A stretch of 64,000 bases of DNA from IMG/VR virus record IMGVR_UViG_3300050138_000571, positions 9,784 through 73,783 of that record. One strand, 5' to 3'. A model generated the notes under the pieces. It made no database searches. It was not told the origin of the DNA and was given only the letters and a program-made list of their open reading frames with translations. Origin of the DNA: a virus. This document shows, in pieces, positions 1-64,000 of the stretch (positions within the stretch are counted from its first letter, which is position 1; every line of letters begins with the position of its first letter). The position numbers and the translations under genes were made by a program.

Positions 1-263
1 GTCTTGGGCTTGTAGATCGAGATGTACTTGCCCTGCATGGGCGAGACTTCGAACGCCAGGCGCTCGATGGTCCGGCCGCCGCCACTGAGCACGCCAATGA
101 GCGCCTTCTCCAGATTCTCGCCCTTGCTCAGCTCCGCACTCTTGGTGTCGATGCTGAACCTGACCGGCCTGCTATTCTTGACCGAAGGCGGGGCCGTCGA
201 CAGGAGCGGGAATCGCTTCGTAAGCGACGACTCGGACTTCTTGAAGAGATCGGTGGCGCTCAT
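1..263 (-). CDS. 5' part of a gene running off the window; possibly portal protein (by position only)
   Basis: Manual translation from ATG at 263 (MSATDLFKKSESSLTKRF...IERLAFEVSPMQGKYISIYKPK) is open to the window edge. Abuts the stop of the upstream gene and lies downstream of the terminase. Confidence 0.35.
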   Translation of the reverse strand, partial: MSATDLFKKSESSLTKRFPLLSTAPPSVKNSRPVRFSIDTKSAELSKGENLEKALIGVLSGGGRTIERLAFEVSPMQGKYISIYKPK

Positions 264-1247
264 TTATTCTGCCGAGACGACCGACACGTTGGCCGTGGCG
301 GACGAGCGGTTGATCAACGTCAGCTGCCAGACGGGGCCGAACTTCATTATCACGCCCGGGAAGCGGCAGTTTCCGGGCAGGAGCGGCGTGACCACGTTGG
401 ATACGTCGGTGCTCCCATTGAGCTGGACGATGATTTCCTGGTCGGTCTCGATCAGGAGGAACCGCTTTGCGGACGTATAGACGGCGACTCCGGCCGCGGT
501 GGGCTCGATCCCGGTTTGGTTCGCCAGCGGCAACAGGGCCTGGAACTCGATCCAGCCAGCGGTCACGGCCAGGATCTCGTACGAGGACAGCGCACTCGCG
601 GCGAAGCCCGCCGAAAGTCTCAGGGTGTCGCCGATCTGGGTCCCGGACGGCGAAAAAGCGAAAAAGGAGACGTCATCCGTGGGAGTTACGGTCTCGGAGG
701 TGGCCGAGAACGCCCCGGTGCCGCGGGTGAGCACCAGGATCGTGGAGGAGGCCGTGAGAACGGTCCACCAGCCCTCGTTGAGCGAGCTGAAGGGGCCGGC
801 CGGGTCTCCAGTCGACAGTCCGGGGATAAATACCTGGTCGCCACCAGCGATTGCCGAGAACGGGGAGCCCGACTGTGCGGTTAACGAGACGCTGAGGTTC
901 GCGTTCACCGTCACCACGACGCCGATGGTGTTCAAGGTGACGGCGCGGGCAGTGCGGAAGCCGGGGGCAGTGCCGCCAGTGGACGCTAGACGGTAGCGGT
1001 CGGCGGATAGCGAGCTGGAAGTGAGCGAAAAGACGGTCGTATTGTCGATCGTGAGGCTTCTCGTGCCGTTCAGGATCGTCTGGGTGGCGCCCGGGGGCAG
1101 CTCGACGGGCACGGTGCCGGCGTTCTCGAACGGCAGGTTCACCAGCGAGGACCCCCAATTGATTGGGGTTTTCTGAGGATTGCTGGTTCTCGCCGAGTCA
1201 CAGTAGGCGACGACCTTCATCGCGAGGGAGAGGTTAGAGCGAGACAT
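264..1247 (-). CDS. Probable virion structural protein, unknown function
   Basis: Thr/Ser/Gly-rich beta-type sequence. Start reassigned to ATG 1247 (MSRSNLSL), 10 nt from a CAATCAT motif. Confidence 0.5.
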   Translation of the reverse strand: MSRSNLSLAMKVVAYCDSARTSNPQKTPINWGSSLVNLPFENAGTVPVELPPGATQTILNGTRSLTIDNTTVFSLTSSSLSADRYRLASTGGTAPGFRTARAVTLNTIGVVVTVNANLSVSLTAQSGSPFSAIAGGDQVFIPGLSTGDPAGPFSSLNEGWWTVLTASSTILVLTRGTGAFSATSETVTPTDDVSFFAFSPSGTQIGDTLRLSAGFAASALSSYEILAVTAGWIEFQALLPLANQTGIEPTAAGVAVYTSAKRFLLIETDQEIIVQLNGSTDVSNVVTPLLPGNCRFPGVIMKFGPVWQLTLINRSSATANVSVVSAE

Positions 1248-1965
1248 CGTTACCGTATGATTGCGGGTCGGGGGCCACGAGTGGGTCCCACCTTCCGCCC
1301 TTCGAGATATTGTCCTCGCCCCACAAGGGTTGAAGGTTCTTGAAGTTGCACGCCTCAAGGAGCTGCTCTCGGTCGGTCAGGTCAAAGGAGACCAGAGGGC
1401 GCTTGTGGTCGACGTGCCAACCGTGGCGGCCGTAGTTGCTCCAGCTCATGACCTCTCCGGTCTCGGGACGCGGGTAGAACTTGGCTTCGAGCCAGACCCT
1501 CAGCTCGGGGATTGTGCAACCGAGATCTCGGACGGCGGAGCCCGATTTGAAGTTGCCGCGGACAGCCACGCTCAAACGCGAGCGAAGAGCTTGGCGAAGC
1601 CTGAAGTCTAGATCCTCCTTCCTGCGTCGCATGTTGTAACTCTTCTTCCAGGAGTTCGCGTGGGCGCGATTATTCTGTCTCCAAATCTTGGAGGAAGCCT
1701 TCTGCGGCTCCGGATTTGACGCGTATCGTTCACTTCGTGCCTTGACAAGGGCGTCGGAGTTGGTGGACTGATAACGCCTAACGGTTGCCTTTACACGCTC
1801 CGGATGCCTTCCCGCCGACTCTTTGGAATGCGTCTTTGCGCACCGTTTGCACCGAGGGTCTATTCCGTCAAGCCTGCTTGAATCTCGGTAGAAATCCGAA
1901 GCCAACTTCGGATCGCCACACTTGCAGCACGTTCGTGGAATGGACGCTACGCCTACAGGCTCCAC
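1234..1965 (-). CDS. HNH homing endonuclease with N-terminal Zn finger
   Basis: CCKC...CKRC N-terminus; C-terminal WHVDHKRP...NLQPLWGEDNISKGG HNH-type core. Confidence 0.8.
   Translation of the reverse strand: MEPVGVASIPRTCCKCGDPKLASDFYRDSSRLDGIDPRCKRCAKTHSKESAGRHPERVKATVRRYQSTNSDALVKARSERYASNPEPQKASSKIWRQNNRAHANSWKKSYNMRRRKEDLDFRLRQALRSRLSVAVRGNFKSGSAVRDLGCTIPELRVWLEAKFYPRPETGEVMSWSNYGRHGWHVDHKRPLVSFDLTDREQLLEACNFKNLQPLWGEDNISKGGRWDPLVAPDPQSYGNDVSL
1257..1263 (-). promoter_or_regulatory. Motif B (CAATCAT), candidate late promoter
   Basis: 10 nt before ATG 1247. Confidence 0.6.
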
Positions 1966-3878
1966 TTAAAATTGCCCTTCTTCCCAGACTGGCCGTCCGG
2001 GCCTCCGTCTACGATATTATTTTGTTCTTTCCATTTCTTGAACCAGTCCGCCGTATGCTTTTGGAAGTTCTCCAACGGGGTCAGCGGCACCGTTTTGACG
2101 TCGTTGGCCGGGGCCGAGACGCTGCGCTTGCTGGGCGGGAACTCGTTCATGACAAGGTAGCGGATGGCGTCGCACTCATCGTCGTCTTCCTCGTCCGGGG
2201 CATTGGTCGGATCCCCCTTCGAATCGATGGCCCAGTGGTACTGGGACATATTCTTGAAGAGCAGCTCGACTTCGGGGTCTCCGGCCAGAAAGTAGAGCAA
2301 CGGCTCTCCGATGGTCGGGCGAAGGCGCATGCAAACGATGTCGATGCCGCCGTTGACGGTGCCGGCCCCCTTGTCCCATTCCCTCATCCGGTACCCAGAC
2401 TTCTTGAACATCGCGATGAGGTCGGGGCGAGCAGTGTCCGGCCAGACCGACGGGTTGAACGATTTTATGTCCGCGTTGCAGCGGTGGATCATTGTGTCAG
2501 GGAGGAGATCGGGTGCGCTGATGCAACCGATGACGAAGGCTCGGGCGCCGTCGATTGCCGCCAATGGCACTGCAAAATTGTGCCTGAATCCGAAGTCCAT
2601 GCCGGCACTGAAGCGGAGGCCGCGGGCCTTCATCAGCGCGATCATCTCTGCTTTGGTCAGGGTCGGCCGGTACTCCTCACCCGTGATCTTCTGCATGATC
2701 TGGGCGGGGGTAAGCATGTGGATGCTGCGCTCCAGGTGCGGGTAGATGAGGCCTTCAGTCGAGGGCTTACGGCAGAGGAGCTGGGCGTTGGCGGTCGGGA
2801 TCGAAACCGTCTTGAACTGAGTCTGAGTGAACGGGATGGAGCGAAGCAGGTCTGACGTGGATTTTTGCTCGGTGGCGAGCAGGCCGCGGCAGGCAGCGAA
2901 CATCTTGCAGTTGGTCAAGCAGCCCGTGTAGCCCTCTTTCGCGACGAACTTCTTCTGGGCCTCCGGCGTCAGCTTGTCGTACTTCTCCTGTGAGAGCGCC
3001 ACCAGGTTCGGCTCGTCCAAGTAGATCGGCAGCTTCGGCAGGTCGGGGCGATGCCGTTCTTTCGGGCACGCCTCTGTCACATCGATCAGGTTCCAATGGC
3101 GGATGTAGAGGCGGCGCTCGCCTTCTTTGTCGAACTCGTTGTCGATCTCCTTTTGGACGAGCCCGAACGAGAACTTCCGACTGGACGTAAGCATCGAAAG
3201 TGGATTGACACCGGGTCGGTCGGCTGCCGGGATCATGAGAGATTCCTGGTACGCCGCGATATCGGTGATGACGTCCAACTCGTCAGTGCAAAGGTACGAA
3301 GCATGAAGGCCGTTGGCGCCCTTCATGTTGCAAATGACGACCTTGATGAAGTTGCGGACCTCGTTGTACGAGAGCTTCTCGGCCTCGGAGAGGGCGCTGT
3401 ATTCGGCCAGAGAAAGAGTCGTGCCGTCATTTCGGTCGATGTAGCGAAGGATAACGACGAGCCCCTTCGCGTCCCCCTCCACGAAGTCCTTGAAGGGAGG
3501 TTTTCCAAAGAAGCCTCTGGTGTAGCCGAGACTGATGAGGCTTTGGTTCTCGACCGCAGCCATGTGAGCGACGTTGCGGTTGAGGTGGAACACCATCAAC
3601 AGCTCCAGGATGGCGGCCGAGAGCGTCTTGAAGCATCCACGGGCCGCGTAGAACAGAGCCCGGCTAAACTCGGGGTCGTTGTCCCGTGCCTTACTGTAGA
3701 TCTCCCAGATCATGTCCATCGGACTGCTGTTCGAGTCCGGGTCCACGATGCAGTCGGGGATGTTCAGGCCCAGGAACAGGAGGATCCAGCGATGGAGTGC
3801 CTCCTTGGTGTCGCATGGGACCGCAAAGATCTTCCTCTTGATGGCCTCCCTTTGTTCGTCTACCGTCGGGTCGCTCAT
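1953..3878 (-). CDS. terL: Terminase large subunit
   Basis: Walker A-like AARGCFKT, Walker B LCTDELD, RNase H nuclease motifs SAGMDFG and EEDDDECDAIRYL. Confidence 0.85.
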   Translation of the reverse strand: MSDPTVDEQREAIKRKIFAVPCDTKEALHRWILLFLGLNIPDCIVDPDSNSSPMDMIWEIYSKARDNDPEFSRALFYAARGCFKTLSAAILELLMVFHLNRNVAHMAAVENQSLISLGYTRGFFGKPPFKDFVEGDAKGLVVILRYIDRNDGTTLSLAEYSALSEAEKLSYNEVRNFIKVVICNMKGANGLHASYLCTDELDVITDIAAYQESLMIPAADRPGVNPLSMLTSSRKFSFGLVQKEIDNEFDKEGERRLYIRHWNLIDVTEACPKERHRPDLPKLPIYLDEPNLVALSQEKYDKLTPEAQKKFVAKEGYTGCLTNCKMFAACRGLLATEQKSTSDLLRSIPFTQTQFKTVSIPTANAQLLCRKPSTEGLIYPHLERSIHMLTPAQIMQKITGEEYRPTLTKAEMIALMKARGLRFSAGMDFGFRHNFAVPLAAIDGARAFVIGCISAPDLLPDTMIHRCNADIKSFNPSVWPDTARPDLIAMFKKSGYRMREWDKGAGTVNGGIDIVCMRLRPTIGEPLLYFLAGDPEVELLFKNMSQYHWAIDSKGDPTNAPDEEDDDECDAIRYLVMNEFPPSKRSVSAPANDVKTVPLTPLENFQKHTADWFKKWKEQNNIVDGGPDGQSGKKGNFKWSL

Positions 3879-4522
3879 TTAGGCCCGCTCGACGGGGTCG
3901 GGGCCTCAGTCACGTCGATGATCTTCTCGCCCAGGAGCTGCCGAGCGATGGCGTCTGCGTCGGCCGAAGACATTGAGGTCACCGCCCCTGTCTGCGCCTG
4001 GACCACGTTCACTTTGCCACTGAACTCGATCCGCTTCTTGTCCTGCCCCGTCGTCTTCATGAGAAGCTCAACAAGCTCCTTCAACTCCTTGGCATTCTTC
4101 ACCAAGATCACGCCCTTCAGGTCTTCCTCGTTGCGGGTGAGCATGTATTTGTCGATCGCCTCTGACATTCGCATCTGATTCACAGTCAGGAGCTTGGAAA
4201 TGAAGTCGACCGTCTCCAGGGTCGTCTGGATGGCCCGATCCGGCACCGTCAGCTGCAGCATCTCTTGGTATTTCAAGACGCGAGCGTCCCAGCCATACTT
4301 GATCCGGCACGCAACGATCTGACCGAGGCTGTAGCCCTTGTTGATCTTCCGGATGTCCTCGCAAGTCTTCCCGGCAAGGAACATCTCGTACATCCTCTCT
4401 GCAGTGTCTTCGGCGATCTCCGCCGACTTCACTTTCAGGACGTACCGGTACGCCTCCATCTCTCGCTGGTCGAGCCCTTTCAGGGCGAGTGTCAGGGCAG
4501 TTTCGGCAGTGCTAGGCGACAT
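3875..4522 (-). CDS. Probable terminase small subunit
   Basis: Overlaps the terL start by 4 nt. HTH-like segment GKTCEDIRKINKGYSLGQIVACRIKYGWD followed by helical region. Confidence 0.5.
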   Translation of the reverse strand: MSPSTAETALTLALKGLDQREMEAYRYVLKVKSAEIAEDTAERMYEMFLAGKTCEDIRKINKGYSLGQIVACRIKYGWDARVLKYQEMLQLTVPDRAIQTTLETVDFISKLLTVNQMRMSEAIDKYMLTRNEEDLKGVILVKNAKELKELVELLMKTTGQDKKRIEFSGKVNVVQAQTGAVTSMSSADADAIARQLLGEKIIDVTEAPTPSSGPK

Positions 4523-4985
4523 TTTCCGCCTCCGCTTTCAGCCGGTCGATGATGGCCTGAACATTCGCACCCTTGCGTTTCTGGCCGGAGCGCGAGAACA
4601 TCTTTTCGCCGTTGATGATGATGGCGAAGTCGAAGTGCTTGCCCAAGATGTCCCCTATCGAGCGGTGCAGGGCGCGGTAGATCTTGTCGGAGTTCCTGGG
4701 GGCCTTGGCGTTGGTGAGGCCGCGGAACTCGATCCGGTTCTCGTCCTTGAACGTATCGGTGGTGCCGGCCCGACTACCGTCGTCGCTGCGGGTCGTCTCT
4801 ATGGACGGCAAAGCGACAGCGATCTCGACATCGTGGCAGTGGGGAAGGGCGAGCCGGCTCCAGTACTTCAGGTGCATGACCTGGAAGTCATTGATTCCGC
4901 CAAAGCTCTCCGTGAACATCCGCGCCTTCACCACCTGGTCGGCGACGGAGCTGACGGTCGGTTTCGGTTTTGCTTTAAATGCCAA
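4512..4985 (-). CDS. Hypothetical protein
   Basis: Fills the gap between coupled neighbours on the operon strand. Confidence 0.55.
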   Translation of the reverse strand: MAFKAKPKPTVSSVADQVVKARMFTESFGGINDFQVMHLKYWSRLALPHCHDVEIAVALPSIETTRSDDGSRAGTTDTFKDENRIEFRGLTNAKAPRNSDKIYRALHRSIGDILGKHFDFAIIINGEKMFSRSGQKRKGANVQAIIDRLKAEAENVA

Positions 4986-5943
4986 GACGCTCTCGGATCA
5001 TGGTTGCGAGCGTTTCCTTGGAGGTACCGTGACGGGGGTTGTATTTTCCCAAGAAGCTGCGGAGGGCGGCGGGAATTCCCTCGGACTCGCGGACTACGAC
5101 CTTTTTTGTATCCGTCTTGAAGGTCCGGATCTTTGCTCCCGGGATCTGGAGGGCCTCCTTCTGGGCCTGAACGAAGTCGGCAGGGCCACGGATGTCGATC
5201 CGCCAGTCGACGCTCGGGTCCGGGACGAGGTTGAAGGGGTTCTCGGGCGTGACCTCGGCGTAGCGGATCTGCCGGCAGACCTTGCCGGTGTCGAATGGGA
5301 CCTTCTCAACGACGTTCCCGTCGTCGTCGAACGTGTACAACCAGATGGCACGCTGTTCGTTGGCGTCGCTCAGGCTGCGCCAGCGGGGGGCGCCGATGTA
5401 CGTGACCTTGCCGAAGGCCGAGGGCTTGTGGATGTGCCCCGAAAGCACCTCCTCTTGGGGTAGGTCGGCTGGCTCGACGCCGTCGGGGGCATACATGCCG
5501 TTCTCGAACTGGGCCCCCATGAATGTTTCGTGGCAAACGACCATTCGGGTCGGGTCTGCCCTGCAGGCGGCTACGAAGGCGGCCTTGTCAGGGTAGTAGG
5601 GCAGGAAGAGGACGTTGCCGGTGACGGCCGGGCGGTCGATCACTGTGATCTGCTCCTCGTGCGCGGCCATGGCGTGGATGCTGTTCCCTTCCCCACTGAT
5701 ATCGTGGTTCCCGACCAGGGCGGAAACGGGCACGCCGGACGCTCTGAAGGCCTTAAACGAGGCCCGCCAGAAGTTCATGACCTCGGAGCGGATGATCTGG
5801 TGCGAGTGATACTGATCCCCGAGGAAAAACGCCTCGGCATTCTGCTCTTTGGCCGTCAGCAGGATGTAGTCGATCAGAGCCTGGCAGTCGGCAAGCTCTG
5901 CCGGCACGGCGTGAACGTCCCCAATGAATAGAAGTCGACGCAT
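4975..5943 (-). CDS. Mre11/SbcD/gp47-like calcineurin-fold nuclease
   Basis: FIGDVH, LGDQY, VGNHD, CHE, SGHIH motifs. Start reassigned to ATG 5943. Confidence 0.85.
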   Translation of the reverse strand: MRRLLFIGDVHAVPAELADCQALIDYILLTAKEQNAEAFFLGDQYHSHQIIRSEVMNFWRASFKAFRASGVPVSALVGNHDISGEGNSIHAMAAHEEQITVIDRPAVTGNVLFLPYYPDKAAFVAACRADPTRMVVCHETFMGAQFENGMYAPDGVEPADLPQEEVLSGHIHKPSAFGKVTYIGAPRWRSLSDANEQRAIWLYTFDDDGNVVEKVPFDTGKVCRQIRYAEVTPENPFNLVPDPSVDWRIDIRGPADFVQAQKEALQIPGAKIRTFKTDTKKVVVRESEGIPAALRSFLGKYNPRHGTSKETLATMIRERLGI

Positions 5944-5948
5944 GGGGC

Positions 5949-6296
5949 CTAGTGGTCGAACTTGCGGTGGATGTCGTCCGAAGTGCCGCCGAGCACCGCT
6001 TCCGTCGCCACCAGGAGCCGCTTCACGGCGACGATCTGCTCGGGAGGACACACACACACCTGCTTGCCGTCAACCTCGACCGCGGACTGCCCCCAGGTCT
6101 TCTGGCCCTCGCCGTTGACGAACACGGTGTCTCCGGGATAGATGTCTTTGCCGTTCCCGAAGATCACCGTCAATCCGACGAAGACGGTTTTGTGCTTGGC
6201 AGTGGCGAAACCCTTGCTTTCGATGGCCTCCACTCCTCTTCGCTCGAATGGCGTGCAAAGGACTTTGCCGTTGTAGCCGATCGTTGTGGACGTCAT
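5949..6296 (-). CDS. GroES-like co-chaperonin
   Basis: Pattern GKVLCTP...GLTVIFGNGKDIYPGDTVFV...VEVDGKQVCVCPPEQIVAV follows the GroES/Cpn10 layout (DRVLV, VG.G, GD.V, DG..Y, I.AV). Confidence 0.6.
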   Translation of the reverse strand: MTSTTIGYNGKVLCTPFERRGVEAIESKGFATAKHKTVFVGLTVIFGNGKDIYPGDTVFVNGEGQKTWGQSAVEVDGKQVCVCPPEQIVAVKRLLVATEAVLGGTSDDIHRKFDH

Positions 6297-6302
6297 ATCC
6301 GG

Positions 6303-6458
6303 CTACTTTCCTGACCGAAGAGCGCGTCGCCGGGCAATCTGCGCTTGGACATCGCTCCAGTCGAGCAGCTCGGCAGTGCCGGCGTCGACCTCGTCGCTGC
6401 GGCGCCCGATTTCGGACAACCATGCAGTCTCGATTTCCTGACTGTCGAATTTGTTCAT
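6303..6458 (-). CDS. 51-aa addiction-module (TIGR02574-like) antitoxin-type protein
   Basis: Not in the ORF track. Manual translation MNKFDSQEIETAWLSEIGRRSDEVDAGTAELLDWSDVQAQIARRRALRSGK resembles the family pattern AW..EI.RR..E...G......WE.V. Starts 8 nt from a CGTTCGCTATAG motif. Confidence 0.6.
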   Translation of the reverse strand: MNKFDSQEIETAWLSEIGRRSDEVDAGTAELLDWSDVQAQIARRRALRSGK

Positions 6459-6465
6459 GATCTCT

Positions 6466-6477
6466 CTATAGCGAACG
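6466..6477 (-). promoter_or_regulatory. Phage promoter motif A (CGTTCGCTATAG)
   Basis: Exact 12-mer, 8 nt before ATG 6458. Confidence 0.8.
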
Positions 6478-6507
6478 GGGACAATCGCTTCCGATCACTT
6501 AATTGGG

Positions 6508-8148
6508 CTACGACCCGCAGGATCCTGCTTTGAACCGGTCGCAAACATCGACCGATTCAACGAAGATCTGGCCCACGTGCTTCTCTGCGGTGGTGTACTT
6601 CACGGGACTCAGGGGTTGGCCGCCGCGGGCGCCGTCGGGATAACAGGTGATCCCACGCAGTTTCGGAAGATGGCGATAAAGCATCTCCCCAAAGCCACGG
6701 ACACCTTTGGAGTTGTTGTCGTCGGAGCCCCAAGCAGGCAGGTTGATGGTCGACGAGATTCCGTGGTCGACGTAACCTTGGACCCAGGCCTGGAACTGCA
6801 CGCGTCGATCGACCTCGATCGAGTACGCGTCCTCGATGGCGTCGGGATCCACTCCGGAATCGACCAGGCGCTTGGCGGTGGGGTCGAGGACATACTGATA
6901 CGTCATGTCGCTCTTCACCCAGTACCGGCGCTTATAGGCCACGCAGAAAATGGGTTCGATGCCGGTCGTCGTCTCGGCCACGATTCCGATGGTCCCAGTC
7001 GGCGCGATAGCGCGGACCTTTACTGGCTTGCTGAGTTCCCAGAGCTTTGAGAAGTGCTCCGAGGCCTCGTCGCTGACATCCCGGTAGACCTCCAGCCACT
7101 TTCCCAACTCCTCGTCTGGTCCGTACTTTTTGCCTCGCTTCAGTAGCCACTCGTGCATGCCCATGAGCCCGAGGCCAAGGCGGCGGTTCTTGGTGCGGAT
7201 CTGGTCGACCTTGCCGTACGGGACGTCGGAGTAGACGGTCCCAGCGATGAGGAAGCCGATGGCGTCCCAGACGATGGAGCGGAACTCCTCGATGGTCGCC
7301 ACGCGAGCCAGATTCACTGACCCGAGGTTGCAGATGTCCGAGTCGTCGCGGGACGTGATCTCGGTGCAGGCGTTGCGGAGGTCTTCGCCGTCGTCAGCGC
7401 CCACGTTGACGCTGAAGCCGGGTTCGCCCGTCGACAGCATCTGCTTGATGACCTCCCAATAGACCTTGTGCGCCAGCTCGTGGTTCTTGTTCTTTGGGTT
7501 GTCGTACGCCCTGAAGAATGCGGTGTCGAGGATGACGGAAATGTTCGTCATATCCATCGGCGCCGGAGCATTCATGTCCTTCAGCTTCGCGGCCTTGATC
7601 TCGTCCGACCAATCCTTGATGTGGATGAACTTGAATACGTCCAGGTGGTTCCAATGGAGGCCGGCCCAGACCGCGCCGCGGCGGTCGCCACCTTGTCGAA
7701 TGAAACGGCCAACCTCGTTCACGGATTGCATGAGGGCGATGGGGCCCGAGGAGATACCTCCCGTCTTCCGGATCGGGGCCCCCTCGGCACGGAGGTCGCT
7801 GTACACGCCGCCGATGCCGGCGCCGGTCATCAGGGCCATCATCGAGTTGTGAACGTGCTGAGCCCAGCCTTCGCGCGAATCCTGTGCGCGCATTAGCAGG
7901 CAGTTCTGAGTCTGATGAAACGGGCGGCCGGTAGCGTAGAGATAGCGCCCTCCCGGCATGAACGTCTTGGCCGCGATATGGCCCTCGACGGACCTTACCA
8001 GGGCCCTTGGGGCGTCCACCGACTTCAATACGTGGGTCGCGACTCGTCCCGATAGAGTCTCCCAGGTCTCCTTGTCTCCATCGCTCAACGTATGCGCATA
8101 CTTAGCGTTGAGGGTGGTCAGGGCGAACTTGGACATGTCACTCTTCAT
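6508..8148 (-). CDS. nrdJ: Class II (B12-dependent) ribonucleotide reductase, compact
   Basis: PGGRYL, NCLL, NACTEI, CNLGS, IAPTGT, ISSTINLP, YPDG motifs and a C-terminal Cys pair. No ATP cone and no beta subunit nearby. Confidence 0.85.
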   Translation of the reverse strand: MKSDMSKFALTTLNAKYAHTLSDGDKETWETLSGRVATHVLKSVDAPRALVRSVEGHIAAKTFMPGGRYLYATGRPFHQTQNCLLMRAQDSREGWAQHVHNSMMALMTGAGIGGVYSDLRAEGAPIRKTGGISSGPIALMQSVNEVGRFIRQGGDRRGAVWAGLHWNHLDVFKFIHIKDWSDEIKAAKLKDMNAPAPMDMTNISVILDTAFFRAYDNPKNKNHELAHKVYWEVIKQMLSTGEPGFSVNVGADDGEDLRNACTEITSRDDSDICNLGSVNLARVATIEEFRSIVWDAIGFLIAGTVYSDVPYGKVDQIRTKNRRLGLGLMGMHEWLLKRGKKYGPDEELGKWLEVYRDVSDEASEHFSKLWELSKPVKVRAIAPTGTIGIVAETTTGIEPIFCVAYKRRYWVKSDMTYQYVLDPTAKRLVDSGVDPDAIEDAYSIEVDRRVQFQAWVQGYVDHGISSTINLPAWGSDDNNSKGVRGFGEMLYRHLPKLRGITCYPDGARGGQPLSPVKYTTAEKHVGQIFVESVDVCDRFKAGSCGS

Positions 8149-8762
8149 TGGGTCCTTTGGGTGAACGCACGACCCATCAGGATGGCGTCTGCGATGTCGT
8201 TGTCTTTTTGAATCAGGGTCAGGCCGTAGAGATCGTTCGCCAACCGAACAGCTAGGTGTTTCTTGTTCACCTTGCCTTTGATGCCCAGGGCCTTCTTGTC
8301 GACTTTTCCTCCGGCAGCCTTGGCCGCCTTTGTCGCCTTCGAGAGCGCCGTATTGGCTTTCTTGTCCTCCTTGCTCATCCACATTCCGACCGCTTTGCGC
8401 CACTCAGACGTGTCCATGTACGTCATCGGGAGCCTGCCCTGGACACGCTTAAGGAAAGCGAAGTGGATGAACTCCAAGGCCCGCTGCGTGTTGCGGTTCT
8501 TACCCTTGTTGGTGTTCTCGGCAACGATCGCGTCCACTCCGCCCACCGAAGCGATCAGCTCGTCGATCTGGTCGACCACCTGCTCTGCGGCCGTGACGAT
8601 GTTGTAGGGGTATGCTGGCGATTTTTGGGGGTCCTTGTTCACGTTGAAGTCCGTGATCAAGACCTTTGGGAGCAACCCAGAACGTTCCAGCTTTCCGTCG
8701 ACAAACAACGCCCAACCAGTCGACGTGCTGATGTCCAAAGAGAGCACGCGCGAGAGACTCAT
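8145..8762 (-). CDS. RuvC-like Holliday junction resolvase
   Basis: LSLDISTSTGWA, IVAEN, EWRKAVG, DIADAILMG RNase H-fold catalytic pattern. Confidence 0.75.
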   Translation of the reverse strand: MSLSRVLSLDISTSTGWALFVDGKLERSGLLPKVLITDFNVNKDPQKSPAYPYNIVTAAEQVVDQIDELIASVGGVDAIVAENTNKGKNRNTQRALEFIHFAFLKRVQGRLPMTYMDTSEWRKAVGMWMSKEDKKANTALSKATKAAKAAGGKVDKKALGIKGKVNKKHLAVRLANDLYGLTLIQKDNDIADAILMGRAFTQRTQ

Positions 8763-8771
8763 CGTCCCCCG

Positions 8772-8778
8772 ATGATTG
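8772..8778 (-). promoter_or_regulatory. Motif B (CAATCAT)
   Basis: 10 nt before the RuvC-like ATG. Confidence 0.6.
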
Positions 8779-8782
8779 GTAG

Positions 8783-9043
8783 CTAGCCCTCCAGCTCGTG
8801 AATCTCGAAGTCGTCGCCCAAGGCGAGCGCGAACATCACGATCTTCGTGTTGTCATCGGGAGCCATCACCGCATCCAAGTGCCTCTTGATCCGATCGAAC
8901 TCCTTTACCGGGATGTCGTCCGACTTGAAAACCAAGAACAGCGTTCGCTTGTTCCCTGCCTCTACGGTGTACTGTTTTACGGAGTACCCCTCCACCGTGA
9001 CTTCGGTGGACGGGACCACGACGACGTTGACCTTCCTGCCCAT
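8783..9043 (-). CDS. Hypothetical protein
   Basis: Tightly packed in the minus-strand operon. Confidence 0.55.
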   Translation of the reverse strand: MGRKVNVVVVPSTEVTVEGYSVKQYTVEAGNKRTLFLVFKSDDIPVKEFDRIKRHLDAVMAPDDNTKIVMFALALGDDFEIHELEG

Positions 9044-9047
9044 GGCC

Positions 9048-9377
9048 TTAGAGCCCCTGCTCGCGCTCGGCCGCGTCCTGGTTCTCCTCGGCGACCGTGT
9101 CGGCGTCGAAAGATCCTGTGTCCTTGCCGGCGTCGGCCAGGGCCCGGTGGCAAAAGAGGACGCGAAGCTTGTTCATCTTCGTGCCTTCACGGTAGATGGC
9201 TCCGGCATCCTTGGCGGCCTCGCGTTTCTGAGCGAGGTCGAGGTCGGCGTCCTTGGCCTGGAGTAGCTCAACCTGATTGAGAGAGACCGTCGTGATGAGT
9301 GAGCGGATCTCGCCCTCGCCCATCTTGAAGACAGTGTCCTTGAAGTCGGAGTCGAGTGCTGCGAATGGGTCTTTCAT
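9048..9377 (-). CDS. Hypothetical helical protein
   Basis: First ORF after the motif at 9434; natural composition. Confidence 0.6.
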   Translation of the reverse strand: MKDPFAALDSDFKDTVFKMGEGEIRSLITTVSLNQVELLQAKDADLDLAQKREAAKDAGAIYREGTKMNKLRVLFCHRALADAGKDTGSFDADTVAEENQDAAEREQGL

Positions 9378-9433
9378 TGGCTTTGGTCCTTTTGGGTCCC
9401 ACTAAAGGGCGCCGTGTTTGGTAACTGATCCCT

Positions 9434-9445
9434 CTATAGCGAACG
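9434..9445 (-). promoter_or_regulatory. Phage promoter motif A
   Basis: Exact 12-mer, intergenic. Confidence 0.8.
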
Positions 9446-9447
9446 AC

Positions 9448-9759
9448 CTAGTTGAGGGACTTCTTGGGATCCAGGAACGTCTCCACCTCGATCAGCTCCC
9501 CGAGAGCGTCGTATTCGCAGAGCACGACGCGAACGTGCTCCTCGGACGTGCGGGCGGAACTCAGGACGTCCGAGAGCTTGTTCGTCGCGACGACGGACTT
9601 GATCCCGAAGAAGACGCTCAGTACGTCCTTGGCCTGGGCGGCCTCATGTTTCGTGCGGTACACGCGCAAGGTCAGTGACTTGTTCGCGAGATCAATCTCG
9701 GAGAAGGCCGATCCGAGATCGTCGAGGTAGAAGACCGCCTCTGGGACCCGCAAAGTCAT
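9448..9759 (-). CDS. Hypothetical protein
   Basis: ATG 9759 overlaps the upstream TGA (ATGA coupling). Confidence 0.55.
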   Translation of the reverse strand: MTLRVPEAVFYLDDLGSAFSEIDLANKSLTLRVYRTKHEAAQAKDVLSVFFGIKSVVATNKLSDVLSSARTSEEHVRVVLCEYDALGELIEVETFLDPKKSLN

Positions 9760-9992
9760 GCCGCCGCCTTGTGGCATTCGAAGTCGTGCTCGCAGGCCTT
9801 GCAGTAGCGCTCCGAAGAACCACTGTCACCGCCCTTGAACTCCCCGCAGACCGCGGGAAGGTGTTGCGGGTCAGCGTACGACAGGGGATCGCAAATGCAC
9901 CCCTCGGGCCGAACCGGAGGCCGGAAGGCGTGATGTGAGCCAGAGCGCTCACCGCAGCCCGGTTCTACGCAGACGTCGTGATCGAAGTCCAT
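9756..9992 (-). CDS. Small Cys/His-rich protein
   Basis: CVEPGCG..H, CICD, CGEF, CKACEH..CH; coupled to neighbours. Confidence 0.5.
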   Translation of the reverse strand: MDFDHDVCVEPGCGERSGSHHAFRPPVRPEGCICDPLSYADPQHLPAVCGEFKGGDSGSSERYCKACEHDFECHKAAA

Positions 9993-9993
9993 T

Positions 9994-10257
9994 TCAGACC
10001 CCCTCCTCGATAACGTCGCAGACCTCTGTGTAGGGCTCCGGATAGAAGCCTTGCGTGAGTTCGGGAGGCGTGATGCCGACCCGATTCATGTGCAACATGA
10101 CGGCGCCGGTCCAGGAAAGGACCTGCTTGTCCGACTCCGTCATATCCGTGGTCATGCCCTTGAGGCGGCACCGGGAGGGGAGCGCCTGGAACGCTACGAT
10201 GGCCCCTTCTCGAATGGCCACGATGTCCCGCATCCCAAACTTGAAGTCCTTGTCCAT
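9994..10257 (-). CDS. Hypothetical protein
   Basis: ATG 8 nt from the motif at 10265. Confidence 0.6.
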   Translation of the reverse strand: MDKDFKFGMRDIVAIREGAIVAFQALPSRCRLKGMTTDMTESDKQVLSWTGAVMLHMNRVGITPPELTQGFYPEPYTEVCDVIEEGV

Positions 10258-10264
10258 ACCCTGC

Positions 10265-10276
10265 CTATAGCGAACG
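10265..10276 (-). promoter_or_regulatory. Phage promoter motif A
   Basis: Exact 12-mer, 8 nt before ATG 10257. Confidence 0.8.
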
Positions 10277-10281
10277 CCCCC

Positions 10282-12402
10282 TTATTCGATCCGCGACTCC
10301 CCGTCCTCGTAGGTCACGTTTATGACGTTCTCGAAGGCGCCTTGCATTTCCGAGGCGTGATCCACCACAATGACCAGGCGGTCCTTGCTGTACTTCTGCA
10401 GGATCTCGACGCATGAGTCCTTGCTCACAGCGTCAAGGCCATCAAAGCTCTCGTCGAGGATTAGCCAGCCCGGGCACACGCCCGAGCGTCGACTGATGAC
10501 TGCCCCCACGGCCAGGTCGGTCGCGAGTTCCACTGTCGTCAACATTCCCCCACTCAGACCGCCCTTGATCGACGTCTCATTCCCGTGAACGGTCAACACG
10601 GGCTTGATCTCCTTCGAAACCTCGCCTTTCTGGGTCACGTTCTCGGAGCGAAACTCCAGGGTGACGTGGCGTGTGTTCGCGACGCTGCCGAGCACGTCGT
10701 TCGTCTCGTCGCCGATCTCTTGCAGGACCTCGTCGAAAATGAGCCCAAGGAATCCTTCGCGGCCGATCAGGTGTGCGAAGTCGCGCTCGGCCCGTAGGCC
10801 AGAGTCAAGGATTTGGCGATGCCCTTTAACGGCCGCAAGCTCGTCAGAGATGGCCTTCGCTTGCTTCTCCTGGGTCTGAAGCCTCGTCGCCTGGATACGC
10901 AGCTCCGTGAGCCCATCCATGTCCTTGGACAGCGCGCGGCGCTCGACCTCCATCTCGACTAGTTGCGCCTGAGTCGAGGTTGCCGTCAGTGCCATGCACC
11001 GGGAAGCTTCCTTCTGTAGCTCCATCTCGATCTGCGACAGCTCCGCGTCGGCGACGGCGATCTCTTTTCGCCTCTCTGACTGGAGGAGTGCGGTCGCGCC
11101 TCGAAGTTTCTGCTGCTCGGTGGCTAACTGGCCCGACGCTACGGAGGCGACCTCGTGGAGCTTCGCTATCGTAGGGTTCGGCTCGAAGCGGGGAAGTGCA
11201 GCGATTTGGGCGGTCAGATCCTCTGCCATGGCGGCGAAACCCAGGGCGGTGGAGATCTTGTCGTCCAAGGCCGCGATCGAGGCCGTGAGCTTCTCTCGGT
11301 GATTGCACGCCTTATCCCAGTCGCGTTCGCAGGTCGGGCAAATGTCAACGACGAGCTTTGCTAGCTCCTGCTCGGCCGACGCCTTCTCTCGGACAAAACC
11401 GGCCTTGGCCGCAGCCTTGGCCGAGAGCGCGAGCCTCTCCGTGTTTAGGGAGTGATTCTTGGCATCCGCTTCCTTTCGTCGAAGATTGTCCTCGTTCGTC
11501 AGTCTCTTGAGTCGCACGTCGCATTGGGCGACTAGCGCCTCCAATCGGGAGATTTCCGCCTCGACTGCGGGGTCGCTCTGCGGCTGGGCGGTCCGTAGCT
11601 CGGAACGCAGGAAAGCGCAACGGGCCTTAGCCACCTCTACCCTCGCCTGGAAGGCATCTCCGAACTGCATCAGATCGCGATTGCCGGCGGCCTGGATCGC
11701 TTCTACTTGGGCAGCCAGGGAGTCGAGGCGCGCTCTCCTCTCTTCCGTCCGGGCCTTGAGCTGCATGCCCGCGGCCATGACCTCTTCCAGGTTGTTCTCG
11801 GGCGCGAGAGTCGTCAGTTGGCGCTCCAGGCCGCAGATCTGCGCGTCTTGGGCGCCAATCTCTTTCTCTCCCGCCGAAATGGCGGCAGCGCTCAGCTTCG
11901 CCTGCTCCTCGAATTTGTCCAAACCCAGGACCGGCGTCAGGAACGCCTTCTTCTCTGAGTCGGTCTTGGAAAGGAAGATGCCAGGTTGGCGCTGGCCTCG
12001 GTAGGTAAGGGCGAGCACCGTATCCATGTCGAGGCCGCCGAACAGCGAGCGGATGCGCTCTTCCTTTTGGGGGTTCGAACCCTTCTCTGGGGCGCCACCG
12101 ATTACGACGTCGAGTTTCTTGGCACGCTGAATAGTGATCGGGACGTCATCGTTCTTGAGCCCGAGAAGCGACGAGGCTGGCTGCTTGGAACCCCAGGACT
12201 GCAAGAGCGTGCCCGGGACCTCGCACGCCCCGAACGGGTAGTTGATGCCCATTGCGACGCTGGACTTACCACCACCCGACGATCCGCCGGTGTCTAGGTT
12301 CTTGCTTGCCAGCAAATAGAGACCGGTCGGCGCGAACTGGATCCGCGCCTTCTTCACGAACGAGCGAAAGCCTGTCAGTTCGAGATAGTCAAGAGTCAAC
12401 AT
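10282..12402 (-). CDS. SMC-family SbcC/Rad50/gp46-like ATPase
   Basis: Walker A GGSSGGGKSS, long coiled coil with CPTC zinc hook, LSGG signature, LILDESF Walker B, VVDH. Confidence 0.9.
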   Translation of the reverse strand: MLTLDYLELTGFRSFVKKARIQFAPTGLYLLASKNLDTGGSSGGGKSSVAMGINYPFGACEVPGTLLQSWGSKQPASSLLGLKNDDVPITIQRAKKLDVVIGGAPEKGSNPQKEERIRSLFGGLDMDTVLALTYRGQRQPGIFLSKTDSEKKAFLTPVLGLDKFEEQAKLSAAAISAGEKEIGAQDAQICGLERQLTTLAPENNLEEVMAAGMQLKARTEERRARLDSLAAQVEAIQAAGNRDLMQFGDAFQARVEVAKARCAFLRSELRTAQPQSDPAVEAEISRLEALVAQCDVRLKRLTNEDNLRRKEADAKNHSLNTERLALSAKAAAKAGFVREKASAEQELAKLVVDICPTCERDWDKACNHREKLTASIAALDDKISTALGFAAMAEDLTAQIAALPRFEPNPTIAKLHEVASVASGQLATEQQKLRGATALLQSERRKEIAVADAELSQIEMELQKEASRCMALTATSTQAQLVEMEVERRALSKDMDGLTELRIQATRLQTQEKQAKAISDELAAVKGHRQILDSGLRAERDFAHLIGREGFLGLIFDEVLQEIGDETNDVLGSVANTRHVTLEFRSENVTQKGEVSKEIKPVLTVHGNETSIKGGLSGGMLTTVELATDLAVGAVISRRSGVCPGWLILDESFDGLDAVSKDSCVEILQKYSKDRLVIVVDHASEMQGAFENVINVTYEDGESRIE

Positions 12403-12643
12403 CGTCGATGACCCTGCTTTCGGCTCGCTCTCGGAATAGCCGCTCGGCCTCCGGGTGCCGCTCCACTCGCCGAGTCATCAGGCCGTTGTCGATCGTCTCG
12501 ACGACCTCGCTGGACGTGGCCGGCGTGCTGCGGGCCAATATCTCGCCGCAGGCGCAGTATTGTGGCTGGATCTGCTCGCCTGGCTCCAGCATCTTGCGGA
12601 CCGTTTTGTCGCAGACGGCGCAGAAGAATCTGTAGAGAGGCAT
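12389..12643 (-). CDS. FmdB-like zinc-ribbon protein
   Basis: MPLYRFFCAVC...CACG N-terminal pattern. Confidence 0.65.
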   Translation of the reverse strand: MPLYRFFCAVCDKTVRKMLEPGEQIQPQYCACGEILARSTPATSSEVVETIDNGLMTRRVERHPEAERLFRERAESRVIDDVDS

Positions 12644-12844
12644 CTATTGAGCCGCGTCCCAGTTCTCGGCTTTTGGCGCCAGAGCCGCGTCAACCAACTC
12701 CGGATCCATGTCGTCGTCGAGATCGGACTCGGCGATGTCGAGGGTACGGTCGTTCTTGACCTTGACGAAGACAGTCACCAGGGCGGCCATGAAAAGCAAA
12801 ATCAGTACAGCAGAGATCATCTTGGCTCCTATTCCGAGTCCCAT
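12644..12844 (-). CDS. Small membrane protein with acidic tail
   Basis: Hydrophobic stretch ISAVLILLFMAALVTVFV; follows the motif at 12862. Confidence 0.5.
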   Translation of the reverse strand: MGLGIGAKMISAVLILLFMAALVTVFVKVKNDRTLDIAESDLDDDMDPELVDAALAPKAENWDAAQ

Positions 12845-12861
12845 TCCTGGGCACCTGATAC

Positions 12862-12873
12862 CTATAGCGAACG
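12862..12873 (-). promoter_or_regulatory. Phage promoter motif A
   Basis: Exact 12-mer after the groEL stop. Confidence 0.8.
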
Positions 12874-12878
12874 CCCCG

Positions 12879-14651
12879 TCACTCGGCGAACGCTTGTTGT
12901 GGTTCATCAACCGTCTCTCGCATGAACTGCGCCGTAGACTTGGCCTCGGCTCGTTCCAGCTCGGAGTCGCGGGGGATGACTACGAGTCCTCCCAACGTGC
13001 CATGTTGTGAGGCGATGGAGATCGAGTTGCGGATGGCCTCCACGACGGCCGGGGTGCTGTCGAGGACGCCCGCCTTGTACGGATCGACGTGCTCCCAGTT
13101 GAGGAAGTCGTAGACCACGGGTGCGGTGTCGGCGGCGATGGGGCCCATGATGCCGGCCAGGATTTCCTGGGCCTCGTTCACGTCGTAGATCCCGCAGTTC
13201 GACATCAGTCGCTTGAACGGCTCGATGAGCGACTTGCGCAGGACCTCCCTGTTGATGTCGTTGTCGGGAAGCTCGTGAAGGACCTTCAAGAGCGTCCAGG
13301 CGCCTCCCGGCAGGCAGCCCGACTTGATGGCGCCGCGGACGGCGCAGACGGCGTCGTCTGCCCGGTCGCGCTTTTCCTTCAGCTCGCCATTGGACACGCC
13401 GAACACCTTGAGGTTGGCGATCCCGTTGGCGAGGTTGGCTTTCCGCTTTCGGATAGACATCGCGTCCAGCTCCGACTCCGGTGCCAGGAGCTGCTGCTCC
13501 AGCTCCTCGACTCGTATCCCGAGCAAGCCCGGGTCCGCGTGCCCGATGATCGTAGAGCGGAATCGCGAGGCCTCGAATCTCGTAACTCCTGGCCCCAGGT
13601 CGTCCAGCTCGGCTTGTTCCGGCGGACTGGAAATGGGGTCGAGGAGCTTGGCCCCCGTGATCGCCTGCAAGTCCTTGAGGAAGTCCGACTGCCCGTTCGA
13701 GAACGGGTTCGGAGGAATCATGAGAGGAAACACGTTGATCGTGCGTTGGTCTGGAAAGTTGGTCGCGAGGTCGGCCAGCACGGAATCCGAGAAGCCGGTG
13801 GCGACCAGCACCACGTTGCAATGTGGATAGTCCTTGGCGGTCCCCCAGTGGAACCCGATCTTCTCCAGAAGCATCTGAACGGTCTGGATATTGGAGAGGT
13901 GCCCGTTGAAGAGGACAAAAACCGGCTTATCGAGGACGCAGCGCTGGGTGCCGGAGTCGTTGATGAACACTGAGCTGTAGCGCATGCAGCAGTCGTCGTA
14001 GCCGATGTGGACAGGGAAGCCCTCCACGCGCTCGACCTCGTACCTGGGGGGGCCACTGTTCTCCGAAATTGTGACATTGCCTTCGTCTCCGGTGATCCGG
14101 AAGCATTCGAGGACCGCGTCGGCCAGGTCGGTGTCTCCGTTGGCCGAAATCGTGGCCACGGCCTTGAGAAGGGCCTGACCTTCGGCAGTGTCGGGGTCCG
14201 CCTTCCGGGAGAGCTGGGCGATCAGGGGTGCGATGACGTCCCGAAAAGTCTTCTCCAGGTGGCGCACGATCTTCTGGGGAGAGATCTGACGGTTCGACTC
14301 GCAGTAGGCGTAGAGATGACGGACGATCGACTCAGCCAGGATCGTGGCCGTGGTCGTTCCGTCCCCAGCCTCAGTGGCAGTGCGCTTGGCAGCATCTCGG
14401 GCCGTCTCCATGATGACGTGCGCGGCTGCGTCCTCGAAGCCGAGGGACTGGAACACGGTCACGCCGTCCTTGGTGATGATGGGCGGGACACCGTTTTCGT
14501 AACGTTCGATGAGAACCACCTGGCCGCCCGGGCCCAACGTGGATCCGACGATGTCGGAGATCGTCTTCATGGTCTCCAGGATCACCTTCTTGAGCCGGGG
14601 ACCTCTGACTTCGATGCGCTTGCCGGTCGACTTGACCTTTTTGTAGTCCAT
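12879..14651 (-). CDS. groEL: Phage GroEL-like chaperonin
   Basis: STLGPGG, ITKDGVTV, AGDGTTTAT, DDAVCAVRGA..SG.LPGG motifs. Confidence 0.92.
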   Translation of the reverse strand: MDYKKVKSTGKRIEVRGPRLKKVILETMKTISDIVGSTLGPGGQVVLIERYENGVPPIITKDGVTVFQSLGFEDAAAHVIMETARDAAKRTATEAGDGTTTATILAESIVRHLYAYCESNRQISPQKIVRHLEKTFRDVIAPLIAQLSRKADPDTAEGQALLKAVATISANGDTDLADAVLECFRITGDEGNVTISENSGPPRYEVERVEGFPVHIGYDDCCMRYSSVFINDSGTQRCVLDKPVFVLFNGHLSNIQTVQMLLEKIGFHWGTAKDYPHCNVVLVATGFSDSVLADLATNFPDQRTINVFPLMIPPNPFSNGQSDFLKDLQAITGAKLLDPISSPPEQAELDDLGPGVTRFEASRFRSTIIGHADPGLLGIRVEELEQQLLAPESELDAMSIRKRKANLANGIANLKVFGVSNGELKEKRDRADDAVCAVRGAIKSGCLPGGAWTLLKVLHELPDNDINREVLRKSLIEPFKRLMSNCGIYDVNEAQEILAGIMGPIAADTAPVVYDFLNWEHVDPYKAGVLDSTPAVVEAIRNSISIASQHGTLGGLVVIPRDSELERAEAKSTAQFMRETVDEPQQAFAE

Positions 14652-14660
14652 GTAGTCTCT

Positions 14661-14672
14661 CTATAGCGAACG
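14661..14672 (-). promoter_or_regulatory. Phage promoter motif A
   Basis: Exact 12-mer, 10 nt before groEL. Confidence 0.8.
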
Positions 14673-14677
14673 GGGGG

Positions 14678-15673
14678 TCAAAATTTCGGTGTGCCGAACA
14701 CGCTGGATGAAAGGGTCAGGCCTGGAATGCTGATCGCTCCCCGCTTGGCTTGCTTCAGCGGCCACAGTCTGCCTCCCGGCAACTCGATCTCCTCTCCGTC
14801 CTCGACGAAGCGCTCGATGTCGTACTGACTGAAGGCGGGCTCGCATTTGGTGTCGTTGTACGTCTCGGCCAATGATTGGATCGCGTCTCGGGAGAGTCCG
14901 TACCCCCACAGCGTCCAGATGACTGACAGGGCCGTCCTGCGCCCGCCCGAGCCCTCGATTGCTGGCGGAGCCTGATGTTCGATGTAGTACGCGGCCTGCT
15001 TGAATCGATCCTCAAGCGACGTTCCAGCCAGCCTGCGTGCCGCCTCTTCTTCGTCCACCTCGGACGTGTGTCTAGGCGGCTCAGGGGGCGCCGGAAACGC
15101 CGCCGCAACCTCTGCCAGGGTAAACCGACGAGAATTCGCCTGCAGAAGCGTCACTAGAAATGGATCAGATTTTTGGTGCAGAAACCCGGGGATGCGCATC
15201 GCCTTCGTCGGGTCAGCGACCGAGACGTCGCCCCCCAGGGCTCTGGCCAGACCACGTTGAGCAGGTCGCCACGCGTTTATGTCACGGTCGGAATCGGCCA
15301 AAATGTAGTAATTGTGCTGCCCCTTTTTGGACTGGACCGTGAGCGAGGGGGCTAACGTCTTGGAGAGGGAGTCAAACGTAACTGGCACGTCGCCGCCGTC
15401 CCAGTCCAGCCAAAGCGCCCGAGCCCGAATGATGTTCGATTCGCGGCGACCACACAGATCCGTTTCGTTGGGACAGATCGACACGCATGCACCATGAAGG
15501 TTCGCCAGCTCGAATTCATCCCAGAGATCGACCAGTCGTCCGTGCCTAACGGCCGGCCGCACCCCACACCCTTTGACCTCGGGAATGATCTGGTACGTAC
15601 TCGGGACGTCGTTCCCGGTCAGTGCCTCTACGAAGCGGAGGGTGTCATCGAAATTGCTGGTTGCGAACTCCAT
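14678..15673 (-). CDS. RepB-type (AEP superfamily) DNA primase with C-terminal PriCT-like domain
   Basis: LWLDWDG, SKKGQHNYY, D.SVAD...MRIPGF.HQK; C-terminal helical EG.GG...YN..KC.P. ATG 15673 overlaps the dnaB stop. Confidence 0.75.
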   Translation of the reverse strand: MEFATSNFDDTLRFVEALTGNDVPSTYQIIPEVKGCGVRPAVRHGRLVDLWDEFELANLHGACVSICPNETDLCGRRESNIIRARALWLDWDGGDVPVTFDSLSKTLAPSLTVQSKKGQHNYYILADSDRDINAWRPAQRGLARALGGDVSVADPTKAMRIPGFLHQKSDPFLVTLLQANSRRFTLAEVAAAFPAPPEPPRHTSEVDEEEAARRLAGTSLEDRFKQAAYYIEHQAPPAIEGSGGRRTALSVIWTLWGYGLSRDAIQSLAETYNDTKCEPAFSQYDIERFVEDGEEIELPGGRLWPLKQAKRGAISIPGLTLSSSVFGTPKF

Positions 15674-17139
15674 CAGTCGGCCGTAGCTTGGCGGGGGACC
15701 CGGATCGCTACCCCCGACGCCCAGTTCGGCATCTCGTCGGCAAACATCGGGACCCACTTAGTTCCGTAGCTCCGCAGTCTGCCGGGCAGGTAATGCTGAC
15801 GGTACTGACCGGCACCTCGATCAAAAAAACACACAGCCACAATGTCCGTTCGCTCTGCTCCGTACAGTCGCGACTTAGCCAGACGAACGAGGGTCGGGAC
15901 AGTACCCCTGAGGTCGATGTTAGGGGGCAGCGTAGGCAAAGTGAACGCGTCCTCTTCGAGCCCCGAGGTGTTGCCGATCAGAATTACCTGGGTCGCGATC
16001 TTGCTGATGTCCGAACTACCCATGATCTTTTCCATGGGCGGCAAGATGGCTGCGTACTTCCCGACTTCGGGCTTAGAGAAGTGGGCGGCGGCGATGATGG
16101 GCTGTCCCTTCGTGAGGGTGATCTCTCGCAGTTTCTGGACGATCTTCTTCTGCATGCCGTATTCGTTGACGTTGCGGTCGTCGCTGTCGGTGTCGACGTA
16201 GTGGAGGTGGTCCAACAGGATGAGATCGTGACCATCTTTCGACGCGCGAACGATCGCTCGCTCCATCTCCTGGATGCCGAAAGTGGCGGAGTTGCGATAG
16301 AGGGTGTGCAGCGAGGTGTATTTGGTAGCAAATAGGCGCTGAGCCTCGGCTTCGAATGGTGCCAACTCCACTTCGTACCGGCCGTTGCTGAACTTACCCC
16401 AATCGAGGTGCATGGCCCCGGGATTCGCCGCCCTCCAAAGCCTGCAGATGATTGGCCATTTCAGGCGGCGCTGCATCTCTCCCGCGTATGCTTCCAGAGC
16501 CAACAGGAACGCACTTCTACCCGGGGCGCCTTCGCGTACCTTGGACACGTTCCTGGCGATCTCTGCCAGCATTTGAGACTTTCCCACACCGGTTTTGGCG
16601 GCGACGATCACCAGGTCGTTTCGAGCGACGCCGTCACTGATATCGTCGATGAATCGGATCCCAGTGTCGAGGGTCTTACCTGCGTTCCTCAGTCGGTCCT
16701 GGTACTCGATCTCTCCCCACTCCGCACTCGTCCTGGTCGTGTAGGCGGCGCCGGTTTCGTCGACTGACCGATACGCGACTACCGTTCGATCCATCGTGTC
16801 GATGATCTTGGCGGCGTCGATTTCCCCGTCTAGGTCCTTGTATCCGGTCTTGATGATCTCGATGGCGCGAGCTGTCTTCAGTTCCGGTGCAAGGGTTTCG
16901 AATCCGATCTCGGAGCTGGCGAGCCGGGCCTCGGTCAGGATATCCGAGGAGGCCCCCTGGGCAACCAGCTCCAGTTCCGAACCGAGTCGGTGAAAATCGG
17001 TAAAGAACTGTTGAGCTACATCCCACTCTTTTGCCGCGGGGCCGAGATCCGGCCGAAGGTTCACTACGGCCTCGAATATTCGAACGTCGGTGATGGCGTG
17101 CCCGATCGTGGCGAGCTGCTGGAGGCGAGTCAGGGGCAT
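15673..17139 (-). CDS. dnaB: DnaB-like replicative helicase
   Basis: Walker A AAKTGVGKS, FLLALE, LLDHLHY, AAHFSK, GSSDI, LAKSR. Confidence 0.8.
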   Translation of the reverse strand: MPLTRLQQLATIGHAITDVRIFEAVVNLRPDLGPAAKEWDVAQQFFTDFHRLGSELELVAQGASSDILTEARLASSEIGFETLAPELKTARAIEIIKTGYKDLDGEIDAAKIIDTMDRTVVAYRSVDETGAAYTTRTSAEWGEIEYQDRLRNAGKTLDTGIRFIDDISDGVARNDLVIVAAKTGVGKSQMLAEIARNVSKVREGAPGRSAFLLALEAYAGEMQRRLKWPIICRLWRAANPGAMHLDWGKFSNGRYEVELAPFEAEAQRLFATKYTSLHTLYRNSATFGIQEMERAIVRASKDGHDLILLDHLHYVDTDSDDRNVNEYGMQKKIVQKLREITLTKGQPIIAAAHFSKPEVGKYAAILPPMEKIMGSSDISKIATQVILIGNTSGLEEDAFTLPTLPPNIDLRGTVPTLVRLAKSRLYGAERTDIVAVCFFDRGAGQYRQHYLPGRLRSYGTKWVPMFADEMPNWASGVAIRVPRQATAD

Positions 17140-17147
17140 TGAGTGTC

Positions 17148-17159
17148 CTATAGCGAACG
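17148..17159 (-). promoter_or_regulatory. Phage promoter motif A
   Basis: Exact 12-mer, 9 nt before dnaB. Confidence 0.8.
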
Positions 17160-17186
17160 TCCCCGTGCGTCAGGTGCGGGCGGGGT

Positions 17187-18080
17187 TCAAACGTCCATGA
17201 GCGGGGCGTCGTCTACGGTGGAGACAAGCAAGGACGTCGGGTTCGGGGCTGGCGGCGGAGCCGGATCCTTGTATTTCGTCCAACGCTCTTCGCAGAAGGT
17301 GCGGAACGTCCCGAGGTCCTTGCGTCGGGTGGAGCTGGGGTCGTTGGTAAACCCTACCAACTGGGCATTGAGGGCGTGAACGAACGAGGCGTAATTATCG
17401 GGCGTGATGTGCTTGAAAAAGGCGGCCTCAGCGTCCGCCGGGCGCTCGTTGAATTTGGGGTTGGTCTGGCCAGGCCACTGTCCGAACAGCACACGGAAAG
17501 CCGCGGGGCCGAACACCGGCATGCCGTCGAGCAAGGCATCTGTCGCGGCGGGAGATGAAGCTGGATGGCCCGATGACCCGGCGGGCGGCGCGGGGGTTTT
17601 GGTCCCCTCAGAGCCTTTGCGAGAACTGGTTTCGCCAGACCACTCTCTCTCTCTCTCCTGACTCTGATTATGAGATGCGTAGGGCTTTGCGTTGCCATCT
17701 GCGTTCGCATTTGCGTTCGCATTTGCGATACCTCGCTCTAATGCTTTCGCATGTTTAACCTCATTTCCAAGGATGCCATTTGCAGCCAGAGTCATACTCT
17801 TGATCTGGCACTTCAGGAGTTCACTTTTGGTTCGCTTTTGGAACACTCGATCGCCCTCGATCGTGAAGAACGGGCGCAGCGTTTTCCAGACCTTGGGCCA
17901 GCGTCTCGTGCTGACCGTAGACACGCGTCGCAGGACGTTCTCGTCATAGGGTAGATCTCCACCGGCGTCGAACATCGTGAACATGAGCATCAGGTACGCG
18001 CCGTGCTCTTCTGCCGAGAGGTGAGGAGTCGCCCGGCGATAGTCCCCTGTGTAGAAGGGCAGATAGTGAGGCTTGCCCAC
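17187..18080 (-). CDS. DUF1376/YdaU-like replication initiator
   Basis: YLPFYTGDY...HLSAEEHGAYLMLM...GGDLP.D...LRR...RW......L.PFF...G....QKR N-terminal domain; ANANAN and ERERE linker; next to dnaB. Confidence 0.7.
   Translation of the reverse strand: MGKPHYLPFYTGDYRRATPHLSAEEHGAYLMLMFTMFDAGGDLPYDENVLRRVSTVSTRRWPKVWKTLRPFFTIEGDRVFQKRTKSELLKCQIKSMTLAANGILGNEVKHAKALERGIANANANANADGNAKPYASHNQSQEREREWSGETSSRKGSEGTKTPAPPAGSSGHPASSPAATDALLDGMPVFGPAAFRVLFGQWPGQTNPKFNERPADAEAAFFKHITPDNYASFVHALNAQLVGFTNDPSSTRRKDLGTFRTFCEERWTKYKDPAPPPAPNPTSLLVSTVDDAPLMDV
17689..17732. repeat. Tandem 12-nt repeats (candidate ori iterons) inside the initiator gene
   Basis: GCGTTGCCATCT GCGTTCGCATTT GCGTTCGCATTT GCGATACC; a (CT)n run lies at 17643-17657. 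Confidence 0.6.
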
Positions 18081-18127
18081 TACGCTACCTGCGTTGTGGC
18101 GAAATGGAAGTAATGCGGTTTGCCCAC
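18080..18127 (-). CDS. 15-aa leader micro-ORF MGKPHYFHFATTQVA
   Basis: GTG 10 nt from the motif at 18137. Its TAG overlaps the GTG of the initiator gene (TAGTG). First six codons encode the same MGKPHY as the initiator. Confidence 0.5.
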   Translation of the reverse strand: MGKPHYFHFATTQVA

Positions 18128-18136
18128 TTGACCTCT

Positions 18137-18148
18137 CTATAGCGAACG
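18137..18148 (-). promoter_or_regulatory. Phage promoter motif A (divergent pair, left)
   Basis: Exact 12-mer. Confidence 0.8.
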
Positions 18149-18184
18149 ACGCCTGAGTCGTGATGGTTGAGGGCGCCAGCGGTG

Positions 18185-18196
18185 CGTTCGCTATAG
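18185..18196 (+). promoter_or_regulatory. Phage promoter motif A (divergent pair, right)
   Basis: Exact 12-mer, 11 nt before the helicase. Confidence 0.8.
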
Positions 18197-18206
18197 GTAG
18201 ATCACA

Positions 18207-19742
18207 ATGACGCAGCCTGGCAGATCCCCGACGACGCGAACCCCTCCTTCGCTCGTTGCGGTGACGCCAACCAAGCTCCGGATCAACGACATCAACGAAA
18301 CCGAGAGGGCAGCGCTACTTGAAGCGCTTTCATACGTCGATAACAAGGTCGATTACGCGCTCCGCAAACTCAAGTCCGGGAGCGTTTGGTTCATTCGCAA
18401 TCAAGGCCGGGCTGCATACACAGCCCGGCTCGCTGACCTGCAGCGCGAGCGGGATAAGTGTCTGCTCCTTAAGGACGAGAATGGGTATTGGACGTACACG
18501 GGCAACGCGAAGCTCGTAGCCGACACGATCGACACGCCCCCGCCCCGCATTGGATATGCAATGCCGGAACCCAAGCTCATCCCCTGGGCGAAGGTGCCCG
18601 AGAAGAAGCTACGGAAGTACCAGGAGGACATGGTCGCCGCGCTGCTGGCGGCGGCGCCGAACGGGCCAGCCGCGGTTGAGGTCGGGACAGGATTAGGCAA
18701 GAGCCTGGCCATCATGTACTTGGTCAAGCAACTAGGCCTCCAGACCGTCGTTATGGCCCCGAGTGCGTCGATTGCCGGACAGCTTTACAACGACTTCGTC
18801 GAGCACTTTGGCAAGGCGAAGGTCGGAATGTACGGCGACGGTAAAAAGGAGTTCAAGAAGCAGTTCACGATCGCGATCGGGGCAAGTCTGACCCGCGTCG
18901 CCGAGGGATCCCCGATCTGGAATACCCTATCGACAGCCAAGGTCTTCATCGCTGACGAGAGTCACCAGACGCCGGCTGCCACGCTCGCCAAGGTGTGCTT
19001 TGGACTCTTGGCATCTGCTCCCTATCGGTTCTTCTTCAGCGGCACTCAGCTCAGGGGAGACGGCCTCGACCTCGTTCTTGGCGGGATCACGGGCCCGATC
19101 GTCTACACGATGTCGGTACAGGACGGGGTCGACCAGGGATTCCTAGCCAAGCCGGTATTCCGAATGGTCTGGATGAAATCCACAGTCGAGTGTGAAAGCG
19201 ACGACGTCAACGATCTGACACGCGCCCACGTTTACTACAACGAGGCCGTCAACAAGGCCGCGGCGATGTTCGCGAACAAGGCGGTCGCTGTCATGGGGCG
19301 GCCAACTCTCATCCTCATCGACGAACTGGAGCAGTTCTCCAAGCTCCTACCGTACCTCGGGTACGACGTCCGATTCGCACACGGTGGCGTGACTGCCGAC
19401 AACAAGCAGTTCGTCCCTGAGAAGTACCACGACAGTAATCCTGACCAGTTCGTCGAGGAGTTCAACGACGGCAAGTTCCCGATCCTCGTAGGCACGTCCT
19501 GTATTGCGACCGGGACCGACATCAAGGTCGCGGCTGCAATCATTTACCTCCGCGGTGGCAAGTCCGAGGTCGAAGTTCGCCAGGGCGCCGTTGGCCGAGG
19601 GACCCGTCTCGTTCCTGGGAAGGAAGACGTTATCGTAATCGATTTTGGCATTTTGAACGTAGAGCCGCTAAAGCGCCACGCAGAGGCCCGGCGAGCTATC
19701 TACAAGTCCGTGTACCCATCCTATTCAGAGATCACGCTGTGA
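18207..19742 (+). CDS. SF2 (UvsW-like) DNA helicase
   Basis: LRKYQ, GTGLGKS, IADESH, FSGT, ATGTDI, QGAVGRGTR motifs. Confidence 0.88.
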   Translation: MTQPGRSPTTRTPPSLVAVTPTKLRINDINETERAALLEALSYVDNKVDYALRKLKSGSVWFIRNQGRAAYTARLADLQRERDKCLLLKDENGYWTYTGNAKLVADTIDTPPPRIGYAMPEPKLIPWAKVPEKKLRKYQEDMVAALLAAAPNGPAAVEVGTGLGKSLAIMYLVKQLGLQTVVMAPSASIAGQLYNDFVEHFGKAKVGMYGDGKKEFKKQFTIAIGASLTRVAEGSPIWNTLSTAKVFIADESHQTPAATLAKVCFGLLASAPYRFFFSGTQLRGDGLDLVLGGITGPIVYTMSVQDGVDQGFLAKPVFRMVWMKSTVECESDDVNDLTRAHVYYNEAVNKAAAMFANKAVAVMGRPTLILIDELEQFSKLLPYLGYDVRFAHGGVTADNKQFVPEKYHDSNPDQFVEEFNDGKFPILVGTSCIATGTDIKVAAAIIYLRGGKSEVEVRQGAVGRGTRLVPGKEDVIVIDFGILNVEPLKRHAEARRAIYKSVYPSYSEITL

Positions 19743-20278
19743 AACGGTGTACTCAATGCAAAGAGACCGATCGGTCTCAGTTTTCACGACGCGCAGATAG
19801 CTCCGATGGATTGTCCCCCGTCTGCAAGGCGTGCAGAAAACGGTACGCCCACAAATATTATGTAGACAACCTCCAAAAGGTGCGAGCGACGAACAATGCC
19901 CGTTACCAACTAGACAAAGTATCCAGAACTGCCAAGTCGCGTGAGTTCAACGAGAAGCACCCCTACCGGGTTATGCTTCAAAGCTCCCGTCGTCGTGCGC
20001 AACAACGCGGCGTACCCTTCGGTATCACCGAAGAAGACATCAAACGTGCGTGGCCCCAGGACAACAAGTGCCCGGTATTGGGCTACGAACTCAAACGGGC
20101 GACAGGGCAGCCCGCATGGAGTTCGCCATCCCTGGATGCAGTGGTTCCGGCAAAGGGATATGTGCCAGGAAATATCTGCATCATTTCCCACAGGGCTAAC
20201 TGCCTGAAGCGTGATTGTTGCGATCCGCACGAGCTGGAACTCCTGGGCTTATGGATGCATCGGATGGGAGTTTCGTAA
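19739..20278 (+). CDS. HNH-type homing endonuclease
   Basis: N-terminal CTQC...CKAC; C-terminal CPVLG...SPSLD.VVP.KGY..GN...IS..AN..K. Confidence 0.75.
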   Translation: MKRCTQCKETDRSQFSRRADSSDGLSPVCKACRKRYAHKYYVDNLQKVRATNNARYQLDKVSRTAKSREFNEKHPYRVMLQSSRRRAQQRGVPFGITEEDIKRAWPQDNKCPVLGYELKRATGQPAWSSPSLDAVVPAKGYVPGNICIISHRANCLKRDCCDPHELELLGLWMHRMGVS

Positions 20279-20280
20279 CC

Positions 20281-20640
20281 ATGGCCCGCCCAAGCAGCAC
20301 TCAGCGTACCAAAAAACCCAGAACGACATCGTATTCGGAAGCAATGGACGTGTCTTGGCCACGGGGCCGGTACCTCGTCGAGTTGATGGAAGGAAGCACC
20401 AAGGCCCGGACCGAAAAAGACACGATCAAGGCCCTCCGTTCCGCCAAAGAAAGGCTGGACCAGGAAATCGCGACCCTAACCAAGAAACGGGACTCGCTGC
20501 GGGCTTCCCTAAAACGCATCTGCAACCACCCCCTTCAACAACTCCGGGTCGCGGAATCTCAGGGAGAGGACGGGTTCACCTACACCGTGACCTGTAGCTG
20601 CGGCGGCGCCACCTTACGCGTTCACAAAAAGGAAATCTGA
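20281..20640 (+). CDS. Hypothetical protein with coiled coil
   Basis: ATG 20281; its stop overlaps the sigma start (TGATG). Confidence 0.55.
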   Translation: MARPSSTQRTKKPRTTSYSEAMDVSWPRGRYLVELMEGSTKARTEKDTIKALRSAKERLDQEIATLTKKRDSLRASLKRICNHPLQQLRVAESQGEDGFTYTVTCSCGGATLRVHKKEI

Positions 20641-21680
20641 TGAAAATGACCACCGTAGACGAGCATTTCCGCCAATTCGCCCATTCCGTCGAGTTGGGGA
20701 TCCGACACGTGGGGGCCACGGACCGTAACGGCCACCAGCTCGCCTCGGTGAACGCGCTACTCGACCTGGAAGACCGGTTCAAGATCGCGATCCTGAAGTC
20801 GAAACACAAAATTGACGTGTACTCAGCCTTCATCGACCACATTCGCCTCAACCGCCACAACATCCTCGACGCCCGCCCGTTCTTCCGAGAGCGCAAAGAG
20901 ACGTTTTCGGACCAGATCAGCGACGCGTTCAAACAGGAGCGCCCGGAAATTCTCTTCCGGTACCGAATCAACTACCGATTCGTCACGTTCGTCATGGGGC
21001 TGGGGTTGTTTGGGCCTACGAGCCGGGTAGCAATCCTCGCGAAGAAGATAGAGGCGCTGCGGCAGGAGCTAGCCGTCGTCCTGCTCCCGCTGTGCATCAA
21101 CCGGGCGCGGGTGTTCTACCGCAAGACCCCGAAGGCCCACCTGGCGCACATGGATATGGTCCAGAACGCATTCGAGGGCCTGCTCTGTGGGATGGACAAA
21201 TATTGTCCAGAGGAAGGGCAGCCGATCGACATGATCGTTTTCCGATCGACGGTCATCGGCCGCATCTCGGGAAACTTGATCTCGGATTACAACCAGACCG
21301 CGATCCACTTTTACCCGTTGGAGCGCCGCAAGCTCTATCGTGCTCGCAAGGCGGCCGTGAGAGCGGTCGCCGGGGGCATGGATTCCGCCCAAATAGCTGC
21401 GATCGTCAACGAAGACCTCGGCGCCGATAACACCGAGCTTCACACCACGGCCTCGGAGATCGCTGAGCTGATGGCGGCGTCTTCGCCGGTATCGGCGGAC
21501 AGCGCTCCAATCCAGGATCCCGAAGCCATTGGGTTGCTCGAACGTTACGCGGCGCCGGAGGAAGGGCGGCCGGACGTGTTGGTGGAAGAAAAAGGTGTAA
21601 TGGCGTCGTTAGCAATCGCGTTTGCCCAATTGACCCCGTACGAACAGAAATTCATGAGGCTCCGGGGCATCCGCCTGTAG
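20640..21680 (+). CDS. Phage sigma70-family factor, truncated after region 4.1
   Basis: Region 2-like LPLCINRARVFY...HMDMVQNAFEGLLCGMDKY.PEEG...FRSTVIGRI; region 3-like AQIAAIVN; ends LAQLTPYEQKFMRLRGIRL with no 4.2 HTH. Confidence 0.75.
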   Translation: MKMTTVDEHFRQFAHSVELGIRHVGATDRNGHQLASVNALLDLEDRFKIAILKSKHKIDVYSAFIDHIRLNRHNILDARPFFRERKETFSDQISDAFKQERPEILFRYRINYRFVTFVMGLGLFGPTSRVAILAKKIEALRQELAVVLLPLCINRARVFYRKTPKAHLAHMDMVQNAFEGLLCGMDKYCPEEGQPIDMIVFRSTVIGRISGNLISDYNQTAIHFYPLERRKLYRARKAAVRAVAGGMDSAQIAAIVNEDLGADNTELHTTASEIAELMAASSPVSADSAPIQDPEAIGLLERYAAPEEGRPDVLVEEKGVMASLAIAFAQLTPYEQKFMRLRGIRL

Positions 21681-21683
21681 GGG

Positions 21684-21695
21684 CGTTCGCTATAG
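21684..21695 (+). promoter_or_regulatory. Phage promoter motif A
   Basis: Exact 12-mer after the sigma stop. Confidence 0.8.
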
Positions 21696-21739
21696 GGAAG
21701 GGTAAGGGAAGATTCGTCTCCCCCATCGAAAGGAATAAG

Positions 21740-22588
21740 ATGCCGAACAACTTCACCGACGAGGACCAAGAGGTCCAAGAAGAGGTCCCGAGTCAGGAGT
21801 TCGAAGACGACGGGGGCATCGACGTGGGCGGAGCCGGCATCGAGGTAGAGGCCGTTGCCGAGGACTTCGTCGAGAACATGACGAGGGAGTCGACCGACAT
21901 CGCCAACATGAGCGAGGCGGAGCGCCGGCTGGACATCGCCGGCTACTATCGCCAGCTGTTGCGCGGCTCGATCTTCGAAAGTAACGATCCTGGGGCGTGC
22001 CAGGTCAACGCTGAGCTGGCGGAGTTCGTTGAGGGGAGACTCCAGACTCTCTTAGGTATCCGTGCCGACCACCGGCCAATCGCGGTCCTGAAGCCGCAAT
22101 TCAGCGACGATGAGGTCGCGTCGTTGCGCAGGTTTGCCGCGATGTCGGAGGTTGAGTTGACGGTGTTCTGGGCGCTGCTCGCTACCGCGGCCCGTTCCAA
22201 GAGCGTCGTGGGTGCGCCTCCCGTCAAGGCTCAACCGGCCCCCGCAAAGGTAGTCCCCGTTCAGAAGGAAATGAAGCCCGCTCCAACGATGAGGAGAATC
22301 ACGGCCCCGAACGCCGTGCCCGCCCCGGCGCCGCCCACTCGTGTTGGGCGTTCCGCCGCCACTCTCGCTCCGCGAGCCCGACCCCCTTCACAACAGCCGG
22401 GCCCCGCGCCGGTCCGCCAGGGTCCCGAGGCGGCCTCTTCGGGCCCGCCCAAGCCCCTCCGCATGCCCCGGGGGAAGGCAATGGAGGGCGTCATGATGCA
22501 CACGGCGATCTCTCAGACGAGTTCGGGTGAGCGCATCGACGAGGCCTATCGCAGTGGCCGTCTCGGCGATACCAAAGTTCAACGGTAA
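21740..22588 (+). CDS. Hypothetical protein, acidic N-terminus and Pro/Ala-rich C-terminus
   Basis: Follows the motif at 21684; AGGA-type RBS. Confidence 0.6.
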   Translation: MPNNFTDEDQEVQEEVPSQEFEDDGGIDVGGAGIEVEAVAEDFVENMTRESTDIANMSEAERRLDIAGYYRQLLRGSIFESNDPGACQVNAELAEFVEGRLQTLLGIRADHRPIAVLKPQFSDDEVASLRRFAAMSEVELTVFWALLATAARSKSVVGAPPVKAQPAPAKVVPVQKEMKPAPTMRRITAPNAVPAPAPPTRVGRSAATLAPRARPPSQQPGPAPVRQGPEAASSGPPKPLRMPRGKAMEGVMMHTAISQTSSGERIDEAYRSGRLGDTKVQR

Positions 22589-22641
22589 CAGAGCGTCGTC
22601 GCGCGTCGCGGGCGACAAAAACCAAACAAGGAGATTCAAGC

Positions 22642-23337
22642 ATGGGTTCAGGAACTGGAAAGAAAGTGATGTCGGCTCTTCAACGGCTCGATCGGGCGGA
22701 GGCCCAGATCGCCCTCCTGAACGAGGACCGGATGAAGTTCATCGAGGCCGTCAACGGAGCCGTTGCCCAACAGGGTGAGAAGTCGTCGACCATCGAGGGC
22801 GTCGTCAACGCGATCGTAGACGTTCTGGACAAGACGACGTCCAACTTGGTCGCGAGCAAGACCCTTACGATCAGTCCAGGGACGGTCCTGGAGGTCTTGA
22901 AGTCGCACCTCGCGATCCGCCGCGCGGCCCAGATCGAGCGAGACAAGGCGGCCATCGTGGCCCTGACCGAAAACGGCTCCCTGGTGGTGTCTGATGCGAT
23001 CTCCGAAAACTCGCTGATCGTCGGCGAGGAAGGGGACGAGAGCGCTGGCGGCCCCGGATGGGTGCAGATGGAGTTCGGCAACATCCTGGAGGAGTTCCAA
23101 GCTCTCTTGATCGGGAAGCACGTCGGCGACGAAGTCCAACTCGGGAAGCACAAGCTCGTCGTGAAGGAGATCTACACGATCGTTCCGAAGGATCCCAACC
23201 CTACGACTGCTCGCCACGATGCCGTGATGGAAAAGATGCTGGTCGGCCAACTGGAGGTCCCGGAAACCTCGGGTTACGTCGCCCAGACGTTCGCCGAGGC
23301 CACCGCCAACGACAGCTCCACCAACGAGGTCGCCTAG
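22642..23337 (+). CDS. Hypothetical protein with possible FKBP/GreA-like C-terminal domain
   Basis: MEFGNILEEFQALLIGKHVGDEV resembles trigger-factor FKBP segment FE..L.G...G. AGGAG RBS. Confidence 0.5.
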   Translation: MGSGTGKKVMSALQRLDRAEAQIALLNEDRMKFIEAVNGAVAQQGEKSSTIEGVVNAIVDVLDKTTSNLVASKTLTISPGTVLEVLKSHLAIRRAAQIERDKAAIVALTENGSLVVSDAISENSLIVGEEGDESAGGPGWVQMEFGNILEEFQALLIGKHVGDEVQLGKHKLVVKEIYTIVPKDPNPTTARHDAVMEKMLVGQLEVPETSGYVAQTFAEATANDSSTNEVA

Positions 23338-23341
23338 TTCC

Positions 23342-24949
23342 ATGGAGAACGCCCCCAAATGTCCCAACTGCGAAGGGGACATGAAGCCCCGCTCGAAGTC
23401 GCCCGGCGGTAAGACCCGCTGGGAGTGCAGGACGAAGAAGGGTGGGGTCGAGACGTATTGCTACTCGACGACCAACCCCAACGCTCCGGCCAAGGCTTCG
23501 AACGGGCGCTCCAAGGGGGCGAAGAAGCATCCGGTGTTCAAGCGCAAGCTGAAGGACACCCAGGTCTACATCATCACGTCGGCCCAGAACGCGACGCCCG
23601 TTCACGACGTGTTCTGGGGCTGCCTGCGGACGATGGCGAAACACCGTGGCGCCGAGCTGCTGGTGGTTCCGATCCGCTACAAGAACCCGACCAGCCGCTG
23701 GACAGATTCACAGGCGAATGCCGAGGTCTGGCCAGAGCAGGTGCGACCGTACCTCTGGAATCAGCGCAAGGTCCTCAACCAAAACCTGGTGCTGTTGGGC
23801 GACATCAAGACGCAACCCACCGCGGTCAGCCCGCTCTCCGGCTTCGACGGCATCTCGGGAGCGTCGAGCGCCATCTTAGGCCACACCAAGTTGGAGCTGA
23901 ATTCAGTCGCCACGCCGTCCAATCAGATGGCGAAGATCATGACGACGACTGGCGCCTGCACGGTGCCAAACTACACGGACAGCAAGGCGGGGCGGCTTGG
24001 TAAATTCCACCACGCGCTGGCTGCCGTGGTTGTCGAGGTCGTGGGGAAGACGTTCTTCCTGCGGCACCTGAACTTCGATACGAAGTCGGAGAGCTTCACC
24101 GACCTCGAAACCCGCTACCACGAGGACCGTCACGAGCCGGCTCCGCGTGCCCTCGCCCTCATCATGGGAGATACCCACACCGACTTCATTTCGAAGGGGG
24201 TAGAGACCGCCACCTTTGGACCCGGCGGCATCGTCGAGACCATCAAGCCCGAGCACCTGGTGTGGCACGACTTGCTCGACGGCTACGCAGTGAATCCGCA
24301 CCACAAGGGCAATCCCTTCAACAGTATTGCCAAGATCCAGGGCGGTCGAGCCGGCATCAAAGCCGAGGTCGAGCGGGCATGCCACTTCGTCAAGGACCAT
24401 ACGCCGCCAGACACGCTCTCGGTGATTGTGCCCAGCAACCACGACGACTTTCTCCGGCGCTGGATCGTCACCGCGGACTGGAAGACGGAGCCCGGCAACG
24501 CGCTCTTCTACCTGGAGACCGCAGCCGAGATGGTCAGGCGGACTCGGTTCGTTGAGGGCTTTGGGACCTGGTACCCGAGCCCGTTCCCGATGATCTTCAA
24601 AAGGACGGTCGACTGCAGCAACGTCGAGCTGCTGGAATCGGATCCGGAGCGCCCAGAGAAGCCATTCACATTGGCAGGAATCGAGCTGAGCATGCACGGG
24701 GATCGAGGTCCGAACGGATCTCGCGGCAGCATCCAGAACCACAAGCGGCTGGGCGTCCGCTGCGTCATCGGCCACAGCCACAGCCCCGGCATCAAAGAGG
24801 GCGCGTACCAGTGTGGCACCAGCACGAACCTGCGACTGGAGTACACGACCGGTCCCAGCAGCTGGCTCAATTGCCATTGCATCATCAACGCGGACGGCAA
24901 GCGCCAGCTCCTCATCATCGTCGGGGACAATTGGCGGGGCAACATCTAA
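23342..24949 (+). CDS. T5 A1-like calcineurin-fold phosphoesterase/nuclease with N-terminal Zn ribbon
   Basis: YIITSAQN.T.VH..F, GDTHTD, HDLLDG, SNHDD, MHGD.GPNGSRGS, GHSH motifs. Confidence 0.7.
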   Translation: MENAPKCPNCEGDMKPRSKSPGGKTRWECRTKKGGVETYCYSTTNPNAPAKASNGRSKGAKKHPVFKRKLKDTQVYIITSAQNATPVHDVFWGCLRTMAKHRGAELLVVPIRYKNPTSRWTDSQANAEVWPEQVRPYLWNQRKVLNQNLVLLGDIKTQPTAVSPLSGFDGISGASSAILGHTKLELNSVATPSNQMAKIMTTTGACTVPNYTDSKAGRLGKFHHALAAVVVEVVGKTFFLRHLNFDTKSESFTDLETRYHEDRHEPAPRALALIMGDTHTDFISKGVETATFGPGGIVETIKPEHLVWHDLLDGYAVNPHHKGNPFNSIAKIQGGRAGIKAEVERACHFVKDHTPPDTLSVIVPSNHDDFLRRWIVTADWKTEPGNALFYLETAAEMVRRTRFVEGFGTWYPSPFPMIFKRTVDCSNVELLESDPERPEKPFTLAGIELSMHGDRGPNGSRGSIQNHKRLGVRCVIGHSHSPGIKEGAYQCGTSTNLRLEYTTGPSSWLNCHCIINADGKRQLLIIVGDNWRGNI

Positions 24950-25381
24950 GTGACCGCTCTCGACGAAATCTGTTTTCTTGAGCAGCAGATTCACGACCTG
25001 GTCCGCTCATCGCAGGAGTACGAAGGCCGCGCGGTCCGGGCGCGGATGGACATCAAGAAACTTCAGACCGTCCTGGAGACCGCGGCAAGAGATCTGAAGT
25101 TTCACGAAAACAACATCCTTCACGTCAAAGGAGCCGACAGCGAGCTGCCAATCAACCTCAACGAGTTCGCCAAGTCCAAGAAGAACCGCCAAAAGGCACA
25201 GATCAGTTACGAGAACGCGAAGGTTGGGATCCTGCAAGCGGAAGGGGCCATCGCGAGGTGCCAAGAGGAAGTGGACAGGAACACTAGGCGCCTCGACGAG
25301 ATCAAGGGCCGGTTGTCCGAGTACGGACAGATCATCGAATTCCCGGCGAATCGCAAGGAGTCATCAACCGATGGAAATTAA
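24950..25381 (+). CDS. Hypothetical coiled-coil protein
   Basis: Abuts both neighbours. Confidence 0.55.
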   Translation: MTALDEICFLEQQIHDLVRSSQEYEGRAVRARMDIKKLQTVLETAARDLKFHENNILHVKGADSELPINLNEFAKSKKNRQKAQISYENAKVGILQAEGAIARCQEEVDRNTRRLDEIKGRLSEYGQIIEFPANRKESSTDGN

Positions 25382-25628
25382 TGAAACGAACGCCGCCGAG
25401 CAGCCAGCTTTTCGAGTAAAGGCAGAGGATCCGCGCGAGCGCGTGTTGCGGAAATACGATTTTGTGAACGCCAAGCGGATGAACAATTCGCTGACGGTCG
25501 CCGAGGAGAGGTACCCAGACGGGGCCCCCGATCACGTCATTGCCACGTTGTTGGCGATCACCGTCGAAGAGGTCGAGCGGGAGAACAAAGAGATCACTAA
25601 CAAGCTCCGGCGTCTGATGAAGGTTTAA
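25371..25628 (+). CDS. Small protein with sigma region-4-like HTH
   Basis: C-terminal DHVIATLLAITVEEVERENKEITNKLRRLMK resembles region 4.2 (EIA..LGI....V......A..KLR..L). Start reassigned to ATG 25371. Confidence 0.5.
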   Translation: MEINETNAAEQPAFRVKAEDPRERVLRKYDFVNAKRMNNSLTVAEERYPDGAPDHVIATLLAITVEEVERENKEITNKLRRLMKV

Positions 25629-25637
25629 CAAGGAGAC

Positions 25638-25940
25638 ATGAACATGGGAAAGAGAAAAGTAGCAGTCACGAGTCTGACCGAGAGAGAGATCCGTGGCCTG
25701 CTTGATGATGCGATGGCTGAATGTGCACGGCTTAGGGAGGCGCTTGACGAGGCCCGGGTGCGACGCCAGGAGATCCCTCGGCCGCAGTTTTCTCAGATGA
25801 CGGACTCGGAGATGGAGATCGCCATGCTCAATCTTGCCCAACGGCAATCGGCCGGTGGAATTGCGCACCTGGGACTCGTGGATGCTCCGTCCGCCTTGGA
25901 AATGGCGGGGATCAGCATCGATGAGGAAGAGGAAACGTAA
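25638..25940 (+). CDS. Hypothetical protein
   Basis: AAGGAG RBS; in operon. Confidence 0.55.
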   Translation: MNMGKRKVAVTSLTEREIRGLLDDAMAECARLREALDEARVRRQEIPRPQFSQMTDSEMEIAMLNLAQRQSAGGIAHLGLVDAPSALEMAGISIDEEEET

Positions 25941-25950
25941 AGCCCGAGGG

Positions 25951-25962
25951 CGTTCGCTATAG
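25951..25962 (+). promoter_or_regulatory. Phage promoter motif A
   Basis: Exact 12-mer, 10 nt before dnaE-N. Confidence 0.8.
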
Positions 25963-25971
25963 ACCTGGTAG

Positions 25972-27762
25972 ATGTCCCGTCGCTTCGCCAATTTCGTAAG
26001 TTGTCATGTCCATCCGAACAGCCTCGACAGCGGATCTACTCCGGAGTCGTTCGCTGAACGTGAGGCTGAGCTAGAGACCGGCGCCATCACGTGCACGGAT
26101 CACGGGACGCTCCAGGCCGCTCCCAAGATTTACGATCTCGGAAAAGAGAAGGGGCTGACGCCGATCGTCGGCATCGAGGCGTATTTCCGGGATGACGAGT
26201 GCAGCATCCTGACCGCCAACGGCTACCAGAAGAACGAGCGCGGAGGATTCATCAGCGCGCCGAAATACATGCACATCACTTTGCACGCGATGGACTACCT
26301 CGCGTACCGGTGCATGGTCCGGCTGATCTCTCGCGCCGACACCCGCCTCGAAGCTGACAAAGAGCGGATGGAGCCCGTCCACCGGAAAATGGGCAGTGAA
26401 CGGAAGGCTTTGTTCCGCTGGGCCGACCTAGAGGAACTGGGCACGCACAATGTGACGGCGACATCAGGCTGCATGACCGGCGTCTGCAAGCGCCACATCC
26501 TCGACAATGATGACCCGAAAACTGCAATTCAGTACTTCGAGCGCCTCAAGTCCACGTTCAAGCCCGGTAACTTCTACGTCGAGCTGAACCCCCACGACAC
26601 CAGTCACGACTGGATCCAGGGCGTCTTCATCACAACGATCGACGGGACCGAACACAAGCTCTATGACGGGAAGATCGTCATGACGGACGCCGGGGAAATC
26701 CGGGCCGGCCAGCTGGCGAAGGAGTGGACGTTCGGGAAGCATCACATCCTCAAGTCAATCAAGGACCGCAGCAAGTGGCGGGAGATGGCTGAGGCCCAGA
26801 TAGTCAAGGTGGAGCAGCGAGAGGGGTTCGACCGCAACGAGTGTCGGCCCTGGGCGCAGGACGGCAACTACGAGGCCGCCTTGAACCGATTCATGTTCAT
26901 CCTCGCGAAGAAGCATGGGGTTCCCATCACCATCGGGGACGACTCGCATTACTCGACCGCGGGCTTGGCCATCGTTCAGGACGTGCGGCTCTCTCAGAAA
27001 GGGCCGTGGCGCTTTTACACCGGCGGCAAGCACAACACCTACCACCGGATGACGAGCGACGAGGCCTGGACTCATTTCCAGTCCATGCCGGGAGTCGGTG
27101 AGAAGGAATTCGAGAGCTGGATCGCCAACTCTCACGACCATGCCAGCCGCTTCAAAGACTTCAAGTTCGAGTCGGTGCCGTCGTTACCGACCAGATTCTA
27201 CGAGGCCGAGTACCAAAAGCGGCCCTGGTACGTGACCGGGAAGGCCGACAACAGCATCCGCTACACCATGGAGCTGATCCGCAAGCAAGGCCGGATGCGC
27301 TGGGACGACGCGAAGTACGTGAGGCGTCTCCGGCAAGAGATCGACTTGCTGCACGGCAACGGAACCATCGATCTGCTGCCGTATTTCATGATCGACGAGG
27401 ACGTCTGTTCCACGTACGAGCTGGCAGAGGAGTTGACGGGTCCGGGCCGAGGTTCGGCGGCCGGCGCGCTCATCAGCTATCTCCTCGGGATCACCCACGT
27501 CGACCCGCTCAAGTACGACCTGTCGCTCGACCGCTTCCTGACGAAGGACCGTATCAGCTCGGGGCGCTTGCCCGACATTGACCAGGATCTAAGTAGCCGC
27601 GACCTGCTGACCGGTGGCGACGGGTCCAACTACGTCGAAATCGAACTGGACGATGGATCGAAAAAGATCGCGCGAGCGACAGCCAAGGTCACCACCGACG
27701 AAGGCGAAGTCACCGTGCAGGAAGCGTTCGATCGCGGCCTCGACATTCGGAGTTGGACATGA
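25972..27762 (+). CDS. dnaE: DNA polymerase III alpha, N-terminal fragment (PHP domain plus first half of palm)
   Basis: PHP ligands HVH, SLD, TDHG, GIEAY, HITL, SGC, DDSHY; GPGRGSAAG.LISYLLGIT.VDP; RLPDIDQD with two catalytic Asp. Confidence 0.92.
   Translation: MSRRFANFVSCHVHPNSLDSGSTPESFAEREAELETGAITCTDHGTLQAAPKIYDLGKEKGLTPIVGIEAYFRDDECSILTANGYQKNERGGFISAPKYMHITLHAMDYLAYRCMVRLISRADTRLEADKERMEPVHRKMGSERKALFRWADLEELGTHNVTATSGCMTGVCKRHILDNDDPKTAIQYFERLKSTFKPGNFYVELNPHDTSHDWIQGVFITTIDGTEHKLYDGKIVMTDAGEIRAGQLAKEWTFGKHHILKSIKDRSKWREMAEAQIVKVEQREGFDRNECRPWAQDGNYEAALNRFMFILAKKHGVPITIGDDSHYSTAGLAIVQDVRLSQKGPWRFYTGGKHNTYHRMTSDEAWTHFQSMPGVGEKEFESWIANSHDHASRFKDFKFESVPSLPTRFYEAEYQKRPWYVTGKADNSIRYTMELIRKQGRMRWDDAKYVRRLRQEIDLLHGNGTIDLLPYFMIDEDVCSTYELAEELTGPGRGSAAGALISYLLGITHVDPLKYDLSLDRFLTKDRISSGRLPDIDQDLSSRDLLTGGDGSNYVEIELDDGSKKIARATAKVTTDEGEVTVQEAFDRGLDIRSWT
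26623..26826 (+). other. Intein/HINT block-B-like insertion in the DnaE PHP domain
   Basis: VFITTIDGTEHKLYDGKIVMTDAGEIRAGQL ... AQIVKVEQ inserted between YVELNPH and N...LAKK.GVP...DSHY. Confidence 0.55.
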
Positions 27763-27788
27763 AAATCACGTCCTTGAAGGTCGTGTCG
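27631..27788 (+). other. Split, splicing-deficient intein-like remnant spanning the DnaE gene junction
   Basis: YVEIELDDGSKKIARATAKVTTDEGEVTVQEAFDRGLDIRSWT* followed by MKITSLKVVS. No Cys/Ser1 block A, no TxxH His, no terminal His-Asn. Confidence 0.7.
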
Positions 27789-30197
27789 GACGCCGAGAGC
27801 GGCTGGCTCCATCGCAGGTTCGGGGACCATGTCGCCCAGATCTCGGTCGAGACGAAGATGAAGATGCGGCTCGCAGTCCGCGACGTCTCCCGCCAACAGA
27901 GAGGCTACGTTAACCCTGAAATCGAGCTTTTGGCCAAGAAGTTCCCGGAGCCGCCTCAAGGCGTGGAGGACCTCGACTTCGTCCTCGGATACGACAATGA
28001 CGAGGGGCACCAGCAAGGCGCCATCGAGGTCGATGCGGCCATCCAGGAGTACGTACGCCTCTACCCCGGGGACTGGGAGATCGTGCAGCAGTGCCTCGGG
28101 TTGGCGCGGCAGCGCTCCCGGCACGCGTGCGCCTACGTCATCGGCAATGAACCCATAGAGCAGATGATCCCGCTCACCACCGTCGGTGGAGTGCGAGTCA
28201 CGGCCTACAACGCTCCTGCCGTCGAGGCCGTTGGGGGCCTCAAGATGGACTTCTTGGTCGTCAACTCGCTGAAGGACATCGGCGACTGCATCAAGCTGAT
28301 CCAGAAGCGGCACCCGGAGTTCGAGTACAAAGAGAGTTCGATCAACGGGCTCCGGGTGCCCCGGTTTCGCCAGATCCCGGCCCCCGGCGGCCTGGCCGAC
28401 ATCTGGGATCTTCCGGACGATCAAAACGTGTTCATGGACGTGTCGCAAGGCCGCACGGAGACCGTCTTCCAGTTCAACACCGAGGGCGCAATCAAGTGGT
28501 TGAAGCACTTCAACTACAAGAAGCCCAACGGGAACTTCGCGATCGATTCGATCGCAACGATGGCCTATTTCACCGCGCTCGACCGTCCCGGCCCCCTCAA
28601 CGCCTACGTGTCCAACCCCGAAGAAGAGGACGCCAAGCACAACATGCTCGTCGAGTATGCGCGTCGCGCCCGCGGAGCCCCGAAGAGCCCAGACATTCTG
28701 CCGATCTTCGACGAGCTGCTCCCCCACATGAACGGCATCATGATCACGCAGGAAGCGATGCAGTACATGTACCAGACCCTAACAGGGTGTTCTGGTCCCG
28801 AGGCCGAGGAGTTTCGCTCGAACGTCGCCAAGAAGAAGATGACGAAGGTCGAGAAAGCCTACCTACCATTCATCGAGTCCGCGGCCCGGAAGATCGGCAA
28901 AGAGAACGCCGAGGCCGTGTGGAAGAACTTCATCACGTTCGGCCAGTACGGCTTCAATTTCAGCCACGCCGTCTGCTACTCCGTCATAGGCTATGCCTGT
29001 GCCTACCTGAAGCACCACTATCCGCTGGAGTGGTGGGCGTCCGTGCTCTCGAACGCCTCGAAAAACGAGGTGTCCGACAAGTTCTGGGTGCATTGCGGGC
29101 AGCTCATCAAGCTTCCCGACGTCACGAAGTCCGGGGACAGGTTCACGATCGCAGGGGACTACATTCAGGCCCCGCTGAACGTGATCAAAGGGGTCGGCGA
29201 CGGCGCCCACGCTCAGCTCTCGAAGTACGGGCCCTACATGGACATCCTCGATTTCTGCCGAAAGATAGAGAAGCACCGCGTGGCCGGCGGCGGATACGTC
29301 ATGAAGACGGTGAAGTACAAGGACAAAGACAACAAGGTCCTTAATCCGGAAACCGGTCGACTGGTTTCGACCGACGCCACCAAGGAGAAGCGGACGTTCA
29401 AAAGGGGACCCAACGCGCTCAATGCTGGCGTCGTCAACGTGTTGATGGCGTCTGGCGCAATGGACGGCCTGTTTGCGGAAGGTCTCACCCTCGCAGAACA
29501 GATGGTCGAATACGAGGCCGCGATGGCCGCGGCAGAGACCGAGACCAACATGGCCAAGGCAGAAAAAGGGGAGGTCGTCCGCCCCGTTAAACCAAAGAAG
29601 GTGGATCCGAGCGACTTCAACCTCAATGGTTTACAGCAGTACCAGTCCCGCAAGGCCGTGTTGCCGATCTATGGCGCCGACCTCATCCCTATGGTGATTC
29701 GCTCGGGCAAACTCGATACCCTCAAGCAGTACCCGGGCCGTGCACTTATGGAGTGGACCTCACCGTTCAACGGAAAGGCCAGCGTCATCAAAGTGATTAA
29801 CGCCGACGAGTTGTCTCACGACGAGGACTTTGTCGTAAAGGACAAGAAATCGATCAATGTGGCAGTCGCCGCGTACATCGAAGACGTCGAGATCCGTAAG
29901 TATGGACCGCTGCTAAAAGAAATGGTTAAGGTCAAGCTCGACGTTGAAGGAGCGCGCTTCGAGTTGGTCAAATTCTCCGGCAAAGCAGGCCTAGTCCCAG
30001 ATTGCTTCCGGCAACCGCTGAAGGGGGCAATCGCGATCGTGGTCCTGAATAAGTGGACAAACGATCGTCCTTTTGGGCCCGAAGCCGTGTTCGTGATCGA
30101 GCCACCAATGTCCCACTCAAGGGCAGGAGCGGAGGATTGCGGGCCCGCGACCCCCTCAGCCAACAATGACGGGAGCGAGGCCTCGGAGGTTCCGTAG
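27759..30197 (+). CDS. dnaE: DNA polymerase III alpha, C-terminal fragment
   Basis: FGDHVAQI, RHAC.YVI, GLKMDFL (third catalytic Asp), T..VFQF, ALDRPGP, YGFNFSHAVCY, IKGVG. ATG 27759 overlaps the stop of the N-fragment (ATGA). Confidence 0.92.
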   Translation: MKITSLKVVSDAESGWLHRRFGDHVAQISVETKMKMRLAVRDVSRQQRGYVNPEIELLAKKFPEPPQGVEDLDFVLGYDNDEGHQQGAIEVDAAIQEYVRLYPGDWEIVQQCLGLARQRSRHACAYVIGNEPIEQMIPLTTVGGVRVTAYNAPAVEAVGGLKMDFLVVNSLKDIGDCIKLIQKRHPEFEYKESSINGLRVPRFRQIPAPGGLADIWDLPDDQNVFMDVSQGRTETVFQFNTEGAIKWLKHFNYKKPNGNFAIDSIATMAYFTALDRPGPLNAYVSNPEEEDAKHNMLVEYARRARGAPKSPDILPIFDELLPHMNGIMITQEAMQYMYQTLTGCSGPEAEEFRSNVAKKKMTKVEKAYLPFIESAARKIGKENAEAVWKNFITFGQYGFNFSHAVCYSVIGYACAYLKHHYPLEWWASVLSNASKNEVSDKFWVHCGQLIKLPDVTKSGDRFTIAGDYIQAPLNVIKGVGDGAHAQLSKYGPYMDILDFCRKIEKHRVAGGGYVMKTVKYKDKDNKVLNPETGRLVSTDATKEKRTFKRGPNALNAGVVNVLMASGAMDGLFAEGLTLAEQMVEYEAAMAAAETETNMAKAEKGEVVRPVKPKKVDPSDFNLNGLQQYQSRKAVLPIYGADLIPMVIRSGKLDTLKQYPGRALMEWTSPFNGKASVIKVINADELSHDEDFVVKDKKSINVAVAAYIEDVEIRKYGPLLKEMVKVKLDVEGARFELVKFSGKAGLVPDCFRQPLKGAIAIVVLNKWTNDRPFGPEAVFVIEPPMSHSRAGAEDCGPATPSANNDGSEASEVP

Positions 30198-30200
30198 GGG

Positions 30201-30212
30201 CGTTCGCTATAG
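30201..30212 (+). promoter_or_regulatory. Phage promoter motif A
   Basis: Exact 12-mer after the dnaE-C stop. Confidence 0.8.
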
Positions 30213-30237
30213 AGAGAGACAACATTCAAAGGACCCA

Positions 30238-31023
30238 ATGAACAAACGACCTCTCAAGACAATCCTCGCCGACATCGCCGACAACGACGAGACCATGGCG
30301 CGCGACCTGGAGGCCCTTCCCCCGAGCGTCCGCCCTGGTCACCAGGGCGCGATCCGCCGTGCTCAGGAGGCGGCCCCCGTGCTTCTGCAGGAGTACCGGG
30401 ATGCGGTGCTCGCCAACTCCCTGGCCTTCTTCGTATCGGGAGGCGCGGAGGGTGCCATCGAACAGTTCGCGGAGATCGCCTACAACGAGGGAGCGCTGCC
30501 GGCTGACTTCGGTGAGATGTACGCCACCCTGGCCGAACGGCTGGGGCCCCTTATGGGCAAATCCACGGACTTTGGGATGGATCAGGTCGTGCGCCTGGAC
30601 TTTCTTCTCCGGGGTATCGCCACCGTGTCCAGGTTCGGCCGCGCCGTCGACCTGCCGCGCGGCGGAGCCTCAGCGAACCACGCGATCAAAAGCAAGCAGG
30701 ACCTGGTCGACCACATCCGGAAGCTCGCCGAGACGACAGCAGATGGGCCCAAGCTGAACATCCTCGTAACGACCAAAAAACTGATCGAGGCGGCGGTGGC
30801 GCATCAGTTCGCGCGGAAGACTTTCAAGGTCGTGGTCATCAACGCAAGCGCGGCCGACCGCGCGCTCTTGGAGCCCCTGTTTACCAGAAACGTTACGGTC
30901 GATCTGACCAACGTTGCAACGATCGACGCCGGCTTCGTTGTCGGGACGTTCAAACAGGGGCGCAACGAGACGCCACCGGGTGTGCCGACTGTTGTGCCCC
31001 CGGCCCCCGACGCGACGCCCTAG
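30238..31023 (+). CDS. Hypothetical protein
   Basis: Lies between motifs at 30201 and 31028. Start reassigned to ATG 30238. Confidence 0.6.
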   Translation: MNKRPLKTILADIADNDETMARDLEALPPSVRPGHQGAIRRAQEAAPVLLQEYRDAVLANSLAFFVSGGAEGAIEQFAEIAYNEGALPADFGEMYATLAERLGPLMGKSTDFGMDQVVRLDFLLRGIATVSRFGRAVDLPRGGASANHAIKSKQDLVDHIRKLAETTADGPKLNILVTTKKLIEAAVAHQFARKTFKVVVINASAADRALLEPLFTRNVTVDLTNVATIDAGFVVGTFKQGRNETPPGVPTVVPPAPDATP

Positions 31024-31027
31024 GGGG

Positions 31028-31039
31028 CGTTCGCTATAG
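31028..31039 (+). promoter_or_regulatory. Phage promoter motif A
   Basis: Exact 12-mer before the SSB gene. Confidence 0.8.
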
Positions 31040-31084
31040 GTAGATCGAAACGATAACGCAACGAGACACGCAACGGAGAAATGA

Positions 31085-32329
31085 ATGAGCAACGTTTTCG
31101 GTACCCCCAAGTTCGGCAATTCAGGCGGTGACTTCAAGAAGACCCGGACGGTCGGAGCAGGAGACACCTATTTCCGCGCGCTGCCGCCGATGTTCTCGCT
31201 TCGCGAGAGCGGCGATTGGAGGAAGTACTTCGCCACGCACTGGGGCTACGAGGCAGTCAGCGAGCGTGACCCGTCGAAGACGTTCCAGAAGCCGTTCCGC
31301 TGCATCCTCGACAAGGACCGGCGCACGGGCCTCGTTCGTCAGGAATGCCCTGGCTGCATGAAGCGCGCTGAGGTCGAGAAGGAGCTGGCAGACAAAGAGA
31401 AGGCGATCCGCGCCGAGATGGTCGGAAAAGACGAGGCCGTGATCGTTGCCCGCCTGACCAAGGAGCTGGCCTCGATCAACGAGTGGCTGGAGGACCATCG
31501 GGTCGATGGCAAGTGGTACATCAACGCCAAATTCAAGGACGGGACGTTCGGCAGCATCAAGCTGAATCACAAGTTCCACATGGCGCGAATGATCGAGATC
31601 ATCAATGGAAAGCCGGCAACCGCGACGACTGCGGCGGTGCCGGGCCTGATGGAAGCCGAAGGGATCAATCCGCTAGACCCGAGCCAGGGCGTGTGGTTCG
31701 TGGTGTCACGTACCGGATCCAAGCGGTCGGTCGTCGACACGATGAACTACGAGGTGGAGAACGTGCTCGCCGAGGTCGAGGTGAATGGTGTGAAGCAGAA
31801 GCGGACGCTCAAGCAGATCGTCCTGGCGCCCCTCACCGACGAAGAGTGCGAGAAAGCCGGCGTCGACTGCGAGGACTTGGCGTCCCTCGGCGGGGCAGCT
31901 CTCACGTACGAGCAGATCGATGCGCTCGTGAACGGCGCCCCCTCGGTCGAGGTTGATCCGGAGCCGTCGCTGGCCGAGCAGGTGGCCGAACGCCGGGCCA
32001 GAGAGACCGCGATGGCCGAGGCCACGATCGAAGCCGACAAGGTAGCTAAGGCTGCCGCCAAGGAGGCTGAGGCGAAGAAGGTCGCGGCAGCGACTGTTCC
32101 GGCCCCCGAGGCAAAGAAGCAGGAACCCGCGGTCATCGCCGCGCAGAGCGAGGCCATAAAGAAGCGCCTGGCCGAGATCGCCGCCCGTGAAGCTGCGAAG
32201 AAGGCCGAGGAAGAGGCCACGCGACAGGCCGCTGCAGCCGCAGCGGAGCCAGCCGCCGTCGCCGACATCGCCGCCATGAGCGACGCCGACTTCCTGCGGG
32301 ACTTCGGTCCGGGCGCGGGGATGGCGTAA
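31085..32329 (+). CDS. T4 gp32-like single-stranded DNA-binding protein
   Basis: TYFRALPP, HWG, CIL...CPGC Zn site, KWYIN; long Ala/Glu linker with acidic-aromatic tail (MSDADFLRDF). Precedes UvsY- and UvsX-like genes. Confidence 0.65.
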   Translation: MSNVFGTPKFGNSGGDFKKTRTVGAGDTYFRALPPMFSLRESGDWRKYFATHWGYEAVSERDPSKTFQKPFRCILDKDRRTGLVRQECPGCMKRAEVEKELADKEKAIRAEMVGKDEAVIVARLTKELASINEWLEDHRVDGKWYINAKFKDGTFGSIKLNHKFHMARMIEIINGKPATATTAAVPGLMEAEGINPLDPSQGVWFVVSRTGSKRSVVDTMNYEVENVLAEVEVNGVKQKRTLKQIVLAPLTDEECEKAGVDCEDLASLGGAALTYEQIDALVNGAPSVEVDPEPSLAEQVAERRARETAMAEATIEADKVAKAAAKEAEAKKVAAATVPAPEAKKQEPAVIAAQSEAIKKRLAEIAAREAAKKAEEEATRQAAAAAAEPAAVADIAAMSDADFLRDFGPGAGMA

Positions 32330-32917
32330 ATGATCGAGTCCACGGACCTGATCGTTCCCTTGGGGGACGGATCCGCCGAGCTGCGGATCTCTCTCGGGGA
32401 CATCCTGACCTCCGAGATCAGGCAGGACGAAGTCGCCTTCGTGACCCCGGGCAAAGCGCCGGAGCTGCTCTCCACCTACAACCGGGCGTGGCGCGAGACG
32501 CATCAATGGATCTCACGTCTGGAGGCGGAGAAGAACCGAGCAGAGAAGGCCCTTCGGAAAAGAAAGGGCGTCCTCATTCTGGAGGTCATCCCGGAGAAGC
32601 TGAAGGCGATGGACATGAAGTCGAGTGCCGACATCCGAGAGGCCGTCATCGATACGGACGCCGAGTACGACCTGCTTACGGACCGCGTCGACCAAATCAA
32701 GGCCGCCATCATGTTCTTGAAAGGCAAGCTGGAGTCGTTCGAGAACGCTTTCACGTCCGTCAAGAAGATCATGGGAGAGAGTACGTACTCATTCAGCGGC
32801 CCCACTCTGCCGGCCGGCACCGGTACCGGGCGAGTCGGCGGCAACGGACCGACACCGGCCGAACGTCCGGCCAGCCCCTCCCGCGGTGGCAGCGTGTTCG
32901 GCCAACCGAAGTTCTAA
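32330..32917 (+). CDS. UvsY-like recombination mediator
   Basis: Helical, with IREAVIDTDAEY..L......IKA....L..K.......F.SVKKI pattern; sits between SSB and RecA. Confidence 0.5.
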   Translation: MIESTDLIVPLGDGSAELRISLGDILTSEIRQDEVAFVTPGKAPELLSTYNRAWRETHQWISRLEAEKNRAEKALRKRKGVLILEVIPEKLKAMDMKSSADIREAVIDTDAEYDLLTDRVDQIKAAIMFLKGKLESFENAFTSVKKIMGESTYSFSGPTLPAGTGTGRVGGNGPTPAERPASPSRGGSVFGQPKF

Positions 32918-32947
32918 ATCACTCAGCGACTTGAAGGAGATTCACGT

Positions 32948-34045
32948 ATGGCGAAGAAATGGCTGACGGCGTTGCAGAAGATGGACGGGGCTGTATTGGG
33001 GAACTACAACCCCAACGATCACGTGCTGCGGAGCCCGTCTCCGTCGTTCAATTTCATGTTCGGCAACGGACACGGATTGGCGCAGGGGTTCACTATGGTC
33101 CTGGGTGGCGTCCCCAAGGGCGGCAAGAGCGTCATCTGCAACTCGATGATCGGGCAGCTCCACAAGGATGACCCGGAAGCAATCGCCATCAAGTTCGACA
33201 CCGAGTTCCGAGAGTCGGGACAGCTCACCGACGAGCAGTCGAGCCTGTGGGGCATCGATCGCGATCGATACATCTGCTACCAGCTCAACGCCGCCACAGA
33301 GGTGTTCGATCGAATCGAGAAGGAGATCGCGGCGATGTGCCAGGAGGGGATGCCCCTCAAGATGATCATCATCGACTCGATCAATGCTCTCATGGGCGTC
33401 CGCAGCCAGAACTCGGATGGACTCGAAGCGCAGGTAAACCAGTTCGGCGACCTCGCCCGCGCGCTCCCCGAGGCCTTCAAGCGGATCGTCGGGATGCAGC
33501 GGAAATACCGCATCGGCCTGATCTTGACGTGTCACGTTCGCGCGGAGATGGACGCGAAGGAAGTGATGCGGACAGGGTCCAAGACGAGGCTGGCGCTCCC
33601 GTTCGGCGCCGCCCACTTCGCAGAGACCTTCGTCTCCGTCGAGCCGAATCGCAACAAGGATGCCAAAACGGACCTCTCCGGCAACGAGTTCAGGGACGAG
33701 TCCCTGGGCGACATCGCAGACAACGCCGAGCAGACCGGCCACAAGATCCGGGCGAAGGTCGTGAACGCCTCGATGGGACCCAAGGGCCGCGTGGCCGAGT
33801 TCACCCTCGACTACCACAAAGGGATCATCAACACCCACGAAGAGGTCTTCCTCCTTGGCAAGAACCGCGGCGTCCTGAAGCAGCCGAACCAGCTATCGTA
33901 TGAGTTCGAGGGTCAGAAGTGGGTCGGCAAGCAGGCGATGCTGGACGCGCTGGCGAAGGACAAAACCCTCTACGACAAGGTCCTCGCTGAGGTCTACCGC
34001 CAGGACACGAACCACAACGAGCCCGAAGACGCTGCGGCGGCCTAG
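32948..34045 (+). CDS. recA: RecA/UvsX recombinase
   Basis: SPSFNF.FG.G.G, Walker A GVPKGGKS, FDTEF, IIIDSI, HVR motifs. Confidence 0.85.
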   Translation: MAKKWLTALQKMDGAVLGNYNPNDHVLRSPSPSFNFMFGNGHGLAQGFTMVLGGVPKGGKSVICNSMIGQLHKDDPEAIAIKFDTEFRESGQLTDEQSSLWGIDRDRYICYQLNAATEVFDRIEKEIAAMCQEGMPLKMIIIDSINALMGVRSQNSDGLEAQVNQFGDLARALPEAFKRIVGMQRKYRIGLILTCHVRAEMDAKEVMRTGSKTRLALPFGAAHFAETFVSVEPNRNKDAKTDLSGNEFRDESLGDIADNAEQTGHKIRAKVVNASMGPKGRVAEFTLDYHKGIINTHEEVFLLGKNRGVLKQPNQLSYEFEGQKWVGKQAMLDALAKDKTLYDKVLAEVYRQDTNHNEPEDAAAA

Positions 34046-35106
34046 ACGACCTCCTCGGCCACGGACTCGCCCAAGGAGACCGGACCCGGGCAGTGGATGC
34101 AGCCCCCTTCCTTGTGGCGCTCCAGCCGCTTCTCGGCCTCTCGGCGGGCGTCGGGATGGATGCGATCGTTTCCCACCACGTTCGTCAGGGTCTCGACCAT
34201 CTTGTCGTGCCCCATGTCCGAGAGCCGGTCCGAAAGCTCCTGGCCGATGACGGCCGCCCGTTGGGCAACCGCCTCCGCGATGGAGCGCTTGGCGTCATCG
34301 TCCAGGTCCTCTCCATAGCTCTCTTCCTTCTCGACCTCAGGGGCTGCAATCCAATTGATCGGAGACAAGCGCTCTTTAGACCCGTCCTTGTGACCCGGCC
34401 CATAGTCCTTGCGCTCGCGGGAGTAGCCGTACAGGGCGATGCTGGCGTCGTCTGGCTTGACCAGCTCGTTGCGACCCCTGTTGATGAGGATGGTGCGGAA
34501 CTCGTTGAAGCGCTGAATGAGGTAGGAGTGGAGAAGCTTGTCGTTCTCGGTCTGCGTCAGGTCTTGGCGCTCGTAGAGCCCGATGAAGTTACAGGTCCAG
34601 ACGGCTGCATGGCTCTTGAGGTCGTCGATGTCCAGCATGTGGTTCTGGCAGCGCCACTGGTCGCGGGAGAGGAACTCTTTGCTGGCCTGGTTGATGAGCC
34701 ACTGGTAGCTGGCGAGCTTCTCGTCCGAGGGGTTGGGGACGCGACGGAACTCGGTGTGGCGCAAGGCGGCCAGATCGGAGTCCTCGCCGTTGCTCAGCTT
34801 GCGGTCCAGGACGGGGCCGCGGTTGACCGGGCTCGACGCCTCGAACCCGAGGGCGACCTGCAGCTCTGCGAATGCCGCCAGGGCCGTGGAGAGCTTCCGG
34901 TGCGTCAAACGTTTGACGTCGACGACGCAAGGACCGGTTTCTCCGTCGACGGCAAGGGCCACGCGCCGTTCCATTCCTGTCGCATCTGTGACGACCAGGG
35001 TCGTAACGTGCCGTTCCAGAACCTTGATGCCAGAACTCTGGCACCAGGTCGCCAGGAGGTTCATCGCTCGCGAAATGATCTGGGGGCTGGTGCGGGTGAT
35101 GGACAT
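34042..35106 (-). CDS. Candidate immediate-early transcription factor with sigma region-2-like segment
   Basis: YQWLINQASKEF...LDIDDLKSHA...FIGLYE...LHSYLIQRF follows the region-2 pattern weakly. Lone inverted gene with its own sigma70-type promoter. Confidence 0.4.
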   Translation of the reverse strand: MSITRTSPQIISRAMNLLATWCQSSGIKVLERHVTTLVVTDATGMERRVALAVDGETGPCVVDVKRLTHRKLSTALAAFAELQVALGFEASSPVNRGPVLDRKLSNGEDSDLAALRHTEFRRVPNPSDEKLASYQWLINQASKEFLSRDQWRCQNHMLDIDDLKSHAAVWTCNFIGLYERQDLTQTENDKLLHSYLIQRFNEFRTILINRGRNELVKPDDASIALYGYSRERKDYGPGHKDGSKERLSPINWIAAPEVEKEESYGEDLDDDAKRSIAEAVAQRAAVIGQELSDRLSDMGHDKMVETLTNVVGNDRIHPDARREAEKRLERHKEGGCIHCPGPVSLGESVAEEVV

Positions 35107-35188
35107 GTAATTCTGCTCCGTTAGAGTGGGTGAGGTAAGACCGCGTGCGTTACTCTGGTTTTAGAGAGGCAATGCGGCTTACATTTCC

Positions 35189-35217
35189 AAGATACTGGAA
35201 CGTGGAAAAGTTGGCAA
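35189..35217 (-). promoter_or_regulatory. Host sigma70-type promoter TTGCCA-N17-TATCTT
   Basis: On the minus strand, TTGCCA (35217-35212), exactly 17 nt, then TATCTT (35194-35189), upstream of the ATG at 35106. Confidence 0.6.
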
Positions 35218-35247
35218 GGCTCTTTCGTCACGCAGTTACGAAATAGT

Positions 35248-35271
35248 GTCACAGCGTGGCATTTCTGTGAC
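35248..35271. promoter_or_regulatory. Inverted repeat GTCACAG-N10-CTGTGAC, candidate operator
   Basis: Perfect 7-bp arms; extra GTCAC/GTTAC half-sites at 35227 and 35235, just upstream of the -35 box. Confidence 0.4.
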
Positions 35272-35299
35272 GGAATACTTGATCGCTGCCATGATCCGC

Positions 35300-35311
35300 C
35301 TATAGCGAACG
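35300..35311 (-). promoter_or_regulatory. Phage promoter motif A (divergent pair, left)
   Basis: Exact 12-mer. Confidence 0.8.
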
Positions 35312-35322
35312 CCCCCGGCACC

Positions 35323-35334
35323 CGTTCGCTATAG
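35323..35334 (+). promoter_or_regulatory. Phage promoter motif A (divergent pair, right)
   Basis: Exact 12-mer, 8 nt before clpP. Confidence 0.8.
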
Positions 35335-35341
35335 GTGAGAT

Positions 35342-35899
35342 ATGGATGAAGCTTCAGCCCCGGCCGACGACTCCAAGCCTCGCGTCATTTTTCTGTTCGG
35401 GGCCCTCGACGGAGAAGAAGCGTGCGGAGTGGCGGTCGGGCTACGCCAGCTTCAGGAGCAGGGACCGGAACCAATCCAGATCGTTCTCTGCTCAGGAGGC
35501 GGCAGCGAAGGCGCCGGCTGGGCAATTTACGACGCTATCCGGAGCTGCCCGAACCACATCACCGTGGATGCGCTGGGCTTTGTCGGCAGCATGGCCGTGG
35601 CAGTCCTACAGGCCGCAGACACGCGACGGATGGCGCCCGAGTGCAGGTTGATGGTGCATGCGGGGAGCGCGTCGCTTGGCGAGTCGATCGACCAGAAAAC
35701 CTTCATCGCCCTCGGCCGCGAGGCCGAACTGACAAATCGTCAGTACCAGAAGATGTTGGTACGGCACACCGGGCTGTCCCTCAAGCGGATCGTCAAGTAC
35801 TGCAACACCGAGGCCTTCTTCTCGGCCAAAGAAGCCCTAAGGCTCGGCTTCGTGGACGAAATCCTCCCGTACGCAAAGAAAAAGAAGGGGTCGCGATAG
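35342..35899 (+). CDS. clpP: ClpP-family protease
   Basis: CSGGG, AIYD, GFVGSMA (Ser), RLMVH (His), FSAKEAL.LG.VDEI. Confidence 0.85.
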   Translation: MDEASAPADDSKPRVIFLFGALDGEEACGVAVGLRQLQEQGPEPIQIVLCSGGGSEGAGWAIYDAIRSCPNHITVDALGFVGSMAVAVLQAADTRRMAPECRLMVHAGSASLGESIDQKTFIALGREAELTNRQYQKMLVRHTGLSLKRIVKYCNTEAFFSAKEALRLGFVDEILPYAKKKKGSR

Positions 35900-35905
35900 G
35901 TCCGC

Positions 35906-36415
35906 ATGGAGATCCGACTCACCAAAGGCCAAGTAACGCAGATCGACGACGTCGACGCCGATTTGGGGGCGTACAAGTGGCACGCATCGAAGAAGGGAAA
36001 GACCTTCTACGCGCGGCGCAACGTCCAAAGATCAGATGGCAGTCGGACCACTGTATATCTCCACCAAGAAATCGCCCGAGGTATGGGCATAGTTGGTGAT
36101 CCCGACCATATAGACCGGGACGGCCTGAACAATCGCCGGGACAACCTGCGGCCTGATCCAAACGGCCGGAATATGGCCAACCGGGATAGATTCGCCAACA
36201 ACACCAGCGGTTACAAGGGCGTGTATCCCAACAAGCGCCTTGGCAAGTGGGTATCCCAAATTACAGTGGACGGCAAGCAGCTCTACCTCGGCATTTTTGT
36301 CGACAAGATCAAGGCCGCCATAGCCTACGACCGTGCCGCCATCGAGCGCTTCGGGGAGTTCGCTGTTCTCAATTTCCCGGAACAACAAACAGACACATCA
36401 GGAGCCACTCAATGA
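35906..36415 (+). CDS. HNH-AP2 homing endonuclease
   Basis: DHIDRDGLNNRRDNLR; NTSGYKGV...W..QI..GK..YLG.F....AA.AYDRAA...FGEFA..NF. Confidence 0.88.
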   Translation: MEIRLTKGQVTQIDDVDADLGAYKWHASKKGKTFYARRNVQRSDGSRTTVYLHQEIARGMGIVGDPDHIDRDGLNNRRDNLRPDPNGRNMANRDRFANNTSGYKGVYPNKRLGKWVSQITVDGKQLYLGIFVDKIKAAIAYDRAAIERFGEFAVLNFPEQQTDTSGATQ

Positions 36416-37023
36416 CCGCCACGTCCAGTAAATTCGCCAAAGTCGCTATCGTCATCGCCCTCGTCATCGGAGGCTACGGCTTCGGTCGGTACGCACAGCC
36501 GGCGAAGGTCGTGGTGACCGAGAAAATCGTCACCGTCGAGCACCAAGTCGTCGTCACTCAGACCGTCACGAAGACCGAGGTCCAGATCGTCAAGGTCCAC
36601 GACGTGCAGAAGGACGTACACAAGGTCGCGGTCACTGAGGTGAAGTCGGACGGCACGAAGGTCGTCACGGTCACCACTGACGATAAATCGAAGACGGAGA
36701 CGGACATCAACGCGAACGCCAACACCTCCACCCAACACAACACTGTGGCCACCCTGGACGTCACGAAAGATCAGGAAAAGACCAAAACCACCACCTTCGG
36801 CAACAAGCCGCAGTGGTCGCTGGTCTTGCAACCCGGCTTCGAATTCGGAGAGGCCCTTGGTGTGACCAGCGGATCCTACAACCTGCTCTCCAAAGCGCTT
36901 CCGATGGCCCCACGCCTGATGGCCAACGTCGGCATCGAGCACCGGTTCATCGGCCCCATCTTCCTCGGTGCCTGGGCAAACACGCGGCTCGATGCCGGGT
37001 TGTCCATTCGTTTGGAATGGTGA
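36412..37023 (+). CDS. Membrane-anchored/secreted protein
   Basis: N-terminal hydrophobic helix, Val/Thr-rich stalk, beta-type C-terminus ending in Trp. Confidence 0.55.
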   Translation: MTATSSKFAKVAIVIALVIGGYGFGRYAQPAKVVVTEKIVTVEHQVVVTQTVTKTEVQIVKVHDVQKDVHKVAVTEVKSDGTKVVTVTTDDKSKTETDINANANTSTQHNTVATLDVTKDQEKTKTTTFGNKPQWSLVLQPGFEFGEALGVTSGSYNLLSKALPMAPRLMANVGIEHRFIGPIFLGAWANTRLDAGLSIRLEW

Positions 37024-37700
37024 TGGACCGTCACTCTGAGCTGGAGTTCAAGTTCCTGGCCGACCACGTCGATCCTGGCGCGTTCAAGTCCTGGTGCATG
37101 AGCCTGGGGCCAACTCGCTTCAATTCAGCCGCGTTCCCGGACGTCTACTGGCGCCGCGGCGACAATGTGGTCCGGCATAGGCTGTTGTGGGGGGCGGGCG
37201 AGCTGACGGTCAAGAGACGTAAGAGTGCGGACAGCATCACTGACCGCCAGGAGATCGATCTTCGGTTCTCTCCCGAGACTACCCCCCAGGACGTCAGCGC
37301 GTTTCTGCTGGCCGCGGGCTGGGCGCTAGAGTTCACGCTCCAGAAGCACTTCTCGTACCCGTTCTGGTTCAAACACGGCGACGCCAGCATCGTCGTCTCG
37401 CTCTACGAGGTCGCGCGACAGCCGTTCAAGAGCCGTCGATTCCTTGAGGTAGAGGTCGAGAAAGAGTCCAACGTTAGCGACCAGGTCGCCCGCAATCTCC
37501 TGACGCTCTGGAGTTCCTACGCAGCCCGCGAATTCGACCTCGGCGACCCCTGTGCGCTGTCTATCTATGAAATGTACAGCGGGCGCCCGTACCCAAATGT
37601 TGTAGAAGCGCCTCCGACCTGCACTCGACCCCCAGATGGCTGGCGATGCACTAGGGGCTCTCACGAAGATGGGCCCTGCGCCGCGGTACCGGTGCGTTAG
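37023..37700 (+). CDS. CYTH (triphosphate tunnel metalloenzyme) domain protein
   Basis: ELEFKF (ExExK), R.R...ELTVK, QEIDL, FLEVEV; C-terminal CTR...W.CTR..H.DGPC tail. Confidence 0.75.
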   Translation: MDRHSELEFKFLADHVDPGAFKSWCMSLGPTRFNSAAFPDVYWRRGDNVVRHRLLWGAGELTVKRRKSADSITDRQEIDLRFSPETTPQDVSAFLLAAGWALEFTLQKHFSYPFWFKHGDASIVVSLYEVARQPFKSRRFLEVEVEKESNVSDQVARNLLTLWSSYAAREFDLGDPCALSIYEMYSGRPYPNVVEAPPTCTRPPDGWRCTRGSHEDGPCAAVPVR

Positions 37701-37706
37701 CCCCCA

Positions 37707-38342
37707 ATGAAATCTCAGGACATGAAGGCTGCGGCCCTGCAGTGGCTGCGATTCGTTCGTCGTTACGAGATCGTTTGCACCGAGGCAGGGACCATTGGCC
37801 TCGCCGACGTCATCGGGGTCTGCCCGACCTCGGCTGTCGAAATGGAGATCAAAGTCTCGAAAGCAGATCTGCGCCGGGAGTTCACGGAGAAGGCTCACAA
37901 GCACCGCTATTACAAGAGCGTGAGCGGCGGAGCGTCGCCCAACTACTTCTACTTCATGGTTCCGGAACAGCTCGTCGAAGCCGCGGTAGCGCTTGCCCTC
38001 GAACATAACCCGAAGTACGGCGTCGTCTCGATGCCAGAAGGCGGGAACTACCAGACGCTGACGGTGACCCGCAAGGCCCAGCGCCTGCACAGCGAGAAGC
38101 CAGGCCCCGGGATGATCCGGGTGGCGACGATGAGGATGTCGTCGGAGCTTGCGACTCTGTACGCCGCCAACCGAGAGCTGGCGGCGAAGGTCGTTCATGC
38201 GTTCGAGGTGGGCGTCAACCAGGTCGTTCAACAGGCGATCTTGCCATTCGCGGCCGAGCCCGATCTGCCGCTCGAAACGAATGATGGTCCCGATCCTCTC
38301 TTCCTGGAGACGGACCCTGGCGCACAGCAGCGTTCGCTATAG
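37707..38342 (+). CDS. MmcB-like PD-(D/E)xK nuclease
   Basis: ADVIG...EMEIKVSKADL..E..K..K...Y...PNYFYF.VP pattern. Confidence 0.65.
   Translation: MKSQDMKAAALQWLRFVRRYEIVCTEAGTIGLADVIGVCPTSAVEMEIKVSKADLRREFTEKAHKHRYYKSVSGGASPNYFYFMVPEQLVEAAVALALEHNPKYGVVSMPEGGNYQTLTVTRKAQRLHSEKPGPGMIRVATMRMSSELATLYAANRELAAKVVHAFEVGVNQVVQQAILPFAAEPDLPLETNDGPDPLFLETDPGAQQRSL
38331..38342 (+). promoter_or_regulatory. Phage promoter motif A
   Basis: Exact 12-mer; its final TAG is the upstream stop codon. Confidence 0.8.
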
Positions 38343-38349
38343 GCAGGAT

Positions 38350-38652
38350 ATGGAAAAGGAAACCCTCAAAGAGATCGTCACCTTCGAGCTGGAAGCCTAC
38401 TGCCCGGAGTCCGCGGACATCGAACGATGTTCCGAGGGCATCGCCGAGAAGCTGGGAGACGACTTCGCGCCTAGCTACTTCCGGGTCCGCAACGTCGTCC
38501 TCGACGGCCTCCAGGCCCTCGAAGCCTGCCTCGTCGAGGCGGAGATGGAGCAACTGGCAGGAGAGATCGCGGAAAAGCTCTGCGCCGGCTCTGACGAAGA
38601 CGAGGTCGAAGAAGACTTCCTGATCGAGGACTGCGCCGAGGACTGCGAGTGA
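38350..38652 (+). CDS. Acidic hypothetical protein
   Basis: ATG 8 nt from the motif at 38331. Confidence 0.55.
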   Translation: MEKETLKEIVTFELEAYCPESADIERCSEGIAEKLGDDFAPSYFRVRNVVLDGLQALEACLVEAEMEQLAGEIAEKLCAGSDEDEVEEDFLIEDCAEDCE

Positions 38653-38900
38653 CCCGAACCGTGAGAGTCGTGGACATCGGGGACCACGTAACGCCCCTAC
38701 GGCGACATTTCCTTGTGATCGCCGACGACCGCTCGGGCCCCTCGGTCAGCGACATCAATGCTCGGCTCGTGACGTTCCTGCAGGAGGTGCTGGTCATGCC
38801 CAGTCTCCTGGCGGTCGGACCTGTGTCCACCCCGCATTATTCGATTTCACACGACGGCGAGAAGTGGGTGCTGAGAGGGGAAGGCGAGTCCGCCACCTAG
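38649..38900 (+). CDS. Hypothetical protein
   Basis: GTGA overlap with the upstream gene. Confidence 0.5.
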   Translation: MTRTVRVVDIGDHVTPLRRHFLVIADDRSGPSVSDINARLVTFLQEVLVMPSLLAVGPVSTPHYSISHDGEKWVLRGEGESAT

Positions 38901-38901
38901 G

Positions 38902-38913
38902 CGTTCGCTATAG
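38902..38913 (+). promoter_or_regulatory. Phage promoter motif A
   Basis: Exact 12-mer, 8 nt before ATG 38921. Confidence 0.8.
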
Positions 38914-38920
38914 GCAGATC

Positions 38921-39274
38921 ATGGACAAGTTCTTCACCGGCACCGGCAACATTCGTAAGGACCACTTCGGCAGGATCGTCATCGACAACTGTCCGTCCGA
39001 TTCCGAACACCTGTGCGATTCCGAACACCTGTGCGATTCGAAGACGGACCCGGTTCAGAACCGACCGCTCTGCAGGAAGCTCGTCGAGGAAGCCTTCGAG
39101 GGGTTTCTTGGGAAAACGGGAACGCTGGTCCTGACGATTTCTCTCAAAGAAGAGAGTGTGGGGGCCGTCCCCACCGAGACCCATACCGCCAAAACTGTCA
39201 AGTACAGCGTAGCGGCCCCTGGAGCGCTGGCGGAGGCCGTGGTCGCGGCCCTGGAGCAGCTCGATGGCAATTAA
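38921..39274 (+). CDS. Hypothetical protein
   Basis: ATG 8 nt from the motif at 38902. Confidence 0.55.
   Translation: MDKFFTGTGNIRKDHFGRIVIDNCPSDSEHLCDSEHLCDSKTDPVQNRPLCRKLVEEAFEGFLGKTGTLVLTISLKEESVGAVPTETHTAKTVKYSVAAPGALAEAVVAALEQLDGN
38999..39039 (+). repeat. In-frame 18-nt tandem duplication
   Basis: GATTCCGAACACCTGTGC twice, then GATTC; encodes DSEHLC DSEHLC DS. Confidence 0.85.
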
Positions 39275-39845
39275 GTCCCATTCAAGGGCACGAGGGAATG
39301 ATTGTGGGCCAGCGCCTAAAAAGGCCCACAAGAAGCCCGTCTCCTACGCGCAGCACAAGTGGGACACGCTTTGGAAGTCCCTCCTCACCACGAACGGCCG
39401 CATCGACAAGGCAAAATTGATGATCGAGCTGGCGGACTACTCGATCCTGATGGAAGAGGCAGGCAAAGTCTACGAGTACGTCACCGGCGGTCGAGTCAAT
39501 ACCGTCAGGACGATGTCCGCCGACGTCATCAACGCGGCCGTCGAGGCCGACAACGAAACTCTCGGGGAAATCCTCACCGACGAGAAGGAACAGTGGGAGC
39601 AGGATCGCGGGGCCCGGGATCCGGTCGTCGAACGACTCGAAAATGTTTGCTACGTGCGCCTCGGCAGCCCGACGGCGAGCTTCGAGGGACGCCACATCCA
39701 CATCACGATCCCCGGGGGTACGTACTCCGCGGCCTGGTGCTCGACGACCGAGCAGCTCTTCCTCGACACGGCCTCACCTCTGCCCGCGGATTGGGTAGAC
39801 ACGGCGAAAGAAGCCGCCAAAGCGTTACTGAGCAAGGAGCAATAG
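39264..39845 (+). CDS. Hypothetical protein
   Basis: In operon; natural composition. Confidence 0.55.
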   Translation: MAIKSHSRARGNDCGPAPKKAHKKPVSYAQHKWDTLWKSLLTTNGRIDKAKLMIELADYSILMEEAGKVYEYVTGGRVNTVRTMSADVINAAVEADNETLGEILTDEKEQWEQDRGARDPVVERLENVCYVRLGSPTASFEGRHIHITIPGGTYSAAWCSTTEQLFLDTASPLPADWVDTAKEAAKALLSKEQ

Positions 39846-40478
39846 ATGTTCACCAAGGACGAGTACAACAAGCTGAATGAGCTGGTTTTCCGCGATGACT
39901 ATTCCGGCTACAAGCCGACGGTCCTGGAGATCCCCAACGGTGACAGCAAGGTCGACGCCGAGAAGCGTTACGCGCATGTTGCAACAAAGTACTTCACGAC
40001 GGCCCAGCAACGGATCGACCTGATGCCATTCCTGCAGAAGGCCCACAAGCTGGCAATGGACATCGCGGTCGCCATTCGGATGCCGCCCGAGTTCCATCCG
40101 CAGATGGAGGTAAGCGCCCTTCGCGTTCTGGAGTACCCACCTGGAGCATTCAGCAACGAACACTGCGATTTTGACCTGTTTACCCTGTCGCTCTACCGAG
40201 ACCAACCCGATCGGTTCGTCTCAAAGAGCATGGGCAACGACACTCTCCGCTACGTTCGGTACTACAATTTGCAGGCGCACATGGGCGAGCTGGGTACGGA
40301 GATCGGGCTCGGAGAGGCGACTCCCCACTCGGTACTGCCGAGCGAGACGGTACAGCGCTCGATCGTCTACTTCGCGATCCCGGCCTGGGACGCGACCCTC
40401 CCGTCGGGCGTCAAGGTTCGAGACTGGCTGAACTCCAGAATGGCCAGGAGCCGTACAGAATTCAAGACGTACGAATGA
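39846..40478 (+). CDS. 2-oxoglutarate/Fe(II) dioxygenase, IPNS-like
   Basis: LRVLEYP, HCDFDLFTL (HxD), HMGEL, PHSV (distal His), RSIVYF (RxS). Confidence 0.75.
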   Translation: MFTKDEYNKLNELVFRDDYSGYKPTVLEIPNGDSKVDAEKRYAHVATKYFTTAQQRIDLMPFLQKAHKLAMDIAVAIRMPPEFHPQMEVSALRVLEYPPGAFSNEHCDFDLFTLSLYRDQPDRFVSKSMGNDTLRYVRYYNLQAHMGELGTEIGLGEATPHSVLPSETVQRSIVYFAIPAWDATLPSGVKVRDWLNSRMARSRTEFKTYE

Positions 40479-41018
40479 CAAAAAAGTGCAGGGGATGTCC
40501 ACAAACAGATGACGACCGGACAAAATTTCACGGGCACCCCAAAAACAAGAACCGCCTCCAGTCCTGGTGCATAGCGTGCGCGAAGGCGCAGGCCGCCCTT
40601 CCAGAAAACAAGGCACAGCGCAATGCCCGCCTGGCTCTTCCAGAAAACAGGGCAAAGAAGGCCGTCTACTGCTCCGATTACAACGCTCGCCCCGAAGTCA
40701 AAAGTGAAGAACGCCGACAACTACCTTCGTCGTTTCTACAAAATAAGCCTAGCGCAGCGCGACGCCCTGCTGGAGTCACAGGGTGGCCGATGCGCCAATC
40801 CGGGTTGCCGCACTGACACTCCTGGAGGCAACAAGACGTTCCATCTAGACCACGACCACTCCTGCTGCCCAGGCGATGAATCATGCGGTAAGTGCATACG
40901 AGGACTGCTCTGCCACGACTGCAACGTAGGGAGCGGACTTTTCGATGACGATCCCGTCAAACTCCAGGGGCACGCTGACTACCTGAAAGCGTGGGCGGAT
41001 CGGAAGGCCGGCAAATGA
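40475..41018 (+). pseudogene. Endonuclease VII-family gene broken by a +1 frameshift near 40700
   Basis: Zn-finger N-terminus in frame 40475. EndoVII core (YKISL....LLESQGG.CA..C......LDHDH...C..CIRGLLC..CN..G) is in the +1 frame. Switch falls at GTCAAAAGTG. Confidence 0.65.
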
Positions 41019-41185
41019 TCGTCGATCTGCTCAGGTCCCCGCGGTTCTTTCCGGGGGTCATCATCGTGCTGCAGGCCTGCGCGGCGATCCGCTGGGGAGT
41101 TGCCGGCAGCGCCTGGAATGCGTTCTATTGGGCCTTTGCCGTCGGCCTCAACACGATCTGCACCTTCGGGAAGCTCGGCCAGTAG
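41015..41185 (+). CDS. Small membrane protein
   Basis: Two hydrophobic stretches; ATGA overlap. Confidence 0.5.
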   Translation: MIVDLLRSPRFFPGVIIVLQACAAIRWGVAGSAWNAFYWAFAVGLNTICTFGKLGQ

Positions 41186-41186
41186 G

Positions 41187-41198
41187 CGTTCGCTATAG
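41187..41198 (+). promoter_or_regulatory. Phage promoter motif A
   Basis: Exact 12-mer, 8 nt before dut. Confidence 0.8.
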
Positions 41199-41205
41199 GC
41201 AGATC

Positions 41206-41697
41206 ATGGGCAAACCAGTCACAGTCAAAATCAAGAAGTTGCACAAAGACGCCAAGTTGCCGGTTTTCTCGACGGAAGGCGCGGCCGGAGCAGATCTCCA
41301 CGCGTACATCCCCAGAGACGGACACTCGGCCCAGTTCGCCGATTCGAAGGGCCCATTCACCCGCATCTACGCGGACGACCACGCAGTCATCGGCTGTGGC
41401 ATCGCCATCGAGGTGCCCGAAGGCTACGAGGCGCAGGTCCGGCCGCGATCGGGGCTCGCCGCAAAGCTAGGGATCTCCATCGTGAACTCCCCCGGCACCA
41501 TCGACAGCGACTTCCGCGGTGAGATCGGAGCCATCCTCATCAACCATGGTGCGCTCCCCTTCGACGTCTACACCGGCGACCGCATCGCCCAGATTGTGGT
41601 GGTGCCGATCCCCAAAGTCTGCTTCGTGGAGGCCAACGAGCTGACGGAAACGAAGCGCGGCGCCGGTGGCATGGGAAGCACGGGGGTGTCGTCATGA
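41206..41697 (+). CDS. dut: Trimeric dUTPase
   Basis: AAGADL, RPRSGLA, GTIDSDFRGE, GDRIAQ, RGAGGMGSTG. Confidence 0.93.
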   Translation: MGKPVTVKIKKLHKDAKLPVFSTEGAAGADLHAYIPRDGHSAQFADSKGPFTRIYADDHAVIGCGIAIEVPEGYEAQVRPRSGLAAKLGISIVNSPGTIDSDFRGEIGAILINHGALPFDVYTGDRIAQIVVVPIPKVCFVEANELTETKRGAGGMGSTGVSS

Positions 41698-41978
41698 AGA
41701 CCATCGAGATGAAATGGTGGATGCCAGAAGCCATCAACACCGCCTCCGACAACGAGATCCTCATCAAAGACATTGTTCAGGCCCTGAGCGGCCAGGAACC
41801 GGGGACGAACACGGTATCGATCGGAGGCGACACACTCGTCTTCGGCGCCGTCGATGCTGACGGAGACATCTGCATCTACGAGTCCACCATCCGCCGCGCC
41901 TCCGCGAACGTGGCCTCGGACATCGTCCCGGAAGGCTGTGTAGGGACAAACGTCACAAAGCAGACGAACTTCTCGTAG
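41694..41978 (+). CDS. Hypothetical protein
   Basis: ATGA overlap with dut. Confidence 0.55.
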   Translation: MKTIEMKWWMPEAINTASDNEILIKDIVQALSGQEPGTNTVSIGGDTLVFGAVDADGDICIYESTIRRASANVASDIVPEGCVGTNVTKQTNFS

Positions 41979-42060
41979 ACTCACGAGAGTTAGTGGGCCG
42001 GCTACGGGGCCTTGTGGTTGAGCTGGGTACGATTTGTGCATCACCGAGATGTGTCTGGCG

Positions 42061-42069
42061 TGCTACAAT
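42061..42069 (+). promoter_or_regulatory. Extended -10 sigma70-type promoter TGcTACAAT
   Basis: TGn-TACAAT ends 6 nt before ATG 42075, in a 96-nt intergenic gap. Confidence 0.45.
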
Positions 42070-42074
42070 AGAGA

Positions 42075-42437
42075 ATGTTCGAAACTCGACTAGAAGACAG
42101 CCGCAGCCCCTTAGAGGCTGTGAGACTTAAAATTGAGGGGCTTATAGCGGCCAGGCTGGGTATCCTACACTGCGAGGCGTCAGATCTGGCGGCTGACATG
42201 GAGGCGCTGATCGGGCGCCTACGTGGCAAGGGCCACTTGGCCAAGGTCGACGATCTCAAGGCAGGTAGATGGTACCGCACGGCCTCAGACCTCCGGCTCC
42301 TACAAGAGCTGTACACGTTCGTCTGTCAGGTCAGCGGGGTAAAGGAGTCGGCGATCGAGATGGAGATCGTAGACGACGAGAGCGGCCCCAGCGAGATCGA
42401 AGACGAGGTCACGGAAAGCCACCGGATCCGGAGGTAG
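42075..42437 (+). CDS. Hypothetical protein
   Basis: Follows the extended -10 site. Confidence 0.55.
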   Translation: MFETRLEDSRSPLEAVRLKIEGLIAARLGILHCEASDLAADMEALIGRLRGKGHLAKVDDLKAGRWYRTASDLRLLQELYTFVCQVSGVKESAIEMEIVDDESGPSEIEDEVTESHRIRR

Positions 42438-42439
42438 GG

Positions 42440-42451
42440 CGTTCGCTATAG
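42440..42451 (+). promoter_or_regulatory. Phage promoter motif A
   Basis: Exact 12-mer, 7 nt before the cREC gene. Confidence 0.8.
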
Positions 42452-42457
42452 AAAGGC

Positions 42458-43012
42458 ATGGGACAACTCCTGCGCCTTTGGGTGGATGATGAGCGACCTG
42501 CGCCTGATGGTTGGGCCCGGGTAACGACGGCCGCGGAAGCGATCCGCATCCTCGGGGCCTATGAAGTCCATGATATGTCGCTCGACCACGACCTCGGGCA
42601 CTGCGAAAAGTGCGTCGGCTGCAAGGGCTACAAGTCCAAGTGCGGGTGCCAGTGTCACTGGTCCGGATACTCGGTCGCCCTCTTCATGGCGACCACCGGC
42701 CGCTGGCCCGAGAAAAAGCCGACCTGCCACAGTGCAAACCCGGCCGGCAAAGCGAACATCGAGGCGACGATCGAACGCTATTTTGGCAAGCAGCTCGCGT
42801 CTTCACCTGGCGAGTTCCGGCTGACGTGGAGAGAGCTGGAGATGGCCCAGCGCTTCACCAAGCGCCATGTCGAGCGCCACCGCAAACAGAAGCAGGCGGC
42901 GATCGGTGGCCGGTTCACCTACAGCTTCACGCCGACGGGTCTCGGTGAGATCGCTGCCATCCACTGCGCGTGCGGCAAGAAGAAGACCCTGACCGACTTC
43001 TCGGAGTGGTAG
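42458..43012 (+). CDS. Cyclic-phosphate-processing receiver (cREC)-like domain fused to a small C-terminal domain
   Basis: LWVDDER..P.GW, MSLDHDLG, HSANPAG motifs; Cys-rich insert; C-terminal GRFTYSFTPTGLG...CACG. Confidence 0.7.
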   Translation: MGQLLRLWVDDERPAPDGWARVTTAAEAIRILGAYEVHDMSLDHDLGHCEKCVGCKGYKSKCGCQCHWSGYSVALFMATTGRWPEKKPTCHSANPAGKANIEATIERYFGKQLASSPGEFRLTWRELEMAQRFTKRHVERHRKQKQAAIGGRFTYSFTPTGLGEIAAIHCACGKKKTLTDFSEW

Positions 43013-43015
43013 GGG

Positions 43016-43096
43016 CTAGAACGCGATCGGCGACTTGATCGGCGCGCGCCGAATGGGTCCGGTGCCGGGGATCCAGTTGCGGGTCTCGCCCTTCAT
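43016..43096 (-). CDS. Possible 26-aa peptide MKGETRNWIPGTGPIRRAPIKSPIAF
   Basis: ATG 3 nt after the stop of 43100-43438; fills the convergent gap. Confidence 0.3.
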   Translation of the reverse strand: MKGETRNWIPGTGPIRRAPIKSPIAF

Positions 43097-43099
43097 CGC

Positions 43100-43438
43100 T
43101 TAGACGCCGGTGCGGCGGGTGTAGGCGGGGTCGACCGGAGCGACCTGCGTCTCGATGCACAGCGTGGCGCTACCGTTGTAGGCGCTGACGTCGATCGGGT
43201 TGTTGGACTGGGACGAGAAGCCGTTCTTCCCGACCACCGGATCCGCGTTCCCCACCGTGAGGGTGGTCGCCGTGGGACAGGACAGGATCTTGACGTGGAC
43301 CTGCGCCAACGCGTCGTTCAGGGTCAGCCAAGCGGTCGTGCCTGGGAACAGCGAAGCGGTCTCGTCAACCGTCAGCACGCCGCCGGAAGTGGCTGCCGTG
43401 ACGGCCTTCGAGGACTTGAAGATGGGTATGCCGGCCAT
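43100..43438 (-). CDS. Small probable virion protein
   Basis: Beta-rich; preceded by CAATCAT. Confidence 0.55.
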   Translation of the reverse strand: MAGIPIFKSSKAVTAATSGGVLTVDETASLFPGTTAWLTLNDALAQVHVKILSCPTATTLTVGNADPVVGKNGFSSQSNNPIDVSAYNGSATLCIETQVAPVDPAYTRRTGV

Positions 43439-43444
43439 GACTTG

Positions 43445-43451
43445 ATGATTG
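43445..43451 (-). promoter_or_regulatory. Motif B (CAATCAT)
   Basis: 7 nt before ATG 43438. Confidence 0.65.
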
Positions 43452-43459
43452 GTGCCGGA

Positions 43460-44035
43460 TTAGATCCAGGCCCAGATGCGGTGCCAGGTGCGCGCAATCC
43501 ATCCAGAAGCGACGTTTGCGTCTTCCTTGGCCCGGGCCTCCAGCTCCTTGGCGGCGGCCACAGCGGCTTCCTGGGTGGCCTTGGCGGCCATGGCAGCCGT
43601 GGAGTCGACAACGGCGACGACCACGGGGTTCTTGAGGTGGCCTACCACCGTCTCCAGCTCCTTGATCACCCTGGACTTGTCGGCCTCAGCCTTGACAGAG
43701 TTGACGAAGGCGGTCAACGCGGTCTCGACGCCCTTGATGGCAGCGTGCGCGTCGGCGTTCAGCTTCTCTTCGACGGCTTTCGCGTCGGCCACAACCTTCG
43801 CGGCTTCCGCTTTCGCGTCAGCATCCATCTTCTCGCAGGCGGTGCAGACGAACTTGCAGCCCTTAGCGACGATCTTCTCGGCCTCGGCGACACCCAGGCG
43901 CATATCCTTGAGGGCGTCCGCCACGATGGCCTTGGCGTCCTTGACGACGACGGTCTCGACCTTTTGGACCTCGCCAACGACGGCAGTTTCGGCCGATTTG
44001 ATGGCCCCTTCAACTTCTTGAACCAAATTACTCAT
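43460..44035 (-). CDS. Ala/Val/Lys-rich repetitive helical protein with Trp-rich amphipathic C-terminus
   Basis: Repeats such as VV.DAKA; ends WIARTWHRIWAWI; preceded by CAATCAT. Confidence 0.6.
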   Translation of the reverse strand: MSNLVQEVEGAIKSAETAVVGEVQKVETVVVKDAKAIVADALKDMRLGVAEAEKIVAKGCKFVCTACEKMDADAKAEAAKVVADAKAVEEKLNADAHAAIKGVETALTAFVNSVKAEADKSRVIKELETVVGHLKNPVVVAVVDSTAAMAAKATQEAAVAAAKELEARAKEDANVASGWIARTWHRIWAWI

Positions 44036-44038
44036 AGT

Positions 44039-44581
44039 TCATATGATTGAGAGTGTGTTTGTATAGAGACGTAACTGTCGCGCAATGGCCTCAGTCCTGG
44101 GGTCCAGTTTGAAATTGATGCGCGAGAACTCCCCGAATGCCGCCAGCGCGGCCCGGTCGTAGGCGAGCGCGGCCTGGACCGGGGAGAGGAAGTAGCCAAG
44201 GTGACGGAGCTTGCCGTTGCTCCTGACGTAGGCCCTCCACTTATTTTGTCGGCTCCCCCAAGAGACCCCCTTGAACCCGCTGGTATTATTCGCCTGACGG
44301 TCGCGGTTCGCGCTGTTCAGGTCGCGGGGGTCGGGTCTCAGGTTGCTCTCTCGATTGTTCAGACCGTTGCGGTCGACGTGATCAGGCGGTCCGACAATGC
44401 CCATTCTGCGGGCGATGACCTGATGGAGCGCAACGGTCGTCCGGGTGCCGTCCGGATTACGGACGGAGCGCTGAGCATAGACGGTCTTGTTGCCCTTTTT
44501 TGCACACCAATTAAATGCGATCAGATCGGCGTGTTTGTCGTCGATCGTTGTGACCTTGCCCTGAGTGAGTTGGATCTCCAC
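44039..44581 (-). CDS. HNH-AP2 homing endonuclease (paralogue of 35906-36415)
   Basis: DHVDRNGLNNRESNLR; NNTSGFKGV...W.A......YLG/HLG...AA.AYDRAA. Confidence 0.88.
   Translation of the reverse strand: MEIQLTQGKVTTIDDKHADLIAFNWCAKKGNKTVYAQRSVRNPDGTRTTVALHQVIARRMGIVGPPDHVDRNGLNNRESNLRPDPRDLNSANRDRQANNTSGFKGVSWGSRQNKWRAYVRSNGKLRHLGYFLSPVQAALAYDRAALAAFGEFSRINFKLDPRTEAIARQLRLYTNTLSII
44043..44049 (-). promoter_or_regulatory. Motif B (CAATCAT)
   Basis: 8 nt before ATG 44035. Confidence 0.65.
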
Positions 44582-44587
44582 ACCAAC

Positions 44588-44599
44588 CTATAGCGAACG
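44588..44599 (-). promoter_or_regulatory. Phage promoter motif A
   Basis: Exact 12-mer, 7 nt before the HNH-AP2 GTG. Confidence 0.8.
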
Positions 44600-44601
44600 C
44601 C

Positions 44602-45069
44602 CTATCGATCTGGGGGCACGACGGTGAACGCGCTGCCGAGCGAGACCGTCGGCCTCTCGTACGCGAACTTGTAATTCGTCCCGTTCTCGACCAGATCGCC
44701 AGAGATGGTCTGCGTGGAGACGACGGTAGTCGATGGGGCCTGCCCCATCGACCTTCCGCACTTCGAGCAGGCCGGGGGCGTGATGCTCATCCAGACCTGC
44801 GGGAATTCGTGGCTGCCGCCCATCGGGCACATGTCGTTGTAAATGATCTGCGGCCACGGGAGGGGGTACTGCGGCTGGTATGGCGCATCTTTCGAGCCCT
44901 TCATCAGCTCGTCGATGAGTTTCCCGATGCTTCCCATGTCCCCGAGGCCGGGGCAGGCAGGGGCCGTCTTGATGGTGATCGGCGCCGAATCGATGAAGGG
45001 TCCCAGCTCAGCGGCCGTGCCCTCTAATTCGATTATTGTGCCGTCTTTCTTCGTGATCTTTGCTTTCAT
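44602..45069 (-). CDS. Hypothetical protein
   Basis: Start reassigned to ATG 45069 (MKAKITKKDG); contains C..G..H...C..C. Confidence 0.5.
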   Translation of the reverse strand: MKAKITKKDGTIIELEGTAAELGPFIDSAPITIKTAPACPGLGDMGSIGKLIDELMKGSKDAPYQPQYPLPWPQIIYNDMCPMGGSHEFPQVWMSITPPACSKCGRSMGQAPSTTVVSTQTISGDLVENGTNYKFAYERPTVSLGSAFTVVPPDR

Positions 45070-45202
45070 TGGTCGCCCTTCGTGATGGATCGTAGCTCTG
45101 CTCGGACCCTGGTTCGTTCCCGCCCTCGGCCTCGATACGCTTTGTCGGGGCAACAGCCGCAAAGCAGCCGTCCCCGCTCCCGACGGTTACTACCGTAGGC
45201 CG

Positions 45203-45532
45203 TCACGGCGTAGACACCGTCTCGATTCGGAGGTTTTCTGTACGCATTAGGTCATCCACCTTCCGATCGATGGACGCGTACCCCTCGGCAATCACCGCGG
45301 CCTGGGTATGGGCCCATCTGACAAACTTGGGGTTGATGGACAACCGCCGGAGCGCCTCCCTGCGATTCTGATGCTGGGACCGCTGCGACTCCGATTCCCC
45401 GATGGCGCCGGACGGCTCGTGGGTAAACCGGATCGCGGAGGAGGTCTTGTTGCGCTTCTGGCCGCCGGCCCCCGATCCCCGGTACTGCTCTTCTCGCAGG
45501 TCAGATGGCTTGATGGAGAAAAGAACGGGCAT
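45203..45532 (-). CDS. Stand-alone peptide-chain-release-factor (RF-1/GGQ) domain protein
   Basis: [25 protein letters not shown]...SQRSQ.QNR..AL..L, the class I RF catalytic domain only. Confidence 0.88.
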
Positions 45533-45541
45533 CGCGCCTGA

Positions 45542-45548
45542 ATGATTG
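45542..45548 (-). promoter_or_regulatory. Motif B (CAATCAT)
   Basis: 10 nt before the RF-like ATG. Confidence 0.65.
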
Positions 45549-45554
45549 GGACGA

Positions 45555-46049
45555 TTACGCGATGCGGACGTATCCTACTCGGTTCGAGTCGCTGGTCGTC
45601 CTGCGGTCGAGCGCCCAGACCCCAGTGCCCTCGCGTGAGCCCTGGGGGTCGGAGTTCGGATCGACCGTCTGCAGCTTCCCCGTGTCGTCCATGCCTACGA
45701 CGAGAAAAGCGTGTCCATGGATCTTGTCGTCATCGATATTGATGCCGACAACCGGGAGCATGTCCGGGGTCAGGTCGGCGGGCGCGATCTGCAGGTCGGG
45801 GTTGTTCGACCACAGGTGCAAGGCGGACCCGGCCTTCTTGAACGTAGGGGCGACACCCAGCTCGGCAGCGGCTTCGTGCACCCAGAGGGAGCAGGCAGAC
45901 GCGCAGTAGGCGGATCCGTGGGGGATCCCCGTGTAATCTTGGTACTGCTCGATGCGGGGGCCCAGGTTTGACTTGGGCGGGGTCTCCAAGATGCCGACGT
46001 CGTGCGAAGCGATTTCGGAGGTCTTTGTGGCGAGGGCAGTTGCTTCCAT
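45555..46049 (-). CDS. CHAP/NlpC-like cysteine hydrolase (candidate endolysin or virion hydrolase)
   Basis: N.GP.I..Y......G..YCAS (Cys), HGH..LV (His), T.D.NS. Confidence 0.65.
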
Positions 46050-46055
46050 GCCCCA

Positions 46056-46062
46056 ATGATTG
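46056..46062 (-). promoter_or_regulatory. Motif B (CAATCAT)
   Basis: 7 nt before the CHAP-like ATG. Confidence 0.65.
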
Positions 46063-46091
46063 GGGGCCCGCCGGCCTAAGACCGCGAATCC

Positions 46092-47972
46092 TTACGACAG
46101 GCCGCCCTGAACCCAGTTGGTGCCGTCGTAGTGGAGGACCAGCAAGCTGTTGGCGCTGACCGTGGTCACGTTGGCGCCGGCCTGGAGCAGGATCGAGGCC
46201 GTGCCGGCCGGGGGCGATGCGGCTTTGTGGTGGACGACGACACCGGCCGCGACGCGCAAATACAGCGTGCTGCCGAGCTGCCACGGCGCGATCGTGATGA
46301 ACGAGAACGCTCCAGTACCGCCGCCAACCGAGTTCCAGTTTTGGGTGAATGTCAGCGTCGTGGCGCCGGATTGCGCGGACACGAAAGTGGCGTTGACGAT
46401 GATCGTGCTCGAATTGAGCGAGAGCCCGTTGATGCCTGGAGCCGTAATGGACACAGGTCCGCTGACGGATTGGATCGTGAGGGCGCCGCCGGAACTGCCA
46501 CCTGCCTGAAGCAACAGGTCGCCGTTGTTGGCGAGAAGGGTGAGAAGCGCGTTGTCTGAACGGAGCGTGGCCGGGCCAGCGCCGTTGGTGCGGATCATGA
46601 TGCTGGAATCGTTAATGCCCCCGCCGATCAGGAGCTGACCGATTCCCAGGGCTCCGAAGAGAACGCCACTCCCGCTGCCGCCGCCGCCGCGGGAGATGCC
46701 GGTGGCATAGGCGAGGCCCTCCAGGTCAACGGCTACGACCCTAGGATCGCTGCCGCTGTCGAGGCTGGTGGTGAGCGCCGACAGCTTGATAGTGCCGGAG
46801 CTGCTATCCGTGGCCAGTTTGAAGCTGGATCCGACCGCGTAGGATTGGTCGCGGACAAAAATGCTGGCGCCGTAGCGCCACGCCAGAACCCAGCGGCTGC
46901 CGGGAACCGCTGGCGTCCCGAGCAACGACAGCGACGTTTTTTGGGCATTCAGTGACGTGACACCAGCCCGGGTTCTGGTCACTGTCCGGTCCAGGTCGAC
47001 GTAGATGCACTCGCCGTCCGCGAGATCCGTCAAACCGGCGGAGTCAGTGGTCTGGTCGGTGATCTCGTTGTAGACCCCAGTACTGTTGGCGAACGTGATG
47101 GTCAAGCCTTGCCAGTGCAAGTTGCTTGATACCCACTCGAAATGCTCTCCGCTTGACGAGAACGAACTCCCGGTCCGGGCCATGACCACGTTGCGGTCCG
47201 AGGTCGGGCTGTACCAGTATTCGCCGCCGCCAAGCTCCCAGACGCGAGTCATTGTCGCGTCCATCCACGACTTCATGCTGCCGATGGCCTTGTCGCCGCC
47301 GAGAAACGGATCCGCGGAACTGGTCTCGTTTCGGCCGGCCGGCCACGAGTACGTGTTCTTGACGTTGGGAGTTGAGCCGCCAGTGCCCAGGCGCCACAGG
47401 ATGTTCCGGGCGTCCTGCACGGACGTGATGCTGCTGTTGGCGTCGAGGGTGACCTTTGCCAGCGGGCAGACGCCGCTGTTGGAGTCGAAGTCCGACGCGG
47501 AAATGATAATCGTGTAGTCGATCGTGCGGGCGAGGGGGATCGACTTGGTGACCTCTGCGCCTTGGTCCGGATCGAAAAACTGTACGGCATCGGTCGTCGT
47601 GGGATCATTCGCGCGCGAGAAGTCCAGGCCGATGTAATTCGTTTGGCTTGGGAGGAAGGAGCCCCGGATCTTGGGGTTGGTGCTCGCCAGCACTTCGTTG
47701 GGGCGGTTGGCGTCTACCTGGAAGACGGTGCCGGCGTCGGTGGCGTAATAGTGCATCAGCACGCCGCCCGCCACCTGGATCTGGAGGGCGCCGGGCTGCG
47801 TGACGCCGGACGTGATCAGGTTGAACCCAGCTACGATGGCCGGGATGCGGTTGGCCATGATGGTTCCGGCCAACAGGTCGAAGTCGGCCGCGACCGCGCT
47901 TTCGATGGCCCGCAAAAATGGGACATCGACTCTTTGCTGGGCGTTCCAGGAGACCTGCCGTTTGACTGCCAC
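46092..47972 (-). CDS. Baseplate/tail-fibre-associated structural protein
   Basis: In the tail cluster; Gly/Ser-rich beta-fibre-like C-terminus; GTG start 11 nt from CAATCAT. Confidence 0.55.
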   Translation of the reverse strand: MAVKRQVSWNAQQRVDVPFLRAIESAVAADFDLLAGTIMANRIPAIVAGFNLITSGVTQPGALQIQVAGGVLMHYYATDAGTVFQVDANRPNEVLASTNPKIRGSFLPSQTNYIGLDFSRANDPTTTDAVQFFDPDQGAEVTKSIPLARTIDYTIIISASDFDSNSGVCPLAKVTLDANSSITSVQDARNILWRLGTGGSTPNVKNTYSWPAGRNETSSADPFLGGDKAIGSMKSWMDATMTRVWELGGGEYWYSPTSDRNVVMARTGSSFSSSGEHFEWVSSNLHWQGLTITFANSTGVYNEITDQTTDSAGLTDLADGECIYVDLDRTVTRTRAGVTSLNAQKTSLSLLGTPAVPGSRWVLAWRYGASIFVRDQSYAVGSSFKLATDSSSGTIKLSALTTSLDSGSDPRVVAVDLEGLAYATGISRGGGGSGSGVLFGALGIGQLLIGGGINDSSIMIRTNGAGPATLRSDNALLTLLANNGDLLLQAGGSSGGALTIQSVSGPVSITAPGINGLSLNSSTIIVNATFVSAQSGATTLTFTQNWNSVGGGTGAFSFITIAPWQLGSTLYLRVAAGVVVHHKAASPPAGTASILLQAGANVTTVSANSLLVLHYDGTNWVQGGLS

Positions 47973-47982
47973 TGTAGCCTTT

Positions 47983-47989
47983 ATGATTG
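47983..47989 (-). promoter_or_regulatory. Motif B (CAATCAT)
   Basis: 11 nt before GTG 47972. Confidence 0.65.
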
Positions 47990-47996
47990 CAACGGC

Positions 47997-48419
47997 TTAA
48001 GCCGTGGTCTCGTTCTTGGCGTCAATCGACAAAAACGTAATCGTGCCCTTTACGATCCCCCGCTCGGGCACGCTCCAGGACTGTCCCGAAATTGCCACAC
48101 GGGTCGACTCAAACAGGACCCGGCTGGACCGGCGCTCCAATAAAACGAGCGACACGTATCGAGTCTTCCCGACGTCGATCAGCGGTGCCGTAAGTCCAGC
48201 CCCCTCGGCCCCGCCGTCATTGAGCGTCCGCAGCACGTACAGGGTCCCCCCGACCGAAGTCGTTGAGTTAGCGAGTTCGTACGGTTGCGGAGAGTCAACC
48301 CCTCGAAGCTCTTCGATCGGCGTCGAGATGTCCCAGTCGATCCCGGCCACGCGTCCGTAAGGGACTGCGTTCACGAGCAGAATGACCTGCGCGTTGGAAA
48401 TTGTGATGGACTGGCTCAT
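47997..48419 (-). CDS. Tail tube-like / baseplate hub protein
   Basis: 140 aa, I..EE.RG.DS..P.E.......G.L...R, final F..ID pattern typical of tube-fold proteins. Confidence 0.5.
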   Translation of the reverse strand: MSQSITISNAQVILLVNAVPYGRVAGIDWDISTPIEELRGVDSPQPYELANSTTSVGGTLYVLRTLNDGGAEGAGLTAPLIDVGKTRYVSLVLLERRSSRVLFESTRVAISGQSWSVPERGIVKGTITFLSIDAKNETTA

Positions 48420-51400
48420 TTAGTCGCCCTCTCGGAGCGTCGCCAGCTCATCCTCAAGGGAGTCACCACCCCAAACCACGACAGCGTCAGAGAGCTTCTG
48501 CGCTCCCGAGGTGGGGTCTCCGGCATTGCCCAGGCCCACGTCCGACGGATAGACGACGGACCTCTCGATGGCGAGCCCCGAAGCCTGGATGTCGTCCAGG
48601 GCTGCCCCGGCGGCGATGCGGCCGGCAGCGGAGGAAGTGAGGTAGAAGTTGCCAGTCAAAGGATCCGCGTTGGGATCCGGCACGAAGGGTAGGTTGGACT
48701 GCAGGAGCGTAACAGTGACGCCGGCCGGAATGGAGGCCGGGAAGCGGAAGGAAGCGTCGAGCTTGAGCGAGACGTTGTCTAGGCGGCCGATGTACTTCAC
48801 GGGCCCGACCTGGCCCTTGAAGCCGAAATTGAATACCAGGTACCCGACCTGATCGGGGAATAGGAGCGCGGGATTCGAGTCGCTGCCGGTGTCGAGGGCG
48901 AAGGTGGCGTGGCTTTGGTTGCCGTTGATGGCTTGCCCCAACACCGCCACGATCCCGGTGACCGAGAGCCCGGCCCTGGGATCGTACGAGAACGGCCCGG
49001 GCAGGCCCGCAGGCGCGGGGAGCGCTCTTTCGGGGGTGATGGTCGCCCCGGCAGTCTCGATGTACGGGGTTCCGCGGGAGATGGTGTCCGAAACCGAGTA
49101 AGTGAACGCGGTCGGGCTCGGGACCGACGTGATGGAGGCTTGACGGTTCATGCCACCCGCCCGAACGACGTCCGAGCCCGGCACGACTACGTAGTTGAGC
49201 TTGGCGGTGTTATTGGCGGCTTGGAGGCCACCGACCACCACGAAGGCGTCCGTTGCAGCCAGGCCTCCGCTGGACAGCGTGAGCGCAGTGCCAAGAACCG
49301 CCCGCGACGTCCGCCAGCGCATGATGGCGATGTCGAGCGTCTCAACGACGGGGCTTCCCCCGCCCGCCACGAAGACGGCATTGCGCGTCGGCAAGTAGCT
49401 GACGACTGGATTCACGCGGCCGACAGACATCGGGGGCAACGCGGCCCAGAGCCCGGTGCTCGGGTCGTAGATCTCGCAGCTCGCAAGCGTGTTGTTGTAG
49501 GAGTGCTGGGTGGCGTTGCCGCCGGTGCCGCCGACAACGAGTACGCGGCCATCGGGCAGGACCAGCGAGCCGAAGTCGCGGCGCGCGTCCGTCATGGAAG
49601 CGGCCGTAGCCCAGGTGTGCCCGGCGACGGAGTAGGATTCGACCGAGTTCAAGATGTTCGAGGCCCCGTCGACGCCCCCGATTGCGAGTCCGTTTCCGTT
49701 GGCGAGACCGACGAGCTGGTGCCACATGCGCGCCCTGATCATGCTCCCTCGCGCGGTCCAGGTGCCGGTGCCAGGATCGAAAGTGTAGGAGGTCGCGACC
49801 ACGGCGCCTCCACTCCAGCCGCCGCCGATTAGGGCATTGCCGCCGGTCAGGGTACATTGGCCGTGACCAGCCTTCACCGCCGGCAAGGTCCCACTCGTCA
49901 GCAGGTTCTGCGCGGGCACGTTCGTGTACGTGTAGAGGTCCCAGGCGTTCAGGGCGGTGCCCGAGACGTCGGTGTCGCTGTTGGTGCCGCCAGTGACCAG
50001 GACGCGGCCGTCAATGAGCGCGGAGGCCCCGATGCCGCGTTTGCCGACCGTCTGCGTGTGTGTGACGAGATTGGTCCATTTGTACCCGAGAGCCCGGCCT
50101 CCGTTGCCGAGTACGGTGTCGCTCGTAATCTCGAAGATCTTGGGATTGACGATGGCGGCGTCAGTGCCAGGCGAGGTCTGGGTCATGCCTCCGACCAACA
50201 TCAGCAGGCCTTCGGCCGTGCGAACCATCCTGTGATTCACGGCTTGGACGGTGTCCGCCTCGCTGGCCATCGACTGCAGGGACGCGCTCGTGGTGCCGGT
50301 CGCAATGTTCGAGCTGAAGTCGCCGCTGATCGTGCCGGCGGTGATGGGCGGCGCCGCCCCAGTCGGGATCGCCCCGTCGATGAATACCTGATCCCCAACC
50401 GCCATCCCGTGGGTGGTCGACGTCACGCCCGTCACGACTCCGCTGGGAGCCCGGATCAGAGAAGTGAGGGTAATGGGGGCCTGCACGTTTACGTATGCTC
50501 CGGTGCCGGGACCGCGCCGAACGATGTTCGTAGTGGCCGGTAGCTCGACCTTCCCGAGCTGCGTCACGATCACGTGTCGTTGCTGGTCGTATAGCGTCGC
50601 CTTCGTGGGGCGGAAAAACATTGTGGTCGTGAAGTCCGTTTGCGCGTACGTGCCAACCGGAACAGCCACGTAGGCGATTTCGAAGTACTGATGTACGGGT
50701 GGCGACATCGACGCCACCACGTAGTACTTGTCGACCGCGGTCACTGGGAATGTCCCCTGGATCCCGGCAACGGCAAAGGGATCGGTCGGGTCCCCGTAGA
50801 TGTGCACGAGGTCGCCGATGCGCAGCTTCCCAAAATCGAATCCCCCCGAGGCCGTTGAGAATCGGGCAACCCCTGGAGCCGGGGCTGTGACCGTCCACGT
50901 GGTCGCGGAGAAGTCGCTGATGTCGAAGACTGGCGTCGGGAATTTGAGCCACCGCTGCGCTGACCCCCCGACCACTCGGACACTGGAGGAAAGGCCTCGG
51001 CTGCCGCTGTAGACGCGGACAAAGGTCGAGCGGGCGGTCGGGTCAGTGTACGCGATGGCGTAAGCGTTGCTTCCGGCCTCGTTGAAGGCCCGGTTGATCT
51101 CACCACTCACTTCCAGGGCCGTCGCCGCCGCGACCTCGGTGTAGTGGGTGCGATCGAAGGTAACAGTGACCGTGACCTTCTCGTCGAGAAGCAGCACCAA
51201 CGTGTCCTGGTCAACCAGAGAGAACGGCTCGGCGCCGGTGGACGTGGAGACGCCGCGGACGGCATCAGGCCCGTAGAAGACCTCCAGGACCTCCAGGAAG
51301 GCCTCTTGGGTCAGCTTCTTGTTCTTCTTGATGATCGACAGTGCCCGGAAAACGTCATCGGACATTCCGACCGAAGCCGGCTTTACCTCTCCGAAGTTCG

Positions 51401-51656
51401 CCGCCGCTCGCTCCAGGTATTTGCCCGAAGCCGTGGAGATGAATAGCTGGTCAAAGGCTGCGAGGGCGTTGTCCCAATTCGTCTGATCTCCGGTCGCGAT
51501 GGCGGAGATCAGTGCGTCCCATCCAGGCCCAACCAAGGAAGGGTTTGTGAACTTCCGAAGCACCTCCTCGGCAGAATCGTTGGACGTGCCGGCCGCCAGG
51601 CCACTCTGGGTCTGGACCTGGTCGACCTGGAAAGTAAAACTAGATGCCATAGGCAA
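48420..51656 (-). CDS. Baseplate wedge-like protein with inserted kelch beta-propeller
   Basis: N-terminal LF..TA.G.YL...A...G..P wedge-like motif; kelch repeats (ARMWH, DARRDFG.L.LPDGRVLVVGG) at about 49190-50250. Confidence 0.65.
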   Translation of the reverse strand: MPMASSFTFQVDQVQTQSGLAAGTSNDSAEEVLRKFTNPSLVGPGWDALISAIATGDQTNWDNALAAFDQLFISTASGKYLERAAANFGEVKPASVGMSDDVFRALSIIKKNKKLTQEAFLEVLEVFYGPDAVRGVSTSTGAEPFSLVDQDTLVLLLDEKVTVTVTFDRTHYTEVAAATALEVSGEINRAFNEAGSNAYAIAYTDPTARSTFVRVYSGSRGLSSSVRVVGGSAQRWLKFPTPVFDISDFSATTWTVTAPAPGVARFSTASGGFDFGKLRIGDLVHIYGDPTDPFAVAGIQGTFPVTAVDKYYVVASMSPPVHQYFEIAYVAVPVGTYAQTDFTTTMFFRPTKATLYDQQRHVIVTQLGKVELPATTNIVRRGPGTGAYVNVQAPITLTSLIRAPSGVVTGVTSTTHGMAVGDQVFIDGAIPTGAAPPITAGTISGDFSSNIATGTTSASLQSMASEADTVQAVNHRMVRTAEGLLMLVGGMTQTSPGTDAAIVNPKIFEITSDTVLGNGGRALGYKWTNLVTHTQTVGKRGIGASALIDGRVLVTGGTNSDTDVSGTALNAWDLYTYTNVPAQNLLTSGTLPAVKAGHGQCTLTGGNALIGGGWSGGAVVATSYTFDPGTGTWTARGSMIRARMWHQLVGLANGNGLAIGGVDGASNILNSVESYSVAGHTWATAASMTDARRDFGSLVLPDGRVLVVGGTGGNATQHSYNNTLASCEIYDPSTGLWAALPPMSVGRVNPVVSYLPTRNAVFVAGGGSPVVETLDIAIMRWRTSRAVLGTALTLSSGGLAATDAFVVVGGLQAANNTAKLNYVVVPGSDVVRAGGMNRQASITSVPSPTAFTYSVSDTISRGTPYIETAGATITPERALPAPAGLPGPFSYDPRAGLSVTGIVAVLGQAINGNQSHATFALDTGSDSNPALLFPDQVGYLVFNFGFKGQVGPVKYIGRLDNVSLKLDASFRFPASIPAGVTVTLLQSNLPFVPDPNADPLTGNFYLTSSAAGRIAAGAALDDIQASGLAIERSVVYPSDVGLGNAGDPTSGAQKLSDAVVVWGGDSLEDELATLREGD

Positions 51657-51661
51657 GTCTT

Positions 51662-51668
51662 ATGATTG
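51662..51668 (-). promoter_or_regulatory. Motif B (CAATCAT)
   Basis: 6 nt before ATG 51656. Confidence 0.65.
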
Positions 51669-51714
51669 CCATCGCCTGCGGGGGGCCCGCAGCTTCGAGG
51701 GGGGCGGGACCTCG

Positions 51715-54700
51715 TTAGAGGGTCGTGGACCCGTCTGCGGACATGATATTGCTCCCAGATAGCGTCCACTTGCCTTGACTTAGGGGTGCGGCTAGAAGGC
51801 AGTCGATCGACTTTGCGTCACCGCGAACGGGAAGCGCCGCGATCACGTAAGTGACGTCGTTCCCCGACAGCGTATAGTTCGCCGGGTGGAGGGCGTCGGC
51901 TGCCGCGGTAGGGTCCACGGCCTGTGGGGGGTAGCTGAACTGAACTCGGACGGTCGACAGCCCGATCAGCTTGATACCTTGGATGAAGAAGCCCGTCGCT
52001 GGCGGCGGGAACACTTGGATCGTGGCCTGCGCCGTGTTCCCGAGGTCGTCTGCGACCTGGACGATATCAGTGGTGGAGGAGACAGTGCCGGCGGTGTACA
52101 CGCCGGTGCTGCTGTTGATCGAACCACCGCTGTGGTTCTGGACCAGGGAGAAGGTAATTCCAGTCCCGCTACCTCCGGCATCCGTGAACGTGTGAGACCT
52201 TGACACATTGATGTCGAGTGTCGTTGGGCTGATCGTGAGGTTCGGGCCAACCGTGATGGTCGCGTTCGCGGTATTTCCGAGGTCGTCAGTGACTCTGACG
52301 GTGTCAGTAACGGAGCCCGTGGCCCCGGCCGTGTAGGCGCCGGTCGACGTATTGAGCGAACCACCGCTGTTGTTGGTGACGAACGAGAACACGATGCCCG
52401 TCCCAGAGCCTCCGGCATGCGAGAACGTCTGGCTGGCGCGAGGCGCCTTCGTAACAGATGCCGGGCTGATGGAGAGGTTCGGACCGACCGTGATGATGCA
52501 GGCGCCTGTGTTCCCGAGGGAGTCGATGGCCTGGATCGCGTCGGTGACGCCACCGGTCGCGCCGGCAATGTAGTGGCCGGAGGAATCGATCGAACCACCG
52601 CTGTTGTTGGTGACGAACGAGAACGTGATGCCGGTGCCGCTGCCGCCTGCCGCCGTGAAGTTGTGGTGGGCCCGCGGCGCCAGCGTGATCGACGGCGGAC
52701 TGATGGCGACGGGGGGAATGTGGACGGTGGCGTCGCCGGACTCGGCGACGGAGCTGTTCCCGAGGGAGTCGGTTACCGTGACGACGTCGTCCAGGGCCAC
52801 GGAACCAGCGATATAGGCGCCGGTGCTTGAATTGATGGAGCCGCCCGACTGATTGTCGTTGAAAGCGAAGACGTAGCCGGTGCCGCTGCCGCCGGACGCG
52901 GTGAAGGTCTGGGTGCCGAGGGGCGCCTTCGTAACGGAGGTCGGCGAGATCGAGACGCCGGGGCCGACGGTCACAACCGCGTCGGCGGTCCCGCTGAACG
53001 TGTCCGAGACCCGGACCGTATCACTGCAGTCCGGAGTCGAACCGGCGGTGTACACTCCGGTCGAGCTGTTGACTGAGCCACCGCTGTTGTTGGTGTGGAT
53101 CGTAAATACGTAGGGGCCGGTGCCGTCGGCCGCGGTAAACAGCTGGGTAGCAAGCGGGCTCAGGCTGACCGGGGTCGGCGCAATGCTGAGGGCGGGCGGA
53201 GTGAGAACGGTGATGGTGCAGTCTGCGGTTGCAGAGCTGAGGTCGGTGACGCGTACGATGTCAGTGCCGTCGGTGGGACCCGCATCCCACTCTGCGGTGC
53301 CGTCGCCGTTGTCAGTGAGAGAGCCCCCGCTCTGGTTCTGAAAGGTTGAAAATACGTAGTTGGCGGGGTTGCCACCGTCGTTACCACCTCCGGCGGTGAT
53401 GCTGAACACCGAGGTCAGGGGTGGGATCGTGGTGGCAGTCGGAGTGATCGCGAGCGGGCTGGCGAGGTACCTTGTCGTGAGATACGCCTCAACCGCCGCC
53501 CGGTCGGCACCGCTCAAAACATGATCGTAGATGAGGATTTCGCAGATGTCGCCGTGGAACGGAAAGACAAGCGAGCCTCCGGAGTCGACCCGCGCGCCGA
53601 TAGAGGGTTGATCTGTGCCGACGCGCACGAGCAAATTGGAGGCAACGACTGTGCCGGCTCCATTGATCAGGCCAGTGTAATTAGCTGGTGTACTGTTCGT
53701 GCCGCCGTTGTACGAGCTTTCCCAAATCGTCGGCGACGTGGTCACGGCCGTCGCGAGCCCGACGGCGCTGGTCGTACTCGTGAGGTCGTTTACGAACGTA
53801 TACGGCTGATATCCAGGGGAGACAAAATCGACCACCAGTTCGGCCCATGCGGGTCCCGATAGCCCCTTCATGCTAATGAGAGAAAAGCCACTGTGCGGAG
53901 TCGAGGCGGCCTGATGGACGATGAACAGGTGGCTGGCGCCCTGTAAATCGGGTCCGCCGATCATCCTCGACGTGGAACCGTTGAACGTGATGCCCGGCAG
54001 TCCGTTGATCGAACTCGTGTTCAGCACACACGACAGACCGGGCGCCGTTACGTTGTTGCCGTTGCCAGACTGGTCAGCCCAGGCCGTGACATTCGAGCCC
54101 GAGAGCGTGATGCCGGCGCCGGCAGTGAGCCAGAGCTTCAGGCCGGTGGTAGGCAGACCGACTGCGACCACGGCGTCTGCGGTATTTCCTACCGAGTCGG
54201 TGACTCTGACGGTGTCAGTAACGGAGCCGGTGGACCCGGCCGTGTACACTCCGGTCGAGCTGTTGATCGAGCAACCGCTGTTGTTGGCATTAATCGAATA
54301 GACGTAGCCAGCACCTGATCCATTGCTGCCGGTGAAGGTTTGCGATGCGCCCGTGGCCACGATAGGCGACGGTGGCGAGATGGACAGCGCCGTGATTCCG
54401 AGGCTAATGGCGTACTTGGTTTGGAGATACGCCCGTACCTGCTGAAGATCGCCGCTGCTGAGAACGCTGTCGTAGATGAGGATTTCGCAGATGTCACCGT
54501 TGAACGGCCAGGTGGCATGATCTCCCCGTACGCCGATGGCAGTACCAGTGCCGCCGGTATCGCTTGTGACGTTGGAACCAGCAAAGCTCCCAAGGGTCTG
54601 GGTGACTGCATTCAGATTGACGACCGGCGGTGATCCAACCTGTGCCTTCCATTCCCAAACCTGGCCAGATCCAGTGAGCCTGGGGGTGGCCGCGTCTGTT

Positions 54701-55098
54701 AGAAGGACAGTGAGGCTGTCTCCGTAGAGAAGCGTGGCCCCTCCTATGTGCACCTCGTCTACGGACGCATTGAAGGTCGTCCCCGTACGTTGAGCCGTAA
54801 TCGTGCCGCCGGCACCTGTGGCAGCCTTGATTACGGCTACGATCGTACGATCGTGTCCCACCGCCATCAGGTCGAGGGCGGCGGACAGATACGTCCCACT
54901 GGCAAACGTTAGGCCCGGCAGGCCATTTACAGAACTGGCAGTGAATGCGGGCTGCAGGCCTGGGCTCGCCTGCAGGACGTCATTGCCATTACCTGACTGA
55001 TCCGCCCAGTTGCTGACGGTACCGCCGGACTGGGTTATCCCGACGCCGGCTTTGAGCCAGAGCTTGAGGCCGGCGACCGTAGTATTGGTGAAGCCCAT
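51715..55098 (-). CDS. Putative receptor-binding/adhesin protein: two LamG-like domains and seven Ig-like repeats
   Basis: GLKLWL.AG.GIT.SG..V..WADQSGNGN twice, each ending F.GDICEILIYD; seven ~78-aa repeats L.ISP....F...GG.G....F....N.SGG...SSTG.Y.AG....D...V.D..GN. Confidence 0.75.
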   Translation of the reverse strand: MGFTNTTVAGLKLWLKAGVGITQSGGTVSNWADQSGNGNDVLQASPGLQPAFTASSVNGLPGLTFASGTYLSAALDLMAVGHDRTIVAVIKAATGAGGTITAQRTGTTFNASVDEVHIGGATLLYGDSLTVLLTDAATPRLTGSGQVWEWKAQVGSPPVVNLNAVTQTLGSFAGSNVTSDTGGTGTAIGVRGDHATWPFNGDICEILIYDSVLSSGDLQQVRAYLQTKYAISLGITALSISPPSPIVATGASQTFTGSNGSGAGYVYSINANNSGCSINSSTGVYTAGSTGSVTDTVRVTDSVGNTADAVVAVGLPTTGLKLWLTAGAGITLSGSNVTAWADQSGNGNNVTAPGLSCVLNTSSINGLPGITFNGSTSRMIGGPDLQGASHLFIVHQAASTPHSGFSLISMKGLSGPAWAELVVDFVSPGYQPYTFVNDLTSTTSAVGLATAVTTSPTIWESSYNGGTNSTPANYTGLINGAGTVVASNLLVRVGTDQPSIGARVDSGGSLVFPFHGDICEILIYDHVLSGADRAAVEAYLTTRYLASPLAITPTATTIPPLTSVFSITAGGGNDGGNPANYVFSTFQNQSGGSLTDNGDGTAEWDAGPTDGTDIVRVTDLSSATADCTITVLTPPALSIAPTPVSLSPLATQLFTAADGTGPYVFTIHTNNSGGSVNSSTGVYTAGSTPDCSDTVRVSDTFSGTADAVVTVGPGVSISPTSVTKAPLGTQTFTASGGSGTGYVFAFNDNQSGGSINSSTGAYIAGSVALDDVVTVTDSLGNSSVAESGDATVHIPPVAISPPSITLAPRAHHNFTAAGGSGTGITFSFVTNNSGGSIDSSGHYIAGATGGVTDAIQAIDSLGNTGACIITVGPNLSISPASVTKAPRASQTFSHAGGSGTGIVFSFVTNNSGGSLNTSTGAYTAGATGSVTDTVRVTDDLGNTANATITVGPNLTISPTTLDINVSRSHTFTDAGGSGTGITFSLVQNHSGGSINSSTGVYTAGTVSSTTDIVQVADDLGNTAQATIQVFPPPATGFFIQGIKLIGLSTVRVQFSYPPQAVDPTAAADALHPANYTLSGNDVTYVIAALPVRGDAKSIDCLLAAPLSQGKWTLSGSNIMSADGSTTL

Positions 55099-55143
55099 TT
55101 ATCCGCGCCTGCGAACGGACTCAAAAAGATGGCTCACCCCCCA

Positions 55144-55150
55144 ATGATTG
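55144..55150 (-). promoter_or_regulatory. Motif B (CAATCAT)
   Basis: Intergenic, 46 nt before ATG 55098. Confidence 0.6.
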
Positions 55151-55161
55151 CGGGCCCCGAC

Positions 55162-58100
55162 TTAGACTCCGAGGAATGTCACGCCGATGTCAGTGGTCAG
55201 AGAGAGGATGAGCGGCTTTTCATTGGCGTTGACCGAGATGCTATCGCTTCCCACACCGTACGAGGGAGACACAATGGTGACCGCCAGGACCCCGACGACC
55301 TTGGCGGCGGCGGCAATGATCGCGCTCAACGCAATCGACTGTCCTACTCCCGTCTGATTCACGACCGTGGCCACGGCCGAGCGCACCCGGTCCGCGATTC
55401 CGTCCTGGGAGACGCCCGAGCGGACCCGAAGAAGGAGCGAAACCGAGATGCGCTTGATAAGCGGACCCGCGATGTCGACGTTGGCGCCTTCGGATGCCTC
55501 CCCGGGGTAGGTCGTGGGGTCCGCGGGGTCGCCGTAGATGACCTTGTTGGCTTCCGCGATGAGCCCGGTCGAATAACGGTACCCGTCCGAACCGGACGCG
55601 AACGTGAGAGGGAACGAGAGCTTGTCCAGGACCTTGATGACGGAGCCGGCGCTGCTGCCCATCGCCGAGTACTGAGAAAGCTGGTCCCAGCGGATATCGG
55701 TAAGGGTGCCGTCGACTTGGTTCGGGGCGATGCCGTCGACTTTGAGGATGAAGCTGGTCGGGCGGTTCTCGATCAGGTAAACTAGGCCGGCGGTGGTCGA
55801 GGTCAGGGCAGGGCCCGAGCCCTGGGGCACGGGAGTGCGCGTGCTGACGTCGACCGTGAATCGGTCAAGGTGCGTGAATTGGTCGCCCGAGCCCGCGCTC
55901 GTCTCGCCCACGGCCTTGACTTTCCACGTGCCCTGTTTTCCGTTGCCCCAGATCGGGGTCGAAATCACGAACAAGTCGCCCGGCATCACGCCGTTTGACG
56001 TGTAGATAGCGATCTCGCACTCGACGGTCTCGTCGATGGAGTCGGCGTTCTCAATGAACAGCCCCCCTGCGGCGCCGGTCTCCACGTTTACCGTGCGCAG
56101 GACCCGATAGATGCCCTGGTTCGTGGAAGAGACCTGGGGGAAGCCTCCGGTCGGCGAGACCGCGGGCGTAATCCGGACGTAGGCGCCGGCCTGAGCCGAC
56201 GACAGCCCGATGTTGCCGGCCAAGCCCATGTCCGAAACGAACACGAAGTCGCCCTGACGCTCGATCCGGACTTTCGCCTGGGTCGCGGCCACGATGGGAC
56301 CGACGACCGGGGCGCTGAACGTGACGAGGCCAGCTGAGTTCCAGCCGGTGATGGCGAGGCCGACTCCGAAGTTGTTGATGATCGGCAACGGGGTCGCGTT
56401 GTCGACGCGGCACCAAAAGCCCTTGCTGATGCCGACCGCGTCCGAGGTCTTGATGGTAGAAGCCCCCTTCGCGAGCAGGCTTTGCAGGGAGCCGATGATC
56501 GGCACCAGGACAGTATTGGCGAGGCCGCCCTGGACCTGGACGCCGCCGGCAGAGCCCGGGGTCAGAGATGCGATTTGGACCTTGGTGCCGTCGTCTGACG
56601 CCTGGATGCTGCACGCGGTGAAGAGGCCGGTGATGGTCGGCGTCTTCAGCCAATTCACGACGTTCTTGGTCGTGGACGGAGCGATGTGGATGACCTCGTC
56701 CTGCCAGGCCGCGTTCGCTGACAGGGTCCCGTTGATCGGCTTCTTGAACGTGAGCTGGTAGTTGCTGCCGGGCAGCACGGTGACCTGGACCCAGTTCACG
56801 CCGTCGGACAGTGAGTACCAGCCCTTGCTGTTGTCAAGGGTGTCGGTGGTCGGATTGACGATGGTGCCGCTGCCGTTGCCGAGTACGGCGGCGGTGATCG
56901 GGCACGTCGAGTTCGGGACAGCGGCCAGCGCGTTGATGGCGGCGACAACGGCCGTGCACGTCTGCGGCGTGTTGGTCATCACCTGCAGGTTCGTGGAGAC
57001 TCCGAGCGGCTGCCAGACCAGCGTCCCGCTGGGGGTGAGCCCAGATCCGTCGAGCTGATCGCCAGACAGGGTAGTGACGCTGCCGCCGCCAGCGGCGACG
57101 GCCGAGATCTGGAAAGTCAGGTTGCTGAATGCGCTGGTGCCTGCGTTGCAGCGGAAGAAGTCGGTGACCGCGGTCGAGCTGCCCGAGAACGTGGCTTCCC
57201 CGGCGGAGTCATAGGAGACGTCTCCGATGTTGGCGTCGGGCCCTGCGTTCGCGGCGGTCTCGGCGTACGAGATCGTGGTCGCGGAGCGGGAAGTGATGGT
57301 CTTCTGGCCCGAGCTGAAGTCGACGCTCGTGCTCTGGACCCAGACAACTGCACCGACCAGGAGACCATGGTCGGTCACGCCTGCGGGCAGTGTCAGCGTC
57401 AGCGTGTCGACGTTCGAAGTGCGGCTGGCGCTTCCGATCGCCAGGTTCAGGACCTGGAGAATGGTGGCGGTACCGCCGCCGTCGACGGCGGTTGCGGTCT
57501 GGCCGAGAAACGTCGTGTTGCGGACGGTCGGCGTGCGCAGGGCCCCCGAGGCCAGCCGGACGGTGACGTCGGTCTTGTCCGCCGCCATCGTCGTGGTGAC
57601 GTTGAGCGCAGTGTTCGGGGCCACGGGGTTGCCAAAGCGGACGCGGGCCGTGTCGCCTTCGGGCCCGAGCCTGTAGAAGCGGAAGAGCAATGACCGCGTC
57701 GAATCGCCGCTGAAGGCGACGGCGCGCGAGTTCATGTAGACGGAGAAATCGTTGAAGTCGTAGGTGCTCCCGAACGTGTTCTGGAGACCGGTGCTTGCGT
57801 CCGCGTCCGTGAACGTGTTCGTCTGCAGGTAGGTGTTGCCCACCGGCGCCAGCGCTCTCCACATCTTGATGGAGAAGCGCTTGGAGACGTCATTGTCGAC
57901 AATGACCGTGAGGTCGTCCGAGGGCCCGATTGCGAACGGGGCCGCGAGGTAAGCGCGATCGAGAGGCGCCCAGGGCTCGACGCTCGGATCGCGGAGGTCG
58001 ATGCGGGAGAGGTCGGTGTAGGCCTGCGTTCCCGTGATCCGGGTCCGGAAGCCCTGGTTGCTACCTGCGCGTGCGTAGAAGAACGTGGGCGAGTAAGCGC

Positions 58101-61100
58101 TGGTCCCGTCCGAGCCGCGCCACCAGTTGTGGAGACCGACGAGGGAGTAAGCTACGTCTACGAACGAGGCGCCGACGACGACGCTGCCTGCGGCCGTGTT
58201 TGCGCGCACGTTGATGTCATTGAAGGCCGGCGCCCCCAGCTCGCTCTTCGACTCTACCGAGCCCACGTGGTCGGTGAGGTTCTCGATGGCGGAGGCGGGC
58301 GTGAGCCCGAAGCCGGCGGCGGCCGGGTTCTGGGCGACTAGGGCGATGTCGCCGTACTGGGCGTGCGTGTTGGTCGTGATCCGGACCCTGTTGGTCTGGT
58401 AGATGGTGGCGGTGGCTCCGGTGAGTGCAGGCGGCAGCGAGAGGCCGGCCAGTCCCGGGTTCGAGGCGTCGGCGTTGACGACGGCAGCAAACGTGCTGGC
58501 GGTGTAGTTGGTGGCGACCGGGACATCGACCTCGCGGACGAGACCTGCGGTTCTGACGACGGCGGCGCCGTTCCCCGTCAGGGTGACGGTGCCGAGGGCC
58601 GGATCAGGCAGCGACCATGAGTCGGCGGTGTTGTCGTACTGCTCGATGGTGGCGGACGGCAGGAAGCCCCAAGCGGTCGAGAGCTGGACGGCGCCGCCGA
58701 TAGCGACGATCCGGTTCTTGATGGTGGCAGACCCGTTCGCGATGGCGACGGACTGGACCCTCCACCTTCCCGAGGTGTCGCGGGTGACGGTGTCGGAGGC
58801 GATGGTGGTGAAGGTCGTGCCGTCGTACTGGAAACCGACCGAGGACGCGAGGTCGCTGGAGGTGCCGTTCAGGCCGACGACGTGTCCGTTCGGCAAAGAA
58901 ACGAGGTCGTTCTCTTCGAAATTCATCGTGCTCGGGAGCGCGGTCTCTGCGCCCCAGAGGCCGGTGCCAATCGTGTAGATCTCGTACGTGCCCTTGCCCG
59001 TGGCTCCGAATTTTGCGCCGGCTGCGAGAACGGCGGTCGGAGAGGTCCCGACGCCCGCGAGCCCGAACGAAGACCGGGGCCGGGTCATGGACCCGGTGGC
59101 CGTGCACAGCAGCGTGCCTGCGGACCAGATCTCGGCCGTTGCCAGGTCGGCGCCGAGGTTGCTGACGCCGCCAACGATCAAGACGTTGTTGTTCGGCAGC
59201 CGAACCTGCCTGTGGCTGCGGCGCGCCGCTACCATGGAGCCGGTGGTGGCGAAGCTGTCGGAGCCAGGAACGTAGTCATAGAAAGCGATGACAGCGCCCG
59301 ACAGACCCTGGCCGCCGGTGATGAGGACGTTGTTGTTCGCGAGCAACGTGGCCTGATGCCGCATCACGCCCGCCGTCAATACCGAGGCCTTCGTGGTCCA
59401 GGTGTTGGAGGTCGGGTTGTAGACCTCCATCGAAGTCAGGAAGTTGCCGGCATCGTCCATGCCGCCGGTCACGAGGACGGTGCCGTCCGCGAGCAGGGTA
59501 GCCGTGTGGTACGCGCGCGCCGTCGACATGGGCGCGCAAGGCGTCGACAGGCTCGTGTTTGGGTCGTAGATCTCGCAGCTATCGGTGACGCCGACTGGGT
59601 TGGACGACATCGACGAAAGCGGGCTCACGCTGCCCCCGGTCGTCAACACTTTCGAGATCGAGGCCCCGGAGCCCGGAAGCGCCACTGAACGATGTCCAAC
59701 TCGCAGGGCTGCGCCGAGACGGCGCTCGACCACGATCGCGGTGCCGGTGGCGGAGACGACGCGGAACGCGCCCTGCAGAGATGCGTTCAGGGCCGGGTCC
59801 CAGAGGACCAGCCAGTCTCCGGCTTGAATGTTCACGAACGGAGTGCCGGCGCTCGCGAGCAGTCGGACGGTATGTCCCCAGTCGTGCATCGCGTAGACGC
59901 TGACGGTGATCGAGGTCGCGCTGTTGATGCCGGTCGTGACGATTTGCGCGTCCCCGTCGACCACGAACCACATCTTGGCCACGCTCGACAGCGTCGTCGG
60001 CGAGATGACATTGGACTGGGAGAAGGCTCGCGTATTGAGCGAGCCCAGCGACAGCCGATCGCCCGCCGTCAGAGCCGAAGTGAGTGTGATCTGTGATGCG
60101 TTCCGGTTGAGGACGAAATCCGGCGCCGCGCCCTGGGCGCTGACGACCGAGAACAGCTTGTTGGTGACCAACGTCGAGCCATTGAGGATGCTGACCGCCG
60201 ACTTGTTGCTGGCGCCGGAGTTGCTCGTCAGCACGATGCGGCCATTGCCATTGCTGGCGGTGACCCCGGGGACGGCCGCGTTGATGACCGAGACCCAGGC
60301 GTCGACGGTATTGCGCCCCATGCTGGTGAAGCCGGTCCCGGCGTCGATGAAGTTCTGGCCCGAAAAAGTGAAAGTGATCGATGGAGTCCCGTCGACTGAC
60401 AGGATCAAGGTCTGGGTCCCCGAGAGCGTGTCCCAATCGGAGAAGGCGAGGCCGGCGACGGAAGCAACGGTGCCGTCCTTGGTCATCAGGCGATCGTTCT
60501 TGTAGAGCTGGACCGTGTAGACGATGTTCGGAGGGAACAGGAGGGCGGCGTTCGCGTCGGTGCCGGCGCTGGCGATCACCTCGACGTCCTCATTGGTGTC
60601 CGTTTTGGCGAAGACGACGACCTGGGAGCCGCCCAGGGTCCTGGCCTGGAACGTTAGCTGCGGGTTCGCGTTGATCGAGGCGACGACCTCGTAAGCCGAC
60701 GCGTTGCCGATCGAGGCGAAGCCGCTGGAGTCGAAGACGTGGACCGAGGTCGTGCCGGCCACTTTGACCGACAGCACCGCGCCCTGAGACAGGGCGAATG
60801 GGGCGGTGTTCTGCGTCAGGCAGAAGGCCTTGGCGACCGGGCGCTGGGAGATCGAGATGTCCTGCTCGCCGCCAGCCGCGGAGTCGATGAGGATCTCGAT
60901 GGCTACCGGGGACGTCTGCTCCTCGTACCCGGTGCCGTCGTCGACGTAGAGGGTCGAGGTGTCCTTGCGGCGGATGATGTTGGAAGAAGAGACGCGCTTG
61001 TTCTCGTCGGTGGCAGTGATCCCCAAGACAGCGTTCTTGAGCGCGAGGGTGGTGCCGGTCTGGCGCGACTCGGCAACGGCGCGGATGCGCTCGCGGTAGG

Positions 61101-61914
61101 GGTCGTCCAGCTCGGTGTCGACGCCGTTGGAGAAAGGGAGGGGATTGGTGACGGTCGCTCCGGAGAAAGGCGGCTGCACGAACTGCACGATCGAGTTCGC
61201 GAGCACGTTGCCGACGGTCCCCTTGAGCTGTGCGACGACCGTGACTCCGGTGACTGAGGTCTCGCCGTCTAGTACCAGGGCCTTGTAGAGTGTGCGGAAC
61301 TGGACCGCGGACGCCACGTTCGCCTGGGGTGTCTGGCAGACAGTGCCCGGGCCAATGGTGCGGGCACCACCCTGGGCCAGAACCACGGTCTCGGTCGTGT
61401 TGTGGAACGAGGTGGTGCCGGTCGCGAGCGACAGCGTCCAGTGGGTCCCGACGTTGGTCTTGGAGGTGTAGGCGATGGGGCCTTCGTAGTTCGTTGTCCC
61501 GCGGCCGATATAGACGGAGCCTGTGGAGGGGAACGAAGTCGCATCGACAAGAGAGAGAACGGTGCTGCCCACGATCGGGGCCGAACCGCCTTGGAAGAGC
61601 GCGGTCGACTTTTTCGTGAACGAGCTATCGGAGATGGTGACGTTACCGCTGGACGCCGACTCCTGGAGCCGAGGGCACTGCTCGTCCTTGCCCCTGCGGT
61701 CGAGAGCGGTCTTGGTCGAGTTGTCCAGTGAGGTCGAGTTCAGGACCCCAAACGTGTCTTGAGAGGAACGGAGATCGCTGCGGGCCGCAGCTTCGAGCAT
61801 AGACAGGATTCCGCCGCCAACGCGGAGGTTTTTCACGCCGACCTTTGACCTGAACCCGTCTACGAGATCGGACAGGATCTGCTGGTACGACCTTGGGGTC
61901 GGGATAGTTCCCAT
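55162..61914 (-). CDS. Giant (2250 aa) baseplate J-like protein with kelch propeller
   Basis: Baseplate-J N-terminus (R.....S.G.V, V.A...G..GN, NP..F.NG.D.E.D..YRERI) and C-terminus. Kelch repeats (ARAYHTATLLADGTVLVTGG) at about 58610-59700. Confidence 0.75.
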   Translation of the reverse strand: MGTIPTPRSYQQILSDLVDGFRSKVGVKNLRVGGGILSMLEAAARSDLRSSQDTFGVLNSTSLDNSTKTALDRRGKDEQCPRLQESASSGNVTISDSSFTKKSTALFQGGSAPIVGSTVLSLVDATSFPSTGSVYIGRGTTNYEGPIAYTSKTNVGTHWTLSLATGTTSFHNTTETVVLAQGGARTIGPGTVCQTPQANVASAVQFRTLYKALVLDGETSVTGVTVVAQLKGTVGNVLANSIVQFVQPPFSGATVTNPLPFSNGVDTELDDPYRERIRAVAESRQTGTTLALKNAVLGITATDENKRVSSSNIIRRKDTSTLYVDDGTGYEEQTSPVAIEILIDSAAGGEQDISISQRPVAKAFCLTQNTAPFALSQGAVLSVKVAGTTSVHVFDSSGFASIGNASAYEVVASINANPQLTFQARTLGGSQVVVFAKTDTNEDVEVIASAGTDANAALLFPPNIVYTVQLYKNDRLMTKDGTVASVAGLAFSDWDTLSGTQTLILSVDGTPSITFTFSGQNFIDAGTGFTSMGRNTVDAWVSVINAAVPGVTASNGNGRIVLTSNSGASNKSAVSILNGSTLVTNKLFSVVSAQGAAPDFVLNRNASQITLTSALTAGDRLSLGSLNTRAFSQSNVISPTTLSSVAKMWFVVDGDAQIVTTGINSATSITVSVYAMHDWGHTVRLLASAGTPFVNIQAGDWLVLWDPALNASLQGAFRVVSATGTAIVVERRLGAALRVGHRSVALPGSGASISKVLTTGGSVSPLSSMSSNPVGVTDSCEIYDPNTSLSTPCAPMSTARAYHTATLLADGTVLVTGGMDDAGNFLTSMEVYNPTSNTWTTKASVLTAGVMRHQATLLANNNVLITGGQGLSGAVIAFYDYVPGSDSFATTGSMVAARRSHRQVRLPNNNVLIVGGVSNLGADLATAEIWSAGTLLCTATGSMTRPRSSFGLAGVGTSPTAVLAAGAKFGATGKGTYEIYTIGTGLWGAETALPSTMNFEENDLVSLPNGHVVGLNGTSSDLASSVGFQYDGTTFTTIASDTVTRDTSGRWRVQSVAIANGSATIKNRIVAIGGAVQLSTAWGFLPSATIEQYDNTADSWSLPDPALGTVTLTGNGAAVVRTAGLVREVDVPVATNYTASTFAAVVNADASNPGLAGLSLPPALTGATATIYQTNRVRITTNTHAQYGDIALVAQNPAAAGFGLTPASAIENLTDHVGSVESKSELGAPAFNDINVRANTAAGSVVVGASFVDVAYSLVGLHNWWRGSDGTSAYSPTFFYARAGSNQGFRTRITGTQAYTDLSRIDLRDPSVEPWAPLDRAYLAAPFAIGPSDDLTVIVDNDVSKRFSIKMWRALAPVGNTYLQTNTFTDADASTGLQNTFGSTYDFNDFSVYMNSRAVAFSGDSTRSLLFRFYRLGPEGDTARVRFGNPVAPNTALNVTTTMAADKTDVTVRLASGALRTPTVRNTTFLGQTATAVDGGGTATILQVLNLAIGSASRTSNVDTLTLTLPAGVTDHGLLVGAVVWVQSTSVDFSSGQKTITSRSATTISYAETAANAGPDANIGDVSYDSAGEATFSGSSTAVTDFFRCNAGTSAFSNLTFQISAVAAGGGSVTTLSGDQLDGSGLTPSGTLVWQPLGVSTNLQVMTNTPQTCTAVVAAINALAAVPNSTCPITAAVLGNGSGTIVNPTTDTLDNSKGWYSLSDGVNWVQVTVLPGSNYQLTFKKPINGTLSANAAWQDEVIHIAPSTTKNVVNWLKTPTITGLFTACSIQASDDGTKVQIASLTPGSAGGVQVQGGLANTVLVPIIGSLQSLLAKGASTIKTSDAVGISKGFWCRVDNATPLPIINNFGVGLAITGWNSAGLVTFSAPVVGPIVAATQAKVRIERQGDFVFVSDMGLAGNIGLSSAQAGAYVRITPAVSPTGGFPQVSSTNQGIYRVLRTVNVETGAAGGLFIENADSIDETVECEIAIYTSNGVMPGDLFVISTPIWGNGKQGTWKVKAVGETSAGSGDQFTHLDRFTVDVSTRTPVPQGSGPALTSTTAGLVYLIENRPTSFILKVDGIAPNQVDGTLTDIRWDQLSQYSAMGSSAGSVIKVLDKLSFPLTFASGSDGYRYSTGLIAEANKVIYGDPADPTTYPGEASEGANVDIAGPLIKRISVSLLLRVRSGVSQDGIADRVRSAVATVVNQTGVGQSIALSAIIAAAAKVVGVLAVTIVSPSYGVGSDSISVNANEKPLILSLTTDIGVTFLGV

Positions 61915-61917
61915 CGC

Positions 61918-62691
61918 TTACGATGATTGAGGTCGGTGGGTGTGAGCGTGAATTCTGTCGATATGAGAAAGGAACGCTTCGACGCCCATCTCCCATTTCA
62001 TGATGTTGCAAGGGGAGCAGCACGGGACCGCATTGACGATATCGTACCCTAATGCGTTGTCGACCCTGTCGACTCCGTTGGCTACATATGGGTGTTGGGT
62101 CTTTCGGCTGTAGACCATGTTAGGGGCGGCCCCGCAATAACGGCAAGATGCTGAGGTGAGGGACGCGAACTCCTCTATAGTTAGGTTCCACGACAAACTG
62201 CGGTCGCGGGCCCCCGCCTTATAGTGGGTGAACATAAACCTGACCCCTCCCGTGAGCCCTCCACTGGAAACATATTTTTGATGACCCAGCTCCCGCAACC
62301 TGTCCGCCGCCCCACACCCGCAGGACTGTATGCCGTTCGCAATCTTTAACTGCGCCGCACTCGTCACGAACTCGGCTCTGCAATCGCAAGTACAAGCAGC
62401 CTGGGCCAGGCGTTTACCCGATACCGATTGGCACATCCCGTCGACCACCAATTTGCCATAGCGTTTGCCCGTCAGATCTCCGGTTTTGGCGTACGCGAGG
62501 TCCCGCTTCAGGCACCCGCAAGACCTGACGGCGCCTTTCTTTAGGTTGTACCCAGGGCAGAGGGTAGACCCGCCGCACTCGCAAGCGCACTCCCACAGCG
62601 TATTGGTAAAGCGGTCCTTGCCGGCCCTACCCTTCACGGTTAGGCGGCCGAAGTGTAGTCCCGTATAATCAGTGCCTCTCGCTGGTTTCAT
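61918..62691 (-). CDS. HNH homing endonuclease with two FGRLTV-type DNA-binding repeats
   Basis: G.HFGRLTV...W.C.CECG and G.RYGKLVV...C.CDC; C-terminal C.YC...NGVDRVDN..GY...N.VPCC..CN.MK. Start reassigned to ATG 62691. Confidence 0.8.
   Translation of the reverse strand: MKPARGTDYTGLHFGRLTVKGRAGKDRFTNTLWECACECGGSTLCPGYNLKKGAVRSCGCLKRDLAYAKTGDLTGKRYGKLVVDGMCQSVSGKRLAQAACTCDCRAEFVTSAAQLKIANGIQSCGCGAADRLRELGHQKYVSSGGLTGGVRFMFTHYKAGARDRSLSWNLTIEEFASLTSASCRYCGAAPNMVYSRKTQHPYVANGVDRVDNALGYDIVNAVPCCSPCNIMKWEMGVEAFLSHIDRIHAHTHRPQSS
61923..61929 (-). promoter_or_regulatory. Motif B (CAATCAT)
   Basis: 9 nt before the baseplate-J ATG. Confidence 0.65.
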
Positions 62692-62699
62692 GTCGAAAC

Positions 62700-62706
62700 A
62701 TGATTG
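62700..62706 (-). promoter_or_regulatory. Motif B (CAATCAT)
   Basis: 9 nt before the HNH ATG 62691. Confidence 0.65.
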
Positions 62707-62728
62707 GGGCACCCGATGTACGGAGGGA

Positions 62729-64000
62729 TTAGCTGTCCGTAGCGATACCGTCACTCACGTCGAATCCGATGGGAACGTTCGTCCCTCCCGCGCCGGCCAG
62801 CTGTACTACGATGCCTAGCTGTGCGGTGGGACCGTTGATCGAGACCGTGGCCGCCTTGACTCCGGCGAACGTGGGGTTACCAGCAAAGAGGTCCTGGGTG
62901 GCCCGTGAAATGTCTGTCGCAGACAGATCCGCGATGCTCATACCTGGAGCCAGGGGAAGGCCGTACTGCGGGTGACCTAAAAGTGTACCTCTCCGAGTCA
63001 GGAGAGCGCCGCGGATCATCTGCGTAATATTCGTTAGGCCCACTGCCCATCGGTTGTCGCCGTCGGGAGTGACGACCAAGTCGTTCTTGGGGGTCAGCAG
63101 GAAGTCGATGCCGCCGATGGCCAGAAGGGGATCGTACGAGTCGACTCCCACAATAGTTTTCGTGCGGAAGTCCTCGTTGCTCTGGGGGTCTTGGTCCGAG
63201 GGAATGTAGATGATCTGCTGGGAATTGACCGTGTTCGGCAGGAAGCCCTGCAAGGTGGCGGCGGCCAGAACCGTGTAGAGGTTCATATTGGGCAGCCCGT
63301 CGACCACAACCAGGTGCTGGCTCGGGGAGAGGTCCACGATCTTTGTGATGCGGCGGCACGTGCGCGCGGTCCCGCGAGATGAGATCCAAACCGGCTGACC
63401 GACGCACAGATACGAGGTGTCAGCGACCATGAGCGTGTCGTCGGCGCCGTTGATCAACAGCGGCAGCTCGAAGCCCTCCTCGTCGACATACGGGGACTGA
63501 AGACCGTTGAGCGCGACGATTTCGTGCCACCGAAGCGGGTCGCCCAAATATCTGTTCGCCAACATCTCGATCGTGGACCCGTAAGGGAACGGGACAGCGA
63601 ACTTGGACTTCGGTTTCGTGAACGCGATCCCGGAGCGGGCGGCGAGCCCAGCCACAGCGGAGATGGAGTCGAGCTTGGGGTTCAGGTCGTTGTCGGTGTT
63701 GACGATCAGGCGCTCGAATTCGATCTGGAGCTGGCTGAGGGAAAAGAGAACGTCGAAGTCCTGATCGGTCGGCTGCTCCAAAACGGTTGGCGTAGACGAA
63801 ACACCGTACGTTTCGTTGAAGGTACCGCTCCCGAGCCCGATTGCGTTAGCGAACAAAGTCGAGGTGGCGTCCACGGCGGCGTGCCGGTTCTGAAAATCGG
63901 TCCCGGTCAGCCGTCGGGCTCGGGTCCGCTCGTTTGCGATGGCGATGGTCACCTTGGGCTGCAGGCGCAGGTCACCGATATTGATGCCGTTGAACAGGTT
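62729..64000 (-). CDS. 3' part of a baseplate protein with LysM-like and gp25-like domains
   Basis: Frame is open to the window edge. TIE.LA.RYLGDP.RW.EI..LN (LysM-like); L.T..G.L..HP.YG (gp25/wedge-like). Confidence 0.7.
   Translation of the reverse strand, partial: NLFNGINIGDLRLQPKVTIAIANERTRARRLTGTDFQNRHAAVDATSTLFANAIGLGSGTFNETYGVSSTPTVLEQPTDQDFDVLFSLSQLQIEFERLIVNTDNDLNPKLDSISAVAGLAARSGIAFTKPKSKFAVPFPYGSTIEMLANRYLGDPLRWHEIVALNGLQSPYVDEEGFELPLLINGADDTLMVADTSYLCVGQPVWISSRGTARTCRRITKIVDLSPSQHLVVVDGLPNMNLYTVLAAATLQGFLPNTVNSQQIIYIPSDQDPQSNEDFRTKTIVGVDSYDPLLAIGGIDFLLTPKNDLVVTPDGDNRWAVGLTNITQMIRGALLTRRGTLLGHPQYGLPLAPGMSIADLSATDISRATQDLFAGNPTFAGVKAATVSINGPTAQLGIVVQLAGAGGTNVPIGFDVSDGIATDS

Follow-up and report, generated by a model that had tools for sequence, protein, structure and literature searches.

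A likely docking module derived from a dead split intein on the two-piece DnaE of an Mx1-like phage

A two-gene DnaE broken in the palm

The window, a 64,000-nucleotide stretch of viral DNA, encodes the DnaE of an Mx1-like phage known from peat metagenomes as two genes with an ATGA overlap between them. The locus comprises the following features, with the evidence for each given in brackets where it is more than the position itself.

25972 to 27762, plus strand: dnaE-N, 596 aa, with the PHP domain, the N-terminal palm half with PDIDQD and a 50-aa tail that is very probably intein-derived (ORF, Pfam, PHROG)
27571 to 27588, plus strand: PDIDQD motif of the N fragment, bearing two catalytic Asp (sequence)
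27610 to 27759, plus strand: tail, residues 547-596 of the N chain, homologous to the N2 (second) half of a split-intein IntN, with the block B Thr and His replaced (profile, BLASTP, fold, dN/dS)
27749 to 27752, plus strand: GGAG, a Shine-Dalgarno-like site that precedes the dnaE-C ATG by 6 nt and lies within tail codons (R-S-W)
27759 to 27762, plus strand: ATGA start/stop overlap (ATG 27759-27761, TGA 27760-27762)
27759 to 30197, plus strand: dnaE-C, 812 aa from the ATG, with the head, the C-terminal palm half with the third Asp, the fingers and HhH (ORF, Pfam)
27759 to 27800, plus strand: head, C residues 1-14, a basic beta-strand (1-10) and a 4-aa linker before GWL (alignment, likeness to P0199, in-context model, dN/dS)
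28116 to 28145, plus strand: empty second intein site (SRHA/C), at which relatives carry an active split intein
28242 to 28256, plus strand: KMDFL motif with the third Asp, on the C fragment (sequence)
28941 to 28970, plus strand: empty third intein site (GFN./SHA), GQYGFNFSHA being uninterrupted (sequence)

When the two chains are taken together, they carry PHP, DNA_pol3_alpha, DNA_pol3_finger and HHH_6 domains along with PDIDQD and KMDFL, and so belong to DnaE (Pol III alpha); dnaE-N alone matches Pfam PHP and DNA_pol3_alpha as well as PHROG 405 (DNA polymerase). The DNA_pol3_alpha Pfam model is shared out between them, with profile positions 20-111 on the N and 121-259 on the C fragment, and the gene break lies inside the palm, after the PDIDQD strand and before the next helix. 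An earlier note on this DNA, made from the sequence alone, had described the two genes, their ATGA overlap and the division of the catalytic Asp residues between the fragments; all of these statements were correct on re-checking, as were the letters it quoted for the tail and head. Read in the dnaE-C frame, the DNA 5' of the ATG gives Arg-rich nonsense, which assigns the coding of the tail to the N frame. The ATGA junction is also present in two relatives, L003 and L093, the former of which keeps the GGAG site as well, and the overlap suggests that dnaE-N and dnaE-C are translationally coupled. The gene neighbourhood is syntenic with that of Myxococcus phage Mx1, whose DnaE is continuous.

The break is real and no assembly error, as independent contigs show the same junction. 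The L003 contig, with 86% nucleotide identity here, has an identical ATGA junction and an in-frame 6-nt indel in the tail, and positions 27750-27770 are spanned, with zero differences and zero indels, by contigs of four peat-metagenome runs that carry three different study codes, although one of these runs could be the sample from which the window itself came. Homologous tails end at least 69 other N fragments. The earlier note had proposed checking relatives for the split, and they show it.

Intein ancestry and loss of splicing

The tail had been likened to the second half of IntN through a manual alignment to Npu, and HMMER returns essentially the same alignment. When a profile built from 70 tails was compared with the PDB, DnaE split inteins ranked first (7qil, E 6e-9; 1zd7, 5e-8; Npu, 2.5e-7), with matches aligning to intein residues about 52-97, and BLASTP of the window tail gives 18/37 identities to the active phage IntN P0212 (E 5e-9) and 13/38 to a cyanobacterial-type IntN. 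An exhaustive hmmsearch of 1.84 billion representatives with the tail profile yielded 261 matches at E <= 1e-3; the 140 newly returned proteins among the best 150 comprise the family itself, 59 C-terminal IntN halves with TxxH and 9 contiguous inteins. The tail columns D, G, T, G and A are at least 90% conserved across the 70 tails, which are as little as 22% identical. In its AF2 model the tail forms four strands and one helix; the top 10 Foldseek matches to this model are all inteins (best E 0.1, none <= 1e-3), and in a fold comparison with 48,161 chains HINT proteins account for 25 of the 28 chains with Z >= 2. The comparison with HINT structures that the earlier note had suggested bears out its reading of the tail in both sequence and fold, for half of the HINT fold only.

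In an alignment of 18 heads, the head strand matches the first IntC strand in both position and pattern, and the linker behind it varies from 4 to about 20 aa. The head resembles the first 10 residues of P0199, an active IntC from the same gene family, and an in-context AF2 model places it at the position of that first strand, both of which agree with what had been proposed. What was modelled is P0098, a natural homologue in which the halves are fused and whose tail shares no more than about 29% identity with the window tail, rather than the window's two chains; the model has a mean pLDDT of 85, with the head as strand 170-175 in a block of pLDDT 84-92. Its tail and head superpose on residues 52-114 of the fused Npu intein (Z 6.5, rmsd 2.3 A, 62 residues), with the head strand on Npu residues about 101-114. 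Complex prediction, which the earlier note had suggested for DnaE-N plus DnaE-C, was performed on the tail and head and gave an ipSAE of 0.35, in the tool's weak-support band, against 0.02 for the best control. No head strand formed in an insert-only AF2 model.

Everything needed for splicing was said to be absent, and this is confirmed for block A, TxxH and blocks F/G. The block A nucleophile (Cys/Ser/Thr1) is absent after the N-extein, where the extein ..PDIDQDLSSRDLL leads directly into the N2-lobe homologue; the ~50-aa N1 lobe is missing, and among 69 homologous tails the residues at the junction differ (T, V, E, I and others). The block B TxxH is absent: in the HMMER alignment, its Thr and His fall opposite window residues R and A, and in the family consensus they are replaced by P and by a residue that varies; active relatives retain C/A-T-x-D-H at this block. 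Blocks F/G, the terminal (His-)Asn and the +1 Cys/Ser/Thr are also absent, as the 10-residue head and its linker of 4-20 aa are followed by GWL or GWF with Gly at +1; the active IntC P0199 ends in ..MHN/C. Because Cys1, TxxH, blocks F/G and the +1 nucleophile, together with the terminal Asn, are missing in all 70 or more members, splicing is excluded on sequence grounds, and no peptide bond should be made. We conclude that the tail and head are very probably the remnant of an intein that does not splice.

No intact intein was found exactly at RDLL^GWL, the palm site of the remnant, the nearest being at LPDID/C, 13 residues upstream. Active inteins in the family occupy LPDID/C, RHA/C, GFN./SHA and FN.SHA/C, all of which differ from the palm site. 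A close relative, L003, has a full intein at GFN./SHA, adjoining the cyanobacterial DnaE site; this stretch is uninterrupted in the window, and the earlier statement that the remnant lies elsewhere than the cyanobacterial site holds.

Two other accounts of the junction were considered. The protein might not be split at all, with an assembly indel, programmed frameshift, read-through or non-canonical splicing giving one chain, and the 4-nt overlap of the N and C frames, a stop followed by a start in the same frame in L005 and the existence of natural fused versions are all compatible with this. We find it scarcely credible, however, given that independent assemblies share the junction without indels, that 27750-27762 has no slippery heptamer, and that the halves of some relatives are separated by a 409-430-nt gap that contains an endonuclease gene, or a 144-aa ORF; the unconserved N-junction residue, the head without terminal Asn, the +1 Gly and the loss of the N1 lobe that would bear Cys1, with the extein passing directly into the N2 lobe, tell against it as well. 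The tail might instead be a duplicate of a small beta module in the PHP domain, its intein likeness being convergent. All members, whether split or not, have this PHP insert, and hhalign relates its profile to the tail profile with a probability of 92% (E 6e-7, 37 columns), but the tail is by far the closer of the two to real inteins: no PDB intein is found with the PHP-insert profile, where the tail profile reaches E 6e-9, and the tail profile scores 59 bits to active IntN halves. The gene is moreover broken where split inteins canonically are, the head is a match for the start of IntC and the cassette described below has a foreign composition, all of which make duplication very improbable.

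Distribution of the split and a candidate mobile cassette

In 3 of the 11 junctions examined, the window included, namely those of L085, L089 and L090, tail and head are separated by an Endonuclease_7 (Endonuclease VII) gene placed exactly at the junction (E 3.6e-11 and 1.4e-11 for matches at relatives' junctions). No free-standing homing endonuclease gene lies between the halves in the window, where the genes overlap by 4 nt. The split state is scattered on the DnaE tree, requiring 26 changes over an extein tree of 156 rows, of which supported branches force 17 or more, and the split P0011 is 78% identical to the unsplit P0160. Monophyly of the split state is rejected by the AU test (p 1.6e-93), for a split group named only after the first tree was seen. 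Many losses instead of gains may be the source of this scatter, and the similarities of tails and exteins are only partly incongruent (Spearman 0.40).

At endonuclease-bearing loci, a low GC3 is common to tail, endonuclease and head against the body (44/47 vs 93-94% in L089), and the overall GC of the head is likewise far lower there; the window tail is still lower in GC3 than the body (70 vs 81-83%), though the window head is not. Because the three share this foreign low GC3, it is likely that they constitute one mobile cassette. Such a cassette would insert, presumably by homing, into intact dnaE genes at the RDLL^GWL boundary, and the window would hold an old copy that has lost its endonuclease, with two peptides and the ATGA junction left. 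The earlier note had envisaged an intein reduced to a latch; its derivation from an intein stands, whereas a reduction specific to one lineage does not, as the element appears to be a cassette of wide but sporadic distribution, often with an Endonuclease VII homing gene in it. The scattered split state, the Endonuclease VII at the junction and the likely cassette with its shared foreign GC3 are new in this analysis.

A putative docking role and its precedents

The tail and head are under purifying selection, with a dN/dS of 0.13 and 0.05, respectively (from endonuclease-free lineages, at a dS of about 0.7-0.85), compared with 0.07-0.09 for the polymerase body. Their mean charges are opposite, at -3.5 for the tail strand and +2.1 for the head. 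In the mechanism that we propose, a DnaE of the Pol III alpha type would be made as two polypeptides from translationally coupled genes, broken in the palm. The acidic first tail strand and the basic head strand would pair up through beta-strand complementation to form a half-HINT module, through the same contact that begins the assembly of real split inteins, and this module would dock and orient the palm halves, bringing the three catalytic Asp together. The models suggest that the intein leftovers, which can no longer splice, probably just dock the two halves, and they make it moderately likely that tail-head binding matters for assembly or activity.

A neutral relic, co-inserted with a homing endonuclease and decaying slowly without any protein role, would suit the look of freshly imported foreign DNA that tail and head have at endonuclease-bearing loci, the somewhat faster evolution of the tail than of the body (79% vs 92% identity between the window and L003) and the variable linker behind the head. 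It is improbable in view of the low dN/dS of both peptides in endonuclease-free lineages, the conservation of structural residues among divergent tails, the confident tail fold in the models and the fact that no split member is tail-less. The remnant could also be intein-derived and yet no tether, with the palm halves joining by their own large interface and the module serving geometry, higher-order assembly or another replisome protein. The NrdA tails of phage Aeh1 are essential for activity and dispensable for the heterodimer (PMC3045599), so that 'clasp' may be the wrong role here. Fused relatives (P0098, P0214, P0216, P0217 and P0068) retain an undecayed insert (89 bits for the P0098 tail) though they need no tether, which is as compatible with a structural or other function as with a latch; a related module, the PHP insert, is present unsplit in all family members, and purifying selection fits any protein-level role. 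Set against this are the opposite charges on precisely those two strands whose split-intein counterparts pair with each other, the head sitting in the in-context model where the first IntC strand sits, and the scoring of tail and head by themselves over controls. We regard a role without tethering as unlikely, and a dead split-intein remnant that acts as a docking module on a split DnaE and originated in a mobile cassette as fairly likely.

Engineered splicing-dead split inteins, in which IntN and IntC associate without catalysis, are used as affinity or dimerisation tags; these are lab-made full-length halves with catalytic point mutations, whereas the present pair is natural and a truncated half-HINT. 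Family-B polymerases are split in Methanothermobacter (with no intein) and Nanoarchaeum (with a split intein), which likewise encode a replicative polymerase in two genes, although of a different polymerase family. We know of no report of an intein-derived remnant at the Methanothermobacter break. A link between split site and intein site has been proposed for these split family-B polymerases; Kelman 1999 and Waters 2003 are among the references of PMC3045599.

The locus resembles the fractured genes of Dassa et al. 2009 (PMC2677866), and Npu and Ssp DnaE, in that an essential replication gene is in two pieces, an intein-type peptide ends the first piece and begins the second, and the break falls where an endonuclease insertion or a split canonically occurs, the tail end corresponding to the IntN end and the head start to IntC. 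Further likenesses are the acidic N-side and basic C-side strands, a significant sequence homology and the free-standing homing endonuclease between the halves in relatives of the window, though not in the window itself. Unlike in active split inteins, the residues left number only about 60, out of the about 140 of an intein (the IntN second half and the first IntC strand); the five catalytic residues are incomplete, which would preclude the trans-splicing of the fractured genes (PMC2677866), and the insertion is at RDLL^GWL in the palm, unlike that of the cyanobacterial DnaE split intein.

The closest precedent is NrdA-a/NrdA-b of Aeromonas phage Aeh1, whose tails were created by insertion of the mobE homing endonuclease (Crona et al. 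2011, PMC3045599). These tails are needed for activity and dimer-of-heterodimer assembly, not for heterodimerisation, and were proposed as a general way of neutralising gene fragmentation; it was also speculated, without sequence evidence, that they are degenerate split-intein halves (PMC3045599). The idea that tails derived from a mobile element, possibly degenerate inteins, assemble a fragmented enzyme is therefore already published. As in Aeh1, the gene of an essential enzyme would have been fragmented at the active site by a homing endonuclease, with no splicing and the tails kept, and both fragments bear unique, oppositely charged tails of foreign composition, although the polarity is reversed, the N tail being acidic here. 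The Aeh1 tails are, however, short, without a database match and found in one phage (PMC3045599), whereas here the intein ancestry is demonstrable by statistics and structure, in a large family in which endonuclease-free, endonuclease-bearing and re-fused states coexist.

Two genes for one DNA polymerase

The window is a section of a 96-kb IMG/VR viral contig, and the closest cultured relative of this phage is Myxococcus phage Mx1. Mx1 DnaE is continuous (1289 aa) and lies in the same neighbourhood as in the window: phosphatase, small ORF, DnaE, ORF, SSB and RecA-like. In the window the polymerase is encoded by two ORFs, here called N and C.

25972-27762, + strand: dnaE-N ORF, 596 aa
27759-30197, + strand: dnaE-C ORF, 812 aa

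The two ORFs overlap by ATGA, with a GGAG 6 nt 5' of the C start codon. A single Pfam model, DNA_pol3_alpha, is shared out over both products, profile positions 20-111 stopping at residue 543 of N and positions 121-259 beginning at residue 18 of C; N carries PDIDQD, and C carries KMDFL, the fingers and the HhH. Compared with unsplit relatives, in which the break-site sequence reads ..RDLLVDPETGWLKKRFGDH.., the window gains about 50 residues at the end of N (the tail, 27610-27759) and 14 at the start of C (the head, 27759-27800). The C frame 5' of its ATG is Arg-rich nonsense, and the tail is therefore encoded in the N frame.

The related contig L003 (168.6 kb; 86% nucleotide identity to the window here) keeps the ATGA junction while differing by many substitutions and a 6-nt in-frame indel within the tail. 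DNA near-identical to the window is present in peat metagenomes from several studies, and positions 27750-27770 are spanned without differences or indels by contigs of four runs under three study codes, one run possibly being the window's own source sample. On the window's own junction sequence, the L003 junction and these indel-free contigs, an assembly indel or a programmed frameshift is rejected. The two-gene DnaE with an ATGA overlap described in the earlier note is thus confirmed by the ORFs, the Pfam division and L003, and the two-gene DnaE of Mx1-like phages should not be labelled a pseudogene or frameshift.

The split is also widespread: among 5.8 billion proteins searched, at least 69 distinct N fragments (519-631 aa) have a homologous C-terminal tail, and the matching C fragments start M-K-(I/V)-x-x-(I/L/W)-(K/T). 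This protein collection and its contigs were the main source of relatives, IMG/VR pattern scans giving two split relatives only, L003 and L005.

Intein ancestry and loss of splicing

The homology of the tail to inteins is revealed only by a family profile. The window tail alone has no PDB match at E ≤ 10 (phmmer), neither tail nor head matches Pfam, and 70 single tails yield one Intein_splicing match (E 0.011). When a profile of the 70 tails was searched against all PDB sequences, the top matches were exclusively DnaE split inteins (7qil, 6e-9; Ssp 1zd7, 5e-8; Npu, 1e-7 to 2.5e-7), with the gp41-1 intein next (5e-4), and tail positions 4-47 aligned with intein residues ~52-97. An exhaustive search of 1.84 billion representatives gave 261 matches at E ≤ 1e-3. 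The best 150 of these include 140 new proteins, among which, besides family members, are nine contiguous inteins and 59 proteins with an IntN half, TxxH intact, at their extreme C-terminus, which are therefore true split inteins. The top IntN halves, P0212 and P0213, are split at the DnaE FN.SHS.|C site (58-59 bits). By BLASTP the window tail shares 18/37 identities with P0212 (E 5e-9) and 13/38 with a cyanobacterial-type IntN (E 2e-5). The likeness to the second half of DnaE IntN, proposed in the earlier note from a manual alignment, is borne out by both profile and pairwise searches.

Structure models point the same way for the fold. We modelled P0098, a homologue in which tail and head are fused in one frame; what follows describes a predicted model of that protein, whose tail is ~29% identical to the window tail. 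MAFFT misplaced the short heads in alignments A6, A7 and A10, which were therefore left out of folding. In the insert-only AF2 model (P0098:536-622) the tail forms four strands and a helix (pLDDT 73-87), and the head is unstructured (pLDDT 52-56) with zero alignment depth there. The ten best Foldseek matches in the PDB are all inteins, led by Npu DnaE (E 0.1, probability 0.99, rmsd ~3 Å), and none is at E ≤ 1e-3. An independent structural alignment against 48,161 representatives found 28 chains at Z ≥ 2, 25 of them intein or Hedgehog HINT, and Npu DnaE was again at the top (Z 4.7). When the surrounding palm is modelled too (P0098:430-700; mean pLDDT 85), pLDDT in the tail is 91-94 and the head segment LTVLRR becomes a strand at model residues 170-175 (block pLDDT 84-92). 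This model matches DnaE first and inteins next; against the fused Npu intein 4kl5_A (Z 6.5, rmsd 2.3 Å, 62 residues), model residues 115-185 correspond to intein residues 52-114, i.e. the N2 lobe together with IntC's first strand, and the IntN-only chain 4qfq_A matches model residues 115-163 only. In the Npu intein the strands at residues 55-62 and 104-112 pair antiparallel, and the head strand would be expected to pair with the first tail strand in like manner.

The head can be compared with a live counterpart in the related locus L086, whose IntC at a second DnaE site, SRHA|C, starts MKIVSSKSLG. Because the dead heads start similarly (MKITSLKVVS in the window, MKIKSIKSAE in L086), we take the head to be the first IntC strand without blocks F and G. 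The splicing residues are gone, as the earlier note had stated. The N-extein passes straight into the N2 lobe, and block A and Cys1 are therefore absent; in the window R and A stand at the block B Thr and His positions, where the consensus has P and a variable residue; and after the head a short linker leads to GWL, with no terminal Asn or +1 Cys/Ser/Thr. This absence is common to every family member seen. A three-piece intein with its missing lobes supplied in trans is ruled out, as Cys1 needs a covalent link after the N-extein, where the N2 lobe already lies. Intein ancestry and the loss of splicing are therefore well supported.

No intact intein exactly at RDLL^GWL was found among the best 150 of the 261 profile matches. 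The nearest, 13 residues upstream at LPDID|C, are contiguous in P0323 and split in P0332 (553 aa); both interrupt the catalytic motif itself in other phage DnaE genes, and P0332 represents a second, splicing-competent mode of splitting the palm. The remnant could have arisen from a split intein that lost both outer parts by in-place deletion; alternatively, just the stretches on either side of an endonuclease gene (IntN's 3' end and IntC's 5' start) could have been transferred ectopically.

This phage DnaE family is unusually rich in intein sites. SRHA|C, empty in the window, holds an active split intein in relatives (P0055, P0051, P0096, P0105 and P0165), with Cys1, C-T-P-D-H and an HNH-like domain (C-L-R-C-N-W-M-R-G) that is either fused to the IntN end or a separate out-of-frame ORF. 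DnaE of L086:3001-7734 is accordingly in three pieces: a dead tail and head lie at the first break, and at the second an endonuclease ORF separates a live IntN from a live IntC. At GFN.|SHA, also empty in the window (28941-28970), L003 has a full intein (7994-9330; P0001 residues ~405-850; Ser1 ... T-S-N|S). Its middle is low-complexity in frame, and a different frame there (8265-9326) is open for 353 aa; this ORF has no Pfam match and may be an out-of-frame endonuclease like those of a 2025 actinophage preprint. Split N fragments of 937-1006 aa (P0012, P0033, P0056, P0064, P0089) carry an extra 350-400 aa upstream of PDIDQD, with precomputed intein/LAGLIDADG Pfam matches (PF14528, PF13403, PF14890, PF05204, PF01079, PF03161) in all except P0056. 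Finally, every family member, split or unsplit, has an ~85-aa PHP-domain insert (N residues 201-327; window 26572-26952) that aligns with the tail (hhalign probability 92%, E 6e-7, 37 columns). Its profile finds no intein in the PDB; the insert may be a similar relic of greater age that is not split.

Constraint on the remnant and a proposed mobile cassette

Between the window and L003 (dS ~0.65-0.85), dN/dS is 0.13 in the tail (18 synonymous, 11 non-synonymous changes) and 0.05 in the head, compared with 0.07-0.09 in the polymerase body. Tail identities to the window drop to 18-22% across the family, and five columns at turn and helix positions (D/G/T/G/A) are at least 90% conserved. The first tail strand is acidic (mean charge -3.5) and the heads basic (mean +2.1), the same polarity as in the pairing strands of split-intein halves (PMC2677866). 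A two-chain prediction of tail (50 aa) and head (30 aa) gave an ipSAE of 0.35 against 0.02 for the best of three controls, with runs sharing at least 88% of contacts and partner pLDDT of at least 52. The prediction tool grades this as weak support: the mark is reached by 58/80 solved complexes and 2/110 mismatched pairs, and at ≤0.60 by only 7/80 solved complexes and both passing mismatches, counts that hold only roughly here because custom alignments were used. A latch function for tail and head is plausible from these patterns and predictions.

The junction between the two genes takes several forms among related loci.

Junction types in the window and related loci
Window, L003, L093: 4-nt overlap
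L005: stop, then an adjoining in-frame start
L086: 22-nt gap
L091:4303-4737: 144-aa ORF of no known kind
L085, L089, L090: Endonuclease_7 gene fitted closely between the halves, sharing bases with both the tail gene (at its end) and the head gene (at its start)
L085:4734-5183, L089:4237-4680, L090:4182-4607: the nested endonuclease genes, orthologous, ~141-149 aa

The nested endonucleases combine a Cys-rich N-terminal part with an Endonuclease_7 domain and overlap both neighbours by a few bases. The L091 ORF, from a relative with the 'WW' tail type, has no Pfam match and may encode an endonuclease of a different type or be a remnant. In endonuclease-bearing loci, tail, endonuclease and head share a low, foreign third-position GC (body, tail and endonuclease: 93-94%, 44% and 47% in L089; 87-89%, 62% and 51% in L085; 65-72%, 50% and 32% in L090), and loci without the endonuclease have mostly lost this contrast through amelioration (window body 81-83%, tail 70%).

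We read this as a cassette (tail, endonuclease and head between RDLL and GWL) that propagates by homing, with occasional loss or fusion. On a 156-row tree of the DnaE N-part, the split state requires 26 changes, at least 17 of these forced by well-supported branches, and the window clade is nested among unsplit genes. For split genes, a group named after the first tree was seen, monophyly is rejected on a 64-row IQ-TREE tree (AU test; delta lnL 1469, p 1.6e-93). On either side of the site, split P0011 shares 78% identity with unsplit P0160, and five relatives (P0068, P0098, P0214, P0216, P0217) have tail and head re-fused in one frame. Repeated loss from an ancient insertion is a possible alternative, since the similarities of tails and exteins conflict only in part (Spearman 0.40; the same nearest neighbour in 17/61). 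The mobile-cassette picture, new in this analysis, is moderately supported.

Two further observations concern the site and the endonuclease. Unsplit P0060 has a low-complexity acidic insertion (residues ~535-590) exactly at RDLL^GWL, suggesting that this loop tolerates insertions. At 40623-41018 the window itself has a gene of Endonuclease VII type (family match E 1.2e-20), only distant kin to the cassette endonucleases (E 2e-4). An ORF that precedes and overlaps it in another frame (40475-40816) has a Cys-rich start loosely like their N-terminus, and 40475-41018 may be a frameshifted free-standing endonuclease.

A possible staple element and its known counterparts

It is possible, though we would stop just short of calling it probable, that tail, endonuclease and head form an autonomous, undescribed mobile element derived from a split intein, in which matched non-catalytic half-HINT peptides reunite the gene products. 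The homing endonuclease gene would carry the matched pair with it, and after landing in an intact, essential dnaE at RDLL/GWL both products would re-associate without RNA or protein splicing. A split intein would become such an element by shedding all but its capture interface, and the copy in the window would be a domesticated one, its endonuclease lost. If true, this 'staple' would be a third route, beside introns and inteins, to a harmless selfish insertion.

The remnant points to a final stage of intein evolution, with catalysis gone and the association interface kept under selection, and suggests that an association pair and a homing endonuclease can move together as a self-neutralising cassette. 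Dozens of tiny (~50 + 10 residue) natural complementation pairs that do not splice are available in the family as candidate orthogonal heterodimerisation tags, and the family is also a natural system for finding the part of a split intein sufficient for 'capture'.

A literature search of incomplete coverage found no natural catalytically dead split-intein remnant kept at a gene break. Phage inteins with Endonuclease VII-like endonucleases are described in a 2025 preprint (10.1101/2025.01.02.630785). The tails of Aeh1 nrdA, made by mobE insertion, are essential, oppositely charged, without database match and dispensable for heterodimer formation, and were speculated to be degenerate split-intein remnants (Crona et al. 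2011, PMC3045599); the present results give sequence- and structure-level evidence for what was until now speculation, namely that where an endonuclease has fragmented a phage gene, the tails can be degenerate halves of a split intein. Dassa et al. described fractured genes, three DnaE loci among them, that combine split inteins with free-standing endonucleases (PMC2677866); every one of those inteins retains the catalytic residues, which the window remnant lacks.

Follow-up and report, generated by a model that had tools for sequence, protein, structure and literature searches.

CAATCAT before gene starts of an Mx1-like soil myophage, a candidate core of a phage-specific late-class promoter

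What is the role of a seven-letter word, CAATCAT (hereafter motif B), that recurs a few nucleotides before start codons in a 64,000-nt stretch of viral DNA (the window)? The source phage is an Mx1-like soil myophage of ~169 kb, kin of Myxococcus phage Mx1; Mx1 was recovered by protein-level searches only, and when 20 kb were compared at the DNA level with cultured phages, no near-identical match emerged. We propose that motif B forms the core of a late-class promoter specific to the phage, short, -10-like and without a -35 partner, and we give this reading, which is based on sequence comparison, a probability of about 0.65.

Motif B in the window and the contig

We detected 15 exact copies of CAATCAT in the window, 14 of them on the minus strand. 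The expectation was 4.8 +/- 2.5 copies, and none of 100 dinucleotide shuffles reached 15. The 11 sites that a sequence-only reading had listed before gene starts all exist:

1257..1263, minus strand: motif B, 9 nt before ATG 1247; 327-aa product
8772..8778, minus strand: motif B, 9 nt before ATG 8762; RuvC-like resolvase, 205 aa; kept in the complete relative G001
43445..43451, minus strand: motif B, 6 nt before ATG 43438; 112-aa product; site identical in G001
44043..44049, minus strand: motif B, 7 nt before ATG 44035; 191-aa product
45542..45548, minus strand: motif B, 9 nt before ATG 45532; 109-aa RF-1-domain / ArfB-like protein; kept in G001
46056..46062, minus strand: motif B, 6 nt before ATG 46049; 164-aa product; kept in L009 and G001
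47983..47989, minus strand: motif B, 10 nt before GTG 47972; 626-aa conserved virion-module protein
51662..51668, minus strand: motif B, 11 nt before ATG 51650, or 5 nt before TTG 51656; 1076-aa Kelch-repeat tail fibre, with a GC hairpin immediately upstream
55144..55150, minus strand: motif B, 6 nt before GTG 55137, the start of a 12-codon micro-ORF, and 45 nt before ATG 55098
55099..55137, minus strand: leader micro-ORF VSHLFESVRRRG, whose TAA stop directly adjoins ATG 55098 of a 1127-aa virion structural protein
61923..61929, minus strand: motif B, 8 nt before ATG 61914; 2250-aa baseplate-J-like giant protein
62700..62706, minus strand: motif B, 8 nt before ATG 62691; 257-aa HNH / endonuclease-VII-like homing endonuclease

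One of these copies (44043..44049) overlaps the 3' end of an upstream AP2-domain gene, and another (61923..61929) lies inside the 3' end of the HNH gene. In Mx1 the ortholog of the 327-aa product is gene 7617-8612, which carries CAATCTA 6 nt upstream of its ATG; the portal ortholog comes next after the 327-aa gene. Orthologs of the 626-aa protein have CAATCAT, CAATCTT or TAATCTT located 7-55 nt upstream. The RF-1, RuvC-like, HNH, baseplate J and Kelch fibre labels were upheld, whereas the earlier label of hydrolase or lysis gene was not confirmed for the 164-aa product: it is syntenic with the Mx1 endolysin, yet similarity to that endolysin was undetectable. Neither this product nor four other motif-B products (327, 112, 191 and 626 aa) could be assigned to a family in Pfam, PHROG or NCBIfam. 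The free-standing homing-endonuclease genes are preceded by their own copy of motif B.

The site before ATG 55098 had been placed at 46 nt; the site is real, its spacer is 45 nt, and it also follows the general rule through the GTG 6 nt after the motif. The micro-ORF stop abuts the ATG, which suggests that the micro-ORF and the 1127-aa gene may be coupled by termination-reinitiation.

Four window copies had no gene start behind them (14872, 16448 and 39298 on the minus strand, 19537 on the plus strand), and not three as claimed before, 14872 being the additional one. This number equals the chance background.

The 96-kb contig contained 20 copies, 13 of which were found 3-12 nt upstream of called starts, all co-directional, where 0.16 were expected (binomial P = 6e-23); the observation made from the sequence alone was confirmed. 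As a control we used all 210 permutations of the letters of CAATCAT: the mean permutation had 3 contig occurrences and 0.15 copies upstream of starts, and no other permutation behaved like CAATCAT. Similarly, 17 of the 38 CAATCAT copies of G001 were located 3-12 nt before gene starts (P = 1e-25). Whole-genome counts were 38 for CAATCAT in G001 and 38 for CAATCTT in G002, compared with 0-3 for the reversed word. The word is also sharply defined, since its one-mismatch variants were almost never found at gene starts.

These results bear on two other explanations. That the pattern is a by-product of chance or base composition would agree with the four start-less copies, which match the shuffled background of ~5. 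Such an origin is refuted by the shuffles, the reversed-word counts and the permutation control, the P values of two genomes stand against it, and at least 10 related phages keep the word before orthologs; we give it practically no credence. Alternatively, motif B could be a DNA operator of a late-timing phage activator or repressor, for instance a small sigma-region-4-like HTH protein or an AP2-domain protein, with the real promoter determinants elsewhere. An exact 7-mer that barely tolerates mismatches would suit an operator, genes for small HTH and AP2 DNA-binding proteins are found nearby, and 6 of the 20 CAATCAT copies extend into the palindrome CAATCATTG. Most copies are non-palindromic, however, and operators need neither a strict orientation nor a fixed 6-nt distance to the start. 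In addition, no further conserved promoter-like element accompanies the word, and the late block is not enriched in sigma-70-type promoters. We regard an operator as quite improbable.

Spacing and conservation in related phages

Pooled distances from motif B to the start codon showed a sharp peak at 6 nt (33 sites) and a next peak at 9 nt (11 sites). With AATCAT or AATCTT matched to a -10 hexamer, the A occupies -11 and the T -7, and given the modal 6-nt gap the start codon would coincide with +1; the T(-7) alignment is insecure because the final base is not constant within the family (T, A or C in Mx1 and L023). Purines were only weakly enriched at the seventh position 3' of the word (69%), a point that, like the variable final base, weakens the promoter reading. 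Outside the 7-mer, information content was near zero in G000 and G001, with no conserved -35 or flank, and G002 showed only a gCCG prefix. In the late block, scans for sigma-70-type promoters and for terminators both stayed at background.

The word is conserved upstream of orthologs in at least 10 related phages. Close relatives have CAATCAT at the same genes, and in L009 and G001 it is kept before orthologs with changed flanks. More distant relatives and Mx1 carry CAATCTT or TAATCTT, found in L011-L016, L022, G002 and Mx1; L023 has CAATCTA. By sequence comparison, CAATCAT is this phage's version of [C/T]AATC[A/T]T, a word shared across Mx1-like myxophages. The association with structural genes extends beyond the window: in Mx1, which was annotated independently, the portal, prohead protease, tailspike, baseplate J and Kelch fibre genes each have the word upstream, as does the pre-sheath gene, and variants of it stand before the sheath gene itself.

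We further examined whether motif B could be a ribosome-binding site and rejected this reading: in Mx1, L015, L016 and L018-L021 the word lies 12-55 nt upstream of the start, with a normal GGAG-type Shine-Dalgarno between the two, and it has no GGAGG-like core. The anti-Shine-Dalgarno at the 16S 3' tail is CCUCC, which has no complementarity to CAATCAT.

As for position in the transcription unit, motif B was present at 9 of 38 head genes of G001 versus 15 of 181 inner genes. Within one 37-bp divergent gap of this genome (146923/146961) there is nothing but a leftward motif B and a rightward motif A, the latter a second start-proximal motif described below.

Several observations would also fit a word that acts in RNA. 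It could mark a site of endonuclease processing or be bound on the mRNA by a factor from phage or host, with either of two effects: shortening polycistronic late transcripts so that their 5' ends lie near start codons, or raising translation without a Shine-Dalgarno. Such a word would be akin to the start-associated sequences (SAS) of mycobacteriophages in their proposed role. The word is confined to the coding strand, fills the position of the absent Shine-Dalgarno, is largely unpaired in predicted folds, and often lies in 20-60-nt gaps directly behind the preceding stop in co-directional operons; some Shine-Dalgarno-like runs also begin immediately 3' of it. On the other side, the word heads divergent units such as the 37-bp gap, where no co-directional upstream transcript is expected, and in relatives up to 55 nt and a separate Shine-Dalgarno stand between it and the start. 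The missing complementarity to the 16S 3' tail argues in the same direction, no conserved RNA structure was found in 57-nt folds of all 20 copies (mean z = -0.8), and the sharp 6-nt mode fits the geometry from -10 element to start better than looser base-pairing signals. We consider an action in RNA unlikely.

Two features of the spacers speak against the promoter reading. With spacers of 7-12 nt, the mRNAs would have leaders of 1-5 nt that lack a Shine-Dalgarno and so would differ from classic leaderless mRNAs. In a few relatives, Shine-Dalgarno-like runs follow 1-2 nt after the word (CAATCATtGGAG, aAGGA and gtGAGGAG in G001). A transcript that starts 7 nt downstream would exclude such runs; they would then serve read-through transcripts only, or the true start would be further upstream.

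Motif A, motif B and a candidate sigma factor

Motif A (GCGTTCGCTATAGR) is a -35-less element of 12-14 bp, made of a TATAGR hexamer and an upstream extension. It ends 6 nt before start codons in 19 of its 33 copies, and it is kept in relatives with the core TTCGCTAT. Both motifs are -35-less, conserved and placed 6 nt before starts; motif A is longer and has another gene set. Replication, chaperonin and small genes, on either strand, follow motif A; those behind motif B are virion, RuvC, HNH and RF-like genes. As noted from the sequence alone, the two never occur together before one gene in the window. Because the motifs mark different gene sets, a two-class programme is plausible. The earlier claim of a late promoter class distinct from motif A is partly supported: motif B is conserved before virion orthologs, is split from the ribosome-binding site and heads divergent units, while the term "late" is taken from gene function. 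We infer the start site, the late timing and the reading factor.

According to the promoter reading, a phage factor would redirect the RNA polymerase of the host to open the DNA at the AT-rich word and start transcription ~7 nt downstream of it. In the source phage the start codon would usually lie at the start point or within ~5 nt, so that the virion, RuvC, HNH and RF-like genes are proposed to be made from leaderless or near-leaderless mRNAs. Many motif-B genes would use their own promoter inside tightly packed operons. The best candidate for the reading factor is a phage sigma-70-like protein without region 4.2:

20640..21680, plus strand: sigma-70-family protein, 346 aa, spanning regions 2 to 4.1 and ending before the region 4.2 helix-turn-helix

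Its family profile matched RpoD/SigA (E = 5.6e-8) over sigma-70 residues 374-571 only, and the top 50 PDB matches of its fold model (pLDDT 82.5) were primary sigma chains. There is one such gene per genome (in Mx1 its product is WNM70309.1), so two motif classes face a single recognisable sigma-like gene; 81 homologs of the sigma family were identified. The protein may be the reader of one -35-less class or the other; we infer the link to motif B, and the gene could equally read motif A. Since both motifs and the sigma gene are all family-wide, their co-occurrence cannot assign it to either.

Searches of three complete genomes turned up neither a T7-type nor a multisubunit RNA polymerase. PF00940 and PF00623 had no match in four records, although the PF00940 search was also blank on control genomes. 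The single match to the DxDGD catalytic motif, in the prohead-protease-like protein of G002, was dropped, as the segment is absent from G000 and G001.

A much wider scheme may be drawn from these elements, which we offer as speculative and rather doubtful. In Mx1-like myxophages the whole post-early programme would be run from two tiny -35-less words fused to start codons. Leaderless mRNAs would be nearly the sole source of late virion proteins, with the words read by host polymerase that carries a phage sigma lacking region 4.2. Micro-ORF reinitiation and translation-rescue genes (the ArfB-like RF-1 protein, a deformylase and a peptidyl-tRNA hydrolase) would have a supporting role. Clades would have lost or gained leader length, with Shine-Dalgarno-bearing leaders kept in Mx1 and absent from the clade of the source phage.

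If the promoter reading holds, [C/T]AATC[A/T]T predicts ~35-40 late-promoter sites per genome, a testable map for large soil phages of the Mx1 group. Mx1, the sole cultured relative, infects Myxococcus, and because both Mx1 and its host are cultured, a direct test is possible. We found no promoter description in the Mx1 literature searched, and a literature search on the word CAATCAT itself gave unrelated primer matches only. Motif B also allows start-codon calls to be corrected; the Mx1 prohead protease, for instance, probably starts at 13023 rather than 13002. Finally, one clade has the proposed promoter word directly at the start codon and another has a normal leader between the two, which makes the family a natural series for studying the evolution of leaderless expression and promoter choice by a sigma without region 4.2.

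Comparison with known systems

Cluster K mycobacteriophages carry an asymmetric conserved word, SAS, located 3-7 bp before the starts of a gene subset in one orientation (PMC3203893). This is a 13-bp GGGATAGGAGCCC-like word with AGGAG that can pair with 16S rRNA; it marks non-structural genes and has a proposed translation role, its function being unproven (PMC3203893). Motif B is likewise a start-proximal word of one orientation that is conserved across a phage group. We rejected it as a SAS-type word, however, as its sequence is different, it has no Shine-Dalgarno core, it marks virion genes, and it separates from the Shine-Dalgarno in relatives.

The late promoters of T4 (TATAAATA) consist of a single short AT-rich -10-type word without a -35 element; their reader is the sigma-like gp55, a protein without -35 recognition that acts with gp33 and the sliding clamp. 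They are present in dozens of copies, many within operons directly before virion or resolvase genes, and free-standing homing-endonuclease genes have their own copy; the late transcripts of T4 have ordinary leaders that include a Shine-Dalgarno. Motif B resembles these promoters in being short, AT-rich, -35-less and present in many copies, in its placement, often inside operons, before virion, resolvase and homing-endonuclease genes, and in the company of a phage sigma-family protein that ends before region 4.2. It differs in its sequence, in abutting the start codon, and in the larger size of the sigma-like protein (346 aa).

Parallels for leaderless mRNAs adjacent to a -10 element are known from the Thermus phages phiYS40 and P23-45. 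In Deinococcus, validated -10 motifs adjoining leaderless ORFs end 6-7 bp before the start codon (PMC12340547). The Deinococcus-Thermus motif is the host TANNNT, read genome-wide by the host primary sigma factor (PMC12340547). Both systems have a -10-like element in the position of the ribosome-binding site, and the 6-nt mode of motif B equals this 6-7 bp distance, whereas motif B (CAATCWT) is phage-specific and limited to one gene class.

CAATCAT copies and their position before gene starts

We inspected every copy of CAATCAT (motif B) in its context, with gene starts taken from a map built on codon usage over the entire source contig (G000, an IMG/VR phage contig of 96,292 bp and 61.5% G+C, in which the window spans bases 9784-73783). 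The window contained 15 copies, 14 of them on the minus strand, against a shuffled expectation of 4.8 +/- 2.5, and none of 100 dinucleotide shuffles reached 15. The 11 sites listed by the sequence-only reading, which had proposed a late promoter before structural and lysis genes, were all borne out; its three copies without a gene start became four (14872, 16448, 19537 and 39298), about the chance background.

1247, 8762, 43438, 44035, 45532, 46049, 47972, 51650/51656, 61914, 62691 (window): start codons with CAATCAT 5–11 nt upstream
55098 (window): start codon with CAATCAT 45 nt upstream
Outside the window: starts of a 239-aa gene and a 120-aa gene, each with CAATCAT 6 nt upstream
Outside the window: gene with a strong AAGGAG, CAATCAT 57 nt upstream

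No Shine-Dalgarno sequence was found at the 11 window genes, where CAATCAT occupies its position. The proposed enrichment before starts was confirmed across the contig: 13 of the 20 copies lay 3–12 nt upstream of a called start, where 0.16 were expected (P = 6e-23). As a composition-matched control, the full set of 210 permutations of these letters averaged 3 copies, 0.15 of them upstream of starts. The word is sharply defined, since one-mismatch variants were nearly missing at gene starts.

Some copies had particular contexts:

G000:C1:1303-1344 (outside the window): divergent gap with two copies on opposite strands, back to back and 28 bp apart, one with an ATG 6 nt downstream, the other ~85 nt upstream of a 151-aa gene
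39298-39304 (-): orphan copy on the strand opposite a plus-strand gene; 6 nt later a GTG opens just a 6-codon ORF, and the copy may have arisen by chance or mark an antisense start
14872, 46056, 55144 (window), G000:C1:4825, G000:C1:75380: copies among the 6 of 20 that extend to the palindrome CAATCATTG (CAAT-C-ATTG), the one at 46056 flanked by GCCCC/GGGGC; the extension had no evident function

Genes behind the motif and its conservation in relatives

The genes behind CAATCAT encode a 2250-aa baseplate-J-like protein, a 1076-aa Kelch-repeat fibre, a 1127-aa virion structural protein, a RuvC-like resolvase, an RF-1-domain (ArfB-like) protein and an HNH endonuclease; family searches gave no match for five further products, and the lysis label was not confirmed. 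Motif A (GCGTTCGCTATAGR) precedes other genes (GroEL-like, helicase, DnaE and many small genes). Going by gene function alone, we infer that the CAATCAT class is late. Motif B also precedes free-standing homing-endonuclease genes: the HNH gene at 62691, two endonuclease-VII-like genes in the complete relative G001 and a GIY-YIG-like gene outside the window. Neighbouring observations were:

G000:C1:4099-4818 (-), outside the window on the 5' side: 239-aa GIY-YIG-like homing endonuclease (IIYALADPRSGQWRYIGKS...), exactly between motif B and a prohead-protease-like gene
45203-45532 (-): 109-aa RF-1-domain (ArfB / peptidyl-tRNA-hydrolase-like) protein behind motif B in the late block
44039-44581 (-): 180-aa AP2-domain protein with motif A, the sole such case among the late-block motif-B genes; motif B at 44043 overlaps its 3' end

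In G001, motif B lies directly before the prohead-protease-like gene, whose first codons (MAS) are the same as in G000, and the endonuclease gene appears to have been inserted at the promoter-gene junction in G000. The annotation of Myxococcus phage Mx1 includes a peptide deformylase and a peptidyl-tRNA hydrolase; these translation-rescue genes thus occur in phages that seem to depend on leaderless mRNAs.

With the 626-aa protein as query, 15 related viral contigs were recovered, and protein searches found Mx1 (169.6 kb) as the sole cultured relative. CAATCAT is kept before the same genes in the close relatives L009 and G001 (the record of L010), with changed flanks. The more distant relatives carry CAATCTT (L011-L016, L022 and G002) or CAATCTA (L023), in each case first or nearly first among the enriched upstream words. 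Each complete genome has 38 copies, strongly strand-biased, versus 0–3 of the reversed word; 17 of the 38 CAATCAT copies in G001 precede called starts (P = 1e-25).

Under the depositors' own annotation, Mx1 has [C/T]AATCTT before the portal, prohead protease, tailspike, baseplate J and Kelch fibre genes and the gene preceding the sheath, and the variants CAATCTA and TAATCTC upstream of the sheath gene and of the one beside it. Among the window's genes, the 327-aa, portal-like, fibre, baseplate and 626-aa ones have their orthologs among these word-bearing Mx1 genes; the scan of other structural genes that the sequence-only reading had asked for was therefore positive. For the prohead protease of Mx1 (OR576727.2), the start given at 13002 lies upstream of CAATCTT at 13010; this gene call is probably 7 codons too long, because the ATG at 13023 sits 6 nt after the word and agrees with ortholog starts.

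Promoter-like geometry and the RNA-level alternatives

Pooled over four phages, the distance from word end to start codon had a sharp mode at 6 nt (33 sites), followed by 9 nt (11 sites). The window's one long-gap site also fits the 6-nt rule through a micro-ORF:

55099-55137 (-): 12-codon micro-ORF with GTG 6 nt after motif B and TAA directly abutting the ATG of the 1127-aa virion gene

This arrangement resembles leaderless loading and then reinitiation; a comparable micro-ORF following motif A (18050-18148) had been pointed out in the sequence-only reading. Aligned as a -10 hexamer, AATCAT/AATCTT places A at -11 and T at -7, the last base being variable in Mx1 and L023, and gaps of 7–12 nt would imply leaders of 1–5 nt. 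In Deinococcus, validated -10 motifs of leaderless mRNAs lie 6–7 bp before the ORF (PMC12340547). The flanks showed neither conservation nor a -35 partner, and sigma-70-type promoters in the late block were at background level.

A ribosome-binding site was considered and rejected: CAATCAT lacks complementarity to the 16S anti-Shine-Dalgarno sequence, and in relatives the word lies far upstream with a separate Shine-Dalgarno in between (Mx1 baseplate J, 36 nt, GGGGAGG; Mx1 626-aa ortholog, 22 nt, GGAGA; L018-L021, 17–55 nt, GGAG-type sites). Shine-Dalgarno-like words occurred only at long gaps: 0/56 at <=9 nt, 6/17 at 10–14 nt and 13/34 at >=15 nt (background 16%). Some relatives have such runs right after the word, which a transcript start 7 nt downstream would leave out; purine enrichment at position 7 past the word was weak. 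The word is over-represented heading divergent units (9/38 heads versus 15/181 inner genes in G001), and a purely RNA-level role is hard to square with a 37-bp divergent gap because its only conserved elements are motif B leftward (6 nt before a GTG) and motif A rightward. Predicted RNA folds around the word shared no structure.

Candidate reader and comparison with known systems

Searches of G000-G003, the source contig and the three other records compared, gave no hit for a T7-type or multisubunit RNA polymerase. A 346-aa protein family has one copy per genome; its profile matched RpoD/SigA (E = 5.6e-8) over sigma-70 residues 374–571 (regions 2 to 4.1), stopping before the 4.2 helix-turn-helix. 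The top 50 PDB matches of its model (pLDDT 82.5) were primary sigma chains, and in Mx1 the ortholog carries the annotation "putative sigma factor". A sigma-like protein without -35 reading would suit a -35-less promoter, making it a candidate reader of motif B. Its gene sits in a motif-A operon behind a helicase; in a regulatory cascade, this position would suggest that it acts on the following class, motif B. Motif A, likewise -35-less and family-wide, could equally be its target. A further ORF may encode a regulator or the region-4 partner that is lacking:

G000:C1:79350-79697 (+), outside the window (69567-69914 in window coordinates): 115-aa ORF with a weak sigma-70 region-4-like helix-turn-helix (PF08281, E = 2.9e-4; PF04545, E = 1e-3; neither reaching the cut-off), conserved in G001 and G002

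The Mx1 literature examined contained no promoter description, and the promoter reading of motif B is directly testable in the cultured Mx1/M. xanthus pair. Motif B differs from mycobacteriophage start-associated sequences, which contain a Shine-Dalgarno core (PMC3203893). On the proposed reading it would operate in the manner of T4 late promoters, where a sigma-like factor recognises a short word that serves as -10 alone, together with the leaderless layout of Deinococcus-Thermus, in which a -10 stands next to the ORF.
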